The position numbers were made by a program, and so were the translations under genes. A DNA stretch of 64,000 nucleotides from a virus. The stretch's first letter is position 1; the number at the start of each line of letters is the position of its first letter. The DNA is taken from IMG/VR virus record IMGVR_UViG_3300003937_000247, one strand, 5' to 3'. This document shows, one piece after another, positions 1 through 64,000 of this stretch. The notes beneath the pieces were generated by a model that was given only the letters and a program-made list of their open reading frames with translations, did not search any database and was not told the origin of the DNA.

Positions 1-249
1 GAAACAAACGTTAGAGTAGTAGATCCTACAGCAGATAGAACAATTACTCTACCTGATGAAACAGGTACTGTTATAACAACTGGCAGTTCTGCCGCTATAA
101 CAGGTGCAATGATAGCACTAAATACAGTTGCAGAAGCTAATATGGCAGATGACTCTATTGGTCAGGATCAACTAAAAAGTGTAGTAACCTTACAGATTAT
201 AGACTCTGGAGGTACAGTAGTGAAGACAATGTACGCTGCTGGGGCATAG
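1..249 (+). CDS. 3' end of tail fibre-like protein (partial)
   Basis: Frame 1 reads ETNVRVVDPTADRTITLPD...VTLQIIDSGGTVVKTMYAAGA*; the DPTADRTITLP module recurs in the fibre genes at 23224-36813. Confidence 0.8.
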   Translation, partial: ETNVRVVDPTADRTITLPDETGTVITTGSSAAITGAMIALNTVAEANMADDSIGQDQLKSVVTLQIIDSGGTVVKTMYAAGA

Positions 250-261
250 ACTTAAAAGATG

Positions 262-302
262 TATAAATATATTATGGATATAGGTGAAAGAATTTATAAA
301 TA
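262..302 (+). promoter_or_regulatory. T4-type late (gp55) promoters, TATAAATA x2
   Basis: Exact TATAAATA at 262-269 and 295-302, upstream of the structural gene at 369. Confidence 0.75.
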
Positions 303-368
303 TGTAAATAGAGAGGTACTTACTAATAATTATAATATGAATGAGTACCAGAAATTAATGGAGACAAC

Positions 369-1304
369 ATGGCAGTAAGAAAACCTTTATATGTAGCAAG
401 TAGCAACTTACGAGAGATGACAACCGCAATGGTTTTAGAAATCGTACAAGCTGCTGTCTATCAATATTCACTAAATCCTGGCGTTGCTTTAACTGTATCT
501 GCAGGCGGTGGAAACATCGGAAGTATTTCAGATACAAGAAAACAAGCAGGTGCTCAATCAACAAGTACAACTGCATTTCCAAGTGAGGGTACAACAGCTG
601 AACCTAGTACGGTTACAGTAACTTACAATCACGTTGTATCAACGGATGCTAGTTTAACACCAACAGCTGACTCAGGCAAAACATGGCCTGTATATTACAA
701 TTCAAGTGGACAGATTCAAGCAATGAATTTAGCAGACGTAAAAGATACTTTTTTACATCCTGCAATTGACTTATTAGCTTCAGGTTCAACAGGAACAGAT
801 CAAGCTGGAACTTATACAGTAAGTACTGGAACATCTTTAGCAGGTAGTACCAACATAAGTACAACAGCAATATATGCAGATACAAGAGCTGACACAGGTG
901 CATATGCAGCTGGCAGTATTCCAGAAACACAAGATCAACCTACAACAATTACAAGTTATTACCTACATAGAATAAATGGAAATGATAATTCATTTACTGA
1001 ACCGTATTATTTGGATGGTTCAAACAATGTTAAAGAATATACAACCGCAGCTATTCAATCATTATTACAAGAATGGATGAGAAAAACAGCGGCTGATTCT
1101 GGTGATGGTTATGCTTTGAGTTATACTCTAGGAACTACAGCAACTGGTAACACAAGAGGTTCTGGTATGGCTGATACAATTTTAAATGGTTCTGGTAATT
1201 ATCAGACAAGATATGTAAATACAGATGACTATAGGGCGCAAGAGTTTCCTAATGGATCATCTACAACAGCAAACACTTATTATTTAAGAATTATTAAATC
1301 GTAA
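369..1304 (+). CDS. Virion structural / tail-associated protein
   Basis: Thr/Ser/Gly-rich 311 aa, late promoter and GGAG RBS, three internal P-x-Y repeats. Confidence 0.6.
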   Translation: MAVRKPLYVASSNLREMTTAMVLEIVQAAVYQYSLNPGVALTVSAGGGNIGSISDTRKQAGAQSTSTTAFPSEGTTAEPSTVTVTYNHVVSTDASLTPTADSGKTWPVYYNSSGQIQAMNLADVKDTFLHPAIDLLASGSTGTDQAGTYTVSTGTSLAGSTNISTTAIYADTRADTGAYAAGSIPETQDQPTTITSYYLHRINGNDNSFTEPYYLDGSNNVKEYTTAAIQSLLQEWMRKTAADSGDGYALSYTLGTTATGNTRGSGMADTILNGSGNYQTRYVNTDDYRAQEFPNGSSTTANTYYLRIIKS

Positions 1305-1338
1305 TATCATTCCTCCCGATATTGCTTTGTTATGAATT

Positions 1339-2088
1339 ATGAATATATTATTAACAGGTAGTGAAGGCTTTGTTGGCCAACATTTATTTAAATATTTAAA
1401 ACCCAATCATAAAATAATTTGTTTAGACAAGTTAGCAGGTAATGATTTATTATCCTGTGACTTAAAATATTCCGTAGATTTAGTTATACATCTTGCTGGT
1501 TTATCTGGCGTAAGAGATAGTTTAGAAAGATCAACAGAATATTGGATACAAAATGTAATCGCAGGTCAAAGACTTTTTGATTATTTCAAAGACACAAGAA
1601 TCCTATACGCAAGTTCATCAACAGCACACGAGCCTTGGAAAAATCCATATGCAATGAGTAAATATAGTTTGGAGCGTATTGCTCCTGCTAATAGTCTTGG
1701 TATGAGATTTACAACCATATATGGTCCTAATGCTAGAGAAAGTATGTTAATACCTAGAATATTAAGAAATGATGTGCCTTATATTAATACAAATCATAGT
1801 AGAGATTTTATACACGTGGAAGATGTTTGTTCGGCAATTTATTCTTTAATAACACACAATGCTATTACAGCTTATCCAAATCATACAGGTGTCATAGATG
1901 TAGGTTCTGGTACGACAAACAATCTTATAAAGTTAATTGATTACTTCAAAATTGACTGTGAGCGTGTTATAGGAGATGAGTATGAAAGAATAGATAATCT
2001 TGCCGATACTGCTATACTAAATAGTACTGGCTGGTCACCAAAGATTAATTTATATGACTATATTAAGGAGAATAAAAATGACAACTGA
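1339..2088 (+). CDS. NAD-dependent epimerase/dehydratase (extended SDR)
   Basis: ILLTGSEGFVG Rossmann motif, HLAG, YASSS, YAMSK catalytic YxxxK. Confidence 0.9.
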   Translation: MNILLTGSEGFVGQHLFKYLKPNHKIICLDKLAGNDLLSCDLKYSVDLVIHLAGLSGVRDSLERSTEYWIQNVIAGQRLFDYFKDTRILYASSSTAHEPWKNPYAMSKYSLERIAPANSLGMRFTTIYGPNARESMLIPRILRNDVPYINTNHSRDFIHVEDVCSAIYSLITHNAITAYPNHTGVIDVGSGTTNNLIKLIDYFKIDCERVIGDEYERIDNLADTAILNSTGWSPKINLYDYIKENKNDN

Positions 2089-2623
2089 AATTAGTGAAGC
2101 AAGTGCAATAACTGAAGAATATTTAAAAGATAATTTTTTAACAGCGTACTTCATTGACAATGAAAGACAAAACATAGAGATACAAACTACAACTAGAGAT
2201 AAGAAACAAGTTATAACAAATATTATACCTTTTGATGAAGAAGATGTAAAATTTAAAGCACTACAAAGTGTTATGAATGTGGATCAATTACACGAGTCTA
2301 CATACCAAAAAGTTAAAAACGAAAGAAAATTGTTTGAAGAAACAGTTTTAAGAATCGCAAAAAAAGATGGTATTGTTATGGACTCTGCTAAGATTGATAC
2401 AAAATTTTATCCAAAAGTAATTGACGCTCTTTTTAATGATGAGGAGAATGCAGATCATCTCTTTGCATTGAAATTAGCTGTATTTGAATTAGAAAAAATT
2501 AAAGATTCACAAGAAGAAGATTTAAAAAAACAAATAAGACAATCTAAATCTAAAACAGAAATTATAGCAAAAGTTTGTGAGATTTTACTTCCTAAACGAG
2601 ATATCCCTATTGGGGATATGTAA
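2078..2623 (+). CDS. Hypothetical protein
   Basis: AAGGAG RBS precedes ATG 2078; charged helical protein. Confidence 0.6.
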   Translation: MTTEISEASAITEEYLKDNFLTAYFIDNERQNIEIQTTTRDKKQVITNIIPFDEEDVKFKALQSVMNVDQLHESTYQKVKNERKLFEETVLRIAKKDGIVMDSAKIDTKFYPKVIDALFNDEENADHLFALKLAVFELEKIKDSQEEDLKKQIRQSKSKTEIIAKVCEILLPKRDIPIGDM

Positions 2624-3221
2624 GATCCGACTTTAAAAAATATTTAGAATACCAACCAGTCCATCCTACTTCCATTATGTGGTGCATTTGACCAAGCGTA
2701 CACATACTAATTTGAGATGTAGTATCAAAGGTCGCCCTTTGAGATGGTTTATTATAGATGTAATCCTTTATTGAAGGACATACTCTACCATAAGTTTTGT
2801 ATTTTATATTTTTGTAATACCATTCATCACTACCTCTTGTATAAGTGTCTATAAAATGCTTGTCATTAGCTTTAAATGTATTCCAGATGTGTGATACATC
2901 ACCTGTCCAAGATACAACAGACGAATTTAAAGGTGTATGATTAGGTTCTCTCCACCAAGTATCATCTAAAAGTGTAAAATCTTTTCTAATTAAGTTGGGT
3001 AATTTATCAAAGATAATAACATCCAAATCAAAGTATAAATTTTCACCATCTCTAAATCTATCATACATTTGAAATTTATTAAACCAATTACCATATAAGT
3101 CATCTTCAACAACTTCAAAACTATCATATTTTAGACCAGAGTATTTGTCTATCATATGTTTTAAGTTATCAACGTGCCATTGAGTAAACTTATTACCGAA
3201 TCTACAACAAATAATCCGCAT
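2607..3221 (-). CDS. GT-A-like glycosyltransferase
   Basis: WFNKFQMY, YFDLDVII (DxD), LNSSVVSW, GSDEW. Confidence 0.75.
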   Translation of the reverse strand: MRIICCRFGNKFTQWHVDNLKHMIDKYSGLKYDSFEVVEDDLYGNWFNKFQMYDRFRDGENLYFDLDVIIFDKLPNLIRKDFTLLDDTWWREPNHTPLNSSVVSWTGDVSHIWNTFKANDKHFIDTYTRGSDEWYYKNIKYKTYGRVCPSIKDYIYNKPSQRATFDTTSQISMCTLGQMHHIMEVGWTGWYSKYFLKSDLTYPQ

Positions 3222-3315
3222 TTATTTTTCTTCCTACTCCTGTGTAGTGTATAACTTTAAGTTTTTCGTTTACTTCTTTATCTAATATCATATAATCAGT
3301 ATTAAACTTTTTCAT
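3202..3315 (-). pseudogene. Detached C-terminal fragment of the upstream glycosyltransferase-like gene (37 aa)
   Basis: MKKFNTDYMILDKEVNEKLKVIHYTGVGRKINADYLL*; VIHYTG resembles the GT-A C-terminal His motif; ATGA overlap with the stop of 3312-3839. Confidence 0.5.
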
Positions 3316-3839
3316 ATTTTAACGTAATTTTGTTCGCCGTAGTATTTTTTATGTACAGTACCGTTATTATAAAAATGTAGTTGCCAGTATTCTGGATTAA
3401 GTGCGAAGTCATCCCAAACAAACTTCAAAGAACCTGATTTAAATTTATAAAACCCACCATTAATACCTAACTTGTTTTCCCACCATTGACCATATGTAAC
3501 TAATTCATTTTCTTCAACAGGCCAATTCAATAAATCATCTACATTGCTTACAATGACTTGATCTATATCCATAATGATAATATCATCACCTGGATTTTGA
3601 TGTGCAAATTGTGGACTGAAAAATTTTAGTTTGTGCCAATGTTTAACTATATTACTATGATGGTTGTAGGGGTAGATAAAGTCAGCCTTCATCCCTGGAT
3701 GTTCAAAAGGATGTTTTCTATCTGCTAAACATATAAACTGAAAGGGAACTGTTGAATGTTTTTTTAAACCTTCGTAAAGTTTAGAAACATAAACTGGTGG
3801 ATAAAAACCTTCAAAGAAGACTGTACATATTTTAAGCAT
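3312..3839 (-). CDS. GT-A-like glycosyltransferase (apparently C-terminally truncated)
   Basis: HWHKLKFF, IMDIDQVI (DxD), INGGFYKF, GEQNYV then early stop; start taken at MLKICTV. Confidence 0.7.
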   Translation of the reverse strand: MLKICTVFFEGFYPPVYVSKLYEGLKKHSTVPFQFICLADRKHPFEHPGMKADFIYPYNHHSNIVKHWHKLKFFSPQFAHQNPGDDIIIMDIDQVIVSNVDDLLNWPVEENELVTYGQWWENKLGINGGFYKFKSGSLKFVWDDFALNPEYWQLHFYNNGTVHKKYYGEQNYVKI

Positions 3840-4767
3840 TAAGTCTTCTCCACACAAGGTCAAAATCTTTATTAATCGTGTGGCAAAGGATTGTTTCTTC
3901 AGGTATAAAACCTTGATTATATAAAAAGTAGTGCCATTTGCTGTCTAACCACAGAACAGGTACCTCATTTTCTTTTAACTTAACTGAAAATAATGTTTCA
4001 TTATCCCAACCAAAGTATTGTCTTATTCTATCAGGAAATATGTTAGTTACATATTTGTCATTTACTGTTACGATTTGAGGATCTTCTCTACCTTTAGGAA
4101 TATATAAAATATCTCTTGTTTGGATTTTTAAATGTGACATTAAAGCCATATTCTCCTCAAACTCACCAAAGTAATCTAATCTTGCAAGATTTAATTTATT
4201 AATACCTACAATGCCAGTATTAATAACATCATTTTTAATACTCATTTTTTTTTCAAACAACATTGCTTGAGCATTATAATATTTTGATGATGGACTTCTT
4301 ATTGTTTGAGAGGTGTCAGTAATAGCTTCAATTGTATTAATTCTATCATTGTTATTTAATATTGCTATACCTTCATTTAAATTCCAATGTTCAAAAAAGT
4401 TTTCATTCTTCATAGGTACAACATCAAAATCCAAATATAATATTTCATCATATTCTTCAGCCAATAGATACATTAAATGTATCTTATAAAAGTTTATTAT
4501 ATTATACATTGTTAAGAAAGGATACTTTGTTTTCATTTTGGAATGATAAATCATAAAATCAGTATCATATTCATACAATTTAAAATCAGCACCTATTTTG
4601 TTAGCATACATTTCTTTTACAGCACAAAGGTCGCCATAATGAAGTTTAAACTGATTTTTTGTTCTTACGTTGACAGGAGTATCACCTTCTTTAAGGAGGT
4701 TTTTATCAAAGATATCTATGTCATCTTTTGGTATCTCAATATATAAAGTATAAATTATTCTTTTCAT
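3832..4767 (-). CDS. GT-A-like glycosyltransferase
   Basis: FYKIHL, ILYLDFDVV (DxD), INTGIVG, DNETLF, WHY. Confidence 0.75.
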   Translation of the reverse strand: MKRIIYTLYIEIPKDDIDIFDKNLLKEGDTPVNVRTKNQFKLHYGDLCAVKEMYANKIGADFKLYEYDTDFMIYHSKMKTKYPFLTMYNIINFYKIHLMYLLAEEYDEILYLDFDVVPMKNENFFEHWNLNEGIAILNNNDRINTIEAITDTSQTIRSPSSKYYNAQAMLFEKKMSIKNDVINTGIVGINKLNLARLDYFGEFEENMALMSHLKIQTRDILYIPKGREDPQIVTVNDKYVTNIFPDRIRQYFGWDNETLFSVKLKENEVPVLWLDSKWHYFLYNQGFIPEETILCHTINKDFDLVWRRLNA

Positions 4768-4892
4768 AATATTGCTCCTATTAGTAAACCAATTAATATT
4801 CCTTCAACCCAAAATGCCCACCTATGCGAACCTTTGGCTGTATGTTTTTTTATAAATTCTTTTAACCATATGTCAAATTCTTTATTTTCCAT
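4764..4892 (-). CDS. Small membrane protein (42 aa, below ORF-track cutoff)
   Basis: MENKEFDIWLKEFIKKHTAKGSHRWAFWVEGILIGLLIGAIL*; AGGA RBS, fills the gap, ATGA overlap with the next gene. Confidence 0.6.
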   Translation of the reverse strand: MENKEFDIWLKEFIKKHTAKGSHRWAFWVEGILIGLLIGAIL

Positions 4893-4902
4893 AATATTAT
4901 TC

Positions 4903-5781
4903 CTATGCTGGCAAAGGATTCTTTTCTAAATCCTCAACTCTTGGAAGCCTTCCAATTAATGTAAATCTTGTTCCTCTTTCATCATTAATTTCATCTTCTA
5001 TAAGTATTTCGCAATCTAAAGGTATTTGTGTTTTAAATTCTTTTACATTGTTTACACAATTTATATGAGTATCAATATTGAACATATCATTTGATTGGAA
5101 CGCAAAATGAGCAGTCTTTTTCATTCTTGTCCACCATGGAACTTTACGTGTAACTGGTACACCAAATTTAGAATCAAAGTATAGGGATTTAGGTCCTGGA
5201 GGTCCCCATTCAGACATTGGTCTCATATGTTCACAAGCGGTGTTAATGAAGATATCAGCATTTGTATATTCTTGTCTAAATTTTTCAAATACATCATCCG
5301 CAATAAAATTTACATTTGGGTAATCCATAAACAATCTATTTTTAGCTACATTTATTACTCTCTCGTCCATATCTATTGCTGTTATTTTTTTAACTCTAGG
5401 TGCTAATGCAGGGACTAGAATGCTTCCAAACCAACAACCAAATATAACTATTTCTGTTTGCTCGTTAATTAATCCAAATTCGTCAAGGTGATTTATGATA
5501 TTAAATTTTGCGTTAACTTGTGGTGTACTGAAAGAATCTAAAAGACTATATTCTATATCTGGTTCTTTTTTTATAGTTTGTAATACGTTGTCAAGCAATC
5601 TATAATCAATGCCGTCATTTGTTGCCTTTAATATATTGTGTAAGAAACCAAATTGGTCATCCTCTTTTATTGCATATAATATATCATCAAGTGTTCTATA
5701 GTTTATATTTTTATTTTGCAAATCTATAATATTTTTAAAAAATTTCAAATTTTCTCGTTCTATCATTTTCTTATAATCCAA
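4903..5781 (-). CDS. Class I SAM-dependent methyltransferase-like
   Basis: IVIFGCWFG motif I, ITAIDMD, ADDVF, INTACEHM. Confidence 0.75.
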   Translation of the reverse strand: MDYKKMIERENLKFFKNIIDLQNKNINYRTLDDILYAIKEDDQFGFLHNILKATNDGIDYRLLDNVLQTIKKEPDIEYSLLDSFSTPQVNAKFNIINHLDEFGLINEQTEIVIFGCWFGSILVPALAPRVKKITAIDMDERVINVAKNRLFMDYPNVNFIADDVFEKFRQEYTNADIFINTACEHMRPMSEWGPPGPKSLYFDSKFGVPVTRKVPWWTRMKKTAHFAFQSNDMFNIDTHINCVNNVKEFKTQIPLDCEILIEDEINDERGTRFTLIGRLPRVEDLEKNPLPA

Positions 5782-7277
5782 TCATTTATTATTAATATAT
5801 CCAAATCAGTTCTTCTAAAGGTTCTTAAAGCGTGTTGTGGTGTTTCTACAATTGGTTCCTGACAATTGAAACTTGTATTTAACAACATCGGTATGCCTGT
5901 TATCTTATAAAACTCATTCACTATATTATAAAACTTTTTGTTATCTTTTATATTTATAGTCTGTATTCTAGCCGTATTATCAACGTGAGTAATCCCTGGC
6001 ACTTTATCAGTTTTAACTTGACATATACGTGACATATAAGGACTAGGTCCTCCTCTTGTATCAAAATATTCTTGGTAATGTTCTTCTAATACAACAGGTG
6101 CAAACGGTCTAAAATCTTCTCTCTTTTTTACTGTATGATTAATAATATCTTTAATATCAGGATTGCGTGGGTCTGCTAATATGCTTCTATTACCTAATGC
6201 TCTATTACCACTTTCTGATTTACCTTGAAACCAACCTACAATTTTTCCATCAGCAATTGCTTGTGCCACTTCTTTGTAATCTGCTTTTTCTTCACCTAGG
6301 TAATTATATTCTCTACCAGCATATGTGTTTGTTTTGTGTATATTATTATTTAAAGTAAAGTCAGCGTGTTGATATGTTCCTATTGCTTGTCCTTCATCAC
6401 CTACAGCAGGTGGTATGAAAACACTTTTATAATGTTTAGTAAATTCTTCGTTCATATATCCATTGTAAGCAACGCCACCTGCAATACATAAGTTATCACA
6501 AGTCTTTAATGGGTACACATATTTTTTAATTTTATCAATTGTAAATTTTTGAAGTGTGTATGCTAGGTCATCCATGCCGTGTGTTTCAACATCAATTTTT
6601 TTAAACTCTTTATATTTTCTTTCTAATACAGGTCCGTCCATTATGATTTCAAACGCATTATAATAATAACTACTATACTTACCATATCCAACTTTACCCA
6701 TAAGTTTACTTGCACCAAGTGTACCAAAACCTGTAAGATTAGACATATGGTTCCATAACCAACCAAGAGGTAGTACATCTGATAAGTCTATTAAATTTTG
6801 ATCTTTGTCAAAGAATACACATCTAAATTTTGATCCTATACCATCAATTGCTAGTATATCTGATTGTTTAAAACCAGAGTTTATAAATGCGTAAGCAGCG
6901 TGTGATTGATGATGGTCTATAAAGTAGATATTATCTTTGTAATAATAATCCCATAATTTTTTAGGGTCGTAATTAAATATTTCATCATGGCCTTTTAAAA
7001 CTGTTTTTAGTAATTCATCTTTTGATTTTCTTACACCACCATAAGTATATGTCCAAGCTAGAATACCATCATCAGGTTTTTTAAAATATCTTTCAGTAAA
7101 CTCATCATTTAATCTATAGTCGCCAGGATCCAATATGTCTGATTGATGAGCATATGCCTCGGCTCTATATGGTAAGTTGTGTTTAAATCTTGTTTGTCTT
7201 TCTGCTTGATAATGATATGCACCATCATAGGTATTGTGGTCGTGTAAATTTAATGCTACGGAATATATTTTACTCAT
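5763..7277 (-). CDS. O-carbamoyltransferase (NodU/CmcH/TobZ family)
   Basis: HHQSHAA, IDGIG, AGGVAYN, GDEGQAIG, GNRALGNRSILADP, KREDFRPFAP, HVDNTARIQT, LNTSFN. Confidence 0.95.
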   Translation of the reverse strand: MSKIYSVALNLHDHNTYDGAYHYQAERQTRFKHNLPYRAEAYAHQSDILDPGDYRLNDEFTERYFKKPDDGILAWTYTYGGVRKSKDELLKTVLKGHDEIFNYDPKKLWDYYYKDNIYFIDHHQSHAAYAFINSGFKQSDILAIDGIGSKFRCVFFDKDQNLIDLSDVLPLGWLWNHMSNLTGFGTLGASKLMGKVGYGKYSSYYYNAFEIIMDGPVLERKYKEFKKIDVETHGMDDLAYTLQKFTIDKIKKYVYPLKTCDNLCIAGGVAYNGYMNEEFTKHYKSVFIPPAVGDEGQAIGTYQHADFTLNNNIHKTNTYAGREYNYLGEEKADYKEVAQAIADGKIVGWFQGKSESGNRALGNRSILADPRNPDIKDIINHTVKKREDFRPFAPVVLEEHYQEYFDTRGGPSPYMSRICQVKTDKVPGITHVDNTARIQTINIKDNKKFYNIVNEFYKITGIPMLLNTSFNCQEPIVETPQHALRTFRRTDLDILIINDWIIRK

Positions 7278-8109
7278 TTAATACACTCCCATATTTTGAT
7301 ATAGGAAAATGACCTTTAGGGTTAACATATTCCATACAACTTTTACAATAACTCTCATATTTAAATAATCTATAATTCATCATTTTGTCAACGTTCTCCT
7401 GTGTAATTTCAAAATTTTTAGATACTATTAAATTATTAGCAAACTTTTTGCTACAATGTACTATGTGTCTTTTCTCAAAATCTATAACTGGCACCATAGG
7501 GAAAGCTGCACACATTTTTCTATCTATCTCGGCTGATTGTTCATCAATAACTTCTTTCATATTATCTTTGTTAGGCGTTCTACCATTAAAGGTTTTAAAC
7601 ATTGTGTTGTTATGACTTATTGCTTTTATATCTTCGGGAAAGTTATCTTTGTATTTAAAATAGTTAGGTGTTTTAACAACTAGATTGTAATTGTTAAAAT
7701 TATTCTCTGGTAACCAAGGAAAATTACCTAACTTCTCAATTCTGTCTTCATAAAAATCTTCTGTTGAGTGTTCTACATAAAGTATATCTTTATCTTCTAG
7801 TATTTCAGGATATCTTTTTCTAACAAAAGAGTTTGATAATACTGAACAAACAAAATTAGGATACTTTTTAATTTCATTAATAACATCTCTTAAATTTTTA
7901 ATTAGACCTGGCTCACCACCTAATAGACAAACACGAATTTTATATTTCCTTAACTTCTCTAAAGTACTCTTTAGAAAATCCATATCAACAGTTAAGTTTC
8001 TCATCTCTAAAGTATAACTTGTACAATAATGGCAAGATTTATTACACGACATAGATAGGAAGAAGTCTATGGCTAAATAATCTTGTTGTATTTCTTTTAA
8101 ATTTTTCAT
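7270..8109 (-). CDS. Radical SAM protein
   Basis: CNKSCHYC, LLGGEP, C-terminal Cys set (C..C..CKSC). Confidence 0.9.
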   Translation of the reverse strand: MKNLKEIQQDYLAIDFFLSMSCNKSCHYCTSYTLEMRNLTVDMDFLKSTLEKLRKYKIRVCLLGGEPGLIKNLRDVINEIKKYPNFVCSVLSNSFVRKRYPEILEDKDILYVEHSTEDFYEDRIEKLGNFPWLPENNFNNYNLVVKTPNYFKYKDNFPEDIKAISHNNTMFKTFNGRTPNKDNMKEVIDEQSAEIDRKMCAAFPMVPVIDFEKRHIVHCSKKFANNLIVSKNFEITQENVDKMMNYRLFKYESYCKSCMEYVNPKGHFPISKYGSVLNE

Positions 8110-8426
8110 CTATTATCAAATTTGTTAAAGAACAGTTTATTAAATGCTATTAACAACTTCTCTTTAGGTCTACTTTTAAAATTGGTTTTTTTGAAAAGAT
8201 AATCAGACCTTTCGTAACATTTTTCTATAATATATTCATAAATGTCCTCATTTTCTTTTTCAGTAAGTGACCTGTCTATAACTAATTTATCTCCAAATAT
8301 AAATTGCATTCTTTTAACAAACTGGATTAATCTGTATGGAATATCATCTGTTATATCAACCATATTATTAGTATCATCAACATAACAAAAATTAGTTCCT
8401 TTTGGACTTACAATTATCTCATTCAT
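8106..8426 (-). CDS. Hypothetical protein
   Basis: Coupled by 4-nt overlaps on both sides. Confidence 0.6.
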   Translation of the reverse strand: MNEIIVSPKGTNFCYVDDTNNMVDITDDIPYRLIQFVKRMQFIFGDKLVIDRSLTEKENEDIYEYIIEKCYERSDYLFKKTNFKSRPKEKLLIAFNKLFFNKFDNR

Positions 8427-9517
8427 ATTGTCATTATAATTATATCACATATCTTATCAACTTCATCATCTGTTACGTATGGATGAATTGGTAAAGATAA
8501 AATAGTTTCGGTTACTTTTTTACAATTTATACAATCGTCTTTTCTATGTATAATGGATTTATACATTTCATTTTCAGATATAGGTTTGTTGTAATGTACA
8601 TCTGCTTTCAATCTTTCTTTTAATAAATCTCTTGTTTTTTTGTCTTTTAATCTTATAACATATTTGTGATAGTTATGATTAAGACCGTTCGTTCTTGGTT
8701 GTATAATTACAGGCAATTGTTTTAAATTGTTATCATATCTTATTGCAACATTTAAACGACTATCTTGCCATTCATCCATCTTCTTTAATCTAAAGTTTAT
8801 AAACTCAGCATTGAATAATAACATTTTAGAATTATATCCTAACACTTCATTGTTTCCGTGTCTTCTTAATTTTCTTACTAAATTTGCTTGTTCTTTATTG
8901 TCTGTTAAAAAAGCACCACCGCCTGCAATACCAGCTACAGGTTTATTTGCATTGAAACTTATAGCGCTTACGTCTCCAATTGTACCTGCCTTAATACCAT
9001 TAAAACTAGAACCTAATGATTGACAAGCGTCCTCTATAAATGCAATATTCTTTTCTCTACAAAATTCTAATATCTCAAATGTCTCCGACATACTTCCAAA
9101 CAAGTGTGGATATATAATTGCTTTTACTTTTGGAGACCACATTTTTTTAATACTCTCTAAAGACATATGGTAAGTATCTGGATCAATATCACAAAATACA
9201 GGTGTTGCACCTACCATAGTGATACAAGAAGCAGTTGATATCCAGGAGAAGTTAGTTGTTAATACTTCATCACCAGGTTTAATTCCTATACCATCTTTAA
9301 TACCTAAACTAATTAAAGCAAAATGTAATGCGTCTGTTCCACTACCTACAGCAACAGCATATTTTCTATCGGTTACTCCATATAATGAATGTAAAATACT
9401 CTTTTCTAAAAACTCTATATTTCTTTCTTGTTCTTTTTGCATAACTCTATCAAAAAGTTTTAAGTATTCTTCTTTGTTTTCTAAATATTCTCTACCCCAA
9501 CCTGTGTAGTCTGTCAT
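8423..9517 (-). CDS. DegT/DnrJ/EryC1/StrS PLP-dependent sugar aminotransferase
   Basis: GSGTDALH, GATPVFCDID, IEDACQSLG, SFNANK (PLP lysine), GYNSKM, LSLPIHP. Confidence 0.95.
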   Translation of the reverse strand: MTDYTGWGREYLENKEEYLKLFDRVMQKEQERNIEFLEKSILHSLYGVTDRKYAVAVGSGTDALHFALISLGIKDGIGIKPGDEVLTTNFSWISTASCITMVGATPVFCDIDPDTYHMSLESIKKMWSPKVKAIIYPHLFGSMSETFEILEFCREKNIAFIEDACQSLGSSFNGIKAGTIGDVSAISFNANKPVAGIAGGGAFLTDNKEQANLVRKLRRHGNNEVLGYNSKMLLFNAEFINFRLKKMDEWQDSRLNVAIRYDNNLKQLPVIIQPRTNGLNHNYHKYVIRLKDKKTRDLLKERLKADVHYNKPISENEMYKSIIHRKDDCINCKKVTETILSLPIHPYVTDDEVDKICDIIIMTI

Positions 9518-10377
9518 ATATAAACTCCTATTTTGTTCATACCTTTACTATATCCTAATTTGTCAAATATAAATTGTGCTATTTGTTCTTGCCCTTTTGC
9601 GTTTGGATGTAAATCTAATTTAGATATTCTTTCAACACCGATCCAATCATCTGATAAAGCAAAAGCATTTACTTCTAAATCTTTTTCTGTAGGCCAACCT
9701 AGGAAGTTACTATTAATTTTATTGTAATAAGGATTCTCTACCATTTGCTTTCTTAACTTTTTTGCGGATTCGTGTTTGTAAGCCATCTCTACTGTTGTTA
9801 GTTGATCGTTTGTATTTGGGATTCCCAAATCCCAACCAACGTGCTCTTGTTCTTTTTGCCAATTTTTGTGCTTAAAATGGTATTGTTTTTGATGGAGATG
9901 TCCTGCCCTTTCAATCGCTATCTGTTCCCATATATAACCTCTATATAAATTTAATATTTGGACTTGTCTATATGGCACTTTAAGATTTTCACAAACATTT
10001 TGAAAACTATAATAATATCTTATACTTCTATCTACCCAATATTCAATACAACCTTTAACATCTGTACTATCATTAGTCCAATATCTATTGTTAGTGATTC
10101 TGGTTGAGAGTTGGTAGTCACGTCTAGGTGCTGTTGTCCAAGCAGGAAGAACTAGCCCTATCCTATTTGTATTAAGTGTTTGTATTTTATCTATTAGTGA
10201 ACTGTAAATATATTCTTGTCCTGCACCAGACTTACATAGATTGATACATTCCATATTTACTTTTTCAGCCAATATTTCAGGCCACTTTGGCCAGTCACAA
10301 TCCATATCAGGATGTGAAGCAGACGTCCAATTAACATCACCCCAACTACAACCACTTACTAATAATATATCTTTCAT
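9514..10377 (-). CDS. SGNH/GDSL-like hydrolase or acyltransferase
   Basis: N-terminal VSGCSWG, INLCKSGAG, C-terminal DLHPNAKGQ. Confidence 0.65.
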   Translation of the reverse strand: MKDILLVSGCSWGDVNWTSASHPDMDCDWPKWPEILAEKVNMECINLCKSGAGQEYIYSSLIDKIQTLNTNRIGLVLPAWTTAPRRDYQLSTRITNNRYWTNDSTDVKGCIEYWVDRSIRYYYSFQNVCENLKVPYRQVQILNLYRGYIWEQIAIERAGHLHQKQYHFKHKNWQKEQEHVGWDLGIPNTNDQLTTVEMAYKHESAKKLRKQMVENPYYNKINSNFLGWPTEKDLEVNAFALSDDWIGVERISKLDLHPNAKGQEQIAQFIFDKLGYSKGMNKIGVYI

Positions 10378-10378
10378 A

Positions 10379-10738
10379 CTAAACTTCTTCCTTGATTATA
10401 GACTTACCTTCCTCATCAAAGTGATGGTTTATTTTTACTTTATCTTTGCCTCTATTTAAACAATGATACAAACAGTTATGAGGAATTTTTGAGTGGTCAC
10501 CCTTCTCACCTTCTCTCATTAGTTTTTCAAAACCTCTCCATTCATCTGACAATAATATTTCATCTATAGATTCAACTTCACTTACTTTACTAACTTTTAA
10601 CATCTTTTGAAATAAAGGTGTACTTAAAGTATATTCTTGGTCACAATAACAACAAGGTAATAAATGGCCTCTATTATTCATGGCCACTTGCATTTTACCA
10701 TTTAAACATTTTGCAACAAACTTACCTTTCTTTGTCAT
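10379..10738 (-). CDS. Stand-alone SPASM/twitch-like Fe-S domain protein
   Basis: C...GHLLPCCYCD...CLYHC, directly after a radical SAM core lacking its C-terminal domain. Confidence 0.7.
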   Translation of the reverse strand: MTKKGKFVAKCLNGKMQVAMNNRGHLLPCCYCDQEYTLSTPLFQKMLKVSKVSEVESIDEILLSDEWRGFEKLMREGEKGDHSKIPHNCLYHCLNRGKDKVKINHHFDEEGKSIIKEEV

Positions 10739-11405
10739 CTCTTACGTATCCTTGGTATGCTAAATTATATTCTTTCTTTGTAGGTCTCAATGGATCACTT
10801 TCATTCTTCCACCTTGATGAGTGTAACACTATAAACATTAGACCAAAATCTTTTGCCATCTGTTTAGCAATGTCTAAATGATTTTCATTATAACTAAACA
10901 CTATGTACTGCCACGATGGTGTTTTTTCTAAATGTTTTTTTGCCTCTAACATAACTCTAAAGAGTTTGTTACCATCTTGGTTTATTCTATACAAATTACT
11001 TTCTTCAGGTAGTCCATCAATTCCAAATATCCATTTTGCTTTAGGGTGTGCTTTAAATGCTTTTACGTACCACCTTTCAGGCTTTTGAGATGAGGCATTA
11101 TGTATTGCAACATCTATATTTTTTTTATAAAGATAGTCTAATATTTCTACAAATTTAGGATGGTGTACAGGATCAGATAATTGACCACAGAAATTAAATG
11201 AAGTAAAATGATCTGATAACTTTCTTATTTCGTCCATAGTAGCATCTCTTCCGTACACTTTTCTTCCTTTAAGTGTAAAGTTGGTTTGTCTTTGACATCT
11301 CATACATTGTAAAGGACATCTATTGCTTATATCAATATTTATTCCTCTAGTTGGACGCCTAAAAAACGAAATAGGACTTGTATCTGTTATAATTTCTCTA
11401 TCCAT
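10722..11405 (-). CDS. Radical SAM protein (core only)
   Basis: CPLQCMRC, FCGQLSDP, FGIDG, WQYIVFSYNE. Confidence 0.9.
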   Translation of the reverse strand: MDREIITDTSPISFFRRPTRGINIDISNRCPLQCMRCQRQTNFTLKGRKVYGRDATMDEIRKLSDHFTSFNFCGQLSDPVHHPKFVEILDYLYKKNIDVAIHNASSQKPERWYVKAFKAHPKAKWIFGIDGLPEESNLYRINQDGNKLFRVMLEAKKHLEKTPSWQYIVFSYNENHLDIAKQMAKDFGLMFIVLHSSRWKNESDPLRPTKKEYNLAYQGYVRDDKER

Positions 11406-12262
11406 GCTAATAAATTTTTTACTTTGTCTTTGTTACGATTATCTGTTAAGCACCACGCAGGTCTTTTCCAATAGATAGGACCACCATCTTTAAAGGATTT
11501 ATCTCTTAAATAAATGACTTCTTTTCCTAACCATTTGCATTCTTGTATAATTCTAGGTGCAGGATCAAAATTAGGTTTAGTATAAACATATGTATCAAAC
11601 AGACCTAATAAGTTTTTCACAGGAACAAAAACGTGATTACGTTTTTCATTTATATATTTGTCTTTGTATGCTAGAATACCGTGTGAAGGATAGTCTTTGA
11701 TATGTTTTTCAACCTCTCTATAATATGTTCTATTTGTTCCTAGAAATAGATATTTAAATTTTATATCATCTACTACAGGTTTGTATATACTAAAGTTAAT
11801 TATTTTTTCAAATTGTTCACCAACACCATTTACATATACTTCGTGGTCACATAAATTGACAACTTGCTTTGGTTTAAAATGTTCAAGTGCTAAAGGATAT
11901 TCCTTTGGATGATTTTCTGAATATACAGAAATAAGTTTACCACCAAACACCTGATGTAGTGTTAATTTTTGTTCTTCACTATAAGTATTATAATCCAAGT
12001 ATGCTAAAGTAATTTGACTTCTACCCATAATCAATGTTATGTCATTTGAGTGAGAAATAAAATTATTAAATATAACATTTTCGTACTTGGAATACGACTC
12101 ATAAATGGCGTCTATATAGTCCTGCTCTGTATGTTTTTTATTGGGTATGATTATAAGTTTTGCATTTATGCCTTGGTCGTTGAGATAACAACAATGTTCG
12201 TAACTATAATGAAACAGTCCGTCACCAGGCTTACTTGTACATACTAAATTAACATTTTTCAT
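11387..12262 (-). CDS. Hypothetical protein, possibly GT-B-like
   Basis: First gene of the minus operon; FDPAPRIIQEC resembles a GT-B donor-binding segment (weak). Confidence 0.5.
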   Translation of the reverse strand: MKNVNLVCTSKPGDGLFHYSYEHCCYLNDQGINAKLIIIPNKKHTEQDYIDAIYESYSKYENVIFNNFISHSNDITLIMGRSQITLAYLDYNTYSEEQKLTLHQVFGGKLISVYSENHPKEYPLALEHFKPKQVVNLCDHEVYVNGVGEQFEKIINFSIYKPVVDDIKFKYLFLGTNRTYYREVEKHIKDYPSHGILAYKDKYINEKRNHVFVPVKNLLGLFDTYVYTKPNFDPAPRIIQECKWLGKEVIYLRDKSFKDGGPIYWKRPAWCLTDNRNKDKVKNLLAWIEKL

Positions 12263-12276
12263 AACTCATTATAACA

Positions 12277-12292
12277 TATTTATGTATAAATA
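12277..12292. promoter_or_regulatory. Divergent late promoter pair
   Basis: TATTTATG (CATAAATA on minus) abutting TATAAATA (plus) between divergent operons. Confidence 0.65.
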
Positions 12293-12342
12293 TCAATAGA
12301 GCACTTATAAGTTATGCCAGATAATTTGACAAAGGAGTTGAA

Positions 12343-12687
12343 ATGAGTTGTTTAGAAATACTAGTAGCAATCACATTACATTTAGGCCTAGAAGGCGATT
12401 ATAATAACATCCATCCACACGGTAGATGTACGATAGATAATTGGATTTCTGGTGCATATTATAATAGTGAGGAAAATGTTAGTTTATATGTTGGTAAAAA
12501 AATACCTAATGTAGATTATAATTGGGATTTAGAAATAGGTTTAGTTACAGGTTATAGTGGTGCTAAAGTTGCACCAATGATACGATACATTAATGATGGA
12601 TGGTTTGTTGCACCTTCTTATGAAACGACACACGGTGGTAATATAGGAGTAACATTAGGTTATGAATTTAAGTTGGGTGGTCATTAA
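12343..12687 (+). CDS. Hypothetical exported / beta-barrel-like protein
   Basis: AAGGAG RBS; hydrophobic N-terminus, Gly/aromatic-rich strands YYNSEENVSLYVG, GLVTGY, LGYEF. Confidence 0.5.
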   Translation: MSCLEILVAITLHLGLEGDYNNIHPHGRCTIDNWISGAYYNSEENVSLYVGKKIPNVDYNWDLEIGLVTGYSGAKVAPMIRYINDGWFVAPSYETTHGGNIGVTLGYEFKLGGH

Positions 12688-12929
12688 TGAAAGTGAGAGA
12701 TGAGATATTAACAATATTAATGGAAGAGTGTGCTGAAACTAGTATTGAGTGTAGTAAGGTGATCCGTTTTAATATTGATAATACAGAAAGACTTGAAAAA
12801 GAATTAGGTGATGTGTTAATGATGGTAGAAATATTATCTGAAAATAAAATAGTATCAATGCAACGCATAAGAGAAGCATCCCAACAGAAAAGAGAAAAAC
12901 TTAAAACTTGGAGTAAGATACCTTTATGA
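12687..12929 (+). CDS. MazG-like nucleotide pyrophosphohydrolase domain protein
   Basis: LMEECAE...LEKELGDV acidic metal-binding pattern. Confidence 0.7.
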   Translation: MKVRDEILTILMEECAETSIECSKVIRFNIDNTERLEKELGDVLMMVEILSENKIVSMQRIREASQQKREKLKTWSKIPL

Positions 12930-13579
12930 GTACTGAAACAAGAAGTAACAAAGCACTTCAAAGACTTTCGTTTATGGGTGATTGGTTACAAATGAAACAA
13001 CGTATTGATACAAGACAAATAATGAAAGACCTTGAGCCTTATAAAGAGGATTGGAAACCTTACAATTTAAGAAACTCAAACAATAGGTGGGGATTAAGTA
13101 TTACTAGTTTAGATGGTGGTTTAAGTGGCGTACCTGATTTAGATAGTTTACTACAATATAATAAATTAAATAAAACTAATATTACAAATCATCATATAAA
13201 AAAATACACCGAAGTATATAAGAACTCGGAAGAACTACAGAAACTTATCGCACCTTGGAAAGATTGGTTAGGTAGATGTCATTTTCTAAAACTAAACACA
13301 GGTGGATATTTTCCTGAACATTATGATATAAACAAAATAGAATATGGTTTTGATGAAATAAGATTAATTGCTTTTATTAATAACTGTAATAAAAAAGATT
13401 TAAAATTTATCTATGAGGATACAGTTAGAGATGTAGAAGATGGCACGTTATATTATTTTAACGCAAATAAAAGACATTCAGTCTTTAGTACTTCAGACGA
13501 TATAATAATGGTAGTTTTTTGTATGAAGTTTGATGACACATTGTTTGAAAAATTAATAGAAGAATATAGGTTTGCATAA
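12926..13579 (+). CDS. Aspartyl/asparaginyl beta-hydroxylase-like Fe(II)/2OG oxygenase
   Basis: GGYFPEHYD (HxD) and distal YYFNANKRHSVF. Confidence 0.75.
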   Translation: MSTETRSNKALQRLSFMGDWLQMKQRIDTRQIMKDLEPYKEDWKPYNLRNSNNRWGLSITSLDGGLSGVPDLDSLLQYNKLNKTNITNHHIKKYTEVYKNSEELQKLIAPWKDWLGRCHFLKLNTGGYFPEHYDINKIEYGFDEIRLIAFINNCNKKDLKFIYEDTVRDVEDGTLYYFNANKRHSVFSTSDDIIMVVFCMKFDDTLFEKLIEEYRFA

Positions 13580-14109
13580 TGTGGTATCATAGAAAATTTA
13601 AATTACGATATGACGCTAACGTGTTCAATGATATAATTGAATATGCTAAAACAGCAGAATGGAAACAAGGTTACGATCAAAATGGTTTAATATGGAACAT
13701 TGAAGAACTGCCTTTAAAACCTGAACAGTTTCCTATACTAAATGAATTATACGAAGGTCTAAATGCAGAATTTAAAAGACCTTCTTTTTTCCTCAGCAAT
13801 GTAAAACCAGGTGGGTTAGTAAATCATATAGACCATAACAAATGGGGTAATCTTGGTATACCAATACTAGGAGATTTTAAAAATACACCTCAATATTTTT
13901 ACGACCAATTCAATCATCCTGTAGAGTCATTTATAAATGATAGTCCTGTTATATTCAACACACGTATGCTACACGCTGTGCCTAGAGAATTAGACGACAC
14001 AGGACCGAGATGGATTTTAATGATGGATTTATTTGATTGGGTTGATAAGTTATTTGCTAAAGTTGATAATAAAACAATATGGACAGACACAAAGAATTTT
14101 AATGCGTAA
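13579..14109 (+). CDS. Fe(II)/2OG oxygenase-like cupin
   Basis: PGGLVNHID, FNTRMLHAVP, RW. Confidence 0.7.
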   Translation: MWYHRKFKLRYDANVFNDIIEYAKTAEWKQGYDQNGLIWNIEELPLKPEQFPILNELYEGLNAEFKRPSFFLSNVKPGGLVNHIDHNKWGNLGIPILGDFKNTPQYFYDQFNHPVESFINDSPVIFNTRMLHAVPRELDDTGPRWILMMDLFDWVDKLFAKVDNKTIWTDTKNFNA

Positions 14110-15793
14110 CTTTTATTTTTTACAATTACCTTTGACAAGTGACGCTGCTTGTTTACCTCAAGCAATAGGTACTATATGGAGTTATTGTGAACAATTTAAA
14201 GAAGTAAATACAAAATATAGACTTTCAGGTGTATGGTGGATAGAAAAGATAGACATAATTGAGCCAGACGTTGTGGCTGCAAGTTGTTATATGTGGAACT
14301 GGAAAGAAACATATGAAGTATTAAAAGATGTAAGACGTAGGTATCCTAAATGTAAAATAATTGTAGGTGGTCCTGATCCACAATATACATCTGAATGGTG
14401 TAAAAAGCATCCTGAAATAGACGCTGTGATGGCATACTATGGTGAAGAAACTATGAGAAGATTTTTAGTTGAGGACAATTTAGATATACCTGGTATAGTT
14501 ACTAAAGATTTTAACAATGCAGCTCAGGCAGAATATGCTGATCCTAAAATGATTCCTAGTCCATATCTAAATGGATTCTTTGATAGGTTATTAAAAGGTG
14601 ATTGGAGTACTAAAAAATTCCGCTATAATAAGAAACCAATTAGAGTAATATTTGAAGGTAATAGAGGTTGTCCTTATACTTGTTCCTTCTGTGATATTGG
14701 TCACAAGAAATATACTAAAATACAAATGTTTGATACAGAAAAATGTTTACAAGAATTGCAATGGATGTGTGAAAAAAATGTAAGTTCCATAGATGTTGCT
14801 GATAGTAACTTTGGTATATTTCCTAGAGATGAAAAATTTGTAGATTATATAGTATCACAAAAAAAACTTGGTGTCTTTAATGGTAGATTTATGCCTACTT
14901 GGGCAAAAACACACGGTGACAAAATAATCAGATTAGCAAAAAAATTGCAAGACGGTGATGTAGATGAGATATTTGGATTTAGTTTACAAAGTACAAATCC
15001 TGAAACTTTAACTAAAATAAAAAGAAGAAATGCGTTTGATATAAAAGACTTTAGACCTATTATAAAAGATTTAAAAAAGGATGGTGTTTCATCATATACT
15101 GAATTAATATTCCCTTTACCAGGAGATACACTTGAAACATTTAAAAATGGTTTACACGAAATAGTTAATATGCCTGCACCGTTTGATATGATACAAATTA
15201 ATACATTAAGTAGATTAAGTAATACAGAATTTAATACTGGATTTCCTGAAATGAAATGGAAGAATATAAAAGGTACTGCAAAACCATATAACAATGATGT
15301 TATAGATGAGATTGCTGTTGCAACAGACACAATGACAGAAGAGGAAGTGTTTGAAGGATTTTTCTATAGTAGAAGTTTTATTATACCAATGTATTGGTAT
15401 GGTCTATCAAAATATTTAGCAGATTGTTATTATGATATTAATAACAATAGAAGTGAATTATATAAAAACATTTATAATAATTTATTTCAACAAAAGGTAT
15501 TTTCTGATCATAAGTTGGAAGTAAAAGAACATTACTTTAAAGCAATAAACGATTATAAAGATATTGGATATAAGATACTTATTGATGATATAAATTACTA
15601 TACAGATACAGCTTATTCTCATTTGTTTTATGTTGAGAATAATATATTTGGTACGCTAAAAGAAATGTATCCTGAATATGATGAAATTATTGACCAAAAT
15701 AGAAATGATTTCAGACCTATTTTTGATAAAAAGGAATGGCTACGGGATATTCACGTAAGAGGAAGATTTGGCGAATCTTGGAAAGATGTATAA
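14102..15793 (+). CDS. Cobalamin-binding (class B-like) radical SAM protein
   Basis: N-terminal B12-binding-like domain (SCYMWN, IIVGGP, YGEE), RGCPYTCSFC, DSNFG, LPGDT; start at ATG 14102. Confidence 0.9.
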   Translation: MRNFYFLQLPLTSDAACLPQAIGTIWSYCEQFKEVNTKYRLSGVWWIEKIDIIEPDVVAASCYMWNWKETYEVLKDVRRRYPKCKIIVGGPDPQYTSEWCKKHPEIDAVMAYYGEETMRRFLVEDNLDIPGIVTKDFNNAAQAEYADPKMIPSPYLNGFFDRLLKGDWSTKKFRYNKKPIRVIFEGNRGCPYTCSFCDIGHKKYTKIQMFDTEKCLQELQWMCEKNVSSIDVADSNFGIFPRDEKFVDYIVSQKKLGVFNGRFMPTWAKTHGDKIIRLAKKLQDGDVDEIFGFSLQSTNPETLTKIKRRNAFDIKDFRPIIKDLKKDGVSSYTELIFPLPGDTLETFKNGLHEIVNMPAPFDMIQINTLSRLSNTEFNTGFPEMKWKNIKGTAKPYNNDVIDEIAVATDTMTEEEVFEGFFYSRSFIIPMYWYGLSKYLADCYYDINNNRSELYKNIYNNLFQQKVFSDHKLEVKEHYFKAINDYKDIGYKILIDDINYYTDTAYSHLFYVENNIFGTLKEMYPEYDEIIDQNRNDFRPIFDKKEWLRDIHVRGRFGESWKDV

Positions 15794-16404
15794 TGTTAAT
15801 TGAACAAGGTAAATTTTATGTTAAATGTCATAACATATATTACAACCAACAATGGTTAGTTGATGTGTTAGATAGTTTATCTCCTAAAGATTGGGTAGAT
15901 GGTGTTAGCACAACAGGTGTGGCATGGACAGTTAGTGAATGTAGAACTATTCCATACGAAGGAATGTGGAAAGATATTGTAGAAAATATTAATTTAGATA
16001 CTGTAGGAAGCTCAGAAAGAGGACTAGAAGATAAAAAACCTTGGTGTTTCTTTTCTAAATTACCACCAGGTGGTATCAATCTTCATTATGACCATAGACG
16101 TTGGGGTGCTATACTATTTCCTGTAAGAGGTAAGTTTGAACTTACGCCTCAAATATTTGCAACTGAAAATTATACAGAAATAGAAAGATTTAATTTTGAG
16201 AAAAGTAAAATACATAACAATGGTACACCAGTATTTTTTGACAGCAGAGTTTTACACGCTGTACCTACACCTATAGATGATGAGGAAGAAAGAGTTGTAT
16301 TTTCTGTCAACATACACTCACACCCTACAGAAATGTATAAGAAGGCAATAGATGGAACTTGGTTAAATAAAAATACAGAAAATATAGGAGTATCAAATGA
16401 CTAA
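15793..16404 (+). CDS. Fe(II)/2OG oxygenase-like cupin
   Basis: PPGGINLHYD, FDSRVLHAVP, RVVFS; TAATG coupling. Confidence 0.7.
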   Translation: MLIEQGKFYVKCHNIYYNQQWLVDVLDSLSPKDWVDGVSTTGVAWTVSECRTIPYEGMWKDIVENINLDTVGSSERGLEDKKPWCFFSKLPPGGINLHYDHRRWGAILFPVRGKFELTPQIFATENYTEIERFNFEKSKIHNNGTPVFFDSRVLHAVPTPIDDEEERVVFSVNIHSHPTEMYKKAIDGTWLNKNTENIGVSND

Positions 16405-16999
16405 TTTCTATTCTATACAAGCAGATAAATTAAAGTTTGATAGAGATATGCTGGTTGACTTTTATAAAACTGTGGATCAAACTAAATGGATACATAGACA
16501 GGACAAGTTACCTCAATATTGGCCTATAGATGAAAATAATAGTTTTGATCGTAACCATGAATTTTATAAACTACTCGTAGAGAATATCAATGTTGATGTA
16601 GATGAAAATAGAATATATTTTAGTAGAGTACATCCTGGTGGTATACCAAATCATTGGGACTTTGAAAATTTTACTAAATTACAATTTCCAGTTATTTGTG
16701 ATGAGAAGAATGATGACTGGTCTAAAACACCAGTAATTTTTATAGACCAATTTGATCAAACTGTAGAGCGTGTAGAACATACAAATAATACACCTCTACT
16801 TTATAGTGCTAATTATATGCACGGTACAATTAAATCTTTAGATAACCATAATGATAGAATAACATTTGTTGTTGATTTAAAATTTTGGTTTGAAAGAGTT
16901 AGGATAAAGTATAACGAGGGTACTTTATTTACGAATAACAAAGCGTTTTCTTGGAGTGACACCACGTTTGTTATGGACGAGGACCCACTCGTTAATTAA
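16397..16999 (+). CDS. Fe(II)/2OG oxygenase-like cupin
   Basis: HPGGIPNHWD, YMHGT, DRITF. Confidence 0.7.
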   Translation: MTNFYSIQADKLKFDRDMLVDFYKTVDQTKWIHRQDKLPQYWPIDENNSFDRNHEFYKLLVENINVDVDENRIYFSRVHPGGIPNHWDFENFTKLQFPVICDEKNDDWSKTPVIFIDQFDQTVERVEHTNNTPLLYSANYMHGTIKSLDNHNDRITFVVDLKFWFERVRIKYNEGTLFTNNKAFSWSDTTFVMDEDPLVN

Positions 17000-17028
17000 G
17001 AGATAAGTATAATATAGAAAAGGAAACA

Positions 17029-17229
17029 ATGAAAAAAATAGTAATGATAATAGGAACACTTTTAATAACAGCTGCAATAGCAGGTTGTTCTATACCTAAA
17101 AATCCAAAACTAACTTTTGGTAAGAAGTGTGTAGATAAAGGTGAAAATATTGTATATTCATATGTATGGTTATATGATAAAGAAGGTGGCTTAGAAGCCA
17201 ACGAAGATACTTGTAAAAAGATTGACTAA
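17029..17229 (+). CDS. Small lipoprotein
   Basis: MKK + hydrophobic stretch + IAGC lipobox. Confidence 0.7.
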   Translation: MKKIVMIIGTLLITAAIAGCSIPKNPKLTFGKKCVDKGENIVYSYVWLYDKEGGLEANEDTCKKID

Positions 17230-17260
17230 ATAACAACACTAGTTTATTGTGAGGTATATT

Positions 17261-17767
17261 ATGATGAGATTGATTATGACATTTTTATGTATTTCAGGCG
17301 TTCTTGCCTTGGGAAGGATAATTCCACATCCCCCAAATTTCACACCAATATTAGCTACAGCAATCTATACTCCATATTTGATTAATGATAGATGGATTGC
17401 AATGGCTATTCCTTTGTTAGCAATGTTTATTGCTGATATAGTTATAGGTTTTCATCCATATATGTTATGGGTATATGGTGCGATAGGTTTATCAACTTTA
17501 ATTAGTGATTGGTCAATGCAGTTTAATAAAAAGTATATTCAATTAGGTGCAATGGCAATTGTATCTTCTGTATTATTTTTTATCATAACAAATTTTGCAG
17601 TATGGACTATGTGGGATTATTATCCAAAAACAATTGATGGTTTAATAATGTGCTATACAATGGCAATACCTTTTTTTAAAAATACATTATTAGGAACTAT
17701 AGTATATACATCACTTATAGTATTAACAGTTCAGAAAGGAATGAAATATGCGAAAAATTATATTTAA
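17261..17767 (+). CDS. DUF6580-family putative transport protein (ECF S-component-like)
   Basis: RIIPHPPNFTPI, FFIITNFAVW, CYTMAIPFFKNTLLG; multi-TM; GAGGT RBS before ATG 17261. Confidence 0.8.
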   Translation: MMRLIMTFLCISGVLALGRIIPHPPNFTPILATAIYTPYLINDRWIAMAIPLLAMFIADIVIGFHPYMLWVYGAIGLSTLISDWSMQFNKKYIQLGAMAIVSSVLFFIITNFAVWTMWDYYPKTIDGLIMCYTMAIPFFKNTLLGTIVYTSLIVLTVQKGMKYAKNYI

Positions 17768-17933
17768 AATAATTTTGTTAATGGGATTAGTAGGCTGTTC
17801 AAGTCATACATTCGCACCAGATACAACGACATTAAAATATGGTCAAACTGGCCAAGATGGTGATGGTGTTAATGGTGATTACGATTCAAATAATTTTGCC
17901 ATTACACAAACGTTTAAATGGTCAAAACAGTAA
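17748..17933 (+). CDS. Small lipoprotein
   Basis: MRK + hydrophobic stretch + LVGC lipobox. Confidence 0.65.
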   Translation: MRKIIFKIILLMGLVGCSSHTFAPDTTTLKYGQTGQDGDGVNGDYDSNNFAITQTFKWSKQ

Positions 17934-17947
17934 GGTAGTTTTTAATA

Positions 17948-19237
17948 ATGCCACCCGATCTTATACTTTGGGCAATAATTGGTACCTTTAGTGGTGTATT
18001 ATTTGGTCTTATACCTGGTGCAGGAGCTTTTATTGCAACAGCAATTTTATATCCTTGGTTAACTGATATATCTTCCATCAATGTTATGATGTATTATGTA
18101 ACAGTTTTGATAGCGACACAATATACAAATAGTGTTACAGCAATTCTATATGGTATACCTGGTGACGCAGCTGCTATGGTTACAGCCCGAAATGGACATA
18201 GACTATTCTTAAAAGGTTTTGGTCACTTAGCCGTGACTAGTAATGCAGTCAGCAGTACAGTTGGAGTTATATTTGCAACAACTGTTTTTATTTTAATATT
18301 ACCCACAGTTATAGAAGTGTTTAGATTTTATAATAGTGTACTACAAACTTTTATTATTGCAGCTGTAATATTAATGATTACTTTTTTAACTAAACAAAAC
18401 AAATTGATAACAATATCATTTTTTGCATTGGGAGGTATACTTGCAAAAATAGGTGTTGATGGTGTTACATTTGATAAATTTCTAGTGTTTAATAATTCAT
18501 ATTTGGCAATAGGTGTACCTTTTGCAAGTGTGATGATTGGGTTGTATATTGTACCTGAATTATTAAGATTGAAAAGTTTTAAAATTGAAACACCTAAACG
18601 TATAAATACTTTTACAGTTGGTAAAGATACAACTACGCCTACACTCATAGGATGCTTCGTAGGTTTTTGGTGTGGTCTTGTACCAGGTGTTACAAATATT
18701 CTTGGCAGTTATGCTAGTGCAAATATTGTTAAACGGTTTTTCAAAAAACCAGTACTAAAAAGCATAGCAGCCGCAGAGGCAGCAAATAATAGTGGCGCTC
18801 TAAGCTCACTCTTGCCTTTGCTTATACTAGCGATACCTATCACAGGTAGTGAAGTGTTGATATTTTATATTATGTTAGAAAATGGTTTTACTTTCAACGC
18901 TACAAATACAGTTAATAAATTAGGAGATATAATTTATATTATTCCTTTTGTTACTGTTTTTTGCCTTTGGTTAAGTTGGTATGGCTTCAATCTGTTAGGA
19001 AAGATTGCATATTACTATAAGAGATATAGAAATATTGCCAATCTCATTCTCCTCTCTACAATCGGTACAGTAAGTATTTTAATATTTCCAAAGCACGAAT
19101 GGATGTTAATTTGCATACTTACTCTTTCTGCTATCGGTTTTTTACTCAAACGCTGGGATACAAGTCCTGTTATATATGGATATTTCTTAAGCGATTTATT
19201 TTACGAAAATTTAATTAGAACACTAATTATCTTATAA
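17948..19237 (+). CDS. tctA: Tripartite tricarboxylate transporter large permease, TctA family
   Basis: GLIPGAG, AILYGIPGD, GLVPGVT, AAEAANNSG; polytopic membrane protein. Confidence 0.85.
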   Translation: MPPDLILWAIIGTFSGVLFGLIPGAGAFIATAILYPWLTDISSINVMMYYVTVLIATQYTNSVTAILYGIPGDAAAMVTARNGHRLFLKGFGHLAVTSNAVSSTVGVIFATTVFILILPTVIEVFRFYNSVLQTFIIAAVILMITFLTKQNKLITISFFALGGILAKIGVDGVTFDKFLVFNNSYLAIGVPFASVMIGLYIVPELLRLKSFKIETPKRINTFTVGKDTTTPTLIGCFVGFWCGLVPGVTNILGSYASANIVKRFFKKPVLKSIAAAEAANNSGALSSLLPLLILAIPITGSEVLIFYIMLENGFTFNATNTVNKLGDIIYIIPFVTVFCLWLSWYGFNLLGKIAYYYKRYRNIANLILLSTIGTVSILIFPKHEWMLICILTLSAIGFLLKRWDTSPVIYGYFLSDLFYENLIRTLIIL

Positions 19238-19253
19238 TAAAAAAGGAAAAAAA

Positions 19254-20039
19254 ATGAAAAAAATAATGATGATACTATTGAGTATGTTTATAACAACCTC
19301 TTTGTACGCTCAAGTAACAATAGTGAACCCAGGTTCAAGCGAAGGTGCGTTTAGACAAGTACTCACAACAATAGGTTCAACATTTGACCACGACTTTGTT
19401 CAGGCTCATAATCCAGTTACTGCTTATTCTTACATAGATGGAGCAGTTGACGGTACTGAACCAATGTTAACTGTTTGGTCTAGTGAATGGCCAGGTGATG
19501 ATAGTTTACAAAGTCCAAAAATATCTAAAGATAATATAATTGCTTTGATGACATATGAAACGCTTATATGTAGCAGACAATTCAATTCATTAGAAGATAT
19601 GGGTGGTAAAACTGTTAAGATTGCAACGTGGGGAAGTGAACCTGTTGCAAAATTTTTAAATAATTTAGGTGCAAAGTATGATGTTAATTTTGTAGTTGTG
19701 CCTTATGGTGGAAGCGGAAGTACAACAAAAGGTTATATTGGCAAAGACGCTAATACAGTCTTTACAATTACTTCACGCCAATCCGCATTGGAAGAAGATA
19801 CGTCAACAAAATGTATTGCCTTTTCTGAACACGGTGATTTCGGTTTTAGATTTTTAGACGCTATTATTACTGTCAATGCTAATGACGCCTTGGTTAATGA
19901 ATTACGTTCTACTGTAACAAACCTCTCTAATACTGACGAGTGGAAAAGTAAATTCAAAGGCTCTGTAATTTACATAGGTAACGGCACAGATAAAACAATT
20001 AATATGTTTGAAGAAGCTGTTTTAAACTTTAGTAAGTAA
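19254..20039 (+). CDS. tctC: TctC/Bug-like periplasmic substrate-binding protein
   Basis: Signal peptide, IVNPGSSEG, VVPYGGSG, adjacent to tctA. Confidence 0.7.
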   Translation: MKKIMMILLSMFITTSLYAQVTIVNPGSSEGAFRQVLTTIGSTFDHDFVQAHNPVTAYSYIDGAVDGTEPMLTVWSSEWPGDDSLQSPKISKDNIIALMTYETLICSRQFNSLEDMGGKTVKIATWGSEPVAKFLNNLGAKYDVNFVVVPYGGSGSTTKGYIGKDANTVFTITSRQSALEEDTSTKCIAFSEHGDFGFRFLDAIITVNANDALVNELRSTVTNLSNTDEWKSKFKGSVIYIGNGTDKTINMFEEAVLNFSK

Positions 20040-21357
20040 TACAATTATGTAAGAGCTGATTGGCATCCTTATAGTTGTCAAACAGCTCTTGCTGATCCCT
20101 GCCAGTTATGTTTAGATTTACATTAAATTTTCTGTTTTGTAGATTTTGAAATTCAGGTATTTCCATATCAACTTCTAATTTTCTATTCAGATAGTTCCAA
20201 TATTTTTCAATAACTTCTAAATTTTTTATATCTTTTATTACACCAGGTTTTAATTGAGTACAACCCCACAATAGGTGATTAGTTATTTCTGGTTCTTTAT
20301 TATTACCTATGTTAGCAAATATATTATTGCCAGGTAGTTTATCTAAAATATTAATAAACTGTCCTATTCTAGGATTAAAATCTATTGCAATTAACTTATA
20401 GCCTGATATATGAAAGTCAGGACCTGCAAAATTCATCTCTTGTATATTTAATTTATCAACAATAGTTTGTAAAAACTTTAATATCTCTCTATGTTTTGTT
20501 GGCATAATTTCAACAACAGGAACAGACCAACAACACATATCTCTAGCAATATCACTTTTTGTACTGTTAGAATGTTGTTGAATAGGATTGTAATTAAAAT
20601 CTAAAATATCACCATACTTTACTTTAGATTGTCTGGTATAAAATAGTATATCTACTTTACCGTTCTTTACATAACCCATTGGAGATATTGAAGGCTCTTC
20701 ACTCCAATAATACCCTTGTGCCATTATTCTACAAGGTGTGTTATTAAAGTTTTCGTTTTGAATACCTTTTTTGTTTATATCAAAGAAGTCATTATGATAA
20801 TCTATCTTACTTAAATGATCCAAAAAGTGGTGTTTATTATTCCATCTTCTATACTCTATTATAGGTGTATTTTGATCTGATTTAGGATAGAAAGAATTAC
20901 TACCTGTGCCGATATCAGGTTTTGTAAAAAATTCTTTATTGTTGAATATGTTTAGTTGACTATGAAATGTTGGTGTAACACTTTCAGGTACGTTATGTCC
21001 TAAACCAATTGTTCTGCAATAGTCATCTAGTTTTTGTTTGTTACTAAAGATTTCAGCTGCAAATGGAGTTATGTTATTAATACCATAATAGCTTTCTAGT
21101 TGACTTTGTATAGGAAAAAGATTTTCGCTTACAGTTATTACTTTACTGCAAGATGGAACTTTTTGTGTTATTTCTAAAATATCAAATTTTTTTGATACGA
21201 TAAGTTTGTCTATGTGTTTTATGAAAGGTTTATAGCGGTCACCTGCCTTATTAGGTACCACATCACAAACCAATGTGATGTGGTTATTTAAATTCGCTGT
21301 GATATGTCCTTCAGACTTGTTAAGGCTTCTTTTGTGTGATAATATAATTACATTCAT
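20029..21357 (-). CDS. ATP-grasp domain ligase
   Basis: FSNKQKL, FTKPDIGTGS, IMAQGY, IDFNPRIG. Confidence 0.75.
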   Translation of the reverse strand: MNVIILSHKRSLNKSEGHITANLNNHITLVCDVVPNKAGDRYKPFIKHIDKLIVSKKFDILEITQKVPSCSKVITVSENLFPIQSQLESYYGINNITPFAAEIFSNKQKLDDYCRTIGLGHNVPESVTPTFHSQLNIFNNKEFFTKPDIGTGSNSFYPKSDQNTPIIEYRRWNNKHHFLDHLSKIDYHNDFFDINKKGIQNENFNNTPCRIMAQGYYWSEEPSISPMGYVKNGKVDILFYTRQSKVKYGDILDFNYNPIQQHSNSTKSDIARDMCCWSVPVVEIMPTKHREILKFLQTIVDKLNIQEMNFAGPDFHISGYKLIAIDFNPRIGQFINILDKLPGNNIFANIGNNKEPEITNHLLWGCTQLKPGVIKDIKNLEVIEKYWNYLNRKLEVDMEIPEFQNLQNRKFNVNLNITGRDQQELFDNYKDANQLLHNCITY

Positions 21358-21394
21358 TTTTCATAATATATAGATGTAAAATAACTATAAGATA

Positions 21395-21742
21395 TTATCT
21401 CTTAAAGTCACCATTGTCAAATTTATAAGCCCAATTAGGTTCTACTTTCATTGACTGCTCTTGTACACCTTCGTCTATTGATGGTAATTTTGATCTCTCT
21501 CCATCCCATTCTTTAAAGGTTTCTTCATCTGCAAACTCTCTTATGATTATAACACTTTTGTTATCAACATTTAATTCAGCTTGTTTGACTACTTTATAAT
21601 TTTCGTCATTAGCAATATGTTGTTTAATAATATCTGTATCAATTTTAGCTGAAGATGTTTTGTTAAAAAAATCTTCAACTGAACCGAAAGTTAAGCTCGA
21701 GTCAACGTTTGTTAGCTTCCATTTTTTAGTTACTACTGGCAT
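21395..21742 (-). CDS. Hypothetical protein (paralogue of 21744-22151)
   Basis: GAGGAG RBS before MPVVTKKW; shares TF..V/QDFF, DI..H..N.E, D.K.VI..R.F.D...W pattern. Confidence 0.65.
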   Translation of the reverse strand: MPVVTKKWKLTNVDSSLTFGSVEDFFNKTSSAKIDTDIIKQHIANDENYKVVKQAELNVDNKSVIIIREFADEETFKEWDGERSKLPSIDEGVQEQSMKVEPNWAYKFDNGDFKR

Positions 21743-21743
21743 T

Positions 21744-22151
21744 TTATTTGTACTCCTCTTCTTTGTGTCTTTTTTTGCTTTCCCATTGCTCATAGTCCAT
21801 AATTGGGTATGTGACACCTACATCCCACGAGTCTATGTCTATAAAACTATTGGCACCGCCTTCTTCTTCAGAAATATTAAAGTCAACGTTTGGGAGGAAC
21901 GCTCTATTTTTTTTCCATATTTCATAGCTATTAAAATCTTCAAATCTTCTTAATGTGATAACTGTTTTTTTATCTGCTAGCAAGAACGAATCTTGTGCCG
22001 CTATATTTTTCTCATTATTTTGTTTGTGCGCTTTTATGTCTTCAGGATCTGTCGCTCCTGTATATGTATTGTCAAAGAAATCTTGTGGGTCCTCAAACGT
22101 AGTTTCAGGACTAACAGTATTTAGATATCTCCATTGTGTGTCTATGCTCAT
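21744..22151 (-). CDS. Hypothetical protein (paralogue of 21395-21742)
   Basis: AAGG RBS; aligns by eye with the downstream gene. Confidence 0.65.
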   Translation of the reverse strand: MSIDTQWRYLNTVSPETTFEDPQDFFDNTYTGATDPEDIKAHKQNNEKNIAAQDSFLLADKKTVITLRRFEDFNSYEIWKKNRAFLPNVDFNISEEEGGANSFIDIDSWDVGVTYPIMDYEQWESKKRHKEEEYK

Positions 22152-22181
22152 AATTTTACCTTGTTTTTACTCTAATAGTAT

Positions 22182-22199
22182 TATTTATGCGTATAAATA
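22182..22199. promoter_or_regulatory. Divergent late promoter pair
   Basis: TATTTATG (CATAAATA on minus) + CG + TATAAATA (plus) between divergent genes. Confidence 0.65.
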
Positions 22200-22204
22200 C
22201 TACT

Positions 22205-22540
22205 ATGGCAGCTGTAGCAAATTATACAATAGAACAAGGCACAACATTCAGTTCAGCAGTAACAGTTAAAGATAATCAAGGAAACGCATTAGATTTAACT
22301 GGTTATACTGCTAGTGCAAAAATGGCCTTGGGGTATAGTTCTACGAGAACGAGGACAAGTTTTACCTCGGAATTTGATACTGACAGATCAACAGGTATTA
22401 TAACTATATCTTTGACTGCAACTCAAACTGCCGCTTTGGACGCACCAGCACGTTATGTCTTTGATTTAGATATAACAGCGGGTGATGGAACAGTAACAAG
22501 AATAATTGAGGGTCTAATAACGGTTAGACCTAACGTATAA
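22205..22540 (+). CDS. Virion structural protein (baseplate/fibre-associated, Ig-like)
   Basis: MAAVANYTIEQGTTF...DLTGYTASAKM...RYVFDL...RIIEG, typical of marine T4-like phages; late promoter. Confidence 0.7.
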   Translation: MAAVANYTIEQGTTFSSAVTVKDNQGNALDLTGYTASAKMALGYSSTRTRTSFTSEFDTDRSTGIITISLTATQTAALDAPARYVFDLDITAGDGTVTRIIEGLITVRPNV

Positions 22541-22562
22541 TAATAATAAGGAGAAATACAAT

Positions 22563-22865
22563 ATGAGTAGTGAAACAATCAACTCAACAGAAACGACAGC
22601 AGCACCAACTGCGCCAGTAGAAGCGTCTTTTACAATTGATGGAAAAGACTATAAAAGAAGTGATTTGTCACCACAATGCTTTAATAGTATTGTTGTAAGA
22701 CAGGACTTACAAGCAACTAAAGTAAAATTAACATTAGAATTAGAAAAAGTTGCAATTTTACAGGCACATTATGATACTGTCATCGCTAAAGATTTAGGTA
22801 TTGACTTAGCAAAAAAAGTCAAAGAAGACAAATCTAAAACAAACAGCGACGCTAATAAAAAATAG
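22563..22865 (+). CDS. Hypothetical coiled-coil protein
   Basis: GGAG RBS; TIDGKDYKRSDLS then heptad-like helix. Confidence 0.6.
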   Translation: MSSETINSTETTAAPTAPVEASFTIDGKDYKRSDLSPQCFNSIVVRQDLQATKVKLTLELEKVAILQAHYDTVIAKDLGIDLAKKVKEDKSKTNSDANKK

Positions 22866-22906
22866 TTGACATATTAATTATTGATTGATTTAGATTATCT
22901 TATTAT

Positions 22907-22914
22907 TATAAATA
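22907..22914 (+). promoter_or_regulatory. Late promoter TATAAATA
   Basis: Exact consensus upstream of the fibre operon. Confidence 0.75.
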
Positions 22915-22943
22915 TTGGTAACACAGTATAATAATAGGTAAAA

Positions 22944-23210
22944 ATGTCAAATAATATAACTGCGACTTACAGTACAGGCACGAATACAACTGCTACAATT
23001 AATAATACTACAACAGGACCAAGGAATGTTTCTGTAACGGCGCCGTCAGTAGCGAAATTAACAAAACTTACAGCTTTAAGTGATGTTAACTCTACAACTT
23101 TAGACGATGGTGCTATGCTACAATATGATGATTCATCAAAAAAATTTATAACAAGAACTGAAATAAAAACTGAAAGTGGAAATTTAGTACTTAACGGTGG
23201 CACATTTTAA
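22944..23210 (+). CDS. Small fibre-associated structural protein
   Basis: LTALSDV...DGAMLQYD module, C-terminal NGGTF. Confidence 0.65.
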   Translation: MSNNITATYSTGTNTTATINNTTTGPRNVSVTAPSVAKLTKLTALSDVNSTTLDDGAMLQYDDSSKKFITRTEIKTESGNLVLNGGTF

Positions 23211-23223
23211 CTAGGGAGATAAA

Positions 23224-25575
23224 ATGGCAACTATAATAAAGATTAGAAGAACCACAGGTGCTAATGCACCCAGCGGTCTTAACCAAGGGGAATTAGCATA
23301 CGTTTATGATACATCAAATGCTGACAGCGGTGCTGGCGGTAATGGTGTACGATTATTCATTGGTGACCCCACATCAACATCCAATTCTGCAATAGAAATT
23401 GGTGGTAGATATTACACACAACTTTTAGACCACGCACACGGAACGCTAACAGCGTCTTCGGGTATAGTAGTAGATTCAAATAAAGCAATTGATGAATTGT
23501 TTATTGGAAATAGTGCTACAGTCGGTGGTACAATTAAATTTAACGAAGGCACAAATAATGGTGCCCATTTCATAGCACTTAAATCTCCCAATAGTGTTGC
23601 GGCTAGCGTTACATTTACATTACCAGCAACTGATGGATCAGATGGTCACGTATTACAAACTGATGGATCAGGTGCATTATCATTTGCAGCTCCAGCGTCA
23701 AGTTCATTTACACTTGCTGCTGATAGTGGTTCAAGTGATACATTTACGACAGGTCAAACATTAACAATTGCTGGTGGTACTGGTATTGGTACAACTGTAT
23801 CAGACAACAATATTTCAGTTGCTATAGACGCAACAGTTGCTACATTAACTGGTTCTCAAACACTAACAAACAAAACATTAACAAGTCCAACAATCAATAC
23901 TGGTACTATTAGTTTAGGTGCAAACCTAACTATGGGTGCATATAGTTTAGTTTTTGAAGGTTCAACAGCGGATGATTTTGAAACAACATTAACAGTTACA
24001 GATCCAACTGCTGATAGAACAATTACTTTACCAAATGCAACAGACACATTAGTAGGTCTTGCAACAACAGATACACTAACAAACAAAACATTAACAAGTG
24101 CTGTATTAAACACAGGCGTTAGTGGTTCAGCAATCAAAGATGAAGACGATTTAACTTCCAATTCTGCTACACATTTAGCAACACAACAAAGTATTAAAGC
24201 ATATGTTGACTCACAAGTCACAGCACAAGATTTAGATTTTCAAGGTGACTCTGGTGGTGCTCTTGCAATTGATTTAGATAGTGAAACATTAACAATCGCT
24301 GGTGGTACTGGATTAGATTCAGTTGGTTCTGGAAATTCAATAACATTAAACATAGACGCAACAGTTGCTACTCTTACAGGTTCACAAACACTAACAAACA
24401 AAACAATTGATAGTGCTAGTAATACATTAACATTAGATTTAGGTGAAGGTACTTTAACTGGTACAACTGCTGAATTTAATAGTGCATTACAAGATGGTTC
24501 TTTTACTACATTAGCAGGAACTGAAACACTAACAAACAAAACTCTTACTGCACCTAAAATTGCTGACGATGGATTTATCGCTGACGCAAGTGGTAATGAG
24601 CAAATTCTTTTCCAAACAACAGCAAGTGCTGTTAATTATTTAGAAGTTACTAACTCAGCTGCAGGCAATGGCTTTAAAGTCGGAACTGCAGGCGGTGATA
24701 CAAACATTGATTTAATACTTGATCCTAAAGGTTCTGGTGTTGTTGATGTTAATTCAAGTAGAATTACAAACGTTACTGATCCAACAGGTGCCCAAGACGC
24801 AGCTACAAAAGCTTATGTTGACGCAACTGCAAACGGATTAGATGTAAAAGATTCTGCAAAACTTGCTACAACAGCTGCATTATCTGCTTGTACATACAAT
24901 AACGGTAATGGTACTTTAACTGCTGACGCCAATGGCGCTTTATCAGTTGATGGTGTTGCCGTAGCAGTAAATGATAGAATATTAGTTAAAAATCAAGCCT
25001 CAGCGGTACAAAATGGTCTTTACAAAGTAACAGCAACAGGTAGTGGAGGTGCGGCTTTCGTACTTACAAGAACTCCTGACGCTGACGCAGCTTCAGAAAT
25101 TACAGGCGGCGCTTTCGTATTCGTTGAATCAGGTACTGCAAATGCTGACAATGGTTATGTATTCACACACGATGGTACTCCAACATTAGGTTCAACTAAT
25201 ATTACAGTTTCACAATTCTCTGGTGCTGGTCAAATTAGTGCTGGTAACGCATTAACAAAAACTGGTAACACTTTAGATGTTGCTGTTGATGATAGTACGT
25301 TAGAGATATCAAGTGACGCTGTACAGATTAAAACAACCTATCCTGGTCAAACATCAATTACAACTTTAGGAACTATTGCAACTGGTACTTGGAATGGTAC
25401 AGCAATTGGTAATATATATGGTGGTACAGGACAAACAACATACACTACTGGTGATATGTTATATGCAAGTGGTTCAAACACTCTTGGTAAACTGGCATTA
25501 GGTGCAAGTGGTAAAATTTTACAATCAAACGGTAGTAATATAGCATATGGCGATATAGACGGCGGTACTTACTAA
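23224..25575 (+). CDS. Tail fibre-like protein (783 aa)
   Basis: IKIRR..G...GELAY N-terminus, TLTNKTLT repeats, DAATKAYVD, RILVKNQ...NGLY module, C-terminal DGGTY. Confidence 0.8.
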   Translation: MATIIKIRRTTGANAPSGLNQGELAYVYDTSNADSGAGGNGVRLFIGDPTSTSNSAIEIGGRYYTQLLDHAHGTLTASSGIVVDSNKAIDELFIGNSATVGGTIKFNEGTNNGAHFIALKSPNSVAASVTFTLPATDGSDGHVLQTDGSGALSFAAPASSSFTLAADSGSSDTFTTGQTLTIAGGTGIGTTVSDNNISVAIDATVATLTGSQTLTNKTLTSPTINTGTISLGANLTMGAYSLVFEGSTADDFETTLTVTDPTADRTITLPNATDTLVGLATTDTLTNKTLTSAVLNTGVSGSAIKDEDDLTSNSATHLATQQSIKAYVDSQVTAQDLDFQGDSGGALAIDLDSETLTIAGGTGLDSVGSGNSITLNIDATVATLTGSQTLTNKTIDSASNTLTLDLGEGTLTGTTAEFNSALQDGSFTTLAGTETLTNKTLTAPKIADDGFIADASGNEQILFQTTASAVNYLEVTNSAAGNGFKVGTAGGDTNIDLILDPKGSGVVDVNSSRITNVTDPTGAQDAATKAYVDATANGLDVKDSAKLATTAALSACTYNNGNGTLTADANGALSVDGVAVAVNDRILVKNQASAVQNGLYKVTATGSGGAAFVLTRTPDADAASEITGGAFVFVESGTANADNGYVFTHDGTPTLGSTNITVSQFSGAGQISAGNALTKTGNTLDVAVDDSTLEISSDAVQIKTTYPGQTSITTLGTIATGTWNGTAIGNIYGGTGQTTYTTGDMLYASGSNTLGKLALGASGKILQSNGSNIAYGDIDGGTY

Positions 25576-25612
25576 TCGTCAAATTAATTAATAAGTTAAT
25601 GGATTTATAGAG

Positions 25613-26062
25613 ATGGCGACAGTTATTAAATTAAAAACAGGAACATCAGCTCCTACAACAAGTGATATAACATCACGTGAGGTAGCAATTGATACTTCCG
25701 CACAAAAATTTTATATTAATGATAGTGGGACTATTAAAGAAATAGGTGGTGCAACTACCTCTACTTTAACTACTTTATCAGACGTATCTGTTACAGGTAT
25801 TCAAGCAACACAACATTTACATTATGATGGTTCTGAATGGGTAAATGATTACGATTTTAATATCGGTAAAAGAATTCCATTTACCAAAGCAGACACTACA
25901 GCAACAACAATCGCTCTTGTAAATAACAAAGATATGACAACAATAAATGGATTTTTAGACCATACGGTTTCTCAATCATATTATCTTCCATTTACATTAG
26001 CAGCTGGTTCAGCAGTAACAACAATAAGACCAGGGCATATGCCTACATTGGAAGGAATTTAA
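25613..26062 (+). CDS. Fibre-associated structural protein
   Basis: IKLKTG..APT...EVAID N-terminus, LTTLSDV module. Confidence 0.65.
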   Translation: MATVIKLKTGTSAPTTSDITSREVAIDTSAQKFYINDSGTIKEIGGATTSTLTTLSDVSVTGIQATQHLHYDGSEWVNDYDFNIGKRIPFTKADTTATTIALVNNKDMTTINGFLDHTVSQSYYLPFTLAAGSAVTTIRPGHMPTLEGI

Positions 26063-26067
26063 TTTAA

Positions 26068-29000
26068 ATGGCAAGTAAAACACCCATAAGAGCCACACTC
26101 TCTGGATCAACTGTAACAGGATTAGCTGAATTTCAATCAGGAGATTTTATACCTTTATCTGCTGGTGGTATTGGCGCTTCTTTATCAATTGGTTCTGCAG
26201 GACAAGTATTAAAAGTAAACACTGGTGCTAGTGCTTTAGAATTTGGTAGTGTAGAAGCCATCGTAAATATAGACGGTGCAACAGATTTAGAAAGTGCTAC
26301 ATTAGCAGTAGGCGATAAGATATTATTATCTGATGGTGGTACTGAAGGTAGAGTATTACTATCTCAACTAGATACTTTATTTTCTGGTACATCAAAAACT
26401 CTTACAAACAAAACTATCAATAGTAATGCAAATACTTTACATATTGATTTAGATGATTTAGGTACATTTACAGGTACACTTGCAGAATTTAACGCAGGAT
26501 TACAAGGAGATAGTTTTGTTTCTTTAACAGGAAGTGAAACACTTACAAATAAAACTTTAACAACACCAACTTTAACAAGTCCTGTTTTAAACACAGGCGT
26601 TAGTGGTTCGGCAGTTAAAGATGAAGATAATATGGCAAGTGACTCTGCTACTCACTTGGCAACACAACAAAGTATTAAAAAATATGTTGATGATTCAATA
26701 TTAACAAAAGATAATACAGACGAAATTACTGAAGGTTCTACAAACCTTTATTATACAAACGCAAGAGCAGACGCTAGAATTACAAATGCTCTTAAAGATG
26801 AAGACAATATGGCGTCTGATAGTGCTACTCACGTACCATCGCAACAATCAGTTAAGGCATATGTTGACGCTACTGTTACAGCAGAAGATTTAGATATTAC
26901 AACTGATAGTGGTACAATTGCAATTGATTTAGATTCAGAAACATTAACAGTTACAGGCGGTACTGGATTAGATTCAAGTGCAACTGGTAATGCTGTCACA
27001 CTTGCTATTGATAGTACGGTTACAACATTAACAGGTTCACAAACATTAACAAACAAAACTTTAACAAGTGCTGTATTAAATACAGGAGTTTCAGGAAGTG
27101 CTATATTAGATGAAGATAATATGGCGACTAATTCTGCTACTCAATTAGCAACACAACAAAGTATTAAAGCATATGTTGACGCATTATCACAAGCGTTTAC
27201 TATTGCTGCTGATAGTGGTTCAAACGATACAGTAACCGTTGGTACAGATACTTTAACATTCGCTGGTGGTACAGGTATTGATACAACTGTTTCTAACAAT
27301 CAGATTTCAAGTGCTATAGACGCAACAGTTGCTACATTAGCAGGTTCACAAACATTAACGAATAAAACTTTAACAACTCCTGTAATCGCTGAAATAGACG
27401 CAACTGGCAACTTTGATATTGACGCTGTTGCTAATGTTAATATAGACTCTGGTAGTAATATTATATCATTTAGTACAGGTGGTACAGGATTCTTACAACT
27501 TCAGAACGATTCAGGAAGTACATGGATTAGAAATACTGGACAAGACAATGATATAAAATTTGTAGGTAATGATGGTGGAGGAACCATTACAGCTTTAACT
27601 ATAGATATGTCAGACGGTGGTCACGCAATATTTAATAATGACATTACCGTACCACTTAATATCTATACTGACGGAAATCTTAATGTAAGAGTAGATAATA
27701 AGAAAATAAGAATTGGTGCAGGTGAAGATTTACAACTTTACCACGATGGAACAAATTCATATATTACAAATGACCAAGGTGCTTTAAAAATTGCAACAGA
27801 AACTTCTGGTATTGCAATTACATTAGGACATGGAACTTCAGAAGTTACAGTTGCTGATAATTTAACAGTTGGTGGCAATACTACCATTACAGGAAATTTA
27901 AATGTAAATGGTACAACTACAACACTTGCTACAACTAACTCAATAATAGCAGATACACTTATAGAATTAGGTAATGGAGTATCAGGTACTCCTGGTAATG
28001 ATTCTGGTATCGTAATTGAGAGAGGTGATTTAAATAACGCATTTATAGGATTTGATGAGAGTGCTGACAAATTTATCGTTGGTACTGGAACATTTACTGG
28101 TGCAAGTACAGGAAATTTAACAATTACAACTGGCACATTGGTTGCAAACGTTGAAGGTAATGTAACTGGTAACGTAACAGGAAATGCTGACACAGCAACT
28201 GCATTAGCAAATGCTAGAACAATTGGTGGAGTATCATTTGATGGTAGTGCCAATATTAGTTTACCTGGTGTTAATAGTGCAGGTAATCAGAATACAACAG
28301 GATCAGCTGCAACTCTAACAACTGCTAGAACAATTGGTGGAGTATCATTTGATGGTAGTGCAGCTATTAATTTACCTGGTGTTAATGCCTCAGGTTCACA
28401 AGACACATCTGGTAACGCTGCTACGGCAACTAAACTAGCAACTGCTAGAGCAATTGCTGGTCAAAATTTTGATGGTACTGCAGCTATAACAATTGCGTCA
28501 ACTGATTTATCTAATACAGCTGCAATCACATTATTAACTGCAAGTCAAACTTTAACTAATAAAACATTAACAAGTCCTGTTTTAAATACAGGTGTTTCTG
28601 GTAGTGCTATATTAGATGAAGACGCTATGGGTTCAAATAGTGCAACCCAATTAGCAACACAACAATCCATTAAAGCATATGTTGACGCTAAAGTTACAGC
28701 TGAAGATTTAGACATAACTACAGATTCTGGAACAATCGCAATAGATTTAGATAGTGAAACTTTAACAGTTACAGGCGGTACTGGATTAGATTCAAGTGCT
28801 ACAGGCAATGCTGTTACACTTGCTATTGATAGTACAGTTGCAACTTTAACAGGTTCTCAAACCCTTACGAATAAAACTTTAACTGCTCCAGTTATTGCTA
28901 CAATTTCAAATACTGGAACATTAACTTTACCTACTTCTACAGATACACTAGTTGGTAGAGCTACAACAGATACTTTAACAAATAAAACTTTAACAGCACC

Positions 29001-32000
29001 AAATCTTTCAGGTGTACAAATAACAGACGGCTCACTTGTATTTGAAGGTGCAACCGATGACGCTTACGAAACTACTTTTGCAATTACAGACCCAACAGCA
29101 GATAGAACAATTACATTCCAAAATGGTACAGGTACCGTTGCTTTCTTAACAGATGTAACTGGTGGTTCTACTCCTGGTGCTTTCACAACTATTACACTTA
29201 ATAACAATATTACTTTTGAAGGCGATACGGCTAACGATTTTGAAACAACTTTAGCAGTTGTTGATCCTACAGCAGATAGAACAGTTAGTATTCCAGACGC
29301 TACAGGTACAGTATCATTAATTGCACATACAGAAACGTTAACAAATAAAACAATTGATTTAGGAAACAATACTTTAACTGGTTCTTTAGCAGAATTTAAT
29401 ACTGCTTTACAAGGGGATAGTTTTGTTTCTTTAACTGGTTCTGAAACACTTACGAATAAAACAATAACAAGTGCTACTCTAACAAACCCTACTATTGCTC
29501 AAATACTCGCAACAACATTTACGTTAAATGCAAGTGCCGACATTACATTAGACGCTGGTGGCCAAGATATTATTTTATCAGATGATGATACTATTGTTGG
29601 TACTATTAGTATGGGTAATTCTGATCTAGCAATTAGATCCAGGGTTTCAGATAAAGATTTAATATTTAAAGGTAGTGATGGTGGTTCCGAAATCACAGCA
29701 TTAACTTTAGATATGTCAGACGCTGGTGCAGCTATATTTAATCACAATGTAACTGTAGGAAATAATTTAGTAGTTTCAGGTAACTTAACTGTTTCTGGTG
29801 ATACAACAACTGTTAATACTTCAACATTATCCGTAGAAGATCCATTAATTATAATGGCGTCTGGTAATAATGCGGCTGACGCTGTTGATATTGGTTTATA
29901 TGGATTATATGACACAAGTGGTTCACAAGATTTATATTCAGGACTGTTTAGGGATGCTTCAGATACTAAATGGAAATTATTTAAAGACCTTCAGGCAGCG
30001 CCAACTACTACTGTTAATACAAGTGGTACTGGTTATGCAACTGGAACATTAGTTGCTAATTTAGAAGGAAATGTAACTGGTAATGTTACAGGTAATACAT
30101 CTGGAACAGCTGCTACGGTTACGACCGCAGCTCAACCTGCAATTACTTCAGTAGGAACTTTAACTACTTTACAAGTTGATAATCTTAACATTAATGGCAA
30201 TACAATATCATCTACAGCAGGTACTGATTTAAATATTACACCATTAACAGGACAACAAATTGTATTAGACGGAACAATAATAGTTGACGCTGGTGTAGTT
30301 ACTGGAGCAACAAGTATTACATCAACTGCATTGGTTGGTGCTTTAACAGGAAACGCTTCTACAGCAACTGCATTAGAAACTGCTAGAACAATCGCTGGAG
30401 TATCTTTTGATGGTACTGCTAATATTGCGATTGCGTCAACAAATTTATCTGATACTGCTTCAATTGCATTATTAACAGCTTCACAAACTTTAACTAATAA
30501 GACATTAACAGCACCAACAATTAACGCAGCTACCGTAACAGGCGCTGTAACATTTGCTGGCGATGTAAACTTTGACTCTGGTACTTTATTTGTAGATGAA
30601 AGCGCAGATAAAGTTGGGATTGGAACGACTACGCCTGCGAGATCATTAGAAATTTCACAATCAATTCCAGTAATCAGAATAACAGATACGGACGCTGCCG
30701 CTGGATATATGGAAATGGCAGGTGCAGGTGCTGAATTTAAATTTGATTTAGATAAAGATAACGCTTTAGATAATTCAATATTAACTTTTAGAGTTGATGG
30801 TAATTATGTAATGAAATTTAGAGATGGTGCGTCTGAATTTGCTGATGGTAGTGCTGCTTTTCCAAGTATTACTAACATCGGAGATGTAAACACAGGATTA
30901 TACTTTAGTGCTGCTGATACAATGGCTTTTTCAGCTGGTGGTACTTCACAATTTACAATGGCAGATGGAGTTATAGCTCCTGTTACAGATAGTGATGTTG
31001 ATCTAGGTACAAACTCTTTACGTTTCAAAAATGCTTATATAGATAGTATCACAGGTGCTCTTACAGGTAACGCTTCTACAGCAACTACACTTGCAACTGC
31101 TAGAACAATTGCAGGTCAAAGTTTTGATGGTTCAGCAAACATAACTATTGCTTCAACAGATTTATCAGACACAGCAAGTATTGCTTTATTAACATCAACA
31201 CAGACTTTAACTAATAAAACTTTAACAACACCTACTATTGCTCAAATTAATGCAACTAACTTTTTACTAGACGCTTCAAATAATATTGATATAGACGCTG
31301 GTGGTGGAGATGTAACATTTAAAAAAGGTGGTACTGCTTGGGGACTATTCAAAGAATCAAGTGGTGACGCTGTATTTGAAGTTAAGACTAACAACAAAGA
31401 TATGGTCTTCAAAGGTGAAGATGATGGTTCATCTATCACAATGCTTACACTTGATGGTTCAGACGGTGGTACTGCTATATTCAATAAAGATATAAAACTT
31501 GGTGATAGTAAAAACATTGAGTTTGGTGCAAGTGGCGATTTAAGATTATACCACGATGGTTCAAATTCGTATATAGATGACGTAGGAACAGGTGCTATTG
31601 TCGTTAGAGGTTCAGCAATTAATATACAATCAGATAGTTTAAATCTTAAAAACTATGCAGGCGATGAATCATATCTAGTAGGTACAGCAGATGGTGCTGT
31701 AGAAATCAGATACGATAATAGTAAGAAATTTGAAACAACATCTTCAGGTGTAACAATAACAGGTGCGGCTGTCGCTACTGGATTTACTGGTGCTCTTACA
31801 GGAAACGCTTCCACAGCAACTGCATTAGAAACTGCTAGAACAATTGCAGGTGTATCATTTGATGGTAGTGCAAATATTGCTATTGCGTCAACTGATTTAT
31901 CTAACACATCAAATATTACTTTAAATGACGCTTCGCAAACTTTAACGAATAAAACATTAACTACTCCTACTATTACAGAAATAGATAGTGGTTCTACAAT

Positions 32001-33417
32001 TACATTAGACGCTACAACAGATATTAATTTAGACGCTGATAGTGGGTATGTTTATCTTAAAGACGCAGCTACAGCTGTTGGACTTTTTAAGTTAACTGGA
32101 TCAGATTTCTATGCCAAATCTGTTGTACAAGATAAAGATATAATATTCCAAGGAAATGATGGTGGTTCAACTATCACAGCATTAACTTTAGATATGTCAG
32201 ACGCTGGTTCTGCTATATTTAATCACAATGCAACTATAGGAAATAATTTAGTAGTTACAGGTGACTTAACAGTAAATGGTACAACTACAACTGTTGCAAC
32301 TACAAATACAACTGTAGCAGACTCACTATTAGAATTAGGAAATGGTACTTCAGGTACTCCTTCCAATGACGCTGGTTTAGTAATAGAAAGAGGCGATTCA
32401 AATAACGCATTTATAGGATTTGACGAGTCGGCAGATAAGTTCATTGTTGGTACAGGAACATTTACTGGTGCTTCAACAGGCAATCTAACAATTACAACTG
32501 GAACATTAGTTGCTAATTTAGAAGGAAATGTAACTGGTAACGTAACAGGTAATACATCTGGTACTGCTGCTACAGTTACAACTGCAGCTCAACCTGCAAT
32601 TACTTCAGTAGGAACTTTAACAGCTCTTTCAGTTGACAATATAACTATAAACGGCAATGATATTTCCTCTACAGCAGGAACAGATTTAACAATAACTCCA
32701 TTAACAGGACAACAAATTGTACTTGATGGTACAATCGTAATTGACGCAGGTGTAGTTACAGGTGCAACAAGTATTACAAGTACTGCATTTGTTGGCGCCT
32801 TAACAGGAAATGCTAGTACAGCAACATTAGCTTCTTCAGCAACTGCATTAGCAAATGCTAGAACAATCGCTGGTCAAAGTTTTGATGGTACTGGTAACAT
32901 AACAATTGCTTCAACAGATTTATCTGATACTTCTGCTGTTTCATTATTGACTGCAAGTCAAACATTAACAAATAAAACATTAACAAGTCCTGTAATCAAC
33001 ACAGGTGTTTCTGGTTCTGCTATTGCTGATGAAGACAATATGTCTTCTGATTCGGCAACGAAATTAGCAACACAACAAAGTATTAAAGCATATGTAGATG
33101 GACTAGCTTTATCATTAATTGATGAAGACAATATGTCAAGTGATAGTGCTACACGTCCACCTTCTCAACAATCAGTTAAGGCTTATGTGGATGATAATGT
33201 TTCAAGTGTTTCAGCTTCAAGTACAACTACATTTACTAATAAAACAATATCAGGTTCATCAAACACAATCACAGGATTAAACGCTGCCAGTATGGGTGGC
33301 GGAAGTGTTTCAAACACAGAATTTGACTTTTTAAATGGGGTCACAAGTGCAATTCAAACACAATTAGATAATAAATCAACGAAAGGTTTTGCTATTGCGA
33401 TGGCAATTGCATTATAA
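26068..33417 (+). CDS. Very long repetitive tail fibre-like protein (2449 aa)
   Basis: 14 TNKT repeats, 6 QQS(I/V)K(A/K)YVD modules, ARTIxGxxFDG repeats, C-terminal GFAIAMAIAL. Confidence 0.85.
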   Translation: MASKTPIRATLSGSTVTGLAEFQSGDFIPLSAGGIGASLSIGSAGQVLKVNTGASALEFGSVEAIVNIDGATDLESATLAVGDKILLSDGGTEGRVLLSQLDTLFSGTSKTLTNKTINSNANTLHIDLDDLGTFTGTLAEFNAGLQGDSFVSLTGSETLTNKTLTTPTLTSPVLNTGVSGSAVKDEDNMASDSATHLATQQSIKKYVDDSILTKDNTDEITEGSTNLYYTNARADARITNALKDEDNMASDSATHVPSQQSVKAYVDATVTAEDLDITTDSGTIAIDLDSETLTVTGGTGLDSSATGNAVTLAIDSTVTTLTGSQTLTNKTLTSAVLNTGVSGSAILDEDNMATNSATQLATQQSIKAYVDALSQAFTIAADSGSNDTVTVGTDTLTFAGGTGIDTTVSNNQISSAIDATVATLAGSQTLTNKTLTTPVIAEIDATGNFDIDAVANVNIDSGSNIISFSTGGTGFLQLQNDSGSTWIRNTGQDNDIKFVGNDGGGTITALTIDMSDGGHAIFNNDITVPLNIYTDGNLNVRVDNKKIRIGAGEDLQLYHDGTNSYITNDQGALKIATETSGIAITLGHGTSEVTVADNLTVGGNTTITGNLNVNGTTTTLATTNSIIADTLIELGNGVSGTPGNDSGIVIERGDLNNAFIGFDESADKFIVGTGTFTGASTGNLTITTGTLVANVEGNVTGNVTGNADTATALANARTIGGVSFDGSANISLPGVNSAGNQNTTGSAATLTTARTIGGVSFDGSAAINLPGVNASGSQDTSGNAATATKLATARAIAGQNFDGTAAITIASTDLSNTAAITLLTASQTLTNKTLTSPVLNTGVSGSAILDEDAMGSNSATQLATQQSIKAYVDAKVTAEDLDITTDSGTIAIDLDSETLTVTGGTGLDSSATGNAVTLAIDSTVATLTGSQTLTNKTLTAPVIATISNTGTLTLPTSTDTLVGRATTDTLTNKTLTAPNLSGVQITDGSLVFEGATDDAYETTFAITDPTADRTITFQNGTGTVAFLTDVTGGSTPGAFTTITLNNNITFEGDTANDFETTLAVVDPTADRTVSIPDATGTVSLIAHTETLTNKTIDLGNNTLTGSLAEFNTALQGDSFVSLTGSETLTNKTITSATLTNPTIAQILATTFTLNASADITLDAGGQDIILSDDDTIVGTISMGNSDLAIRSRVSDKDLIFKGSDGGSEITALTLDMSDAGAAIFNHNVTVGNNLVVSGNLTVSGDTTTVNTSTLSVEDPLIIMASGNNAADAVDIGLYGLYDTSGSQDLYSGLFRDASDTKWKLFKDLQAAPTTTVNTSGTGYATGTLVANLEGNVTGNVTGNTSGTAATVTTAAQPAITSVGTLTTLQVDNLNINGNTISSTAGTDLNITPLTGQQIVLDGTIIVDAGVVTGATSITSTALVGALTGNASTATALETARTIAGVSFDGTANIAIASTNLSDTASIALLTASQTLTNKTLTAPTINAATVTGAVTFAGDVNFDSGTLFVDESADKVGIGTTTPARSLEISQSIPVIRITDTDAAAGYMEMAGAGAEFKFDLDKDNALDNSILTFRVDGNYVMKFRDGASEFADGSAAFPSITNIGDVNTGLYFSAADTMAFSAGGTSQFTMADGVIAPVTDSDVDLGTNSLRFKNAYIDSITGALTGNASTATTLATARTIAGQSFDGSANITIASTDLSDTASIALLTSTQTLTNKTLTTPTIAQINATNFLLDASNNIDIDAGGGDVTFKKGGTAWGLFKESSGDAVFEVKTNNKDMVFKGEDDGSSITMLTLDGSDGGTAIFNKDIKLGDSKNIEFGASGDLRLYHDGSNSYIDDVGTGAIVVRGSAINIQSDSLNLKNYAGDESYLVGTADGAVEIRYDNSKKFETTSSGVTITGAAVATGFTGALTGNASTATALETARTIAGVSFDGSANIAIASTDLSNTSNITLNDASQTLTNKTLTTPTITEIDSGSTITLDATTDINLDADSGYVYLKDAATAVGLFKLTGSDFYAKSVVQDKDIIFQGNDGGSTITALTLDMSDAGSAIFNHNATIGNNLVVTGDLTVNGTTTTVATTNTTVADSLLELGNGTSGTPSNDAGLVIERGDSNNAFIGFDESADKFIVGTGTFTGASTGNLTITTGTLVANLEGNVTGNVTGNTSGTAATVTTAAQPAITSVGTLTALSVDNITINGNDISSTAGTDLTITPLTGQQIVLDGTIVIDAGVVTGATSITSTAFVGALTGNASTATLASSATALANARTIAGQSFDGTGNITIASTDLSDTSAVSLLTASQTLTNKTLTSPVINTGVSGSAIADEDNMSSDSATKLATQQSIKAYVDGLALSLIDEDNMSSDSATRPPSQQSVKAYVDDNVSSVSASSTTTFTNKTISGSSNTITGLNAASMGGGSVSNTEFDFLNGVTSAIQTQLDNKSTKGFAIAMAIAL

Positions 33418-33428
33418 ATATATAAATA
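33413..33428 (+). promoter_or_regulatory. Tandem late promoters TATAAATA x2
   Basis: 33413-33420 and 33421-33428. Confidence 0.75.
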
Positions 33429-33441
33429 AGAGAGATATAAT

Positions 33442-33768
33442 ATGGCACAAAATTTTAGAAGATATATAGCAAGAAACGTTGGGACGTCTGCTTCAACACT
33501 TTTTACTGCTAACAGTTACGATACTGTTATAGGTATCGCTTTGGCGAATACAACGTCAAGTGAAATTAAAGTAGATGTTTATATTAATGATGGATCAAAT
33601 GACTATTATCTTATAAAAAATGCACCTATTCAAACTGGTGGGGCTTTACAAATTATAGACGGAGGAGCAAAATACGTAGTACATTCTGCTGACGTATTAA
33701 AAGTAGTATCTGATACTGCTAGTTCTTGTGATGTAGTTGTAAGTACAGTAGATGATATATCAAGTTAG
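33442..33768 (+). CDS. Fibre-associated small structural protein
   Basis: MAQNFRRY...YYLIKNAPI, beta-rich 108 aa after the giant fibre. Confidence 0.65.
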   Translation: MAQNFRRYIARNVGTSASTLFTANSYDTVIGIALANTTSSEIKVDVYINDGSNDYYLIKNAPIQTGGALQIIDGGAKYVVHSADVLKVVSDTASSCDVVVSTVDDISS

Positions 33769-33775
33769 GAAATAA

Positions 33776-34054
33776 ATGGCTTACATAGGAAATAACGTTA
33801 CACAAACTGCTGTTGATACAACAGATCAAAGATTTGACGAATTTAAGGCAACATCAATTGACGCTTCTGCTGTACAGACGATATTTTTAGGCGGAGATGA
33901 AACGGCAGTAAGTGGTTCTCCAGAAGACGCTTTCGGCGTTTCTTTGAATAATGTAAGTGCTGATTGTAATCACAAAACATATAGAAGAATTGATATGGGT
34001 AATGTAGTTGCCGTAGTAGGCGTAGTTGACTTTGGTTATGTAGCAAGTTCATAA
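33776..34054 (+). CDS. Fibre-associated small structural protein
   Basis: MAYIGN N-terminus, C-terminal DMG/DFG motifs. Confidence 0.6.
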   Translation: MAYIGNNVTQTAVDTTDQRFDEFKATSIDASAVQTIFLGGDETAVSGSPEDAFGVSLNNVSADCNHKTYRRIDMGNVVAVVGVVDFGYVASS

Positions 34055-34116
34055 TATTATGAATTTTAGGAAAATAAAGTAACGTAAAAAAAAAGGGAGT
34101 TCAAATAACTAAATAT

Positions 34117-34124
34117 TATAAATA
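34117..34124 (+). promoter_or_regulatory. Late promoter TATAAATA
   Basis: Exact consensus. Confidence 0.75.
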
Positions 34125-34161
34125 ATAGAAGTTAGTTTGTTACAAAAGGGAGAGAACAACA

Positions 34162-36813
34162 ATGCCAACAATTTTACAATTAAGAAGAGGTACTACTGCT
34201 GAAAACGCTGCCTATACAGGCTCAGTTGGTGAAATAACGGTAGATACTACATTAGATAAAGTTATCTTACACGATGGTTCTACTGCAGGTGGTACAACGG
34301 TTGGTAACTTACAAGGAGTAATTCAATTAGGTAAGACAGCAACAGGAGAAATAGACACTTCTTCTGGAAATCTTACAATAGATTCAGCAGGTGGCACAGT
34401 CGCCATTGACGATAACGCAACAGTTTCAGGAACATTAGGTGTTACAGGAGTAGCAACATTTTCTACTCACGTTGCAATGGGCGATAGTGATATTTTAAAA
34501 ATAGGTGCTGGACCAGATTTAACATTATACCACGACGGAACAAACTCATACATTACAAATTCAACAGGTGCTTTAAAAGTTGCAACAGAAACTTCTGGTG
34601 TAGCGATTACATTAGGGCACTCAACTTCGGAAGTTACAGTTGCAGATAACCTTACGGTTACTGGAAACCTTACAGTTTCTGGAACAACAACAACTGTAGA
34701 TTCTACAACAGTTAATATACAAAATGCTTTTGTTTTTGAAGGTGCAACAGATGACGCTTACGAAACAACTTTAACAACAGTTGACCCAACAGCAGATAGA
34801 TCAGTAAGTTTACCAAATGCTACTGATACACTAGTTGGTAAAGCAACAACAGATACACTTACAAATAAATCAATTGATTTAGCAGATAATACACTTACAG
34901 GTTCTTTAGCAGAATGGAATAGTGCATTACAAAGTGAAAGTTTTGTTTCATTAACAGGTTCAGAAACATTAACAAATAAAACTTTAACAACACCAACATT
35001 AACTACACCTGTTATTAATACAGGTGCAAGTTTAAAAAATGGTTCATCTAGTGCTGGTTACGCTGATTTTTATGAAGATAGTGATAACGGTACAAATAGA
35101 GTTAGATTAATTGGACCTGCTTCTACAGCAGATGTCACTTTAACTTTACCTGCTTCTACTGATACATTAGTTGGTAAAGCAACAACAGACACATTTACAA
35201 ATAAAACATTAACAAGTCCTGTTATTAATACAGCAGTTTCAGGAAGTGCTATACTTGATGAAGACGCAATGGGATCAAATAGTGCAACTCAACTTGCTAC
35301 TCAACAATCAATCAAAGCTTATGTTGACGCAAAAGCGACAGCAGCAGATTTAGATTTAACTTCAGACTCTGGAACAATTGATATTGATTTAGATTCTGAA
35401 ACATTAACAGTTGCTGGTGGTACTGGAATTGATTCAAGTGCTACAGGTACTACAGTTACAGTTGCTGTTGACTCAAATGTTGTTCTTTTAACAGATAGTC
35501 AAACTTTAACAAACAAAACTTTAACAGCACCAACAATTACAAGTCCTGCAATAAATACAGGAGTTTCAGGTTCTGCCATAAAAGACGAAGACAATATGGC
35601 GTCAGATTCTGCTACTCACTTATCAACTCAACAATCAATTAAAGCATACGTTGACTCAAAAGTAACAGCAGAAGATTTAGATTTAACTACAGACTCTGGA
35701 ACAATTGATATTGATTTAGACTCTGAAACGTTAACAATCGCTGGTGGTACTGGATTAACTTCAAGTGCGACAGGAACTACAGCAACACTTGCTATTGACA
35801 GTACAGTAACAACATTAACAGGAACACAAACATTAACTAATAAAACATTAACAAGTGCTGTGTTAACAACACCACAGATTAATGATACTTCAGCGAATCA
35901 TCAATATGTATTTGCTGTAAGTGAATTAGCAGCAGATAGAACAGTAACTTTACCTTTACTAACTGGTAATGACCAAGTTACTATGGATGCTCACGCAACT
36001 ACATTAACTAACAAAACAATTGATTTAGCAGATAATACTGTAACAGGTTCACTTGCTGAGTTTAATACTGCATTACAAAGTGAAAGTTTTGCTGGTCTTG
36101 CGGCTGCACAAACATTAACGAACAAAACTATATCAGGTTCTTCAAACACATTATCTAATATTGCTAATGGTTCATTAACCAATTCTGCAATAACAGTTTC
36201 AGATGGTTCCAATACTACAGCAGTTGCTCTAGGCGGAACAATGACATTTGCTGGAACTAATAATGAAGTAGAAGTTGCTGAAAGTTCAGGAACAGTAACT
36301 ATCGGATTACCTGCTAACGTAACAATCTCTGGAAACTTAACTGTTTCTGGCGATACTACTACAGTTAATACTGCAACATTGGCAGTAGAAGACCCATTAA
36401 TTTCTCTGGCAACAGGAAACAATGCGGCTGACGCTGTTGATATCGGGTTATATGGATTGTATGATACATCTGGTTCACAAGACCTTTACGGTGGTATCTT
36501 TAGGGATGCTGGCGATGGTAAGTGGAAAGTATTTAAAGACAATCAAGCAGCTCCAACAACAACTGTAAACACAAGTGGTACAGGATATGCTGTTGGAACA
36601 ATTGTTGCAAACCTAGAAGCAACAACTGCTACATTGGGTGGCGTAGATATTTTATCTACAACTAATAGTAAAACAGTTACGAACAAAACTATTAACTGTT
36701 CTAATAATACAATTTCTAATATTGTTTCATCTATGTTTGCTAGTGCTGTAACATTACAGATACTAGATTCTGGTGGTTCAACTGTTAAGACAATTGTTGG
36801 TTCTGCTACGTAA
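34162..36813 (+). CDS. Tail fibre-like protein with Mtd-N-like N-terminus (883 aa)
   Basis: LQLRRGTTAE...FT/YTG..GEITVDT...HDG.TAGG, plus the same repeat modules as the other fibres. Confidence 0.8.
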   Translation: MPTILQLRRGTTAENAAYTGSVGEITVDTTLDKVILHDGSTAGGTTVGNLQGVIQLGKTATGEIDTSSGNLTIDSAGGTVAIDDNATVSGTLGVTGVATFSTHVAMGDSDILKIGAGPDLTLYHDGTNSYITNSTGALKVATETSGVAITLGHSTSEVTVADNLTVTGNLTVSGTTTTVDSTTVNIQNAFVFEGATDDAYETTLTTVDPTADRSVSLPNATDTLVGKATTDTLTNKSIDLADNTLTGSLAEWNSALQSESFVSLTGSETLTNKTLTTPTLTTPVINTGASLKNGSSSAGYADFYEDSDNGTNRVRLIGPASTADVTLTLPASTDTLVGKATTDTFTNKTLTSPVINTAVSGSAILDEDAMGSNSATQLATQQSIKAYVDAKATAADLDLTSDSGTIDIDLDSETLTVAGGTGIDSSATGTTVTVAVDSNVVLLTDSQTLTNKTLTAPTITSPAINTGVSGSAIKDEDNMASDSATHLSTQQSIKAYVDSKVTAEDLDLTTDSGTIDIDLDSETLTIAGGTGLTSSATGTTATLAIDSTVTTLTGTQTLTNKTLTSAVLTTPQINDTSANHQYVFAVSELAADRTVTLPLLTGNDQVTMDAHATTLTNKTIDLADNTVTGSLAEFNTALQSESFAGLAAAQTLTNKTISGSSNTLSNIANGSLTNSAITVSDGSNTTAVALGGTMTFAGTNNEVEVAESSGTVTIGLPANVTISGNLTVSGDTTTVNTATLAVEDPLISLATGNNAADAVDIGLYGLYDTSGSQDLYGGIFRDAGDGKWKVFKDNQAAPTTTVNTSGTGYAVGTIVANLEATTATLGGVDILSTTNSKTVTNKTINCSNNTISNIVSSMFASAVTLQILDSGGSTVKTIVGSAT

Positions 36814-36900
36814 TATTTAATTAATCCCTTAATTATCTATTTTTACCTAACGCATTTATGCGTAAACTAGGATTGAGCCTTATTAACAGTTAAAAAATCT

Positions 36901-36908
36901 TATAAATA
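36901..36908 (+). promoter_or_regulatory. Late promoter TATAAATA
   Basis: Exact consensus upstream of gp13. Confidence 0.8.
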
Positions 36909-36927
36909 GTAATAAAGGAACTATTAA

Positions 36928-37743
36928 ATGGCTAATCCAAATACCAGAGAAACATTAAAACAGTATGCTTTAAGAACATTAGGCAAGCCTGTTATTGAGA
37001 TTAACGTTGATGACGATCAATTAGAAGATAGATTAGATGAAGCGTTACAATATTTTTCACAATATCATTATGATGGTGTTGAGAGAACATACCTTAAATA
37101 TAAAGTTACACAAGCAGACGTAGATAGAATAATATCTCCTGATGGAGATACTGCTTCATCAATCACTAAAAATTCAGTTACTACTGCATGGACTGAACAG
37201 AATAATTTTATATTAGTTCCAGAAGCCGTATTAGCAGTAACTAGAATATTCCCATTATCAAATAGAGGCAATCAAAATATGTTTGATATGAGATATCAAT
37301 TAAGATTAAACGACCTTTACGATTTTTCATCAACATCAATTATACATTATGATATGGTGTTAAGACATTTAGATTTTTTAGATCATTTATTAGTAGGTGA
37401 AAAACCAGTAAGATTTAATCAATATAATAATAAACTGTTTGTAGATATGGATTGGAAAACAGACATATCTGTAGGTGAGTTTCTTGTTATTGAATGTTTT
37501 AGAAAATTAGATCCAACAGTTATGACAGATGTTTATAATGACATTTATTTAAAACGATATGTTACAGCATTAATCAAAAGACAATGGGGTGCTAACTTAT
37601 CAAAATTCAATGGCGTTGCTATGTTAGGTGGTGTTACTCTTAATGGTCAACAAATATTCCAAGAGTCACAAGACGACATAAAAAGATTAGAAGAAGAAAT
37701 AAGAGGCACATACGAAACGCCTGTAACGTATATGATAGGATAA
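36928..37743 (+). CDS. gp13: Neck protein gp13
   Basis: LRTLGKPVIEINVDDDQLEDR, KRQWGANLSKF..GGVTLNG; T4 synteny. Confidence 0.92.
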   Translation: MANPNTRETLKQYALRTLGKPVIEINVDDDQLEDRLDEALQYFSQYHYDGVERTYLKYKVTQADVDRIISPDGDTASSITKNSVTTAWTEQNNFILVPEAVLAVTRIFPLSNRGNQNMFDMRYQLRLNDLYDFSSTSIIHYDMVLRHLDFLDHLLVGEKPVRFNQYNNKLFVDMDWKTDISVGEFLVIECFRKLDPTVMTDVYNDIYLKRYVTALIKRQWGANLSKFNGVAMLGGVTLNGQQIFQESQDDIKRLEEEIRGTYETPVTYMIG

Positions 37744-37747
37744 TGCC

Positions 37748-38542
37748 ATGCCAGTTAATCACTACTTCCAAGGTGGCAACGGAATTGGAAACACAGCAGA
37801 AAAAAGATTACACGAAGATTTAATCATAGAAGGTCTAAAGATATACGGCCTTGACTGCTTTTATTTACCAAGAACACTAGTTAATAAAGATTTAATTTTA
37901 GGAGAGGATACTCTTTCTAAATTTGACGCTTCATATATGTTAGAAATGTATGTTGAAACGCAAGAAGGATTTGCTGGTGAACAAGAATTAGTATCTAAAT
38001 TTGGTTTAGAAATTAGAGAAGATACAACGTTTATGATTTCTAAAAGACGTTGGCAAAATCAAGTTGATAATAAAGCAACTTTAATAATAACAGGTAGACC
38101 AAATGAAGGTGATTTAGTTTATGTACCTTTGATGAATAGTTTTTTTGAGATACAGTTTGTTGAAGACCAAGAGCCATTCTTCCAATTAGGAAACCTCCCA
38201 GTTTATAAATTAAGAACAACTAGATTCGAATACAGTTCAGAAAAATTTGATGTTGGTAGACAAGAAATTGACCAACTTGAAGATAGATTATCAACAGATA
38301 TATTAAAAGAACAATTAGTATTAGAAGATGGTGGTGGTATGTTATTAGAAAATTCTGATACAGTAACAGGTGTATATGAATATGTAATATTAGAATCAGA
38401 TGATTACAATTTAGCAACACAAACTAGAGATTATGCTGATAACACTACATACGAATCAGACGCTGGTTTTGGTACTGAAAGTACAGCAGATGATATACTA
38501 GACTTTACTGAAAGAAATCCATTTGGAGAGGTTGACGAGTAA
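37748..38542 (+). CDS. gp14: Neck protein gp14
   Basis: YLPR, SKFGLEIR, RPNEGDLVY, PFFQLG. Confidence 0.92.
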   Translation: MPVNHYFQGGNGIGNTAEKRLHEDLIIEGLKIYGLDCFYLPRTLVNKDLILGEDTLSKFDASYMLEMYVETQEGFAGEQELVSKFGLEIREDTTFMISKRRWQNQVDNKATLIITGRPNEGDLVYVPLMNSFFEIQFVEDQEPFFQLGNLPVYKLRTTRFEYSSEKFDVGRQEIDQLEDRLSTDILKEQLVLEDGGGMLLENSDTVTGVYEYVILESDDYNLATQTRDYADNTTYESDAGFGTESTADDILDFTERNPFGEVDE

Positions 38543-39342
38543 TGTTTGGACAAAGATTTTACCACGAGTCATTAAGAAAAGTTGTTGTAGCATTTGGTAC
38601 AATATTTAATAATGTCATTATTCATAGAACAAATAGTGATGGTGATGTTGTGCAAAAAATAAAAGTACCTTTAGCATATTCGCCTAAAGAAAAGTTTTTA
38701 GTAAGATTAGAACAACAACCTAATTTAGAACAAAGAGAAACTGCTATATCATTACCTCGTATGGGGTTTGAAATATCAGGTATATCTTATGATTCATCTC
38801 GTAAGTTACAAAGAGTAGGTAAGTTTAAAAATGTTAATACTTCAGACGCAAGTAAACAATACTATCAATATAATCCTGTTCCATATAATATATCTTTTAA
38901 TTTATATTCGTTTACAGCAACTGCTGAAGATGGATTAATAATTATAGAACAAATATTGCCTTATTTTCAACCAGATTATACTGTTACAATAAATGCAATT
39001 CCAGATATGGGAATTAAAAGAGATGTACCTATTACTTTAAATTCTGTAGATTATGCTGACAGTTATGATGGCTCATTTACAACTAGAAGAGCAGTTAATT
39101 ATAGTTTAAACTTTACTGCTAAAACATATTTGTATGGTCCTATATACTCTAAATCTATTATTAAAGAAACAATAACGGATTTATATACAGACACAACTGG
39201 AAGTCCTACAAGAGAAGAAAGAATTGTGGTTGTTCCTAATCCGACAAGTGCTGACGCTGATGATGATTTCGGATTTACAACAACTATAACTGTTCACAAG
39301 GATTCTAAAAATTATAACCCAAGTACTGGAAGTGATGGATAA
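38542..39342 (+). CDS. gp15: Tail sheath stabiliser / completion protein gp15
   Basis: AFGTIFN, KVPLAYSPKEKF, LPRMGFE, EQILPYFQP. Confidence 0.93.
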   Translation: MFGQRFYHESLRKVVVAFGTIFNNVIIHRTNSDGDVVQKIKVPLAYSPKEKFLVRLEQQPNLEQRETAISLPRMGFEISGISYDSSRKLQRVGKFKNVNTSDASKQYYQYNPVPYNISFNLYSFTATAEDGLIIIEQILPYFQPDYTVTINAIPDMGIKRDVPITLNSVDYADSYDGSFTTRRAVNYSLNFTAKTYLYGPIYSKSIIKETITDLYTDTTGSPTREERIVVVPNPTSADADDDFGFTTTITVHKDSKNYNPSTGSDG

Positions 39343-39347
39343 TTATT

Positions 39348-39836
39348 ATGACTATAGACGACAAAATAAATGAAGCTCTAGGTATCACACCAGAGAAACC
39401 TGCTACAAAAGCAGTAGTTAAAAAAGAATTTACTCCACCTGTTCCTAGATTAGAAGATAAGGACAAAGAAGATGTGGATAATGATTACAAATACAGCAGA
39501 GAAAATTATTATAATCTTATAGAGCGTGGCCAAGACGCAATACAAGGTATATTAGATATTGCAGGTGAGAGTCAACACCCACGTGCTTATGAAGTTGCAG
39601 GTAATCTAATTAAACAAGTTGCTGATACAGTTGATAAATTACAAGATTTACAAGCTAAACTTAAAACATTAAAAGATGTACCTAACAAAACAACAGCAAC
39701 TATTAAAAATGCTTTATTTGTAGGTTCTTCAGCAGAGTTACATAAAATGCTTAAAAACAAAAATAAAAATATAACTCCTGAGGAAGATAAAAACTTTAAA
39801 AAAGGTTTTAATCCTGCGGAGCACGTATATGACTGA
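39348..39836 (+). CDS. gp16: Terminase small subunit gp16
   Basis: DYKYSREN, HPRAYEVAG, ALFVGSSAEL. Confidence 0.92.
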   Translation: MTIDDKINEALGITPEKPATKAVVKKEFTPPVPRLEDKDKEDVDNDYKYSRENYYNLIERGQDAIQGILDIAGESQHPRAYEVAGNLIKQVADTVDKLQDLQAKLKTLKDVPNKTTATIKNALFVGSSAELHKMLKNKNKNITPEEDKNFKKGFNPAEHVYD

Positions 39837-41460
39837 AGCATATCTAGGAAATCCTAATTTATTTAAAGCAAATACAAAGATAGAATACACCGAAAAGCAA
39901 GTACGTGAGATTGCAAAGTGTATGGAAGATCCTACATATTTTATTACAACATATATTAAGATTGTAAATATTGACCATGGTTTAATACCATTTGATATGT
40001 ACAAGTTTCAGGCAAAGATGGTTGATACTTTTCATAACAATAGATTTTCAATTGCAAAATTGCCTAGACAGTCAGGTAAATCAACAACAATCATTGCTTA
40101 TCTATTACATCAAGTTATATTCAATGATAATATAAACGTTGCAATATTGGCCAACAAAAGTTCAACTGCTAGAGATTTATTAGGCAGACTTCAACTCGCA
40201 TACGAAAATTTACCTGCTTGGTTACAACAAGGCGTTCTCAATTGGAACAAAGGTTCACTTGAATTAGAAAATGGTTCAAAAATACTTGCAGCTGCAACAT
40301 CTTCAAGTGCGATCCGAGGTGGTTCTTATAATATAATATTCCTTGATGAGTTTGCGTTTATCCCTAATAATATAGCTGAACAGTTTTTTAGTTCAGTTTA
40401 TCCTACAATTTCATCTGGTCAAACATCTAAAGTTATGATAGTTTCTACTCCACATGGAATGAATATGTTTTATAAACTTTGGAATGATTCAGTACATGGA
40501 AGAAATGATTATAAACCTATAGAAGTACATTGGTCTGAAGTTCCAGGTAGAGATGATAAATGGAAAGAACAAACAATAAGAAATACTTCCGAAGCACAAT
40601 TTACTACCGAGTTTGAATGTGAGTTTGTAGGTTCAGTTGATACACTTATTAATCCAGCAAAGCTAAGAATGTTATCACACCATACACCTCTTATTTCAAA
40701 TGCTGGAATAGATGTGTATGAACAACCAGTAAAAGGAAAAGATTATGTAATGACAGTTGACGTTGCTAGAGGTACTGTAAGAGATTATTCAGCCTTTACT
40801 GTATTTGATGTTTCAAAAATGCCTTATCGTATGGTCGCAAAATTTAGAGATAATGAAATCAAACCTATTTTATTTCCTCACACAATAGAAAGAGTAGCAA
40901 AAAATTATAATATGGCTTATGTTTGTGTTGAAGTAAATGATATAGGACATCAAGTAGCAGACGCTTTACAATTTGAATTAGAATATACAAACTTATTAAT
41001 GTGTATGATGAAAGGTAGAGCTGGACAAATATTGGGTGGTGGATTTTCTAAAAGGGGAACACAATTAGGTGTTCGTATGACAAAACAAGTAAAAAGAATA
41101 GGCGCCTCTAACTTAAAAAGTTTAGTTGAAGGCGACAAAATGTACATACCAGATTTTCATACAATACAAGAATTATCAACATTTGTAAGACGTGGTAGTG
41201 GTTGGCAGGCTGAAGAAGGTTCTAATGATGATTTGGTTATGTGTTGTCTTATATTTGCATGGATAACAAATCAAAGATATTTTAAAGAAATGACAGACCA
41301 GGATGTTCGTGCTAAAATGTATGAAGAACAACAACACGCAATAGAACAAGATATGGCACCATTTGGGTTTATGGATGATGGTTTAAATGATGATAGTTTT
41401 CAGGATGACAAAGGCGAAACATGGACACCTGTTACAGTAAGAAAAGGAGAGATGCTGTAG
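39829..41460 (+). CDS. gp17: Terminase large subunit gp17
   Basis: PRQSGKST Walker A, IFLDEFAF, VSTPHG, DDLVM. Confidence 0.97.
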   Translation: MTEAYLGNPNLFKANTKIEYTEKQVREIAKCMEDPTYFITTYIKIVNIDHGLIPFDMYKFQAKMVDTFHNNRFSIAKLPRQSGKSTTIIAYLLHQVIFNDNINVAILANKSSTARDLLGRLQLAYENLPAWLQQGVLNWNKGSLELENGSKILAAATSSSAIRGGSYNIIFLDEFAFIPNNIAEQFFSSVYPTISSGQTSKVMIVSTPHGMNMFYKLWNDSVHGRNDYKPIEVHWSEVPGRDDKWKEQTIRNTSEAQFTTEFECEFVGSVDTLINPAKLRMLSHHTPLISNAGIDVYEQPVKGKDYVMTVDVARGTVRDYSAFTVFDVSKMPYRMVAKFRDNEIKPILFPHTIERVAKNYNMAYVCVEVNDIGHQVADALQFELEYTNLLMCMMKGRAGQILGGGFSKRGTQLGVRMTKQVKRIGASNLKSLVEGDKMYIPDFHTIQELSTFVRRGSGWQAEEGSNDDLVMCCLIFAWITNQRYFKEMTDQDVRAKMYEEQQHAIEQDMAPFGFMDDGLNDDSFQDDKGETWTPVTVRKGEML

Positions 41461-41476
41461 TAAAGGTGACAAAATT

Positions 41477-41484
41477 TATAAATA
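41477..41484 (+). promoter_or_regulatory. Late promoter TATAAATA
   Basis: Exact consensus upstream of gp18. Confidence 0.8.
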
Positions 41485-41533
41485 TAAACGAGATTAAATG
41501 ATACTTATTAGCTAATAAGAGGAGAACAAACAT

Positions 41534-43459
41534 ATGGCATTTCAAGTTTCACCAGGTGTTCTCGTACAAGAGAAAGACTTAACAAACGTAATCCCAGCAG
41601 TAGCAACTACGATCGGTGCTGTTGCAGGTCAATTTAATCAAGGTCCAATGGATGAAGTAATATCTATTGCGTCTGAAAAAGAATTGGTAGAAACGTTTGG
41701 AAAACCTGACTCTACAAACTTTGAATACTTTTTTAGTGCTGCTAGTTTTCTACAGTACTCATCAAGTTTAAGGGTTGTGCGAGCTGCAAACACTTCAAGT
41801 GTAAACGCTGTCGTTTCTGGGACAGCTTTAAGAATAAAGAATACAGAGCATTACTCTAACGGTGACGGAAGTACAGGACCTTATAACGATGGTTCTGCTA
41901 ACGTTGGCGAGTGGGCTGCAAGAACAGCAGGCGCTTGGGGTAATAACTTAAAGATTTCAACGTGTCCGAGTGCAACGGCATACGAAGAAACAAATAAAAC
42001 AACAACTAATGACTCTTCAACAGCAGTAGGAGATACCACTATCGTATTAACATCAGGAACTGATTTTAATGTAGGTGATATCGTTAACTTCGGCGAATCT
42101 GGTGGGCACGAATACAGAATTACAGTAGTTTCAACAAACACTATAACTTTTGTAAGACACCCTTCAGGCACAGGCGGACTACACACAGCTGTTGCAAATG
42201 GTACACAAGTAAGACGAAGATGGCAATACTATGACCTAGTAGATAAAGCACCAGCTACATCAACTTATGCTTCTACAAGAAGTGGAGTAAATGACGAGCT
42301 ACACATTGTAGTTATAGATGAAGACGGCGCTATATCAGGTACTGCTGGTGAAGTTTTAGAAGTTTATGATTCACTATCAAAAGCTTCTGACGCTAAAACA
42401 CCACAAGGTGACACTAACTATTATCCAGATGTAATCTACAATAGATCAGAATATATCTATTGGATGGATCACATTGCAACTGGTTCAAATTGGGGTAGTA
42501 CAGCTTCTGGAGTAACTTCCACAGCTCTTACAGCACCATATAGTAGATCACTAGTTGACGGTGCAGATGGTTCCGCGGTTACAACTGCTGAATTAAAAAC
42601 TGCTTACGAACATTACAATGACGCTGATACAGTAGATGTTAACTTAATCATCGCTGGTAAAGGTGACGCTACTCACGTAGATAACTTAATTACAATCGCT
42701 GAAAACAGAAAAGACGCAATCGTATTTGCTTCTCCTGAAAGAAGTGATGTAGTTAACGTAACAAACTCTACTACTCAAACAACTAACGTTAAAGGTTTCT
42801 TTGACGCTGTTAGAAGTTCAAGTTATGTAGTTTTTGATAGTGGGTACAAATATACTTACGACAAATATAATGACTTATTTAGATACATTCCTTTAAACGG
42901 AGACGTTGCTGGATTGGCTGCAAGAACAGACTTAATCGCAGACTCTTGGTTCTCACCTGCTGGATTTAACAGAGGCGGAATTAGAGGTGCAGTTAAACTT
43001 GCTTACAACCCAGTCAAAACTCAAAGGGATGAATTGTACAGAGCTAGAGTAAATCCAATTGTAACTTTACCAGGACAAGGTACACTCTTGTTTGGTGATA
43101 AAACTGGACTATCTACGCCGAGTGCATTTGATAGAATAAACGTAAGAAGATTGTTTATCACTTTGGAGAAAGCGATATCAACTGCTTCTAAATTCCAACT
43201 ATTTGAATTTAATGACGAGTTCACAAGAGCTCAATTTAGAAATATGGTTGAACCATTTTTAAGAGATGTACAAGGCAGACGAGGTGTTACAGACTTTTTA
43301 GTTACTTGTGATACTTCTAACAATACTGCTGATGTTATTGATAGAAATGAGTTTAGAGCAGATATATTTGTTAAACCAAATAGATCAATCAACTTTATAC
43401 AACTACAATTCGTTGCGACAAGATCAGGCGTTGCATTTGAAGAAGTGGTAGGAGGATAA
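41534..43459 (+). CDS. gp18: Tail sheath protein gp18
   Basis: SPGVLVQEKDLT, WFSPAGFNRG, FDRINVRRLF, FEFNDEFTR. Confidence 0.97.
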   Translation: MAFQVSPGVLVQEKDLTNVIPAVATTIGAVAGQFNQGPMDEVISIASEKELVETFGKPDSTNFEYFFSAASFLQYSSSLRVVRAANTSSVNAVVSGTALRIKNTEHYSNGDGSTGPYNDGSANVGEWAARTAGAWGNNLKISTCPSATAYEETNKTTTNDSSTAVGDTTIVLTSGTDFNVGDIVNFGESGGHEYRITVVSTNTITFVRHPSGTGGLHTAVANGTQVRRRWQYYDLVDKAPATSTYASTRSGVNDELHIVVIDEDGAISGTAGEVLEVYDSLSKASDAKTPQGDTNYYPDVIYNRSEYIYWMDHIATGSNWGSTASGVTSTALTAPYSRSLVDGADGSAVTTAELKTAYEHYNDADTVDVNLIIAGKGDATHVDNLITIAENRKDAIVFASPERSDVVNVTNSTTQTTNVKGFFDAVRSSSYVVFDSGYKYTYDKYNDLFRYIPLNGDVAGLAARTDLIADSWFSPAGFNRGGIRGAVKLAYNPVKTQRDELYRARVNPIVTLPGQGTLLFGDKTGLSTPSAFDRINVRRLFITLEKAISTASKFQLFEFNDEFTRAQFRNMVEPFLRDVQGRRGVTDFLVTCDTSNNTADVIDRNEFRADIFVKPNRSINFIQLQFVATRSGVAFEEVVGG

Positions 43460-43463
43460 ACCA

Positions 43464-43991
43464 ATGCCAAATATTAATGACTTTAAAGCTAAGTTAAGAG
43501 GCGGAGGCGCTCGTGCCAATCAATTTAGAGTAACAATGCCTTTTCCAGGGTTTGCTGCTGTAGGTGGGGAGACTGAAACAATGTCTTTTCTATGTACATC
43601 AACTAACTTACCAGGAATGACAGTTGCAGAAGTAGCTGTTCCATTTAGAGGTAGGGAATTATATGTTGCAGGTGATAGAACATTTGCTACATGGACAACT
43701 ACTGTCTTAAATGATACAGACTTCTTAATACGTAACGCATACGAAAGATGGTTAAACGGTATCAACAATATGTCAGATAACGAAGGATTAGTTAATCCAG
43801 TAGATTATCAAGTTGACTCATTTGTTGACCAATTAGACCGTAACGGTAATGTGATTAAATCATATACATTCAGAGGAATGTTTCCAACAACGTTGGATGA
43901 CATTGCGCTATCTTATGGCGATAACAACTCGTTAGAGTCGTTTACTGCTACACATAGGTATCAATATTTTGAAACAAACACTACTACTTAA
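43464..43991 (+). CDS. gp19: Tail tube protein gp19
   Basis: GGARANQF, PFRGR..AGDRTF..W, QLDR. Confidence 0.95.
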   Translation: MPNINDFKAKLRGGGARANQFRVTMPFPGFAAVGGETETMSFLCTSTNLPGMTVAEVAVPFRGRELYVAGDRTFATWTTTVLNDTDFLIRNAYERWLNGINNMSDNEGLVNPVDYQVDSFVDQLDRNGNVIKSYTFRGMFPTTLDDIALSYGDNNSLESFTATHRYQYFETNTTT

Positions 43992-44028
43992 TACCGTTAT
44001 AAGTATTAGTAATAGGAGAAACTAAATT

Positions 44029-45675
44029 ATGGCTGAACTGTTTGGGTTTAAAATAGAGCGTTCAAAAACGCCAACATCAGATCCGAGACAAAACATAGTA
44101 CCACCACAAGCGGAAGACGGAACACAAACCGTCCCCGCTGGTGGTTTCTTTGCGTCTTATGGAGGATTTGACGTTACCGCTCGTAACGAGTTAGATTTAA
44201 TTAGAAGATATAGAGAAGTAGCACTCCATCCAGAGTGTGACCTTGCAATTGAGGATATAATATCTGAAGCAATTGTATCAAACGAAAATCAACAATCTGT
44301 ACAATTAGATTTAACTAAAATTGAATATAGCGAATCAATCAAAAAGAAAATAAGAGAATCATTTGTTGAGGTATTAAAATTATTAAATTTTGATATCAAA
44401 GGACACGATATTTTTAGAAGATGGTATGTTGATGGAAGAATGTTCTATCATAAAATCATTGACAAAGATAGTCCTAGATTAGGAATAACAGAATTAAGAT
44501 ACATTGATCCAAGAAAAATTAAAAAGATAAGAGAAGTTAGAAAGCAAAGAACTGATGGAATGCCTAGTTCATTTGCTTTTGAAAATAAATTCCAAGAGTA
44601 TTATATTTTCAACGAAAGAGGAATACATCCGACTGCAACATCAAACGCAGGTGGATTAAGAATAGCGACAGACGCTATTGCTTATTGTCCATCAGGATTA
44701 ATAGACCAAACTCACAATCAAGTCTTATCTTATTTACATAAAGCAATTAAACCAGTTAATCAATTAAGAATGATTGAAGACGCTGTTGTTATTTACAGAA
44801 TTGCTAGAGCACCTGAAAGAAGAATATTCTATATTGATGTAGGTAACTTACCTAAAATCAAAGCTGAACAATATTTAAGAGATGTTATGGCTAGATATAG
44901 AAACAAACTTGTTTATGACGCAAGTACAGGTGAGATTAGAGATGACAGAAATTATATGAGTATGTTAGAAGACTTTTGGTTACCTCGTAGAGAAGGTGGG
45001 AGAGGAACTGAAATTACTACTTTACCAGGTGGTCAAAACTTGGGTGAGATTGCCGATATAGAATATTTCCAAAAGAAATTATATCGTTCATTAAACATAC
45101 CAATTAGTAGATTAGAAGGTGGTCAAGGATTTAATCTTGGTCGTGCAGCTGAAATTAGTAGAGATGAAGTTAAGTTTACTAAATTCATAGGCAGATTGAG
45201 AAAGAAATTCTGTATGTTATTCCACGACCTTTTAAAAACACAATTAATTTTAAAAGGTGTTATTGCTCCTGAAGAATGGCCTGTAATACAAGGTGATATA
45301 ACATTTAGTTTCTTACAAGATGGATATTTTGCTGAATTAAAACATAGTGAAATGTTGAGAGAAAGAGTACAACTGGCACAACAATTAGAAATGTATGTTG
45401 GTAAGTATTTCTCTAATGAGTATATAAGAACAAAAATATTCAAACAAAATGAAACCGAGATTGAAGAAATTGATCAACAAATAGAAGATGAAGGTGGGTC
45501 AGAACAGGCTGCAATGAACACAGGAATAGGTGGACTTGAACAACAACCCAAAACTGGGAAAACAAATGGTAAAGAAGCTCCACTAGCAGTAAGTGCTAAA
45601 CAAAAGGCTGACAAAAAACAATTTAAGGATGCAGAAACAAAAGCTAGAGATTCTTATAAAACAGGAGATAAATAG
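44029..45675 (+). CDS. gp20: Portal protein gp20
   Basis: RRWYVDG, YRIARAPERRIFYIDVGNLPK, EDFWLPRREGGRGTEI. Confidence 0.97.
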   Translation: MAELFGFKIERSKTPTSDPRQNIVPPQAEDGTQTVPAGGFFASYGGFDVTARNELDLIRRYREVALHPECDLAIEDIISEAIVSNENQQSVQLDLTKIEYSESIKKKIRESFVEVLKLLNFDIKGHDIFRRWYVDGRMFYHKIIDKDSPRLGITELRYIDPRKIKKIREVRKQRTDGMPSSFAFENKFQEYYIFNERGIHPTATSNAGGLRIATDAIAYCPSGLIDQTHNQVLSYLHKAIKPVNQLRMIEDAVVIYRIARAPERRIFYIDVGNLPKIKAEQYLRDVMARYRNKLVYDASTGEIRDDRNYMSMLEDFWLPRREGGRGTEITTLPGGQNLGEIADIEYFQKKLYRSLNIPISRLEGGQGFNLGRAAEISRDEVKFTKFIGRLRKKFCMLFHDLLKTQLILKGVIAPEEWPVIQGDITFSFLQDGYFAELKHSEMLRERVQLAQQLEMYVGKYFSNEYIRTKIFKQNETEIEEIDQQIEDEGGSEQAAMNTGIGGLEQQPKTGKTNGKEAPLAVSAKQKADKKQFKDAETKARDSYKTGDK

Positions 45676-45680
45676 ATAAT

Positions 45681-45935
45681 ATGACTAAAGATGATACAAA
45701 AAAATTCGTAAATTCACTTGAAAAGGGCGACAACAAACAAGCAGGAACAGACATTAAAAATGCTCTTGCTGATAAAGTTTCTGGCGCCTTGGACGATGCT
45801 AAAGTTGATGTGGCTAAATCTGTATTTACAGGACAGCAAGGTGTAGAAACACCTGAAGCTAATCCTTTTACAGGTAATGATACAGCTGCAGAAGCTCCTG
45901 CACCAGAGGTTCCAAGTGATGAAGTGGCTAAGTAA
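45681..45935 (+). CDS. Prohead core protein (gp67-like position)
   Basis: Small acidic gene directly after portal. Confidence 0.55.
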   Translation: MTKDDTKKFVNSLEKGDNKQAGTDIKNALADKVSGALDDAKVDVAKSVFTGQQGVETPEANPFTGNDTAAEAPAPEVPSDEVAK

Positions 45936-46173
45936 TTTTATAAAAGAACAAATTACTGAAGCAAACGACTACAAACGTACTAGGCAATATAATAAATTAT
46001 CTCCTAGAATGAAACGTGCTGTAGATATGGTTTTTAAAGCCGCTGATAAAGACGCAGATGTGATTGCTAATTTTGAAAAAAATGTTAGTGCAGCTGCAAA
46101 CAAATTTGGAGTAAAGAAACAAGATTTAATGAAATATTTTGATAAGGAAACATTAACAATTTTAAGGAGATAG
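45919..46173 (+). CDS. Small head-region protein (gp68-like position)
   Basis: ATG 45919 MKWLSNFIKE; located between portal and protease. Confidence 0.5.
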   Translation: MKWLSNFIKEQITEANDYKRTRQYNKLSPRMKRAVDMVFKAADKDADVIANFEKNVSAAANKFGVKKQDLMKYFDKETLTILRR

Positions 46174-46175
46174 AA

Positions 46176-46553
46176 ATGGCAGTAACACAAAGAGTTCTAA
46201 CAGACAATGCTTATGGCGCTAAAGTTTTAATAAACTTTGATGGTCATGGCTCAGCTGTAACTATTGACGCTTCAGCATTAGCAAATAAAGAAGCTTCAGG
46301 TGATAGACTAGATATTAAAAAAATATCTTGGTCTTTAGACACAGAAGTGGCAATAACTTTTACTGGTTCAAATGTTGTAGAGGCGATTGATCTTGCAGGC
46401 GGTACAACAGGTAGTTTTGATTCACACGTTATCACTAACGGTGCAACACAACCTGGAGACGCTACAGACGCTGATATAATATTAACACCAGGAACTGGTA
46501 CAGACGGTTTTGTTTATTTGGAACTAATTAAGTCAGTCGGCTTTGGTAACTAA
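46176..46553 (+). CDS. Putative virion protein (paralogue of 46556-46948)
   Basis: AAGGAG RBS; VLTD, DASA, I.KI.WS, D.(L/I)L.(T/P) shared with the neighbour. Confidence 0.65.
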   Translation: MAVTQRVLTDNAYGAKVLINFDGHGSAVTIDASALANKEASGDRLDIKKISWSLDTEVAITFTGSNVVEAIDLAGGTTGSFDSHVITNGATQPGDATDADIILTPGTGTDGFVYLELIKSVGFGN

Positions 46554-46555
46554 TA

Positions 46556-46948
46556 ATGGCTGATACAGTATCTACACAGGTATTAACAGATACTACAGGT
46601 GTCAAATATGCGGTTAAACTAACCAATTATTCAGATGGCACAGGTGAAACTTTAGTACAAAAGGTTGACGCTTCGGCAACAACTTTTATGACTGAAGACG
46701 GCAATCGTAAAATATCAAAAATATTTTGGTCAGTAAATACATCCAATTCAAAGTCTGCCGTTGAATTAATATGGGATGGTGCAACAAACGCTACAGGTGT
46801 TTCGTTGTCTGGTCAAGGTTTTTGGGACTTACGTGCTGATGGTAATGAGATAGCTAACAACGCAACAACACCAACAGGTGATGTTTTACTCTCAACAAAA
46901 AATTTTGCAATTGGAGATAATTATACGGTTTTAGTGGTATTCAGATAA
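46556..46948 (+). CDS. Putative virion protein
   Basis: MADTVSTQVLTD...SDGTGE...VDASA...TGDVLLST. Confidence 0.65.
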   Translation: MADTVSTQVLTDTTGVKYAVKLTNYSDGTGETLVQKVDASATTFMTEDGNRKISKIFWSVNTSNSKSAVELIWDGATNATGVSLSGQGFWDLRADGNEIANNATTPTGDVLLSTKNFAIGDNYTVLVVFR

Positions 46949-46955
46949 CAATTTG

Positions 46956-46963
46956 TATAAATA
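46956..46963 (+). promoter_or_regulatory. Late promoter TATAAATA
   Basis: Exact consensus upstream of gp21. Confidence 0.8.
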
Positions 46964-46990
46964 ATAAAGAGAAGTTAGAGATAGATACAA

Positions 46991-47638
46991 ATGAGATTAA
47001 TTACCGAAGAAGTAACACAAGCAAAATACATTGTAGAAGAAGACAAAAATGGCAAAAAAAATTATGCCATTAAAGGTATTTTTTTACAATCGGACGTGAA
47101 GAACAGAAATGGAAGAATCTATCCTAAAGAGATACTTCAAAAAGAAGTTCACAGATATAATAGAGAGTTCATAGAAAAGAATAGAGCATTTGGCGAACTA
47201 GGACATCCAGACGGACCTACCGTTAACCTAGAAAGAGTTTCGCATATGATAAAAGCTCTACATCCCGAAGGCAATAATTTTATAGGCGAAGCCCGAGTTT
47301 TGGATACCCCATATGGAAAAATAGTGAAAAGTTTAATAGATGAGGGTGCAACACTAGGAGTTTCAAGTAGAGGAATGGGCACACTTGTTCAAGCAGGTGG
47401 TGCTAACATAGTCAAAGACGATTTTTACCTTGCAACAGCGGCTGATATAGTCGCAGACCCATCGGCTCCCGATGCTTTTGTAGAAGGCATTATGGAAGGA
47501 AAAGAATGGATTTGGAATAATGGCGTTTTGAAAGAGCAAGAAGTAAACGAATTAAAGTTACAGGCAGATAAGAAAGCACTATCAGACAGAGCGGAAGTTA
47601 ACGCAAAAGTCTTTGAAAACTTCCTTAAAAAGCTGTAA
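46991..47638 (+). CDS. gp21: Prohead protease gp21
   Basis: NRNGRIYP, GELGHP, GVSSRGMG, DIVADPSAPDA. Confidence 0.97.
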   Translation: MRLITEEVTQAKYIVEEDKNGKKNYAIKGIFLQSDVKNRNGRIYPKEILQKEVHRYNREFIEKNRAFGELGHPDGPTVNLERVSHMIKALHPEGNNFIGEARVLDTPYGKIVKSLIDEGATLGVSSRGMGTLVQAGGANIVKDDFYLATAADIVADPSAPDAFVEGIMEGKEWIWNNGVLKEQEVNELKLQADKKALSDRAEVNAKVFENFLKKL

Positions 47639-47641
47639 TTT

Positions 47642-47649
47642 TATAAATA
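47642..47649 (+). promoter_or_regulatory. Late promoter TATAAATA
   Basis: Exact consensus upstream of gp22. Confidence 0.8.
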
Positions 47650-47724
47650 GTAATTGACACTTTCCGTAAGGAGAGGTGGATTATTTGCAAAACAACAACT
47701 AATAACTAATGAGGAGATAGATCA

Positions 47725-49107
47725 ATGACGGACAAAACTGTGGCAGATTTGCCAAAGAAAAACGCCGTTCCAGCTGAAGCGCCAAAATCATTGGCTGCAA
47801 CTGTACAACAAGTATTAACAAAAGCAGTTACGCATCCAAGTGATCCAAAATCGGATTTCGCACAAGGGGTAAGTCATATTACTGGCGACCCACACCAGAA
47901 AAGTGCAGGCACAGCGGACACATCAAACATTACATCTCTTAAGCGAGAAGATACAGACAAAGAAGACGATAAAGAAAAAGAAACTTTAAAAGCAAATGCT
48001 GATAAAGAAAAAGAGTCTGTAAAAGAAGACGCTAAAGAGGATGAAAAGGACGAAAAAGAAACTTTAAAAGCAAATGCTGATAAAGAAAAAGAAAAAGATA
48101 AAGAAGAAGTAAAAGAAGGCGAACTTCCAGCTGCTTTGCAAAAAGCAATTGATAAGAAGAAGGAAGGCGCTAAAGAGTCTGACGAAAAAGAAGACAAAAA
48201 AGACGTTAAAGAATCTGAAGAAAAATCTAAAGAAGAAAAAGAAAAAGAAATTTCTAAAGTGACTGAAGACGAAGACAAGAAAGACAAGAAAGAAGACGAG
48301 AAGAAAGACGAAGTTAAGGAAGAAGACGAAAAATCTAAAGAAGTTAAGAAAGAAACTGCTAAAGATAAAGTTAAAGACCTTGATGTAAAAGAAGACGTTA
48401 AAGCTCTAACTGATGGTGAAGACCTTTCAGAAGAATTTAAAGCTAAAGCGGCTACAATCTTCGAATCTGCTATCAAAGCAAAACTTGTTGAAGAAATTGA
48501 AAAATTGGAAGGCGAATACGAAACTAAAGTTGCTGAGAAAGTTGAAGAAACTAAATCAGAAATCGTAGAAAAAGTTGACGCTTATCTAAATTATGTCGTT
48601 GAGGAGTGGATGAAAGAAAACGAATTAGCGATAGAAAAAGGTTTAAGAGCTGAGATTACTGAAGATTTTATTGGTGGTCTTAAATCTTTATTTGAATCTC
48701 ATTACATCAATGTTCCACAAGAGAAGTATGATGTTATTGAGACTCAGGCTGCAGAAATAGAGAAGTTAAAAGAAGAAGTTAACCAATCTATTGAAAAAAC
48801 AGTTGAGTTAAATCAGAAGGTGGGAGAGTTTACTAGAGATGGAATTATAAAAGAAGTATCTAGTGATCTTGCTGAAACTGAAACTGAAAAACTTAAAGGT
48901 TTAGCAGAAGGAATTGAATATAAGGACGCAGAAAGTTTTAGAAAAAGTGTAGAAACGTTAAAAAATTCTTACTTCCCTAAAACAGAAGCGAGTGATAAAC
49001 AATCTAATGAAGTAGCTGACAATAATGCTGGTTCTGATATGACGGAATCAATGGCTGCATATACGGCTGCAATTAGTAAATCAAAGAAAAATCCTTATCT
49101 TAAATAG
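47725..49107 (+). CDS. gp22: Prohead core scaffold gp22
   Basis: LSEEFKAKAATIFESA, VDAYLNYVVEEWMKENELA; long E/K/D-rich linker. Confidence 0.93.
   Translation: MTDKTVADLPKKNAVPAEAPKSLAATVQQVLTKAVTHPSDPKSDFAQGVSHITGDPHQKSAGTADTSNITSLKREDTDKEDDKEKETLKANADKEKESVKEDAKEDEKDEKETLKANADKEKEKDKEEVKEGELPAALQKAIDKKKEGAKESDEKEDKKDVKESEEKSKEEKEKEISKVTEDEDKKDKKEDEKKDEVKEEDEKSKEVKKETAKDKVKDLDVKEDVKALTDGEDLSEEFKAKAATIFESAIKAKLVEEIEKLEGEYETKVAEKVEETKSEIVEKVDAYLNYVVEEWMKENELAIEKGLRAEITEDFIGGLKSLFESHYINVPQEKYDVIETQAAEIEKLKEEVNQSIEKTVELNQKVGEFTRDGIIKEVSSDLAETETEKLKGLAEGIEYKDAESFRKSVETLKNSYFPKTEASDKQSNEVADNNAGSDMTESMAAYTAAISKSKKNPYLK
47974..48092 (+). repeat. 41-bp direct repeat within gp22
   Basis: gaaaaagaaactttaaaagcaaatgctgataaagaaaaaga at 47974-48014 and 48052-48092. 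Confidence 0.8.
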
Positions 49108-49150
49108 ATTTGGATTTTAGTTAATTAACTAAAAAAAGGAGAGATAGAAA

Positions 49151-50527
49151 ATGTTTTTATCTGAATCAATACAACAAAAGTGGCAGCCTGTTTTGGATCA
49201 TCCTGACCTTCCAGAGGTTAAGGATAGTTACAAACGAGCCGTTACTTCAATGGTGTTGGAGAACCAAGAAAAAGCGCTTAAAGAAGACGCAGCTTTCTTA
49301 ACAGAAGCAGCTCCTACAAACGCAACAGGTTCATCAATACAAAATTGGAACCCTATTTTAATTAGCTTAGTTAGAAGAAGTATGCCTAACCTTATCGCTT
49401 ACGATATCGCTGGTGTACAACCAATGTCAGGCCCTACAGGCTTGATTTTCGCTATGAGAAGCAGATATACTTCTCAAAGTGGTGGTGAAGCTCTTTTTGA
49501 CGAAGCTGATACAGATTTTTCTGGCCGTAATGCGGCTGGTTCATCTGTTGCAGGTGCTTCCGCAGTCGCACACGCTGGCGAAAACCCAGCCGTGCTTAAC
49601 GACTCAATAGGTACTTCTACTGGATACACATCTGGTACAGGTATGACTACAGCTTACGCAGAAGCTCTTGGAGATGCTGCTGCTAACGCTTTCGCTGAAA
49701 TGGCATTCTCAATTGAGAAATCAACTGTGACTGCAAAAAGCAGAGCGCTAAAAGCCGAGTACACTATGGAGTTAGCACAAGACCTTAAAGCAATTCACGG
49801 CTTAGACGCTGAAACTGAATTATCAAACATCTTATCTGCTGAAATCTTAGCTGAAATCAATAGAGAAGTAGTTAGAACAGTTTATAGAACTGCTGAAGTT
49901 GGTGCTGCTGATAACGATAACTCACACGCTGCTATTAACACGACAACAGCTGGAATTTTTGACCTTGATACTGACTCAAATGGTAGATGGTCGGTTGAGA
50001 GATTCAAAGGACTTATGTTCCAACTGGAAAGAGATGCTAATACTATCGCACAAAGAACAAGACGTGGAAAAGGTAATATGATTATCTGTTCTTCTGACGT
50101 TGCTAGTGCTTTACAAATGGCTGGTGTTTTAGATTACACTCCTGCGTTAAACAACAACTTAAACATTGACGATACTGGTAATACTTTTGCTGGTGTTTTA
50201 AATGGCAAATTTAAAGTTTACATTGACCCATATGCTGCTAATTTAGCTTCAAATGCAAGTCCTGCTAAACAATACTATGTTGTTGGTTACAAAGGAACAT
50301 CGCCATATGACGCAGGATTATTTTACTGCCCATATGTACCTCTACAAATGGTTAGAGCGGTAGGCCAAGACAACTTCCAACCAAAAATTGGATTTAAAAC
50401 TAGATACGGCATGGTGGCAAACCCATTTGCTGGCGCTAGTGCGTCTTCAGCTATTACTGCTGACGGTGTTGGTGCAATCAACGCTAACAGATACTACAGA
50501 CGTGTTCAAGTTACGAACATTATGTAA
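49151..50527 (+). CDS. gp23: Major capsid protein gp23
   Basis: LIAYDIAGVQPMSGPTGLIFAMR, SRALKAEYTMELAQDLKAIHGLDAE, FQPKIGFKTRYG. Confidence 0.98.
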   Translation: MFLSESIQQKWQPVLDHPDLPEVKDSYKRAVTSMVLENQEKALKEDAAFLTEAAPTNATGSSIQNWNPILISLVRRSMPNLIAYDIAGVQPMSGPTGLIFAMRSRYTSQSGGEALFDEADTDFSGRNAAGSSVAGASAVAHAGENPAVLNDSIGTSTGYTSGTGMTTAYAEALGDAAANAFAEMAFSIEKSTVTAKSRALKAEYTMELAQDLKAIHGLDAETELSNILSAEILAEINREVVRTVYRTAEVGAADNDNSHAAINTTTAGIFDLDTDSNGRWSVERFKGLMFQLERDANTIAQRTRRGKGNMIICSSDVASALQMAGVLDYTPALNNNLNIDDTGNTFAGVLNGKFKVYIDPYAANLASNASPAKQYYVVGYKGTSPYDAGLFYCPYVPLQMVRAVGQDNFQPKIGFKTRYGMVANPFAGASASSAITADGVGAINANRYYRRVQVTNIM

Positions 50528-50549
50528 TATTTGTTGAGAAACAAATCAG

Positions 50550-50577
50550 AAAAGGGCGCTTCGGCGCCCTTTTTTTT
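50550..50577 (+). terminator. Intrinsic terminator after gp23
   Basis: AAAAGGGCGC-TTCG-GCGCCCTTTTTTTT, with a C(UUCG)G tetraloop and U-tract. Confidence 0.92.
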
Positions 50578-50591
50578 GGCCTAATAAGTCT

Positions 50592-50599
50592 TATAAATA
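50592..50599 (+). promoter_or_regulatory. Late promoter TATAAATA
   Basis: Exact consensus upstream of gp3. Confidence 0.8.
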
Positions 50600-50604
50600 G
50601 TAGT

Positions 50605-51231
50605 ATGACAATTATAAACTCTAATACAAGACAGCCAACTAAACTAGACTATGCAAGTCCTACACAATTTAAGTTTTCTATAATTAAATTACCTAAAGTA
50701 GAATACTTTTGTACGGCTGCAAACATACCTGGTATCACACTAGGTACTGCAAATCAGGATACACCTTTTAAAGATATACCTATCCCAGGTGATAAAGCAG
50801 ATTATGATACTTTGAATATATCTTTTTTAGTAGATGAAAATTTAGAAAACTATAGAGAGATCCATGGATGGATGACTGGTCTTGGTTTTCCTAAAGACCA
50901 TTCACAATTTAGAAATTTACAACAAGCTGGTTCAGATAGATATCCTACTACTACAAGTGAAACTTATAATAAAGAATTAGGACAAGTAGTAAAACAAACT
51001 TCGGATGATGGTGGTTTATATTCAGACGCTACATTATTTGTATTAACAAGTAAAAACAATCCAAATATAGAAGTTAGATTTAGAGATATATATCCTATAT
51101 CATTGTCTGGTTTAGATTACAATCAACAAGCAACAGATATTAATTATCTAACTTGCGCTGTTACATTTCAATACAAGATATATGAGTTTGCAAATATTAG
51201 TGGGAGCACAACTATAGAAACTACTAGTTAA
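50605..51231 (+). CDS. gp3: Tail completion / tube terminator gp3
   Basis: SPTQFKF, ANIPGITLG, FLVDENLENY.EIH.W, SDATL, FRDIYPISLS. Confidence 0.9.
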   Translation: MTIINSNTRQPTKLDYASPTQFKFSIIKLPKVEYFCTAANIPGITLGTANQDTPFKDIPIPGDKADYDTLNISFLVDENLENYREIHGWMTGLGFPKDHSQFRNLQQAGSDRYPTTTSETYNKELGQVVKQTSDDGGLYSDATLFVLTSKNNPNIEVRFRDIYPISLSGLDYNQQATDINYLTCAVTFQYKIYEFANISGSTTIETTS

Positions 51232-51255
51232 TTATAAAATAAATAATATTATATT

Positions 51256-52650
51256 ATGACCGTTCGCAAAAGACCATCACAGCAAAATTTACGTAAATTT
51301 ATTACACGAGGAGGACCAGGAGACAAGTACCTTGGGGAAGGGAAAGTCAATATGGACTCGTGGTTCAAAAAAGAGAATGTAGATATTTTAGAAGACCAAA
51401 TTAGAAGTGGAGAGTTACCATTCTTTTGTGGTGCACCATTTCAAATGGTTTATACTACAACTAGAGGAGAATATGCTCCATGTTCCTGGGTACAAGAAGG
51501 TTTTAATCCTAACATAAAAAATGTAAGTATTAAAAAATACTTTAAAGATAATGCAAATTTAAATGCTCTCCGTAAAGAGATGACCACTCCTGGGGACCCT
51601 TTAAAGTTAGCAAAAAAATGGTGTGTAAACTGTATGAGTCAGGAAAAGATTTATGGTAGATCAAGGAGACAAGCTTCATTAAAAATACAAACAAACGATA
51701 GAGGTTTATGGCCTGGTATAAGAAGAGCTGTTGAAGAATGGAAGAAGACAGGACAAGGTCATTTAGAAGATAGAATATTAGAGATACAAATTAAAGCATT
51801 TGGAAACAAATGTAACCTAGATTGTTATATGTGTGTTCCTTATGATTCTACTACCAGATTAAAGACTATACATTCTGAACAACTAAAAGATGAAAAGGTA
51901 TTTTCAGAATATGCTAAAACACATATTGCAGCTATGCCAAAACAAACTCTTACTTCTATAGTAGACCAGGTAGCTGAACTTGCCCCATACATTTATAACT
52001 TAAAGTTTATTGGTGGTGAACCTTTAGTTATGAAAAACTTTTATGAGATGTTAGACGCAATAATAAAGACAGGACACGCTGATAAAATGTTTGTAAAATA
52101 TCAGACTAATATGTCCGTAGTAGAATTTGAAAGAGTTAAAATAACAAATTATATTCCTCATTTTTTAAACTTTGAATTTACAGTATCTTTGGATGGAGTT
52201 GATAAGTGGGATGAATATATTAGACGTAGGTCTGATTTTGAAGGAATTGTTAACAACATAAGAGAGGTAAAAAAATATCCTAATGTAACTGTAAACGTAA
52301 ATGGAACAATATCCTTTTTAAGTGTATTGAGATTCTATAAATTGATAGAATGGTTTAATGATAATAATGATTTATTCTTTCAGATAAACTGGTCAAATAT
52401 CAGAGGACCAAAGAAATTATGTGCCAATGTATTGCCTGATAAGATCAAAGAAGACCTTATTCCATTGTATAAAGACTGGCCAGACATACAAAATGTTCTT
52501 AAAGAAGACAATCACGGACTAGACTATCAGGATACGCTTGACTACCTTTTAATGAATGATAAATACTATAAAGGCACTAAATGGGATATGAATTTATTTG
52601 AGGTATTTCCTGAACTAGAACCATATCATAATAAAAAGGAGACAAAGTAA
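51256..52650 (+). CDS. Radical SAM protein with N-terminal twitch/SPASM-like domain
   Basis: FCGAPF..APCSW..CVNC, CNLDCYMC, FIGGEP, SLDG. Confidence 0.9.
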   Translation: MTVRKRPSQQNLRKFITRGGPGDKYLGEGKVNMDSWFKKENVDILEDQIRSGELPFFCGAPFQMVYTTTRGEYAPCSWVQEGFNPNIKNVSIKKYFKDNANLNALRKEMTTPGDPLKLAKKWCVNCMSQEKIYGRSRRQASLKIQTNDRGLWPGIRRAVEEWKKTGQGHLEDRILEIQIKAFGNKCNLDCYMCVPYDSTTRLKTIHSEQLKDEKVFSEYAKTHIAAMPKQTLTSIVDQVAELAPYIYNLKFIGGEPLVMKNFYEMLDAIIKTGHADKMFVKYQTNMSVVEFERVKITNYIPHFLNFEFTVSLDGVDKWDEYIRRRSDFEGIVNNIREVKKYPNVTVNVNGTISFLSVLRFYKLIEWFNDNNDLFFQINWSNIRGPKKLCANVLPDKIKEDLIPLYKDWPDIQNVLKEDNHGLDYQDTLDYLLMNDKYYKGTKWDMNLFEVFPELEPYHNKKETK

Positions 52651-53351
52651 TGACACAATTAGACCTATTAGATGAAAGGCGACACGTAAAGGTATATGAT
52701 GGTGAATCTATACCTGATAAGGAGTTGATTGAAAAGATCCTTTGGAGAGCATGGAAAGTTACGCCTTCAAAAAATAATTTTATGCCATATCACGTTAACG
52801 TTTTAGGACCTGAAAGGGCTTCTGAAAAAGAATCAATATGGATGAAATCAGTTAAGAATAAGAAATCAATTAATGAAACAAACATACCCAAGTATCACGC
52901 CGATTATAGTGAAAAACATAAAGTTTGGAAAGAAGATGGTTATAACGCATATTTCTATCATTTAAAATCTGCTCCATATCTTTTAGTTTTTACTCAAAGA
53001 GTATGTACACCAAATGATTATTATAGAAAAAGTATAGAGGGTGGAGACTTCTATGAACAAATGCACGAAGACCATATGGAATCTATGTTGAGAACTACTG
53101 CTGTTGAAGTTGGTATGTTCTGCGCTAATTTAGCTGTATTTGCTTTAGAAGAAGGATTACATACTTCAACTATTGCTTGTTTCCCACACGGAGATCCAGA
53201 TAAATGGAAAGATTTACCGTGGGTGGAACATCCTGTAGTCTTATTAGCAAGTATTGGAAAGAGCGCTCAACTTCGTAGGGAGCATATGAATACAGCAGAA
53301 AGAAAAGATGATATCAAACCTTCTGCTGAAACTGTTATAAAATGGATATAA
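52650..53351 (+). CDS. Nitroreductase-family flavoprotein
   Basis: RRHVKVY, TPSKNNFMPY, SAPYLLVF, ALEEGLHT. Confidence 0.85.
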   Translation: MTQLDLLDERRHVKVYDGESIPDKELIEKILWRAWKVTPSKNNFMPYHVNVLGPERASEKESIWMKSVKNKKSINETNIPKYHADYSEKHKVWKEDGYNAYFYHLKSAPYLLVFTQRVCTPNDYYRKSIEGGDFYEQMHEDHMESMLRTTAVEVGMFCANLAVFALEEGLHTSTIACFPHGDPDKWKDLPWVEHPVVLLASIGKSAQLRREHMNTAERKDDIKPSAETVIKWI

Positions 53352-53352
53352 A

Positions 53353-53934
53353 ATGGGTCTGGAGAACAAGACAATAGTATTATTAATTGATTTTGAAGGC
53401 CATCCTGCAATGGGTGACGAACATACTAACCATCTTCGTTATTCTTGCTTAAATGGACTATTGTCAATTCCAGATTCAGATTTATATATTATATCTAATC
53501 ACTTGCAAGGAATTTCAAGTGATGACAAAAGCACACATTTAAAAATGTGTGAAATAGAAAAAATGGTGGCTGCAGAAGGCAGACACACTTGGAGAAATAT
53601 TGATCCTGATAAAGAAATATCTGTTAAAGATATTGAAGCTATATTAGAGAAAGACGGCTATCGTATTAAAAATGTTATTTTAGGTGGCTGCAATACAGCA
53701 GGTTGTGTTTTAAGAACAAGAGGATATTCTGCACAAAAATGGGCTGAAGCTGGACACAATGTACAGATATATCTTCCTATGTGTGCTGATTATCAATTGG
53801 CAGGTCTTAATCAAGCTGAAAGAAATTTAAAAGCATTTACTATAATGTACACGATTATTAAACATCATAATCTATTTGATAGAATAGATATTGTAAGGAG
53901 ACTAGACCAATTAAAATTTAAACACGACTGGTAA
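53353..53934 (+). CDS. Isochorismatase/cysteine hydrolase-like protein
   Basis: VLLIDF and GGCNTAGCVL catalytic pattern. Confidence 0.55.
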   Translation: MGLENKTIVLLIDFEGHPAMGDEHTNHLRYSCLNGLLSIPDSDLYIISNHLQGISSDDKSTHLKMCEIEKMVAAEGRHTWRNIDPDKEISVKDIEAILEKDGYRIKNVILGGCNTAGCVLRTRGYSAQKWAEAGHNVQIYLPMCADYQLAGLNQAERNLKAFTIMYTIIKHHNLFDRIDIVRRLDQLKFKHDW

Positions 53935-53940
53935 AATATT

Positions 53941-55443
53941 ATGAAAGATATGAATCCAACCGAACTGGATACCAACGAATGGATTGATCCAACTATTAAA
54001 AGACTTGGTAAGGAAAAGGCACGATTAACCAGAGGTGGTCCTGGCGATAAGTCAACACCAGGTAACGTTGATACATCGGAATGGTGGCAAGACGTTTCTA
54101 AAAGAACAAAAGAAACTAGAGCATTCACACCTATAAAAGGCATACCAGTAAAAGATAAAACACTTATACAAAAAGCAAAAGATAAAGACATTTTTTTTTG
54201 TACAATCCCTTTCACACAAGCTTATTCTGAAATGAATGGTAGGTGGCAAGCCTGCTGTTTCGCTCACGCTCCTATGAATGGTCCTACAGTTGAAGATACA
54301 ACTATCAAGGAATGGATGGAAGATAGTTCGTATATGAACTCCATTAGAAAAGAAATGACAACGCCTGGTTCTGATTTGAGGAATGTTAAAAAGTGGTGTC
54401 AAAGATGTGTATCAGACGAAGAAAGATATGGAAGATCCAGAAGAACAAACTGTTTAAAAATCCATACTAATAATTCTGAATTTTGGGATGACATTCAAAA
54501 GAGTGTTGATTTATATGAAGCAACTGGCAAGTGGACATTTTTTGAAAGAATTATAGAAGTACAGTTAAAGATATTTGGTTCGGAATGTAATTTAGATTGC
54601 CATATGTGTATTCACACTAACTCAACAGTAAGACAAGCTGTCGCAAAGAAGGGTGTTTGGAGTAAAGCAATTTGGGAAAAGGATACGTCTTGGCCAGACC
54701 ATATAATTAATTTTAAAACACACGGAAAAGATCGTACAAAAGGTACAATTGAACAGGTGCTTGAGTTAGCACCATACATAAGAAGTATTAAAATTATTGG
54801 TGGTGAGCCTTTAATTATGAAAAAACATTATGAGATGATGGAAAAAATTGTAAAATCTGGACACGCTGATAAAATTTTTGTTAAGTATCAAACAAATATG
54901 ACCAAAACAAAAACAGGTAGACATAGTATATTTGATTATGTACCTTACTTTAAAGAAGTGGCTATGGTGGGTTCTGTAGATGGTGTAGGTAAAACTATAG
55001 AGTATATAAGAAGAAGAACAAATTGGAAAGAGCTTGTAGAAAATATAGAAGAATGTAAAAAATATCCTAATGTAGTTGTTGACTTTAATGGGTTGGTATC
55101 GTTTTTAAGTGTAATGAGATTTTACGAAGTAATTGATTATGTAAAACAGAACCCAAATATATTTCAAATCAATTGGGCTATGTTAGAAACTCCAATACAT
55201 TTAAGACCTAATAATTTACCTGAACCAATAAAACAAAAGTTAATTCCAAAGTACGAAGACTATCCTGACATTGTGGCTGCTCTGGAAAGACCTATGGATC
55301 CAGGAGTTAATATACAAGATATATTTCAATATCTATTAAAACAAGATAAACACTATGAAGGAACAAAATGGGAAATGCACCTGTTTGATGTTTTCCCTGA
55401 ACTTAAAGAATACTACGATCCAAATTATAAAGAGATAACGTAA
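53941..55443 (+). CDS. Radical SAM protein with N-terminal twitch/SPASM-like domain (paralogue of 51256)
   Basis: FCTIPF..ACCF..CQRC, CNLDCHMC, IIGGEP, SVDG. Confidence 0.9.
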   Translation: MKDMNPTELDTNEWIDPTIKRLGKEKARLTRGGPGDKSTPGNVDTSEWWQDVSKRTKETRAFTPIKGIPVKDKTLIQKAKDKDIFFCTIPFTQAYSEMNGRWQACCFAHAPMNGPTVEDTTIKEWMEDSSYMNSIRKEMTTPGSDLRNVKKWCQRCVSDEERYGRSRRTNCLKIHTNNSEFWDDIQKSVDLYEATGKWTFFERIIEVQLKIFGSECNLDCHMCIHTNSTVRQAVAKKGVWSKAIWEKDTSWPDHIINFKTHGKDRTKGTIEQVLELAPYIRSIKIIGGEPLIMKKHYEMMEKIVKSGHADKIFVKYQTNMTKTKTGRHSIFDYVPYFKEVAMVGSVDGVGKTIEYIRRRTNWKELVENIEECKKYPNVVVDFNGLVSFLSVMRFYEVIDYVKQNPNIFQINWAMLETPIHLRPNNLPEPIKQKLIPKYEDYPDIVAALERPMDPGVNIQDIFQYLLKQDKHYEGTKWEMHLFDVFPELKEYYDPNYKEIT

Positions 55444-55503
55444 CACTATATACTTTTATTGAAAAGTATGATATACTATAGTTAAATATACAATGGAGAT
55501 ATT

Positions 55504-55932
55504 ATGACATTTGACGAACTACAAGAGTTGGCTGAAAAAGATTTAAAACTAAATGATACTGAACTAGATATAGAATCATTAAAGACCCCACAATTACATA
55601 ACAAATATTCAAAGTTTCACAATCAATATATTAATCTGTTAAAGAAAGCAGAGCAAGATAGAGATGTAATGGTTAGAGATAAATGGGAATATTACACAGG
55701 TAAAGCAGACGCTAGCGTCTATCAAGCAAAACCTTTTAATCTTAAAATTTTAAAACCAGATGTTGACAAATATCTCAAAGCAGATCCCGACTTAATCAAG
55801 TTGGAACAAAAGGTAGTTTATATAGAGAGTGTTGTAAACTATTTGGACAAGACAATTAGACTAATTGCAAATCGTTCCTTTCAAATAAAGAACGCAATTG
55901 AGTGGCGTAAATTCACTTCTGGCGTTATCTAA
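55504..55932 (+). CDS. uvsY: Recombination mediator UvsY
   Basis: ESLKTPQLHNKY, WEYYTGKA, RSFQIKNAIEW. Confidence 0.92.
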   Translation: MTFDELQELAEKDLKLNDTELDIESLKTPQLHNKYSKFHNQYINLLKKAEQDRDVMVRDKWEYYTGKADASVYQAKPFNLKILKPDVDKYLKADPDLIKLEQKVVYIESVVNYLDKTIRLIANRSFQIKNAIEWRKFTSGVI

Positions 55933-55935
55933 AAA

Positions 55936-57399
55936 ATGCAAAACATTATAGTTGACAAGGTCAATGACGTTTACATTCGGATTGACGCTGACGCAAGTAT
56001 CCGTAGAGAACTTTCCGAGTATTTTTCATTTGAAGTACCTGGCTATAAGTTTACACCCCAATTTCGTAATAGAGTTTGGGACGGAAAAATCAGATTATAT
56101 TCGTATGCTACAGGTCAATTATATGTTGGATTGTACCCCTATCTAAAAGACTGGTGTAAGAAGAAAGATATACATATTGTTGAATCTAGTGAAATATTGA
56201 CATATAATAACGCCATAGCCGCCGATATAGGCGGTTTAATAGACTCTTATGAACTATCTATCACGCCGAGGGACTATCAAATTGACGCTTTTAAATATGC
56301 CTTGGAATATAATAGAGGACTAATATTATCTCCTACTGCCTCTGGCAAGTCATTAATCATCTATATGTTAGTAAGACATTATTTAAATGTCATAGACAAT
56401 AATATACTCATTATTGTTCCTACAACTTCACTTGTAGAGCAGTTATATAAAGATTTTAAATCTTATGGATTTAATGTGGAGAAAAATGTCAGTAGAAATT
56501 ATCACGGATATGATATTGAAGAAGATAAACGAATTGTAATCTCCACGTGGCAATCATTGTATAAAATGCCTAAAGAGTTTTTTGAAGACTATGGTGCTGT
56601 TATAGGTGATGAGGCACACTTATTCAAAGCTGTATCACTTACAAAGATAATGACAAAACTTGTAGATTGTAAATATCGTATTGGTCTCACAGGTACTTTA
56701 GATGATAGTAAAACACATAGATTAGTATTACAAGGTTTGTTTGGAATGGTTAACAAAGTTATATCAACAACTGAATTGATTGATAGAAAACAACTTGCTG
56801 ATTTAAAGATTATGTGTCTGAACTTAAAGTATCCAGAAGTGGAGGCAAAGAAAGTATATGGAGTAAAGTACTTTGAAGAATTGGAATACCTTACTCAAAA
56901 TATTGCTCGTAATAAATACATACGAAATCTAGCCTTGGCACTTAATGGAAATACTTTATGTTTGTTCCAATTGGTTGAAAAACACGGTGAAATTTTATTT
57001 AAATTAATCAAAGAAAAAGTAGACCCTAAACGAAAGGTGTTTTTTGTTTATGGTGGAACAGAAACTAATGATAGAGAAAAGATTAGAGCAATTACAGAAA
57101 AATCTGATAACGCAATTATCATCGCTTCTTTCGGGACGTTTAGTACTGGTATCAATATTCGCAATTTACACAACATTGTTTTTAGTAGCCCTAGTAAAAG
57201 CCCTATAAGAATATTACAAAGTATAGGTAGAGGTTTAAGAGTAAAAGATAATAAATCAAATGCTACTTTATATGATATATCAGATGATTTAACCTATAAA
57301 GGTAAGAAGAACTTTACCTTAACACACTTCCAAGAACGAGTTGAATTATATAATAGAGAAGGATTTAACTATGAAATACATAGCGTGGATTTAAAATGA
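55936..57399 (+). CDS. uvsW: DNA helicase UvsW
   Basis: WDGKIRL, SPTASGKS, GDEAH, GLTGT, QSIGRGLR. Confidence 0.96.
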   Translation: MQNIIVDKVNDVYIRIDADASIRRELSEYFSFEVPGYKFTPQFRNRVWDGKIRLYSYATGQLYVGLYPYLKDWCKKKDIHIVESSEILTYNNAIAADIGGLIDSYELSITPRDYQIDAFKYALEYNRGLILSPTASGKSLIIYMLVRHYLNVIDNNILIIVPTTSLVEQLYKDFKSYGFNVEKNVSRNYHGYDIEEDKRIVISTWQSLYKMPKEFFEDYGAVIGDEAHLFKAVSLTKIMTKLVDCKYRIGLTGTLDDSKTHRLVLQGLFGMVNKVISTTELIDRKQLADLKIMCLNLKYPEVEAKKVYGVKYFEELEYLTQNIARNKYIRNLALALNGNTLCLFQLVEKHGEILFKLIKEKVDPKRKVFFVYGGTETNDREKIRAITEKSDNAIIIASFGTFSTGINIRNLHNIVFSSPSKSPIRILQSIGRGLRVKDNKSNATLYDISDDLTYKGKKNFTLTHFQERVELYNREGFNYEIHSVDLK

Positions 57400-57860
57400 T
57401 ATCAGATGGAGATTTTAAGTTTCTATTAGATAAGAGTCAAGGCTCTACAAAAATACTAGAGATAGGTACAGGTACAGGTAAAAGTACAGCTGCTTTACGA
57501 CTCAACGCTGAGGTGTATACCATTGACAAAAATGATATGTTTGATTATAATGTAGATTGTTATAGATTTATTACTGAAAGCAAAGTTTATTGGCAATCTT
57601 ATACGCACTATGACTTTGACTTTGTTTTTATAGATGGCTCTATAACTAAACTAGACTGTGAACAAATATTAAAAAGAACAAAGGACTCTTTTAAAATAGT
57701 ATTCCACGATTATCTACCTAATGAAGATAAAGACCCAGGCAAAAATAAAGGTTATTATAATATGAAAGTATTTAAAGAAACAGCGTTGTTAAGTTATGCT
57801 ATGGTTGAAGAATTAGGTGGTACTCATTGTGCCATAATAGCGCTTAAAAAAGATAAATAG
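57396..57860 (+). CDS. Class I SAM methyltransferase (Methyltransf_24-like)
   Basis: ILEIGTGTGKST, FDFVFIDG, VFHD. Confidence 0.8.
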   Translation: MISDGDFKFLLDKSQGSTKILEIGTGTGKSTAALRLNAEVYTIDKNDMFDYNVDCYRFITESKVYWQSYTHYDFDFVFIDGSITKLDCEQILKRTKDSFKIVFHDYLPNEDKDPGKNKGYYNMKVFKETALLSYAMVEELGGTHCAIIALKKDK

Positions 57861-57864
57861 TTAT

Positions 57865-58329
57865 ATGATTAATCGCATTGATGATAAAACTGTTAAGATA
57901 ATAAGGTTAGTTTCTGGTGAAGAAATCTGCTGTAAGTTCCCCTTACACAAATCGCAACTACCTGAAAACTCAAAACTATTAAGATTACAGGATCCTATGT
58001 TAATTAAATATGTTCCTCGTATAACTGAACAAGGTATATCTGACTATATTGCTTTAGTTAAATGGGTTGGTTTTACAGATGAAAAAATCGTTACTATACC
58101 TGTTGACAAAATTATAACAATATGCAATGCTACACCTCAATTTACAAAAAGGTATAGTGACCTTTCAAACTCACTAAAACACGCAAAACAACCATTACCA
58201 GGATTTATACAAAGAGATATGACGGAAGAGGAGTTAGAACACGCCGCTTCCTTGGAAAGAGAATTGAACAATGAGAACTTAAAAGACGTTGCTGAATATT
58301 GGAATATGCCTAGTAAAAAGATCCACTAG
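57865..58329 (+). CDS. Conserved T4-like hypothetical protein (Sm-like fold candidate)
   Basis: KIIRLVSGEEI motif; usual position between uvsW and gp55. Confidence 0.65.
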   Translation: MINRIDDKTVKIIRLVSGEEICCKFPLHKSQLPENSKLLRLQDPMLIKYVPRITEQGISDYIALVKWVGFTDEKIVTIPVDKIITICNATPQFTKRYSDLSNSLKHAKQPLPGFIQRDMTEEELEHAASLERELNNENLKDVAEYWNMPSKKIH

Positions 58330-58387
58330 TAGTTTTAAATCTAATCTAGTCACTAGCTAGGTATTCTCGGTAACAACCTACATAGGT

Positions 58388-58416
58388 AGTATAACAACGA
58401 ATTGGGAATATGTCAA
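58388..58416 (-). promoter_or_regulatory. Near-consensus sigma70 promoter on the minus strand (antisense)
   Basis: TTGACA (58416-58411), 17 bp, TATACT (58393-58388). Confidence 0.7.
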
Positions 58417-58422
58417 GCGGCC

Positions 58423-58668
58423 ATGAAAATTAGATTTTATCACAGACTAGACGGCACAAGATGGTTGGGATTCATACTAGCCATAATAGGTACATACATA
58501 CTTTCAGACGCAAATCCTTCAACTCAATGGTTGGGGTGGGCGATTACAACTCTATCCTGTAGTATATGGATATATATGGGTATAAAAGATAAAGATATAC
58601 CTAGAGCATTAATGGAAGTAATGTATTTTTTACTTGCAATAAGAGCTATATTTAATTGGTTATTTTGA
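58423..58668 (+). CDS. Small 3-TM membrane protein (PnuC/SemiSWEET-like size)
   Basis: Three hydrophobic segments; start MKIRFY. Confidence 0.55.
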   Translation: MKIRFYHRLDGTRWLGFILAIIGTYILSDANPSTQWLGWAITTLSCSIWIYMGIKDKDIPRALMEVMYFLLAIRAIFNWLF

Positions 58669-58678
58669 CCGTAAACCA

Positions 58679-58707
58679 TTGACAAATGCGACCATTTATA
58701 GTATTAT
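58679..58707 (+). promoter_or_regulatory. Sigma70-like promoter for gp55
   Basis: TTGACA, 17 bp, TATTAT ending 6 nt before the ATG at 58714. Confidence 0.6.
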
Positions 58708-58713
58708 ATAATA

Positions 58714-59274
58714 ATGAATACAAAATTAAAAATAAAGAAAAAACCTGAACACTATGTAGATAATAAAAAGTTTCTACTAGCGATGATAGAGTATAAGGAT
58801 AAGTGTAGTAAAGCTGACAAGAGAAAAAGAAGCTCACCACCAGTTACTAATTATATTGGTGAATGTTTTTTGAAGATTGCGAATCACTTATCTTATAGAC
58901 CTAATTTTATTAATTATACTTTTAGAGATGATATGATTTCTGATGGTATAGAAAACTGTTTACAATATCTTAAAAACTTTAATCCCGAAAAGTCAAATAA
59001 TCCATTTGCCTATTTTACACAAATCATTTACTATGCTTTTATTAGGAGAATACAGAAGGAAAAGAAACAATCTAATATTAAATATAAAATGATAGAACAA
59101 GCAGGTATAGATGAGTTTGCTGTATTGCCTGGCGATACAAACAATGATTACAAGAATCAATTTTTAGATTTTTTAAGAAAGAACAGGCCTTCAACTGAAG
59201 AACCTGCAAAACATTCAGAAATAAAAGTTAAGAAAAGAAAAAAAAGAACCTACAAAAGTGTTTTGGATGTTTGA
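58714..59274 (+). CDS. gp55: Late transcription sigma factor gp55
   Basis: HYVDNKKF, YIGECFLKIA, DMISDGIENC, NPFAYFTQI.YYAF.RRI.KEK. Confidence 0.96.
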   Translation: MNTKLKIKKKPEHYVDNKKFLLAMIEYKDKCSKADKRKRSSPPVTNYIGECFLKIANHLSYRPNFINYTFRDDMISDGIENCLQYLKNFNPEKSNNPFAYFTQIIYYAFIRRIQKEKKQSNIKYKMIEQAGIDEFAVLPGDTNNDYKNQFLDFLRKNRPSTEEPAKHSEIKVKKRKKRTYKSVLDV

Positions 59275-59344
59275 TTGGTTTGATATGACCGCTATTACTA
59301 TAGCGGCTATAGCTATAATAATATTCTTATTAATGGTAACCTAA
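59267..59344 (+). CDS. 25-aa hydrophobic microprotein
   Basis: MFDWFDMTAITIAAIAIIIFLLMVT*; overlaps the gp55 stop and is TAATG-coupled to gp47. Confidence 0.5.
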   Translation: MFDWFDMTAITIAAIAIIIFLLMVT

Positions 59345-60411
59345 TGAAGATTGCAATATTAAACGATACTCACTTTGGTGTTCGTAATGACAGCGAAGCG
59401 TTTAGAAATTATCAGCTTAGATTTTATAACGAAATCTTTTTCCCATATTTACAAGAACACAACATTAAAACTTTGGTACACCTAGGTGATGTTGTTGACA
59501 GAAGAAAGTTTATTAACTTTCAAACTGCTTCTATTTTTAGAAGAAAATTTTGGGATAGACTTTATGAAGAACAAATTGATACACACATTATAATAGGTAA
59601 CCACGATACTTATTTTAAAAATACTAATAATGTTAACGCTGTAGAAAATTTATATTCAACCTTTGACAAAAAAAATGAACCGTGGGTTTATACTAAAGCA
59701 GAAGTAGTAAATTTTGATGGTACTGATATTTTATTTGTACCTTGGATTTGTGATGACAATAGAGAACACTCTATAGAAATGTTGCAACACGCTAAAGCAG
59801 AATTAATATTTGGACATTTAGAGATTAAAGGTATTGAAATGCAGAATGGAATTATCAATGAATATGGTAATGATAAAGCAGATTTTAGTAGATTTGAAAG
59901 AGTTATATCAGGACACTTTCACAAACATACAGATGATGGCCAAATACATTATTGTGGTGCTCAATATGAAATGACTTGGTCAGATTATAAAGACCCTAAA
60001 GCATTTACTATATTTGATACAGAAACAAGAGAGTTAACAAGAATAAGCAACCCTTATACAATTCATAAAAAAATAATATATGATGATAAAAAGAACAACT
60101 ATGACCTTTTTGATATACAACCTTATCATAATCACTTCATTAAATTAATAGTATTAAATAAGACAAATGACCAAGTATTTGACAAATTTGTGGAAAGATT
60201 GTATAATGATATAACGGTACACGACTTAAATATTATAGAGGATTATTCTGATATTAAAGCAAGTGTCCGAGAAGATATTTTAGAAATGGGCGAAGATACA
60301 GTTACATTTTTAAATAATTATGTTGACCAGTTGGAAACAGATGTGAATAAAACAAGATTAAAACAATATTTGAAATCCATTTACATAGAAGCAAGTGATA
60401 CTAAAGCGTGA
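59344..60411 (+). CDS. gp47: Recombination endonuclease subunit gp47 (Mre11/SbcD-like)
   Basis: DTHFG, LGDVVDRRK, GNHD, GHLE, SGHFH. Confidence 0.95.
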   Translation: MKIAILNDTHFGVRNDSEAFRNYQLRFYNEIFFPYLQEHNIKTLVHLGDVVDRRKFINFQTASIFRRKFWDRLYEEQIDTHIIIGNHDTYFKNTNNVNAVENLYSTFDKKNEPWVYTKAEVVNFDGTDILFVPWICDDNREHSIEMLQHAKAELIFGHLEIKGIEMQNGIINEYGNDKADFSRFERVISGHFHKHTDDGQIHYCGAQYEMTWSDYKDPKAFTIFDTETRELTRISNPYTIHKKIIYDDKKNNYDLFDIQPYHNHFIKLIVLNKTNDQVFDKFVERLYNDITVHDLNIIEDYSDIKASVREDILEMGEDTVTFLNNYVDQLETDVNKTRLKQYLKSIYIEASDTKA

Positions 60412-60605
60412 TACCTGATAATAAAAACCAAGATAGAATTTATGTAGATACAACACATATTGCTTGTCAAGCAGATCATCCTAGAGTATTCTATACACCT
60501 AACAAAGATGGTTATGTTGTTTGTGAATATTGTAATGTAATGTTTGTATTAAAAGAAGACGCTGATACTACAACGGAGAGGTTATTTGTATATGATATAC
60601 TTTAA
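60408..60605 (+). CDS. zf-CHCC zinc-finger protein
   Basis: IACQADHPRVFY...VVCEYCNVMF. Confidence 0.75.
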   Translation: MIPDNKNQDRIYVDTTHIACQADHPRVFYTPNKDGYVVCEYCNVMFVLKEDADTTTERLFVYDIL

Positions 60606-62304
60606 AAAATTAAGATGGCGTAATTTTCTATCTACAGGTAATCAATTTATAGAGGTTGACCTAGCAAAGTCACCATCAACATTAATTATTGGTATGAATG
60701 GTGCAGGTAAATCAACTTTACTTGACGCATTATGTTTTGCTTTATTCAATCGGTCATTTAGAGATATTAAAAAAGAGCAACTTGTTAATACAATTAATAA
60801 TGCTGATTGTGAAATAGAGTGTGAGTTTGAAACACATAACAAAAGATATAAAATTATAAGAGGTATTAAACCAAATGTATTTGAGATATATTCTGATGGT
60901 GTTCTATTAGACCAAATGGCTTCTAATATAGACTATCAAAATATGTTAGAAACAAATATTTTAAAATGTAATTATCGTGCCTTTTGTCAAGTTGTTATAT
61001 TAGGTTCTACTTCTTATGAACCTTTTATGCACCTACGTGCTAGATATAGACGAGAGGTTGTAGAGGAAATATTAGACATAAGAGTCTTTAGTCATATGGA
61101 CTTATTATTAAGACAGAAACAAGGTGAGTTAAACAAATCTGTTGTTGATGTTAAACACCGATATGATTTAATGAAGGAGAAATTAGAATTACAGAACACC
61201 CATTTTGCACAAATACAAGATAGAGATAATACTGATATAGAATATAGAAAAGAACAATTAAAAGAAAACGCTCAAAGTAATTATGACTACAATCAGAAAT
61301 TACAATTACTTAATGAAAAAATCATATCTACAAAAGCAGAGGTATGGGGTGGTGACCAACATAATAAAAAGGCAAATGAATTATATAAACTTGAAGCGAA
61401 GATTGAAACTAATTTAGAAAGACATAAGAGCAGCTTAAACTTTTTTAAAAACAATGATAACTGTCCTACTTGTACACAACCAATTGATTTAACATTTAAA
61501 CAAAACAAACTTGTTGAAGAAAATGCAAAGATATGGAAATTAGAATCGGGATTAAAAGAATTATCTAAAGAGGCAGAAATAACAGAAGCGAAAATAGAAG
61601 AAATGAATAAAATCGCTGAAAAATTATCTGAATTAAATATATCTGTGGCTAAAGTAAACACTTCTATTTCAGAAATCAATAGACACTCCAATAGAATCGA
61701 TACTGAAATTTCTAAACTAGAAAGTGATAAACAAAATACAAGTAAAGTTGCTGAAGAATTACAAAAACTTAAAGATGGTTTAGTTGATGTTAATTTAGAA
61801 AAAGAAAAGGTTGTAGAAGAAAAGAAATATATTGATATTGCTAGAGAAATACTTAATGACACAGGTGTTAAAGCAAACATCATTAAGAAGTATCTACCTA
61901 TAATGAATAACTTAATTAATAAGTATTTACAATCTATGGACTTCTTTGTTAACTTTAATTTAGATGAGGAGTTTAACGAAACAATTAAAAGTCGCCATAG
62001 AGATACATTTAATTATAATAGTTTTAGTGAAGGTGAGAAATTAAGAATAGACCTTGCATTATTATTTACGTGGCGTACTATTGCCAAAATGAAAAACAGT
62101 ACAAACACAAACTTATTAATACTTGATGAAATATTTGATAGTAGTTTAGACGGTCAAGGTACCGAAGACTTTTTTAAAATACTTAAATCACTATCAAAAG
62201 AAAATACATTTATTATATCTCATAAAGGGGACATACTATTTGATAGGTTTACAAATATAATTAAATTTGAAAAATACAAAAACTTTACAAGGTTAGCACA
62301 ATGA
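60592..62304 (+). CDS. gp46: Recombination ATPase gp46 (Rad50/SbcC-like)
   Basis: GMNGAGKST, CPTC zinc hook, FSEGEK, LILDEIFD. Confidence 0.96.
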   Translation: MIYFKKLRWRNFLSTGNQFIEVDLAKSPSTLIIGMNGAGKSTLLDALCFALFNRSFRDIKKEQLVNTINNADCEIECEFETHNKRYKIIRGIKPNVFEIYSDGVLLDQMASNIDYQNMLETNILKCNYRAFCQVVILGSTSYEPFMHLRARYRREVVEEILDIRVFSHMDLLLRQKQGELNKSVVDVKHRYDLMKEKLELQNTHFAQIQDRDNTDIEYRKEQLKENAQSNYDYNQKLQLLNEKIISTKAEVWGGDQHNKKANELYKLEAKIETNLERHKSSLNFFKNNDNCPTCTQPIDLTFKQNKLVEENAKIWKLESGLKELSKEAEITEAKIEEMNKIAEKLSELNISVAKVNTSISEINRHSNRIDTEISKLESDKQNTSKVAEELQKLKDGLVDVNLEKEKVVEEKKYIDIAREILNDTGVKANIIKKYLPIMNNLINKYLQSMDFFVNFNLDEEFNETIKSRHRDTFNYNSFSEGEKLRIDLALLFTWRTIAKMKNSTNTNLLILDEIFDSSLDGQGTEDFFKILKSLSKENTFIISHKGDILFDRFTNIIKFEKYKNFTRLAQ

Positions 62305-62855
62305 TATATGAATTGTTACCACCAACTGATACAAGAGTCCTGTCAAGCATAGCACCTTTTGATATTGATGTTTTTAAAAAGGAAGAAAAAATAGAACTAA
62401 AAGAATTTGTAGATAATATGTTTGAAACAATGACAAAGTATGGAGGCATAGGTCTATCATCAAACCAAGTAGGCAAACCTTATCGTATGTTTGTAATGGG
62501 TTCTCATTCCGCAATACACAAAGGTAAAAAATGGGCGTGTATTAATCCAACAATAGTATCAGCAAGTAAACAGACAACAAGATTAAAAGAAGGTTGTTTA
62601 ACATATCCTTTTTTATTTTTAGATATAGAACGACCAAGTGCTGTCAAGGTTAAATACTTTGATGAAGAAATGAAAGAACAGGAAGAAGAAATGATTGGCA
62701 TTGTGAGTAGATGTTACCAACACGAGCTAGATCATATGAACGGAACAGTTTTTACAGAAAAAGTAAGTAAGTTTAAACTAGATTATGCTATGAGAAAACG
62801 TGATAAAGAAATAAGAAGGGTGCAAAGATTATGGAAACAAAGACAAAAATCCTAA
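62301..62855 (+). CDS. def: Peptide deformylase
   Basis: GIGLSSNQVG, EGCLT, QHELDHMNG. Confidence 0.95.
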   Translation: MIYELLPPTDTRVLSSIAPFDIDVFKKEEKIELKEFVDNMFETMTKYGGIGLSSNQVGKPYRMFVMGSHSAIHKGKKWACINPTIVSASKQTTRLKEGCLTYPFLFLDIERPSAVKVKYFDEEMKEQEEEMIGIVSRCYQHELDHMNGTVFTEKVSKFKLDYAMRKRDKEIRRVQRLWKQRQKS

Positions 62856-63445
62856 AAGAACTAGACTTACCTGAATACACACAAAGTTTAGATGATACTA
62901 ATAAATTTTTAGATAGTCTAACTTATTCAGCAGTTAAAACAAAATACAATGCAAAGGGTGATTGGGATGCTATATCAATAAAAGGATATAGTGATGACAT
63001 AAACAATATTTTAAAACCAGGTGTATTAAAATCAGATGTTGAAGACAAACCATTAAGATGGACAAGTCTATATGAAGAGCCTGCATTGTTACCTTTAAAA
63101 GAAATACTATCTCATATACCAGCAGAGTTTGAAAGAGTAAGAGTTATGAGATTAAAAGCAGGTACAACTATAAAAAAACATACAGATAAGGTTGATAAAG
63201 AAATAAAGAGTGGTAACATTATAAGATTACATATACCATTAAGAACAAATGATAACGTACATTTTTATCTATGGGAAGGTAAAGTAGAACAACACTTTAA
63301 TTTACAAGTTGGAAGATACTATTTTGTAGATGTATCTAAACCACACGCTGTACATAATAAGACAACTTTTGATAGATTACATTTAGTAGTAGATTGTTAT
63401 AATAATCCTAGATTAAAAAATCTATTGAAGCAAGGAGACGAATGA
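62831..63445 (+). CDS. Aspartyl/asparaginyl beta-hydroxylase-like oxygenase
   Basis: RVRVMRL..G..I..HTD, RLHIPLRTN, PHAVHN..DRLHLVVD. Confidence 0.8.
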   Translation: METKTKILKELDLPEYTQSLDDTNKFLDSLTYSAVKTKYNAKGDWDAISIKGYSDDINNILKPGVLKSDVEDKPLRWTSLYEEPALLPLKEILSHIPAEFERVRVMRLKAGTTIKKHTDKVDKEIKSGNIIRLHIPLRTNDNVHFYLWEGKVEQHFNLQVGRYYFVDVSKPHAVHNKTTFDRLHLVVDCYNNPRLKNLLKQGDE

Positions 63446-63879
63446 TCTTTGCAAAAAAAAGTGATTTTAAGAAAGTAAAAGAAATATTTTATAGTCATAA
63501 GAAATGGTTTCCTCACGTAAGAACTGACTATATGAAAAGGATGATTGCAAGAAAACAACTAATTTTAGAAGACGGTATATTGATAACCTTTCATCACGCT
63601 AAAAGAAGACAGACAATAGGTGATGTTCACGTTAGAAAAGGCGATACTGTATTACACCAAATTGCAAGTGATTCGCCAGGGTCTGGTAAAGGTCAAGCAA
63701 TATTAAATGACTTTTTTGACTATTGTCCTAGAGATGTGTTTTTATCAGTTAGAGCTGACAACTTGACTGCAAACAGATTTTATGTTAAAATGAATATGAA
63801 TTTAATTGGTAGTACTAGTTGGGCAAAAGGTACATTACCAGGGAATGTATATGTCAAACGCAAAAAGATTTGGCATTAA
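63442..63879 (+). CDS. GNAT-like acetyltransferase
   Basis: LHQIA..PGSGKG, LSVRADNLTANRFY. Confidence 0.7.
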   Translation: MIFAKKSDFKKVKEIFYSHKKWFPHVRTDYMKRMIARKQLILEDGILITFHHAKRRQTIGDVHVRKGDTVLHQIASDSPGSGKGQAILNDFFDYCPRDVFLSVRADNLTANRFYVKMNMNLIGSTSWAKGTLPGNVYVKRKKIWH

Positions 63880-63902
63880 AAAAAAGGAGAATAAAGAATA
63901 AA

Positions 63903-64000
63903 ATGAAAATATTATGTATATTATATGATGATCCAAAAGACGGTATGCCAAAATCATATCCAGTCAAAGACTTACCAAAATTAGAAAAGTATCCAGATGG
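63903..64000 (+). CDS. fdh: NAD-dependent formate dehydrogenase, 5' end (partial)
   Basis: MKILCILYDDPKDGMPKSYPVKDLPKLEKYPD closely matches the bacterial NAD-FDH N-terminus pattern (KVLCVLYDDP.DGYP..Y...DLP....YP.G); AGGAG RBS; only 32 codons visible. Confidence 0.75.
   Translation, partial: MKILCILYDDPKDGMPKSYPVKDLPKLEKYPD

Follow-up and report, generated by a model that had tools for sequence, protein, structure and literature searches.

A conserved island of glycan-tailoring genes among the tail-fibre genes of a marine T4-like phage, with virion decoration as one possible role

Gene content and layout of the island

The window (the whole 64,000-nucleotide stretch analysed) comes from a marine T4-like phage of SAR11 bacteria, and the island lies among its tail-fibre genes. 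The only near DNA match is Pelagibacter phage Mosig (77%). The island type has been described previously: it belongs to the published pelagimyophage "host recognition cluster" (HRC; PMC7029224), of which this region forms the glycan part, in two modules. Module 1 (genes 369-12262) is a soluble, cytoplasmic block whose content is kept across more than 80 viral contigs. Module 2 (genes 12343-22151) is an optional cassette: only about one relative in four has it, and some of the genes it holds here occur in none of the relatives compared. The genes fall into four transcription units, 369-2623 (+), 12262-2607 (-), 12343-20039 (+) and 22151-20029 (-), rather than the three operons of the original prediction. 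Gene content was checked with sequence searches (Pfam, NCBIfam, PDB) or with fold search. Module 1 contains the following genes:

369..1304, plus strand: gene 0, Ser/Thr-rich (26%) and beta-rich, heading the unit that includes the epimerase
1339..2088, plus: SDR of the NAD-dependent epimerase/dehydratase family (PF01370, E 4.8e-23)
2054..2623, plus: conserved 189-residue protein, charged and helical, always after the epimerase
2607..3221, minus: small DxD glycosyltransferase-like protein, GT-A type (phrog_1962; D-x-D invariant across the family)
3222..3863, minus (ORF 3312-3863): second small DxD glycosyltransferase, broken here (phrog_1962, E 3e-12)
3832..4767, minus: GT8, family 8 glycosyltransferase (PF01501, E 7.5e-8, above cut-off)
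4903..5781, minus: probable SAM-dependent methyltransferase (Methyltransf_25, E 5e-5, below the Pfam cut-off)
5763..7277, minus: NodU/CmcH-type O-carbamoyltransferase (Carbam_trans_C, E 5e-65; Carbam_trans_N, E 3.5e-19)
7270..8109, minus: radical SAM enzyme, CxxxCxxC at residue 22
8106..8426, minus: conserved 106-residue protein without an assigned role
8423..9517, minus: DegT/DnrJ/EryC1-family sugar aminotransferase (PF01041, E 5e-77)
9514..10377, minus: SGNH/GDSL-fold hydrolase or acyltransferase (model pLDDT 82)
10379..10738, minus: free-standing SPASM/twitch-like Cys-rich protein (weak: SPASM E 0.005, twitch radical SAM E 0.004)
10722..11405, minus: radical SAM core, CxxxCxxC at residue 30
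11387..12262, minus: first gene of the core operon, GT-B (GT1/GT4-like) candidate (phrog_24441)

Gene 0 is probably a structural protein of the fibre module. Its Ser and Thr content is like that of fibres and unlike that of enzymes. The family is very large (719 clusters at 50% identity, mostly of about 300-330 residues) and diversified, which fits the expectation for an exposed virion part. Pfam and PHROG searches gave no match; the structural model (pLDDT 85) resembles only beta-prism (MABP) domains, weakly (Z 6), and Foldseek returned no match for it. In L183, gene 0 stands between fibre and neck genes with the island absent.

Most of the predicted enzyme list was borne out. The epimerase, the aminotransferase and the carbamoyltransferase all have Pfam, NCBIfam or PDB matches. 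The SDR partially matches GalE and dTDP-glucose dehydratase models, and the aminotransferase is closest to PseC (E 1e-53) and LegC (E 2.5e-47), in all cases below the equivalog cut-offs, while the carbamoyltransferase matches GdmN, NovN and TobZ at E 1e-50 to 1e-44. The SGNH assignment holds by fold search, with PatB, TesA and acetyl esterases matched at probability 1.0; residues S11, G51, G53, D255 and H257 are invariant in this protein, the fastest-evolving of the block (31-51% identity among relatives). Three radical SAM enzymes, one of them B12-binding, are present as predicted (7270-8109, 10722-11405 and 14033-15793). The one at 7270-8109 has more than 1000 relatives in metagenomes, and that at 10722-11405 travels together with the SPASM/twitch-like gene in rearranged relatives. 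No membrane protein was found in the core block, which lies inside the fibre module.

The glycosyltransferases confirmed are GT8 and the two DxD, GT-A-like phrog_1962 members, the second of which is truncated. This protein has 240 residues in relatives; here a deletion of about 100 nt causes a frameshift that leaves the last ~38 residues out of frame in 3222-3311, and at 3317/3318 an additional 103 letters are present in contigs from RNA libraries. The protein at 11387-12262 is probably a fourth glycosyltransferase, of GT-B/GT4-like type; this lead comes from language-model neighbours only (0.92, 180 shared features), and its PDB profile search was empty. The methyltransferase has a family match, but one scoring below the Pfam cut-off, together with weak NCBIfam methyltransferase matches, so that it stands on weaker ground, as do the oxygenase, ATP-grasp and DUF6580 assignments in module 2. 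The module 2 genes are:

12343..12929, plus: two small genes, found only in the present genome among the relatives compared
12926..13579, plus: cupin/Asp-Arg-hydroxylase-like protein (H132, D134 and H184 invariant)
13579..14109, plus: first of three paralogues with an invariant HxD...H...R (2OG-oxygenase-like) motif
14033..15793, plus: cobalamin-dependent (class B) radical SAM methyltransferase (B12-binding and Radical_SAM domains)
15736..16404 and 16397..16999, plus: second and third HxD...H paralogues
17029..17229 and 17748..17933, plus: two small lipobox proteins flanking the DUF6580 gene
17249..17767, plus: DUF6580 membrane protein
17948..19237, plus: TctA-family permease (PF01970, E 1e-52)
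19254..20039, plus: secreted, binding-protein-like protein with a signal-like N-terminal segment
20029..21357, minus: probable ATP-grasp ligase
21395..21817 and 21744..22151, minus: two paralogous small acidic proteins

Of the two small genes at 12343-12929, one aligns with the C-terminal portion of a PagP-annotated PHROG, and the other encodes a MazG-domain protein. The class B enzyme matches TokK (E 2e-46), CysS (E 1.5e-35) and, below cut-off, the KedN5 family (E 9e-50). The four predicted Fe/2OG-type oxygenases share a conserved HxD...H(...R) motif, but only the protein at 12926-13579 shows family matches, all weak (Cupin_2, E 0.002; Asp_Arg_Hydrox, E 0.04; a PDB beta-hydroxylase, E 0.015), and no Pfam family matched 13579-14109; as oxygenases, these cupin/2OG-like proteins are lead-level candidates. 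The ATP-grasp assignment is likewise a lead: it draws only on a D-x-N-P-R motif and on its neighbours in a language model (0.96), and PDB profile searches were empty. Of the two import systems predicted, the TctA permease stands by its Pfam match; DUF6580, for which no PDB relative was found, is a lead-level importer candidate.

Promoter elements and timing

The regulatory elements lie at the heads of the transcription units:

262..302, plus: two TATAAATA late-type boxes, at 262 and 295, upstream of gene 0
12268..12296, minus: sigma-70-type promoter (TTGATA, 17-nt spacer, (TGT)TATAAT), heading the main operon
12285..12292, plus: TATAAATA late-type box of the plus-strand operon, within the spacer of the sigma-70 promoter on the other strand
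22182..22199: second divergent junction with two boxes standing back to back, CATAAATA on minus (22189-22182) and TATAAATA on plus (22192-22199)

The number of TATAAATA copies is not above expectation (15 found, 14.8 expected). Eleven of the 14 plus-strand copies lie wholly in non-coding DNA, which makes up 3.5% of the window, and CATAAATA occurs only twice in the whole 64 kb, both times at a divergent junction. The TATAAATA copy at 22192-22199 is 5 nt upstream of an in-frame ATG at 22205. Among relatives, NATAAATA is found at operon heads in 17/22, 23/29, 8/10, 6/6 and 9/12 cases (17/22 being distinct relatives with gene 0 homologues, 8/10 and 6/6 the second-junction boxes), compared with about 0-10% before most internal genes. 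Judged by this placement and conservation, the T4-type late boxes are real elements, conserved at operon heads. Mosig carries the late machinery gp55, gp33 and gp45, and gp55 is also present in two island-bearing relatives. The expectation of a late-type box at each operon start was only partly right: 1339 has no box directly upstream, its gene following gene 0 with the boxes at 262 and 295, and the sigma-70 promoter had been overlooked.

Of the four 11/12 matches in 20 kb, the sigma-70 promoter alone has an extended -10; it falls in an 80-nt divergent junction. Only 5 nt separate the end of its -10 from the ATG at 12262, which would make the mRNA leaderless or nearly so. Among 31 distinct relatives, 22 retain this promoter, 18 of these at 11/12 or better; the same conservation was not found upstream of other genes of the region. 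In Mosig, gp55, primase and further early genes have promoters of this class in front of them. The CATAAATA box (12284-12277) on which the original prediction relied lies within the spacer and is not retained in other subgroups. For RB49 and cyanomyoviruses, an overlap of early and late promoters has been proposed to give "middle-like" expression (PMC2984593), and the overlap seen here predicts that the core operon is expressed from early infection onward. We propose that host sigma-70 RNA polymerase would read the main operon of module 1 from the leaderless promoter early in infection, with a late-type box overlapping or in tandem; gene 0, the epimerase and module 2 have late-type boxes only. 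The original prediction, that every operon is late and the product therefore made at assembly time, does not follow with a near-consensus sigma-70 promoter heading the core operon, and the timing argument for virion decoration appears weakened.

A coherent pathway and its possible targets

With the carbamoyltransferase as anchor, about 80 contigs retain the content and mostly the order of genes 0-14, and about 60 contigs anchored independently on gene 0 do likewise. Protein identity is 55-86%, and the content is kept even after rearrangements. Among 185,579 species genomes the block is missing, the exceptions being three MAG-binned contigs with gene 0 or most of the block, which look like phage DNA. 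The co-occurrence of genes 0-14 supports, at the level of gene content, a coherent glycan-tailoring system rather than a random mix. The island is real, a conserved enzyme set plausibly for building and attaching a modified amino sugar. The SDR, the PseC/LegC-like aminotransferase and two radical SAM enzymes would form an activated amino-deoxy-sugar; the carbamoyltransferase, methyltransferase and SGNH enzyme would add or edit O-carbamoyl, methyl and O-acyl groups; and three or four glycosyltransferases would transfer the sugar to an acceptor. Module 2 may contribute the B12-dependent C-methylase, four cupin-like oxygenase candidates, the ATP-grasp candidate and envelope or transport proteins.

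Our preferred guess for the acceptor, inferred and held at somewhat short of an even chance, is the virion fibre proteins. Still in the cytoplasm and not yet assembled, the phage's own Ser/Thr-rich proteins of the fibre module would receive the glycan, giving the virion a sugar coat that differs between strains. This is favoured by the epimerase being co-directional with fibre-like gene 0 behind TATAAATA boxes, by a self-contained, cytoplasmic, phage-specific core block within the fibre module, by the coherence of the pathway and the co-occurrence and order of genes 0-14, by genuine late boxes with late machinery present, and by DNA being disfavoured as target. There is also a precedent for phage-encoded virion glycosylation (Freeman et al. 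2023, cited in PMC12801897). We know of no T4-like phage that glycosylates its own virion. Synthesis of the LPS/LOS core is where GT8 and small GT-A enzymes are typically found, which speaks against a virion target, as does the broken glycosyltransferase of the present genome. The linkage to fibre genes may reflect merely a permissive insertion site, since in cyanomyophages and HTVC008M similar enzymes lie elsewhere or next to unrelated genes, and gene 0 occurs without the island in L183. Nor are late boxes proof of a virion target, because the host-envelope-directed proteins of module 2 also stand behind one.

The strongest conserved signal of the core operon is its early-type promoter, with which host envelope remodelling fits at least equally well. 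Here, phage enzymes working at the cytoplasmic face would extend or alter the LPS/LOS or capsule of the infected SAR11 cell, and the product would leave through host export machinery, changing the receptor landscape so that superinfection is blocked or progeny are kept from sticking to debris. Such a role was put forward for the same island type (PMC7029224) and for cyanomyophage clusters (PMC12801897). GT8, DegT, SGNH O-acyl editing and carbamoylation are classic surface-glycan tools, SAR11 genomes have their own NodU-type carbamoyltransferases, some near SDR and DegT genes, and module 2 brings lipoproteins, the TctA permease and the PagP-annotated match. However, the block lacks a flippase, polymerase, ligase, priming transferase or membrane protein and does not follow the GtrABC-type pattern, known serotype converters are temperate, eleven kb is a large cost for exclusion, and the operon heads also keep late-type boxes; we consider this role somewhat unlikely. 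A diffusible or intracellular small molecule, aminoglycoside-like or derived from a nucleotide sugar and acting on host or competitors, with module 2 providing extra tailoring and transport, seems improbable. The mix of enzyme classes is like that of aminoglycoside clusters, and the closest solved relatives of the carbamoyltransferase (TobZ, GdmN, NovN) and of the B12 radical SAM enzyme (TokK, CysS) act on natural products; for one cyanomyovirus, the presence of "antibiotic synthesis genes" has been suggested (PMC12801897). Against this, domain searches found no scaffold-forming enzyme (2-deoxy-scyllo-inosose synthase, PKS or NRPS), three or four glycosyltransferases indicate a glycoconjugate, and the transporter is an uptake-type TctA in the optional module.

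Unrelated auxiliary genes dumped in a permissive hypervariable site, with no common product, are also quite improbable. The literature does call the region hypervariable (PMC7029224), module 2 is patchy with genome-unique genes, and one glycosyltransferase is broken, but genes 0-14 keep their content despite rearrangements, share one conserved promoter and make up a chemically coherent pathway. Glycosyltransferases expressed from an early-type promoter are also how T4 glucosylates its DNA, and those of the core operon stand behind such a promoter. Sugars on phage DNA bases, protecting against host nucleases as in T-even phages, are nevertheless very unlikely, because neither a ThyA-family hydroxymethylase nor TGT/DpdA was found in Mosig or in the island-bearing relatives G001 and G002 (the latter 100% complete). 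Moreover, Mosig carries ThyX, the enzymes are of nucleotide-sugar tailoring types, and restriction systems are rare in SAR11 (PMC7029224). The original view that a modified DNA base is unlikely is supported; virion decoration is possible, though timing does not favour it.

Comparison with known systems

T4 alpha/beta-glucosyltransferases share with the island an early-type promoter ahead of glycosyltransferases in a T4-like phage, but belong to unrelated enzyme families and act where a hydroxymethylase supplies the attachment point, which is missing here. GtrABC/Oac serotype conversion likewise uses phage genes to alter host surface glycans, and the SGNH protein could plausibly perform O-acetylation. 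GtrABC and Oac, however, are embedded in the membrane and carried by temperate phages, whereas the island block is free of membrane proteins and belongs to a lytic, T4-like phage. Giant viruses have whole amino-sugar pathways, cytoplasmic and acting on virion proteins. In mycobacteriophages, virus-encoded cytoplasmic glycosyltransferases act on virion proteins (Freeman et al. 2023, cited in PMC12801897). Glycosylated virion proteins are demonstrated in both, whereas the island is known from its genes, which are of different families and in a phage of a Gram-negative host.

RB49 and cyanomyoviruses (PMC2984593) also have a sigma-70-type promoter and NATAAATA overlapping or in tandem at a gene head, and MotA/Asi are not expected in them or in this phage group. 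There the overlap was described for replication-type genes; here, as read from the DNA, it heads a glycan operon. The "LPS / cell wall synthesis and modification" clusters of the cyanomyoviruses P-SSM2, S-SCSM1 and S-SCSM2R (PMC12801897) resemble the island in being carried by T4-like marine phages and in their many glycosyltransferases, NDP-sugar epimerases, aminotransferases and radical SAM enzymes. Nol-like carbamoyltransferases are common in phages (146 phage records), and that of S-CAM8 adjoins 2OG oxygenases and fibre genes. However, the cyanomyovirus carbamoyltransferases are only 31-40% identical to that of the island, gene set and order differ, and no counterpart of the conserved block was seen in isolates other than Mosig.

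The closest system is the pelagimyophage HRC (Zaragoza-Solas et al. 2020, PMC7029224), which occurs in the same phage group and at the same site, among tail fibres upstream of the neck genes, with matching content classes (GT8, other glycosyltransferases and radical SAM cassettes). The HRC was treated as non-syntenic and hypervariable, and late-promoter prediction failed in pelagimyophages (PMC7029224). Here, by contrast, a 15-gene block is strongly conserved, late boxes are clear, and a conserved early-type promoter stands at the head of the core operon.

Genomic setting and the two modules of the island

The sequence belongs to a T4-like marine myovirus whose sole near DNA match, among the 50,697 phage records searched, is the Pelagibacter phage Mosig (EXVC030M), at 77% DNA identity covering part of the island. 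Mosig carries a syntenic gene set between VrlC/fibre genes and further fibre genes; VrlC lies just upstream of the syntenic block in Mosig and outside the window here. Downstream of the island, the window continues with fibre genes (23224-36813), a neck/adaptor gene (36928) and genes for terminase, sheath, portal, scaffold and the major capsid protein. Just 3' of the capsid gene, outside the island, 51256-52650 encodes a radical SAM domain protein (phrog_14086). The fibre module also includes an 88-aa protein (22944-23210) in which Ser+Thr make up 32% and the first 35 residues hold four or five N-x-S/T motifs.

To collect relatives, IMG/VR was searched from three anchors: the carbamoyltransferase, which gave 343 relatives, the B12 enzyme, which gave 21, and, as an independent anchor, gene 0, which gave 304. 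All island proteins were mapped onto the loci fetched. The island consists of the following parts:

369-1304, plus strand: gene 0, encoding a Ser/Thr-rich protein
1339-2088, plus strand: epimerase gene behind gene 0
12262 down to 2607, minus strand: core operon, lying with gene 0 and the epimerase gene in the core block (369-12262, module 1)
12343-22151: optional cassette (module 2)

Roughly 80 contigs carry the genes of 369-12262 together as a single block whose content is constant and whose order is mostly so. Rearrangements are few and leave the content intact, either moving the radical SAM/SPASM pair or inverting the whole operon. Synteny comparison, proposed in the original prediction, thus recovered a conserved core block of 15 genes even after rearrangement, and random shuffling of gene content, which had been named as evidence against a system, was not borne out for this block because it recurs as one unit. 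The genes of 12343-22151 occur in about 20 contigs; elsewhere the first gene of the core operon directly adjoins small fibre-module genes. No other locus compared has the two genes at 12343-12929. On six other IMG/VR contigs of 65-257 kb (L096-L100 and L102), the B12 radical SAM, the HxD paralogues and TctA with its binding protein are found at about 66% identity; these contigs do not carry the core block, so module 2 travels independently of module 1.

In a scan of 185,579 species genomes, the block was found only on three MAG-binned contigs (L186, L187 and L188), labelled Pelagibacter, Gammaproteobacteria and Rhodobiaceae. All three carry most of the phage block and two also carry gene 0, and for this reason they look like phage DNA in MAG bins. 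SAR11 chromosomes held only distant carbamoyltransferases (32-37%), some in loci near SDR/DegT genes.

Enzymes encoded by the island

Gene content was checked by Pfam, NCBIfam, PHROGs and PDB sequence searches and by one fold search. The individual proteins discussed here are:

3222-3863, minus strand: second small glycosyltransferase
5763-7277, minus strand: O-carbamoyltransferase
9514-10377, minus strand: SGNH enzyme
11387-12262, minus strand: candidate GT-B-like transferase
12926-13579, 13579-14109, 15736-16404 and 16397-16999: Fe(II)/2OG or cupin oxygenase candidates
14033-15793: B12-binding radical SAM enzyme
20029-21357: ATP-grasp candidate

Most of the assignments made from the sequence were upheld. 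Family searches recovered the SDR epimerase, TctA and the DegT aminotransferase, whose nearest relatives are PseC/LegC; the GT8 glycosyltransferase was confirmed by Pfam. The two small DxD transferases belong to phrog_1962 with an invariant DxD, and 32 members of this family gave one marginal match to Pfam. The NodU-type O-carbamoyltransferase has a Kae1-like N domain and a YrdC-like C domain, both above the Pfam cut-offs. Its nearest solved relatives are TobZ/GdmN/NovN, and its score falls below the NodU equivalog cut-off. All three radical SAM proteins are present, two small and one cobalamin-dependent. One small enzyme is paired with a free-standing SPASM/twitch-like partner, and PDB sequence searches with both small enzymes returned nothing useful. 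The cobalamin-dependent enzyme combines an N-terminal B12-binding domain with a radical SAM core bearing CxxxCxxC, and resembles TokK/CysS-like (class B) methylases. The SGNH assignment is confirmed by a predicted structure (pLDDT 82) with 29 Foldseek matches at E ≤ 0.001, those listed being almost all SGNH/GDSL-type (e.g., PatB and TesA). S11, D255 and H257 are invariant in 24 sequences, with the Ser near the N-terminus and the Asp/His pair near the C-terminus; the pair is spaced D-x-H instead of D-x-x-H.

Other assignments are leads. A candidate ATP-grasp ligase is suggested by language-model neighbours at 0.96 and by invariant K146, G150-G152 and D326-x-N328, while Pfam, NCBIfam and PDB sequence searches gave no match; a chromosomal homologue (P0230) lies on a 2.6-Mb contig. 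For the four oxygenase candidates the HxD/E...H triad residues are invariant, but family matches were weak and limited to one protein. The profile-profile probability linking the two groups of candidates was 6.6%, and PDB sequence searches with these paralogues yielded nothing useful. Language-model neighbours and motifs offer a lead to a fourth, GT-B-like transferase, whose PDB sequence search was similarly uninformative. DUF6580 has no solved relative detectable in PDB sequence searches. A match to a solved cobalamin transporter was likewise absent, and the idea that DUF6580 imports B12 therefore stays conjecture; of the 21 related loci, only about 8 pair the B12 enzyme with a DUF6580 homologue. 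Literature searches returned nothing on DUF6580 or on this enzyme combination in cyanophages. Large protein searches brought up nothing but near phage relatives or proteins lacking a Pfam family, and so yielded no bacterial context.

A hydropathy scan found no transmembrane segment in any protein of 369-12262; the membrane, lipobox and signal-peptide proteins of the island all lie within 12343-20039. The second small glycosyltransferase gene is broken here: compared with relatives, which encode 240 aa, it has lost about 100 nt, and the final ~38 residues are out of frame as a result. In two RNA libraries, environmental contigs have 103 additional letters at 3317/3318, and the intact and broken forms therefore seem to coexist.

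Late-type boxes and an early-type promoter

The island comprises four transcription units, not three as originally described. The late-type box TATAAATA is no more frequent in the window than expected by chance. Its position is informative: 11 of the 14 plus-strand copies lie wholly in the non-coding 3.5% of the window, just upstream of structural genes. Within the island region it precedes 369, 12343 and 22205, and the two minus-strand units carry only the variant CATAAATA. In relatives, NATAAATA, the accepted late motif of T4-like cyanophages (PMC2984593), is found upstream of operon-first genes in 17/22, 23/29, 8/10, 6/6 and 9/12 cases and is rare before most internal genes. The genes for gp55, gp33 and gp45 are annotated in Mosig, all three falling outside the window, and a gp55 homologue (E 2e-74) is present in two island-bearing relatives. 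Late-promoter prediction in this phage group has been reported as unsuccessful (PMC7029224). The boxes at operon heads are good late-promoter candidates. A metatranscriptome contig (run X17) starts exactly at 22217, preceded by an Illumina adaptor and 18 nt 3' of TATAAATA at 22192-22199, which may faintly hint at a transcript end near that box.

The late-type boxes at operon heads are real, but the original statement was incomplete, as the strongest signal, a conserved early-type sigma-70 promoter, was missed. On the minus strand at 12296-12268, TTGATA is followed by a 17-nt spacer and TGT-TATAAT, an extended -10 with TG. This site sits in the divergent junction, and only 5 nt separate the end of its -10 from the core operon's ATG. 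It scores 11/12, which ties the top sigma-70 score in 20 kb, and is the only top match with an extended -10. Upstream of the core operon in 31 distinct relatives, 22 sequences reach 10/12 or better and 18 reach 11/12 or better. Conservation covers the -35, the TGn-extended -10 and the fixed 5-nt distance to the ATG, and the spacer varies between subgroups. Other upstream regions almost never reach 11/12 (two isolated single matches, with 8-61 sequences per gene). Mosig has the same sigma-70 class with very short leaders before the genes for gp55, primase, a nuclease and a tRNA, and its core operon contains a perfect 12/12 site upstream of the radical SAM gene.

The two promoter types overlap. 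In one subgroup, CATAAATA of the window forms part of the sigma-70 spacer, which also contains the plus-strand TATAAATA belonging to the neighbouring operon; other subgroups have a NATAAATA box immediately 5' of the -35. For RB49 and the cyanomyoviruses, which lack MotA/Asi, an overlap of early and late promoters is the arrangement proposed to give middle-like expression (PMC2984593). On this basis, the core operon is predicted to be transcribed from early infection onward. The premise that the product is late, and so made at assembly time, is contradicted by this conserved promoter. For gene 0, the epimerase, the optional cassette and the ATP-grasp unit, the only boxes are of the late type.

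The 12262-12343 interval is a compact bidirectional control region, in which the 17-nt spacer contains both TATAAATA on the plus strand and CATAAATA on the promoter's own strand. One form of polymerase bound there could therefore keep the other out, and a compact early/late switch at the divergent junction is possible; a late box of one operon within the spacer of the other's early promoter would be a further novelty if true. Contigs from the RNA libraries of three studies span the entire island at ≥99% identity, some of them bridging the divergent junction; being contigs, they resolve neither timing nor strand nor start sites, and DNA carry-over is possible. The 3' ends of the convergent operons share 17 nt at 2607-2623 and 11 nt at 20029-20039; with no room for a terminator, their transcripts would be partly complementary. 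Within the core operon, a 135-nt gap at 4767-4903 holds a terminator-like hairpin (minus strand, 4831-4816), and no promoter motif is conserved in relatives before the gene that follows.

Candidate product, acceptor and comparison with known systems

The enzyme set very probably makes an activated amino-deoxy-sugar, edits it and attaches it to an acceptor. Judging by their families, the SDR, the aminotransferase and the radical SAM enzymes would supply the activated sugar, which would then undergo O-carbamoylation, methylation and O-acyl editing before three or four transferases place it on the acceptor. Virion proteins are tentatively the favoured acceptor. The block is self-contained and cytoplasmic, lies within the fibre module, and has phage-encoded glycosyltransferase genes adjoining structural genes. 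The epimerase gene is co-directional with gene 0 behind late boxes, and the gene 0 product is Ser/Thr-rich (26%), beta-rich, free of any enzyme signature and a member of a very large, diversified family. Phage-encoded virion glycosylation also has experimental precedent, as cited in PMC12801897. However, the fibre linkage may be merely positional. A related GT-MT-carbamoyltransferase-UDP-glucose dehydrogenase cluster lies beside ribonucleotide reductase genes in HTVC008M. Next to its own ribonucleotide reductase genes, in its early region (MT647606 124832-130666; L105 37451-43285), Mosig carries another glycan-type cluster, made up of two glycosyltransferases, a sulfotransferase and two methyltransferases and lacking TATAAATA boxes.

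Alternatively, the glycan may remodel the envelope of the infected host. This reading, which is somewhat doubtful, agrees with the early-type promoter of the core operon, the LPS-like enzyme families, the host's own carbamoyltransferases, the envelope proteins in the optional cassette and the published interpretation of the island, in which the host O-chain is modified to avoid coinfection (PMC7029224); against it, the block lacks an export or membrane component. A small-molecule product is improbable, and the absence of any common product slightly more so. Modification of DNA is very unlikely. PF00303 (ThyA-family hydroxymethylase) was not found in Mosig or in the island-bearing relatives G001 and G002 (G002 being 100% complete), with controls matching 10/14 genomes, nor was PF01702 (TGT/DpdA) in the same three, with controls matching 14/14; Mosig carries ThyX. 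The original view of a coherent glycan system rather than a DNA-base pathway therefore stands, without its timing premise.

Gene 0 was considered separately. In one relative, L183, fibre genes stand on one side of it and neck genes on the other. Foldseek searches of its predicted structure against the PDB and viral models gave no match, and VIA-align reached only Z 6 to beta-prism domains, within the chance range. Obligatory coupling of gene 0 to the block was dropped, since locus L183 has gene 0 beside neck genes but no island, and variants that are reduced or different occur on several fragments.

No bacterial group in the ocean is more abundant than SAR11, and marine data contain the block very commonly, with 343 relatives of the carbamoyltransferase in IMG/VR and over 1000 of the radical SAM protein in metagenomes. 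The place where the glycan ends up, virion or host surface, decides phage-host recognition and competition. Abundant T4-like SAR11 phages might, though this is rather unlikely, coat fibre or other virion proteins with a phage-made carbamoylated, methylated amino-sugar glycan; fast evolution of the transferases and the acyl-editing enzyme would then give strain-specific virion surfaces. If true, this would be the first virion glycosylation system in T4-like and in marine phages. The analysis delimits a conserved unit of 15 genes that can be tested, makes DNA an unlikely target of modification, shows that virion decoration cannot be argued from timing and supplies promoter motifs for a group in which their prediction had reportedly failed. 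Since Mosig is cultured and carries the syntenic block, decisive experiments are feasible.

GtrABC/Oac serotype converters use a membrane-embedded flippase, transferase or acyltransferase, whereas the hydropathy scan gave no transmembrane segment for the proteins of 369-12262. T-even DNA hypermodification and 7-deazaguanine DNA modification differ in their ThyA-type hydroxymethylase and TGT/DpdA, respectively, both absent from Mosig, G001 and G002. In contrast, the pelagimyophage host recognition cluster (PMC7029224) comes from the same lineage of T4-like marine phages and has the same content of GT8 glycosyltransferases and radical SAM cassettes. Because the content and, as far as the window reaches, the location match, the island kind is already known; the island is a well-defined member of it, to which the conserved block, the promoter architecture and the two-module structure add new detail.

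Follow-up and report, generated by a model that had tools for sequence, protein, structure and literature searches.

A phage genome in which a gene for formate dehydrogenase (FDH) begins a short distance behind a gene for peptide deformylase (def) raises the question of whether the two enzymes work together or have merely come to lie near each other. This arrangement occurs at the end of the window, i.e. the whole stretch of 64,000 nucleotides analysed from the IMG/VR virus record IMGVR_UViG_3300003937_000247, and a first-pass annotation had regarded it as a possible module for the recycling of formate.

The gene string at the end of the window

The window derives from a marine phage of T4 type that resembles the pelagimyophages. 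It contains the hallmark genes for large terminase, tail sheath, portal, scaffold and major head protein, and its closest cultured relatives are the Pelagibacter phages Mosig and HTVC008M. The following features are considered here:

60179..60207, + strand: candidate sigma-70-type (early) promoter, TTGACA-17-TATAAT, a consensus match at 12 of 12 positions
60586..62304, + strand: gp46-like (SbcC/Rad50-type) recombination endonuclease subunit (Pfam SMC_N, AAA_15, AAA_23)
62301..62855, + strand: peptide deformylase def, intact, 184 aa (PF01327, E 2.1e-39)
62831..63445, + strand: Fe(II)/2-oxoglutarate (2OG) oxygenase of the aspartyl/asparaginyl beta-hydroxylase family (PF05118, E 1e-11)
63442..63879, + strand: predicted GNAT-fold acetyltransferase, 145 aa, last gene of the conserved block (family profile and predicted structure)
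63866..63902, + strand: insertion junction and spacer (alignment to relatives and to FDH-bearing contigs)
63903..64000, + strand: 5' end of a viral-type NAD+-dependent FDH gene, 32 codons and 2 nt, running off the window end (PDB match and viral alleles)

The gp46-like gene has 72-74% nucleotide identity to genes of Mosig and HTVC008M annotated as recombination endonuclease, and its stop codon overlaps the start of def (ATGA). Membership in the peptide deformylases was judged by a Pfam score above the gathering threshold together with the motifs G(I/V)GLxAxQ, EGC(L/I)S and HExDH. The def gene reaches 135 bits, the cut-off being 22.8, and its translation carries the three motifs as GIGLSSNQ, EGCLT and HELDH, as the first-pass annotation had claimed. 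Pfam family, metal-binding motifs and location in a phage are shared with the deformylase of cyanophage S-SSM7; in cyanomyophages, however, def is a flexible gene found beside photosystem genes, whereas the present one lies in a conserved recombination/replication string and def is reported to belong to the core genome of all pelagimyophages (PMC7029224). The same study places the Asp/Asn beta-hydroxylase and def among the pelagimyophage core genes, in an operon for DNA metabolism, and describes a hypervariable region with curli genes; both the operon layout and the curli genes agree with those seen in our analysis.

The 145-aa ORF yielded no confident Pfam match on its own, while 12 of 18 members of its family matched PF00583 (best E 4.2e-5) and the best PDB matches of the family profile were N-alpha-acetyltransferases with weak E-values (0.006-0.06). 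Its AlphaFold model (pLDDT 88.9, pTM 0.83) retrieved exclusively GNATs among the top 40+ Foldseek matches (TM 0.6-0.75), and the segment PGSGKGQA, which follows strand 69-76, agrees with the acetyl-CoA-binding beta4-alpha3 pattern (Q/RxxGxG/A). The sequence evidence taken alone is weak, and it is the predicted structure that assigns the protein to the GNAT-fold acetyltransferases.

The candidate promoter is situated upstream of the string gp46-def-2OG-GNAT-FDH. No terminator-like sites were found on the + strand in 58000-64000, and the T4-type late box TATAAATA does not occur after 50599. The gp46-like gene, def, the 2OG protein-hydroxylase-like oxygenase and the GNAT acetyltransferase form a tightly packed string that is probably transcribed early.

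The FDH gene starts with an ATG at 63903, preceded by a ribosome-binding site (AGGAG, 63885-63889), on the strand of def and 1,048 nt past its stop codon; as the ORF crosses the window end, only the gene start is contained in the window. When its 32 residues were compared with all PDB chains (phmmer), NAD-dependent formate dehydrogenases were the only matches (15 distinct sequences, best E 1e-8), and the similarity is therefore far beyond chance. Residues 2-31 align to the extreme N-terminus of these enzymes (chain residues 2-33), among them the FDHs of Moraxella sp. C-1 and Pseudomonas sp. 101 (2gsd, 2go1, 2nac/2nad; EC 1.17.1.9, D-2-hydroxyacid dehydrogenase superfamily), and contain the N-terminal segment of bacterial-type FDHs (KxLCxLYDDPxxGxPxxY...LPxxxxYP). 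Unlike the Moraxella and Pseudomonas enzymes, the present FDH is phage-encoded and known here from its first 32 codons. The 32-aa fragment had no tblastn match in 50,697 deposited phage records, and an exact search of IMG/VR with 47 nt of the FDH start gave no match. The first-pass annotation had reported an ORF led by a ribosome-binding site about 1 kb past def on the same strand, with 32 residues matching the N-terminus of NAD-dependent FDH. Both observations hold, as does the spacing, except that the interval is not empty and is occupied by two genes (62831-63445 and 63442-63879).

Viral formate dehydrogenases and their cellular relatives

The occurrence of FDH in pelagimyophages is already known from one mention in the literature, where the gene is listed among those unique to a 'deep ecotype' of pelagimyophage (Zaragoza-Solas et al. 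2020, PMC7029224). Phage group and enzyme name are the same as here, a likeness by description only; the single sentence devoted to FDH refers to FDH-H, a molybdenum enzyme, and suggests that a proton gradient is generated. That account does not include the single-subunit NAD type, the spread of the gene (at least 109 viral contigs in IMG/VR) or its many insertion sites.

The 5' end in the window is identical to full-length viral alleles from IMG/VR in 32/32 residues and in 91-96 of 98 nucleotides, compared with at most 29/32 residues and 86/98 nucleotides in cellular FDHs; at least 12 differences separate the 98 nt from every one of the 80 cellular alleles sampled. By these identities the gene belongs to the viral allele type. 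Sister viral alleles encode proteins of 398 aa that contain the two 2-hydroxyacid dehydrogenase domains (PF02826, E 4e-48; PF00389, E 6.6e-16) and align to the Moraxella FDH 2gsd without gaps over residues 2-398 (E 1e-193), the Pseudomonas FDH being nearly as strong a match. The key residues of the enzyme are, in Pseudomonas numbering, Asn146, Arg284, Gln313 and His332, with Pro97-Phe98, the AxGxxG motif and Asp221. Catalytic and NAD-binding residues are common to the sister viral alleles and the Moraxella and Pseudomonas FDHs: the motifs GIGSDH, YCNS, AAGRIG, NTARG and TPHxSG occur in 80/80 viral alleles and FPQPAP in 78/80, while no allele lacks the Pro-Phe pair or the NAD-specifying Asp. 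With a median dN/dS of 0.085 (86 pairs), the sister alleles are under purifying selection, and we infer from them that this genome probably carries the full-length gene.

FDH is a flexible cassette. It is found in at least five different upstream contexts, its more frequent neighbours being a CHASE2 adenylate cyclase and curli genes, and the first 14 FDH loci contain no homologue of any window ORF of at least 80 aa. Among deposited phages the full-length viral FDH has no close relative (best 44%, in unannotated Staphylococcus records). The closest cellular enzymes to the allele group of the window come from SAR86 (87-92% amino acid identity), those of SAR11 being more distant (83-86%). These single-subunit FDHs of SAR86 and Pelagibacterales thus share 83-92% of their protein sequence and the 398-399 aa architecture with the viral alleles, but their flanking genes are unrelated: the match between viral loci and cellular DNA is confined to the FDH gene itself, and the sequences around the examined FDH genes of SAR86, SUP05 and Pelagibacterales had nothing in common with the viral loci.

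The clade of the window allele comprises 19 viral and 13 SAR86 sequences, the main SAR11 clade being separate from it. The SAR86 sequences seem to lie within the viral FDHs, although a single viral clade remains compatible with the AU test (p 0.234), and we therefore name no donor of the gene. It is possible, if rather doubtful, that a mobile FDH cassette shuttles among marine myophages as well as between phages and bacteria of two unrelated classes. The mixed clade would then mean either that the FDH of SAR86 came from the phage pool or that some pelagimyophage-like phages, possibly including this one, infect SAR86.

Linkage to def and the insertion junction

The first-pass annotation had proposed that def and FDH form a functional module, in which formate released by the deformylase is converted into NADH and this coupling explains the linkage. 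The two genes share a strand and belong to a single compact string in which no terminator-like site separates them, and are therefore probably co-expressed in this genome. FDH would moreover oxidise any formate, that from deformylation included, and the two enzymes are paired in vitro as a standard coupled assay. The conserved block, however, is gp46-def-2OG-GNAT. All 67 related contigs that reach past it run into a 360-aa methylase-like ORF and none (0/67) into FDH, and the block adjoins FDH in none of 80 FDH-bearing viral contigs. Any def at all was present on only five of these 80, at a distance of 6-10 kb and with 33-37% identity. The survey of def-FDH linkage that had been suggested thus revealed no recurring pair across related or independent phage genomes. 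Furthermore, two unrelated genes separate def and FDH, and the latter is more commonly accompanied by the CHASE2 cyclase and curli genes. Each polypeptide yields a single formate on deformylation, worth about 1 NADH or about 2.5 ATP, while each peptide bond costs about 4 ATP. By an estimate from these textbook costs, the formate of one polypeptide returns about 0.2% of the ATP spent on polymerising it, so that deformylation cannot be the main source of formate. In addition, the formate-tetrahydrofolate ligase of SAR11 could reuse formate directly (PMC3160333). A dedicated recycling module is consequently improbable, as the linkage survey in particular (0/67 and 0/80) does not bear it out.

The match to 72 related contigs ends abruptly at 63865, while similarity to FDH-bearing contigs begins at 63880-63902. 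The first seven codons of the gene that normally follows (MYMSNAK) are retained at the junction. The interval 63866-63903 is crossed without a single difference by Logan contigs of four independent marine studies (spans of 63520-63959 and 62586-63931 are among them), and 20 runs from 13 studies contain at least 97% of the words of 63300-64000. A degenerate pattern joining the GNAT end and the FDH start was not found in JGI metagenome contigs.

One might regard the FDH sequence as a truncated or decaying remnant, of which a rearrangement kept the 5' end alone: what is visible is limited to the 5' end at the window edge, and the start of the neighbouring gene is also disrupted by the insertion, which means that recombination took place at the junction. 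The 32 codons, however, are identical in protein sequence to functional-looking alleles and differ by synonymous changes only, as selection predicts, and decay is very unlikely. Still less credible, indeed scarcely conceivable, is an assembly artefact, be it a chimeric join to a SAR11/SAR86 chromosome (which the first-pass annotation had named as grounds for abandoning its proposal) or a contig ending in a repeat. The similarity to relatives does break off sharply, other upstream sequences branch at 63902 within the same samples and contig depth rises 3-4 fold over 63876-64000 (these depths being sums over contigs, which reflect coexisting FDH contexts in the samples and not abundance), so that this is a graph branch point at which assemblers can mis-join; the junction, however, is spanned by unbranched contigs from the four studies, the stretch is contained in 13, and the 98 nt are of viral type and unlike any of the 80 cellular alleles. 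The join between phage and FDH is real. T4-like hallmark genes, a junction bridged in four studies and a viral-type allele together characterise FDH as an auxiliary metabolic gene of the phage.

Origin and role of the cassette

We consider it probable that the FDH start came to lie beside the core def gene through a derived cassette insertion, and that the enzyme serves host C1 oxidation. The insertion is regarded as derived because the 67 relatives continue past GNAT into the methylase-like ORF. In this lineage alone, a mobile cassette of the FDH gene and about 20 nt with its ribosome-binding region would have entered the string immediately behind the GNAT gene, at the start of the methylase-like gene by which GNAT is normally followed. 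It would encode a single-subunit, cofactor-free, NAD+-dependent FDH, an enzyme that couples the oxidation of formate to CO2 with the reduction of NAD+ to NADH, and would thereby add capacity to the last step of the tetrahydrofolate-linked C1 oxidation of the host, a route from osmolyte methyl groups and methanol via formate to CO2. The supply of NADH and energy in the infected cell could thus be raised without the molybdenum cofactor on which the FDH of the host depends; deformylation would contribute a trivial share of the formate consumed.

SAR11 is known to oxidise C1 units via tetrahydrofolate to formate and CO2 for energy (PMC3160333), and pelagiphage infection is accompanied by a rise in tetrahydrofolate-linked oxidation genes, among them fdhD, an accessory gene of FDH (PMC12753301). 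The first-pass annotation had left the origin of the reducing power between deformylation and host C1 metabolism; the former drops out as the main source with its return of about 0.2%, and NADH from the formate of host C1 metabolism is most likely the main role. We infer in this reading the co-transcription of the string, the source of the formate and the benefit to the phage.

The enzyme itself is ordinary, and the value of the locus lies mainly in a corrected annotation and in one more documented insertion site. Beyond that, the simple, cofactor-free FDH emerges as a helper gene that is widespread and mobile among abundant ocean myophages and maintained by selection, which points to C1 oxidation as an energy source worth boosting when streamlined marine bacteria are infected.

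Gene content at the end of the window

On its sequence the window is a pelagimyophage-like T4-type phage; it encodes a large terminase, tail sheath, portal, scaffold, major head protein and UvsW-type helicase, and the closest cultured genomes are those of the Pelagibacter phages Mosig and HTVC008M (72-74% nucleotide identity in conserved genes). Its last 6 kb consist of tightly packed genes on the + strand.

Genes at the end of the window
58714-59274, +, gp55-like sigma factor
59344-60411, +, gp47-like phosphoesterase
60408-60605, 65-aa Cys-rich ORF ahead of gp46
60586-62304, +, gp46-like SbcC/Rad50-type ATPase
62301-62855, +, peptide deformylase (def; PF01327, E 2.1e-39)
62831-63445, +, Fe/2OG oxygenase, Asp/Asn beta-hydroxylase family (PF05118, E 1e-11)
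63442-63879, +, 145-aa ORF
63903 (ATG), open past the window end, +, formate dehydrogenase (FDH) start, 32 codons within the window

Overlaps between successive genes of this string measure 4-25 nt, and a spacer of 23 nt containing AGGAG (63885-63889) separates the 145-aa ORF from the ATG at 63903. The first-pass annotation had described an intact def followed by the start of an NAD-dependent FDH. The deformylase motifs (GIGLSSNQ, EGCLT and HELDH) are indeed all present, and the reading of the second gene was correct because the AGGAG-led frame, whose 32 residues align to the extreme N-terminus of PDB formate dehydrogenases, matches NAD-dependent FDHs only among all PDB chains (best E 1e-8). 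The putative membership of this gene in the bacterial NAD-FDH family rests on these 32 residues and on sister viral alleles, which are complete (398 aa), possess both 2-hydroxyacid dehydrogenase domains and align gap-free across residues 2-398 with the Moraxella sp. C-1 FDH structure 2gsd (E 1e-193); the FDH of Pseudomonas sp. 101 is matched nearly as well. The catalytic Asn, Arg, Gln/His pair, Pro-Phe, NAD fingerprint and NAD-specifying Asp are kept in essentially all of 80 viral alleles, and purifying selection on the sister alleles is strong (median dN/dS 0.085, median dS 0.60, 86 pairs).

The junction with phage DNA and the origin of FDH

Synteny from gp55 to the 145-aa ORF is common to 72 IMG/VR relatives, and since similarity to them ends abruptly at 63865, a chimeric assembly running into host chromosome, against which the first-pass annotation itself had cautioned, was worth testing. 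Host contamination is rejected, as the window's 98 nt of FDH agree with IMG/VR viral FDH genes at 91-96 of 98 nt and at all 32 residues, while the best of 80 cellular alleles reaches 86 of 98 nt and 29 of 32 residues; the window's FDH start can be assigned to the viral allele type. An assembly chimera is likewise rejected, because Logan contigs from four studies, none of them flagged as a possible source, cross the junction with 0 differences, namely those of the public sequencing runs X12 (record 6, 63520-63959), X14 (record 18, 62586-63931), X17 (record 28, 62633-63930) and X13 (records 12 and 14, which overlap each other across it). The stretch 63300-64000 is nearly complete (at least 97% of sampled words) in 20 public runs from 13 studies. 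In X12, X13, X14 and X17, contig depth summed over contigs is 3-4x higher across 63876-64000 than in the upstream phage genes, and three other upstream sequences diverge at 63901-63902; therefore, the samples contain several FDH-bearing genotypes side by side.

In phylogenetic trees the viral FDHs are spread over several clades. The 19 viral sequences of the window's group fall together with 13 from SAR86 and outside the main SAR11 clade, in which there are separate viral subclades; the nearest cellular homologues of the window's group are SAR86 FDHs (87-92% at the amino acid level), followed by those of Pelagibacterales (83-86%). The SAR86 FDHs (L087-L100) appear nested among viral ones (L167-L180, L224, L233), but a single viral clade is not rejected by the AU test (p 0.234). 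The sole 'Pelagibacteraceae' FDH inside this viral/SAR86 clade lies on L102, a contig of a MAG so labelled. Unlike other cellular loci, this contig resembles viral FDH contigs in several short translated segments beyond the FDH gene, and it may be phage DNA that was binned with the MAG.

Gene neighbourhoods of def and FDH

The proposal that def and FDH form a phage module for formate recycling finds no support from either gene. None of the 67 relatives whose sequence reaches 200 nt or more beyond the 145-aa ORF has FDH, and the block of gp46, def, oxygenase and 145-aa ORF occurs near FDH in none of the best 80 (991 kb) of the at least 109 IMG/VR contigs with close FDH relatives; only five of these best 80 carry any def homologue, 6-10 kb from FDH and 33-37% identical to the window's def. 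In the 67 relatives the 145-aa ORF is followed by an overlapping 360-aa methylase-like ORF (starting MYMSNAKEV), a 711-aa ORF and a CobS-like AAA ATPase. Because all 67 are without FDH, and the window retains MYMSNAK, overlapping the end of the 145-aa ORF, before diverging from them, FDH is a derived insertion at exactly that point. A string of 10 nt, GAGAATAAAG, lies a short way ahead of the window's FDH start, in 63866-63895, and recurs in relatives ~25-40 nt inside the methylase-like gene that FDH displaced (L001 7801-7845), and FDH cassettes in other contexts have the similar ATAAAGAATA; these strings could be insertion microhomology or chance in AT-rich DNA.

Sequences upstream of FDH fall into at least five unrelated classes, and matches of viral FDH loci to cellular DNA are confined to the FDH gene itself. 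On several contigs FDH adjoins a divergent CHASE2 adenylate cyclase and a CsgF/CsgG/curlin cluster, in agreement with the hypervariable region that PMC7029224 reports in pelagimyophages. The arrangement, with curlin repeats in the cluster and a DUF1353 protein upstream, recurs in many FDH-bearing viral contigs, among them L074 (2891-8671) and L081 (10879-14158). In a different phage (L181, 6106-15052) FDH stands among thymidine kinase, PRPP synthetase, a DUF6552 protein, a methylase-like gene, SAM synthetase and a 5'-3' exonuclease, and is therefore linked to genes of nucleotide and methyl metabolism.

Better supported than a def-FDH pairing is the grouping of def, the oxygenase and the 145-aa ORF, an overlapping trio after gp46 that is conserved in 72 related viral contigs (window 62301-63879; L001-L072). 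The 145-aa ORF alone gave no significant Pfam or PHROG match. PF00583 is touched by 12 of 18 members of its family (best E 4.2e-5), the family profile has its best PDB matches, with weak E-values, in the N-alpha-acetyltransferases Naa50, RimI and Ard1, and by Foldseek the confidently predicted structure (pLDDT 88.9) adopts the GNAT fold. A protein-modifying function is plausible for each of the three, the deformylase, the protein-hydroxylase-like oxygenase and the GNAT, and the trio may represent a set that modifies proteins or ribosomes.

Probable expression and proposed metabolic role of FDH

The precedent for a phage FDH is one sentence that lists, for a deep-ecotype pelagimyophage, "a formate dehydrogenase" (PMC7029224). 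No close homologue of the viral FDH was found among deposited phage records, and no paper in the literature searched combines "NAD-dependent formate dehydrogenase" with "auxiliary metabolic" or proposes def-FDH coupling in phages. The gene here is real, an ordinary helper gene at a new insertion site. It is probably co-transcribed early with gp46, def, oxygenase and GNAT in this genome, because 58000-64000 contains neither a terminator-like site on the + strand nor a T4-type late box, and a perfect sigma-70 consensus (TTGACA-17-TATAAT), a candidate promoter, lies upstream at 60179-60207, within the 3' portion of the gp47-like gene and ahead of the 65-aa Cys-rich ORF and gp46.

Enzymes of the NAD-FDH class oxidise formate to CO2 and reduce NAD+. 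One formate per polypeptide corresponds to ~1 NADH or ~2.5 ATP, and a polypeptide of some 250-300 residues costs ~4 ATP per peptide bond. From these textbook values, formate from deformylation would repay ~0.2% of the polymerisation ATP and so cannot be the target of selection, although such formate would be burnt too.

SAR11 bacteria gain energy by oxidising methyl groups, via tetrahydrofolate, to formate and on to CO2, and their own FDH is a molybdenum enzyme requiring cofactor-synthesis genes (PMC3160333). During pelagiphage infection, genes of tetrahydrofolate-linked oxidation are upregulated, including the FDH accessory gene fdhD (PMC12753301). A cofactor-free FDH encoded by a single gene would offer the phage a cheap route to widen the last step of host C1 oxidation.
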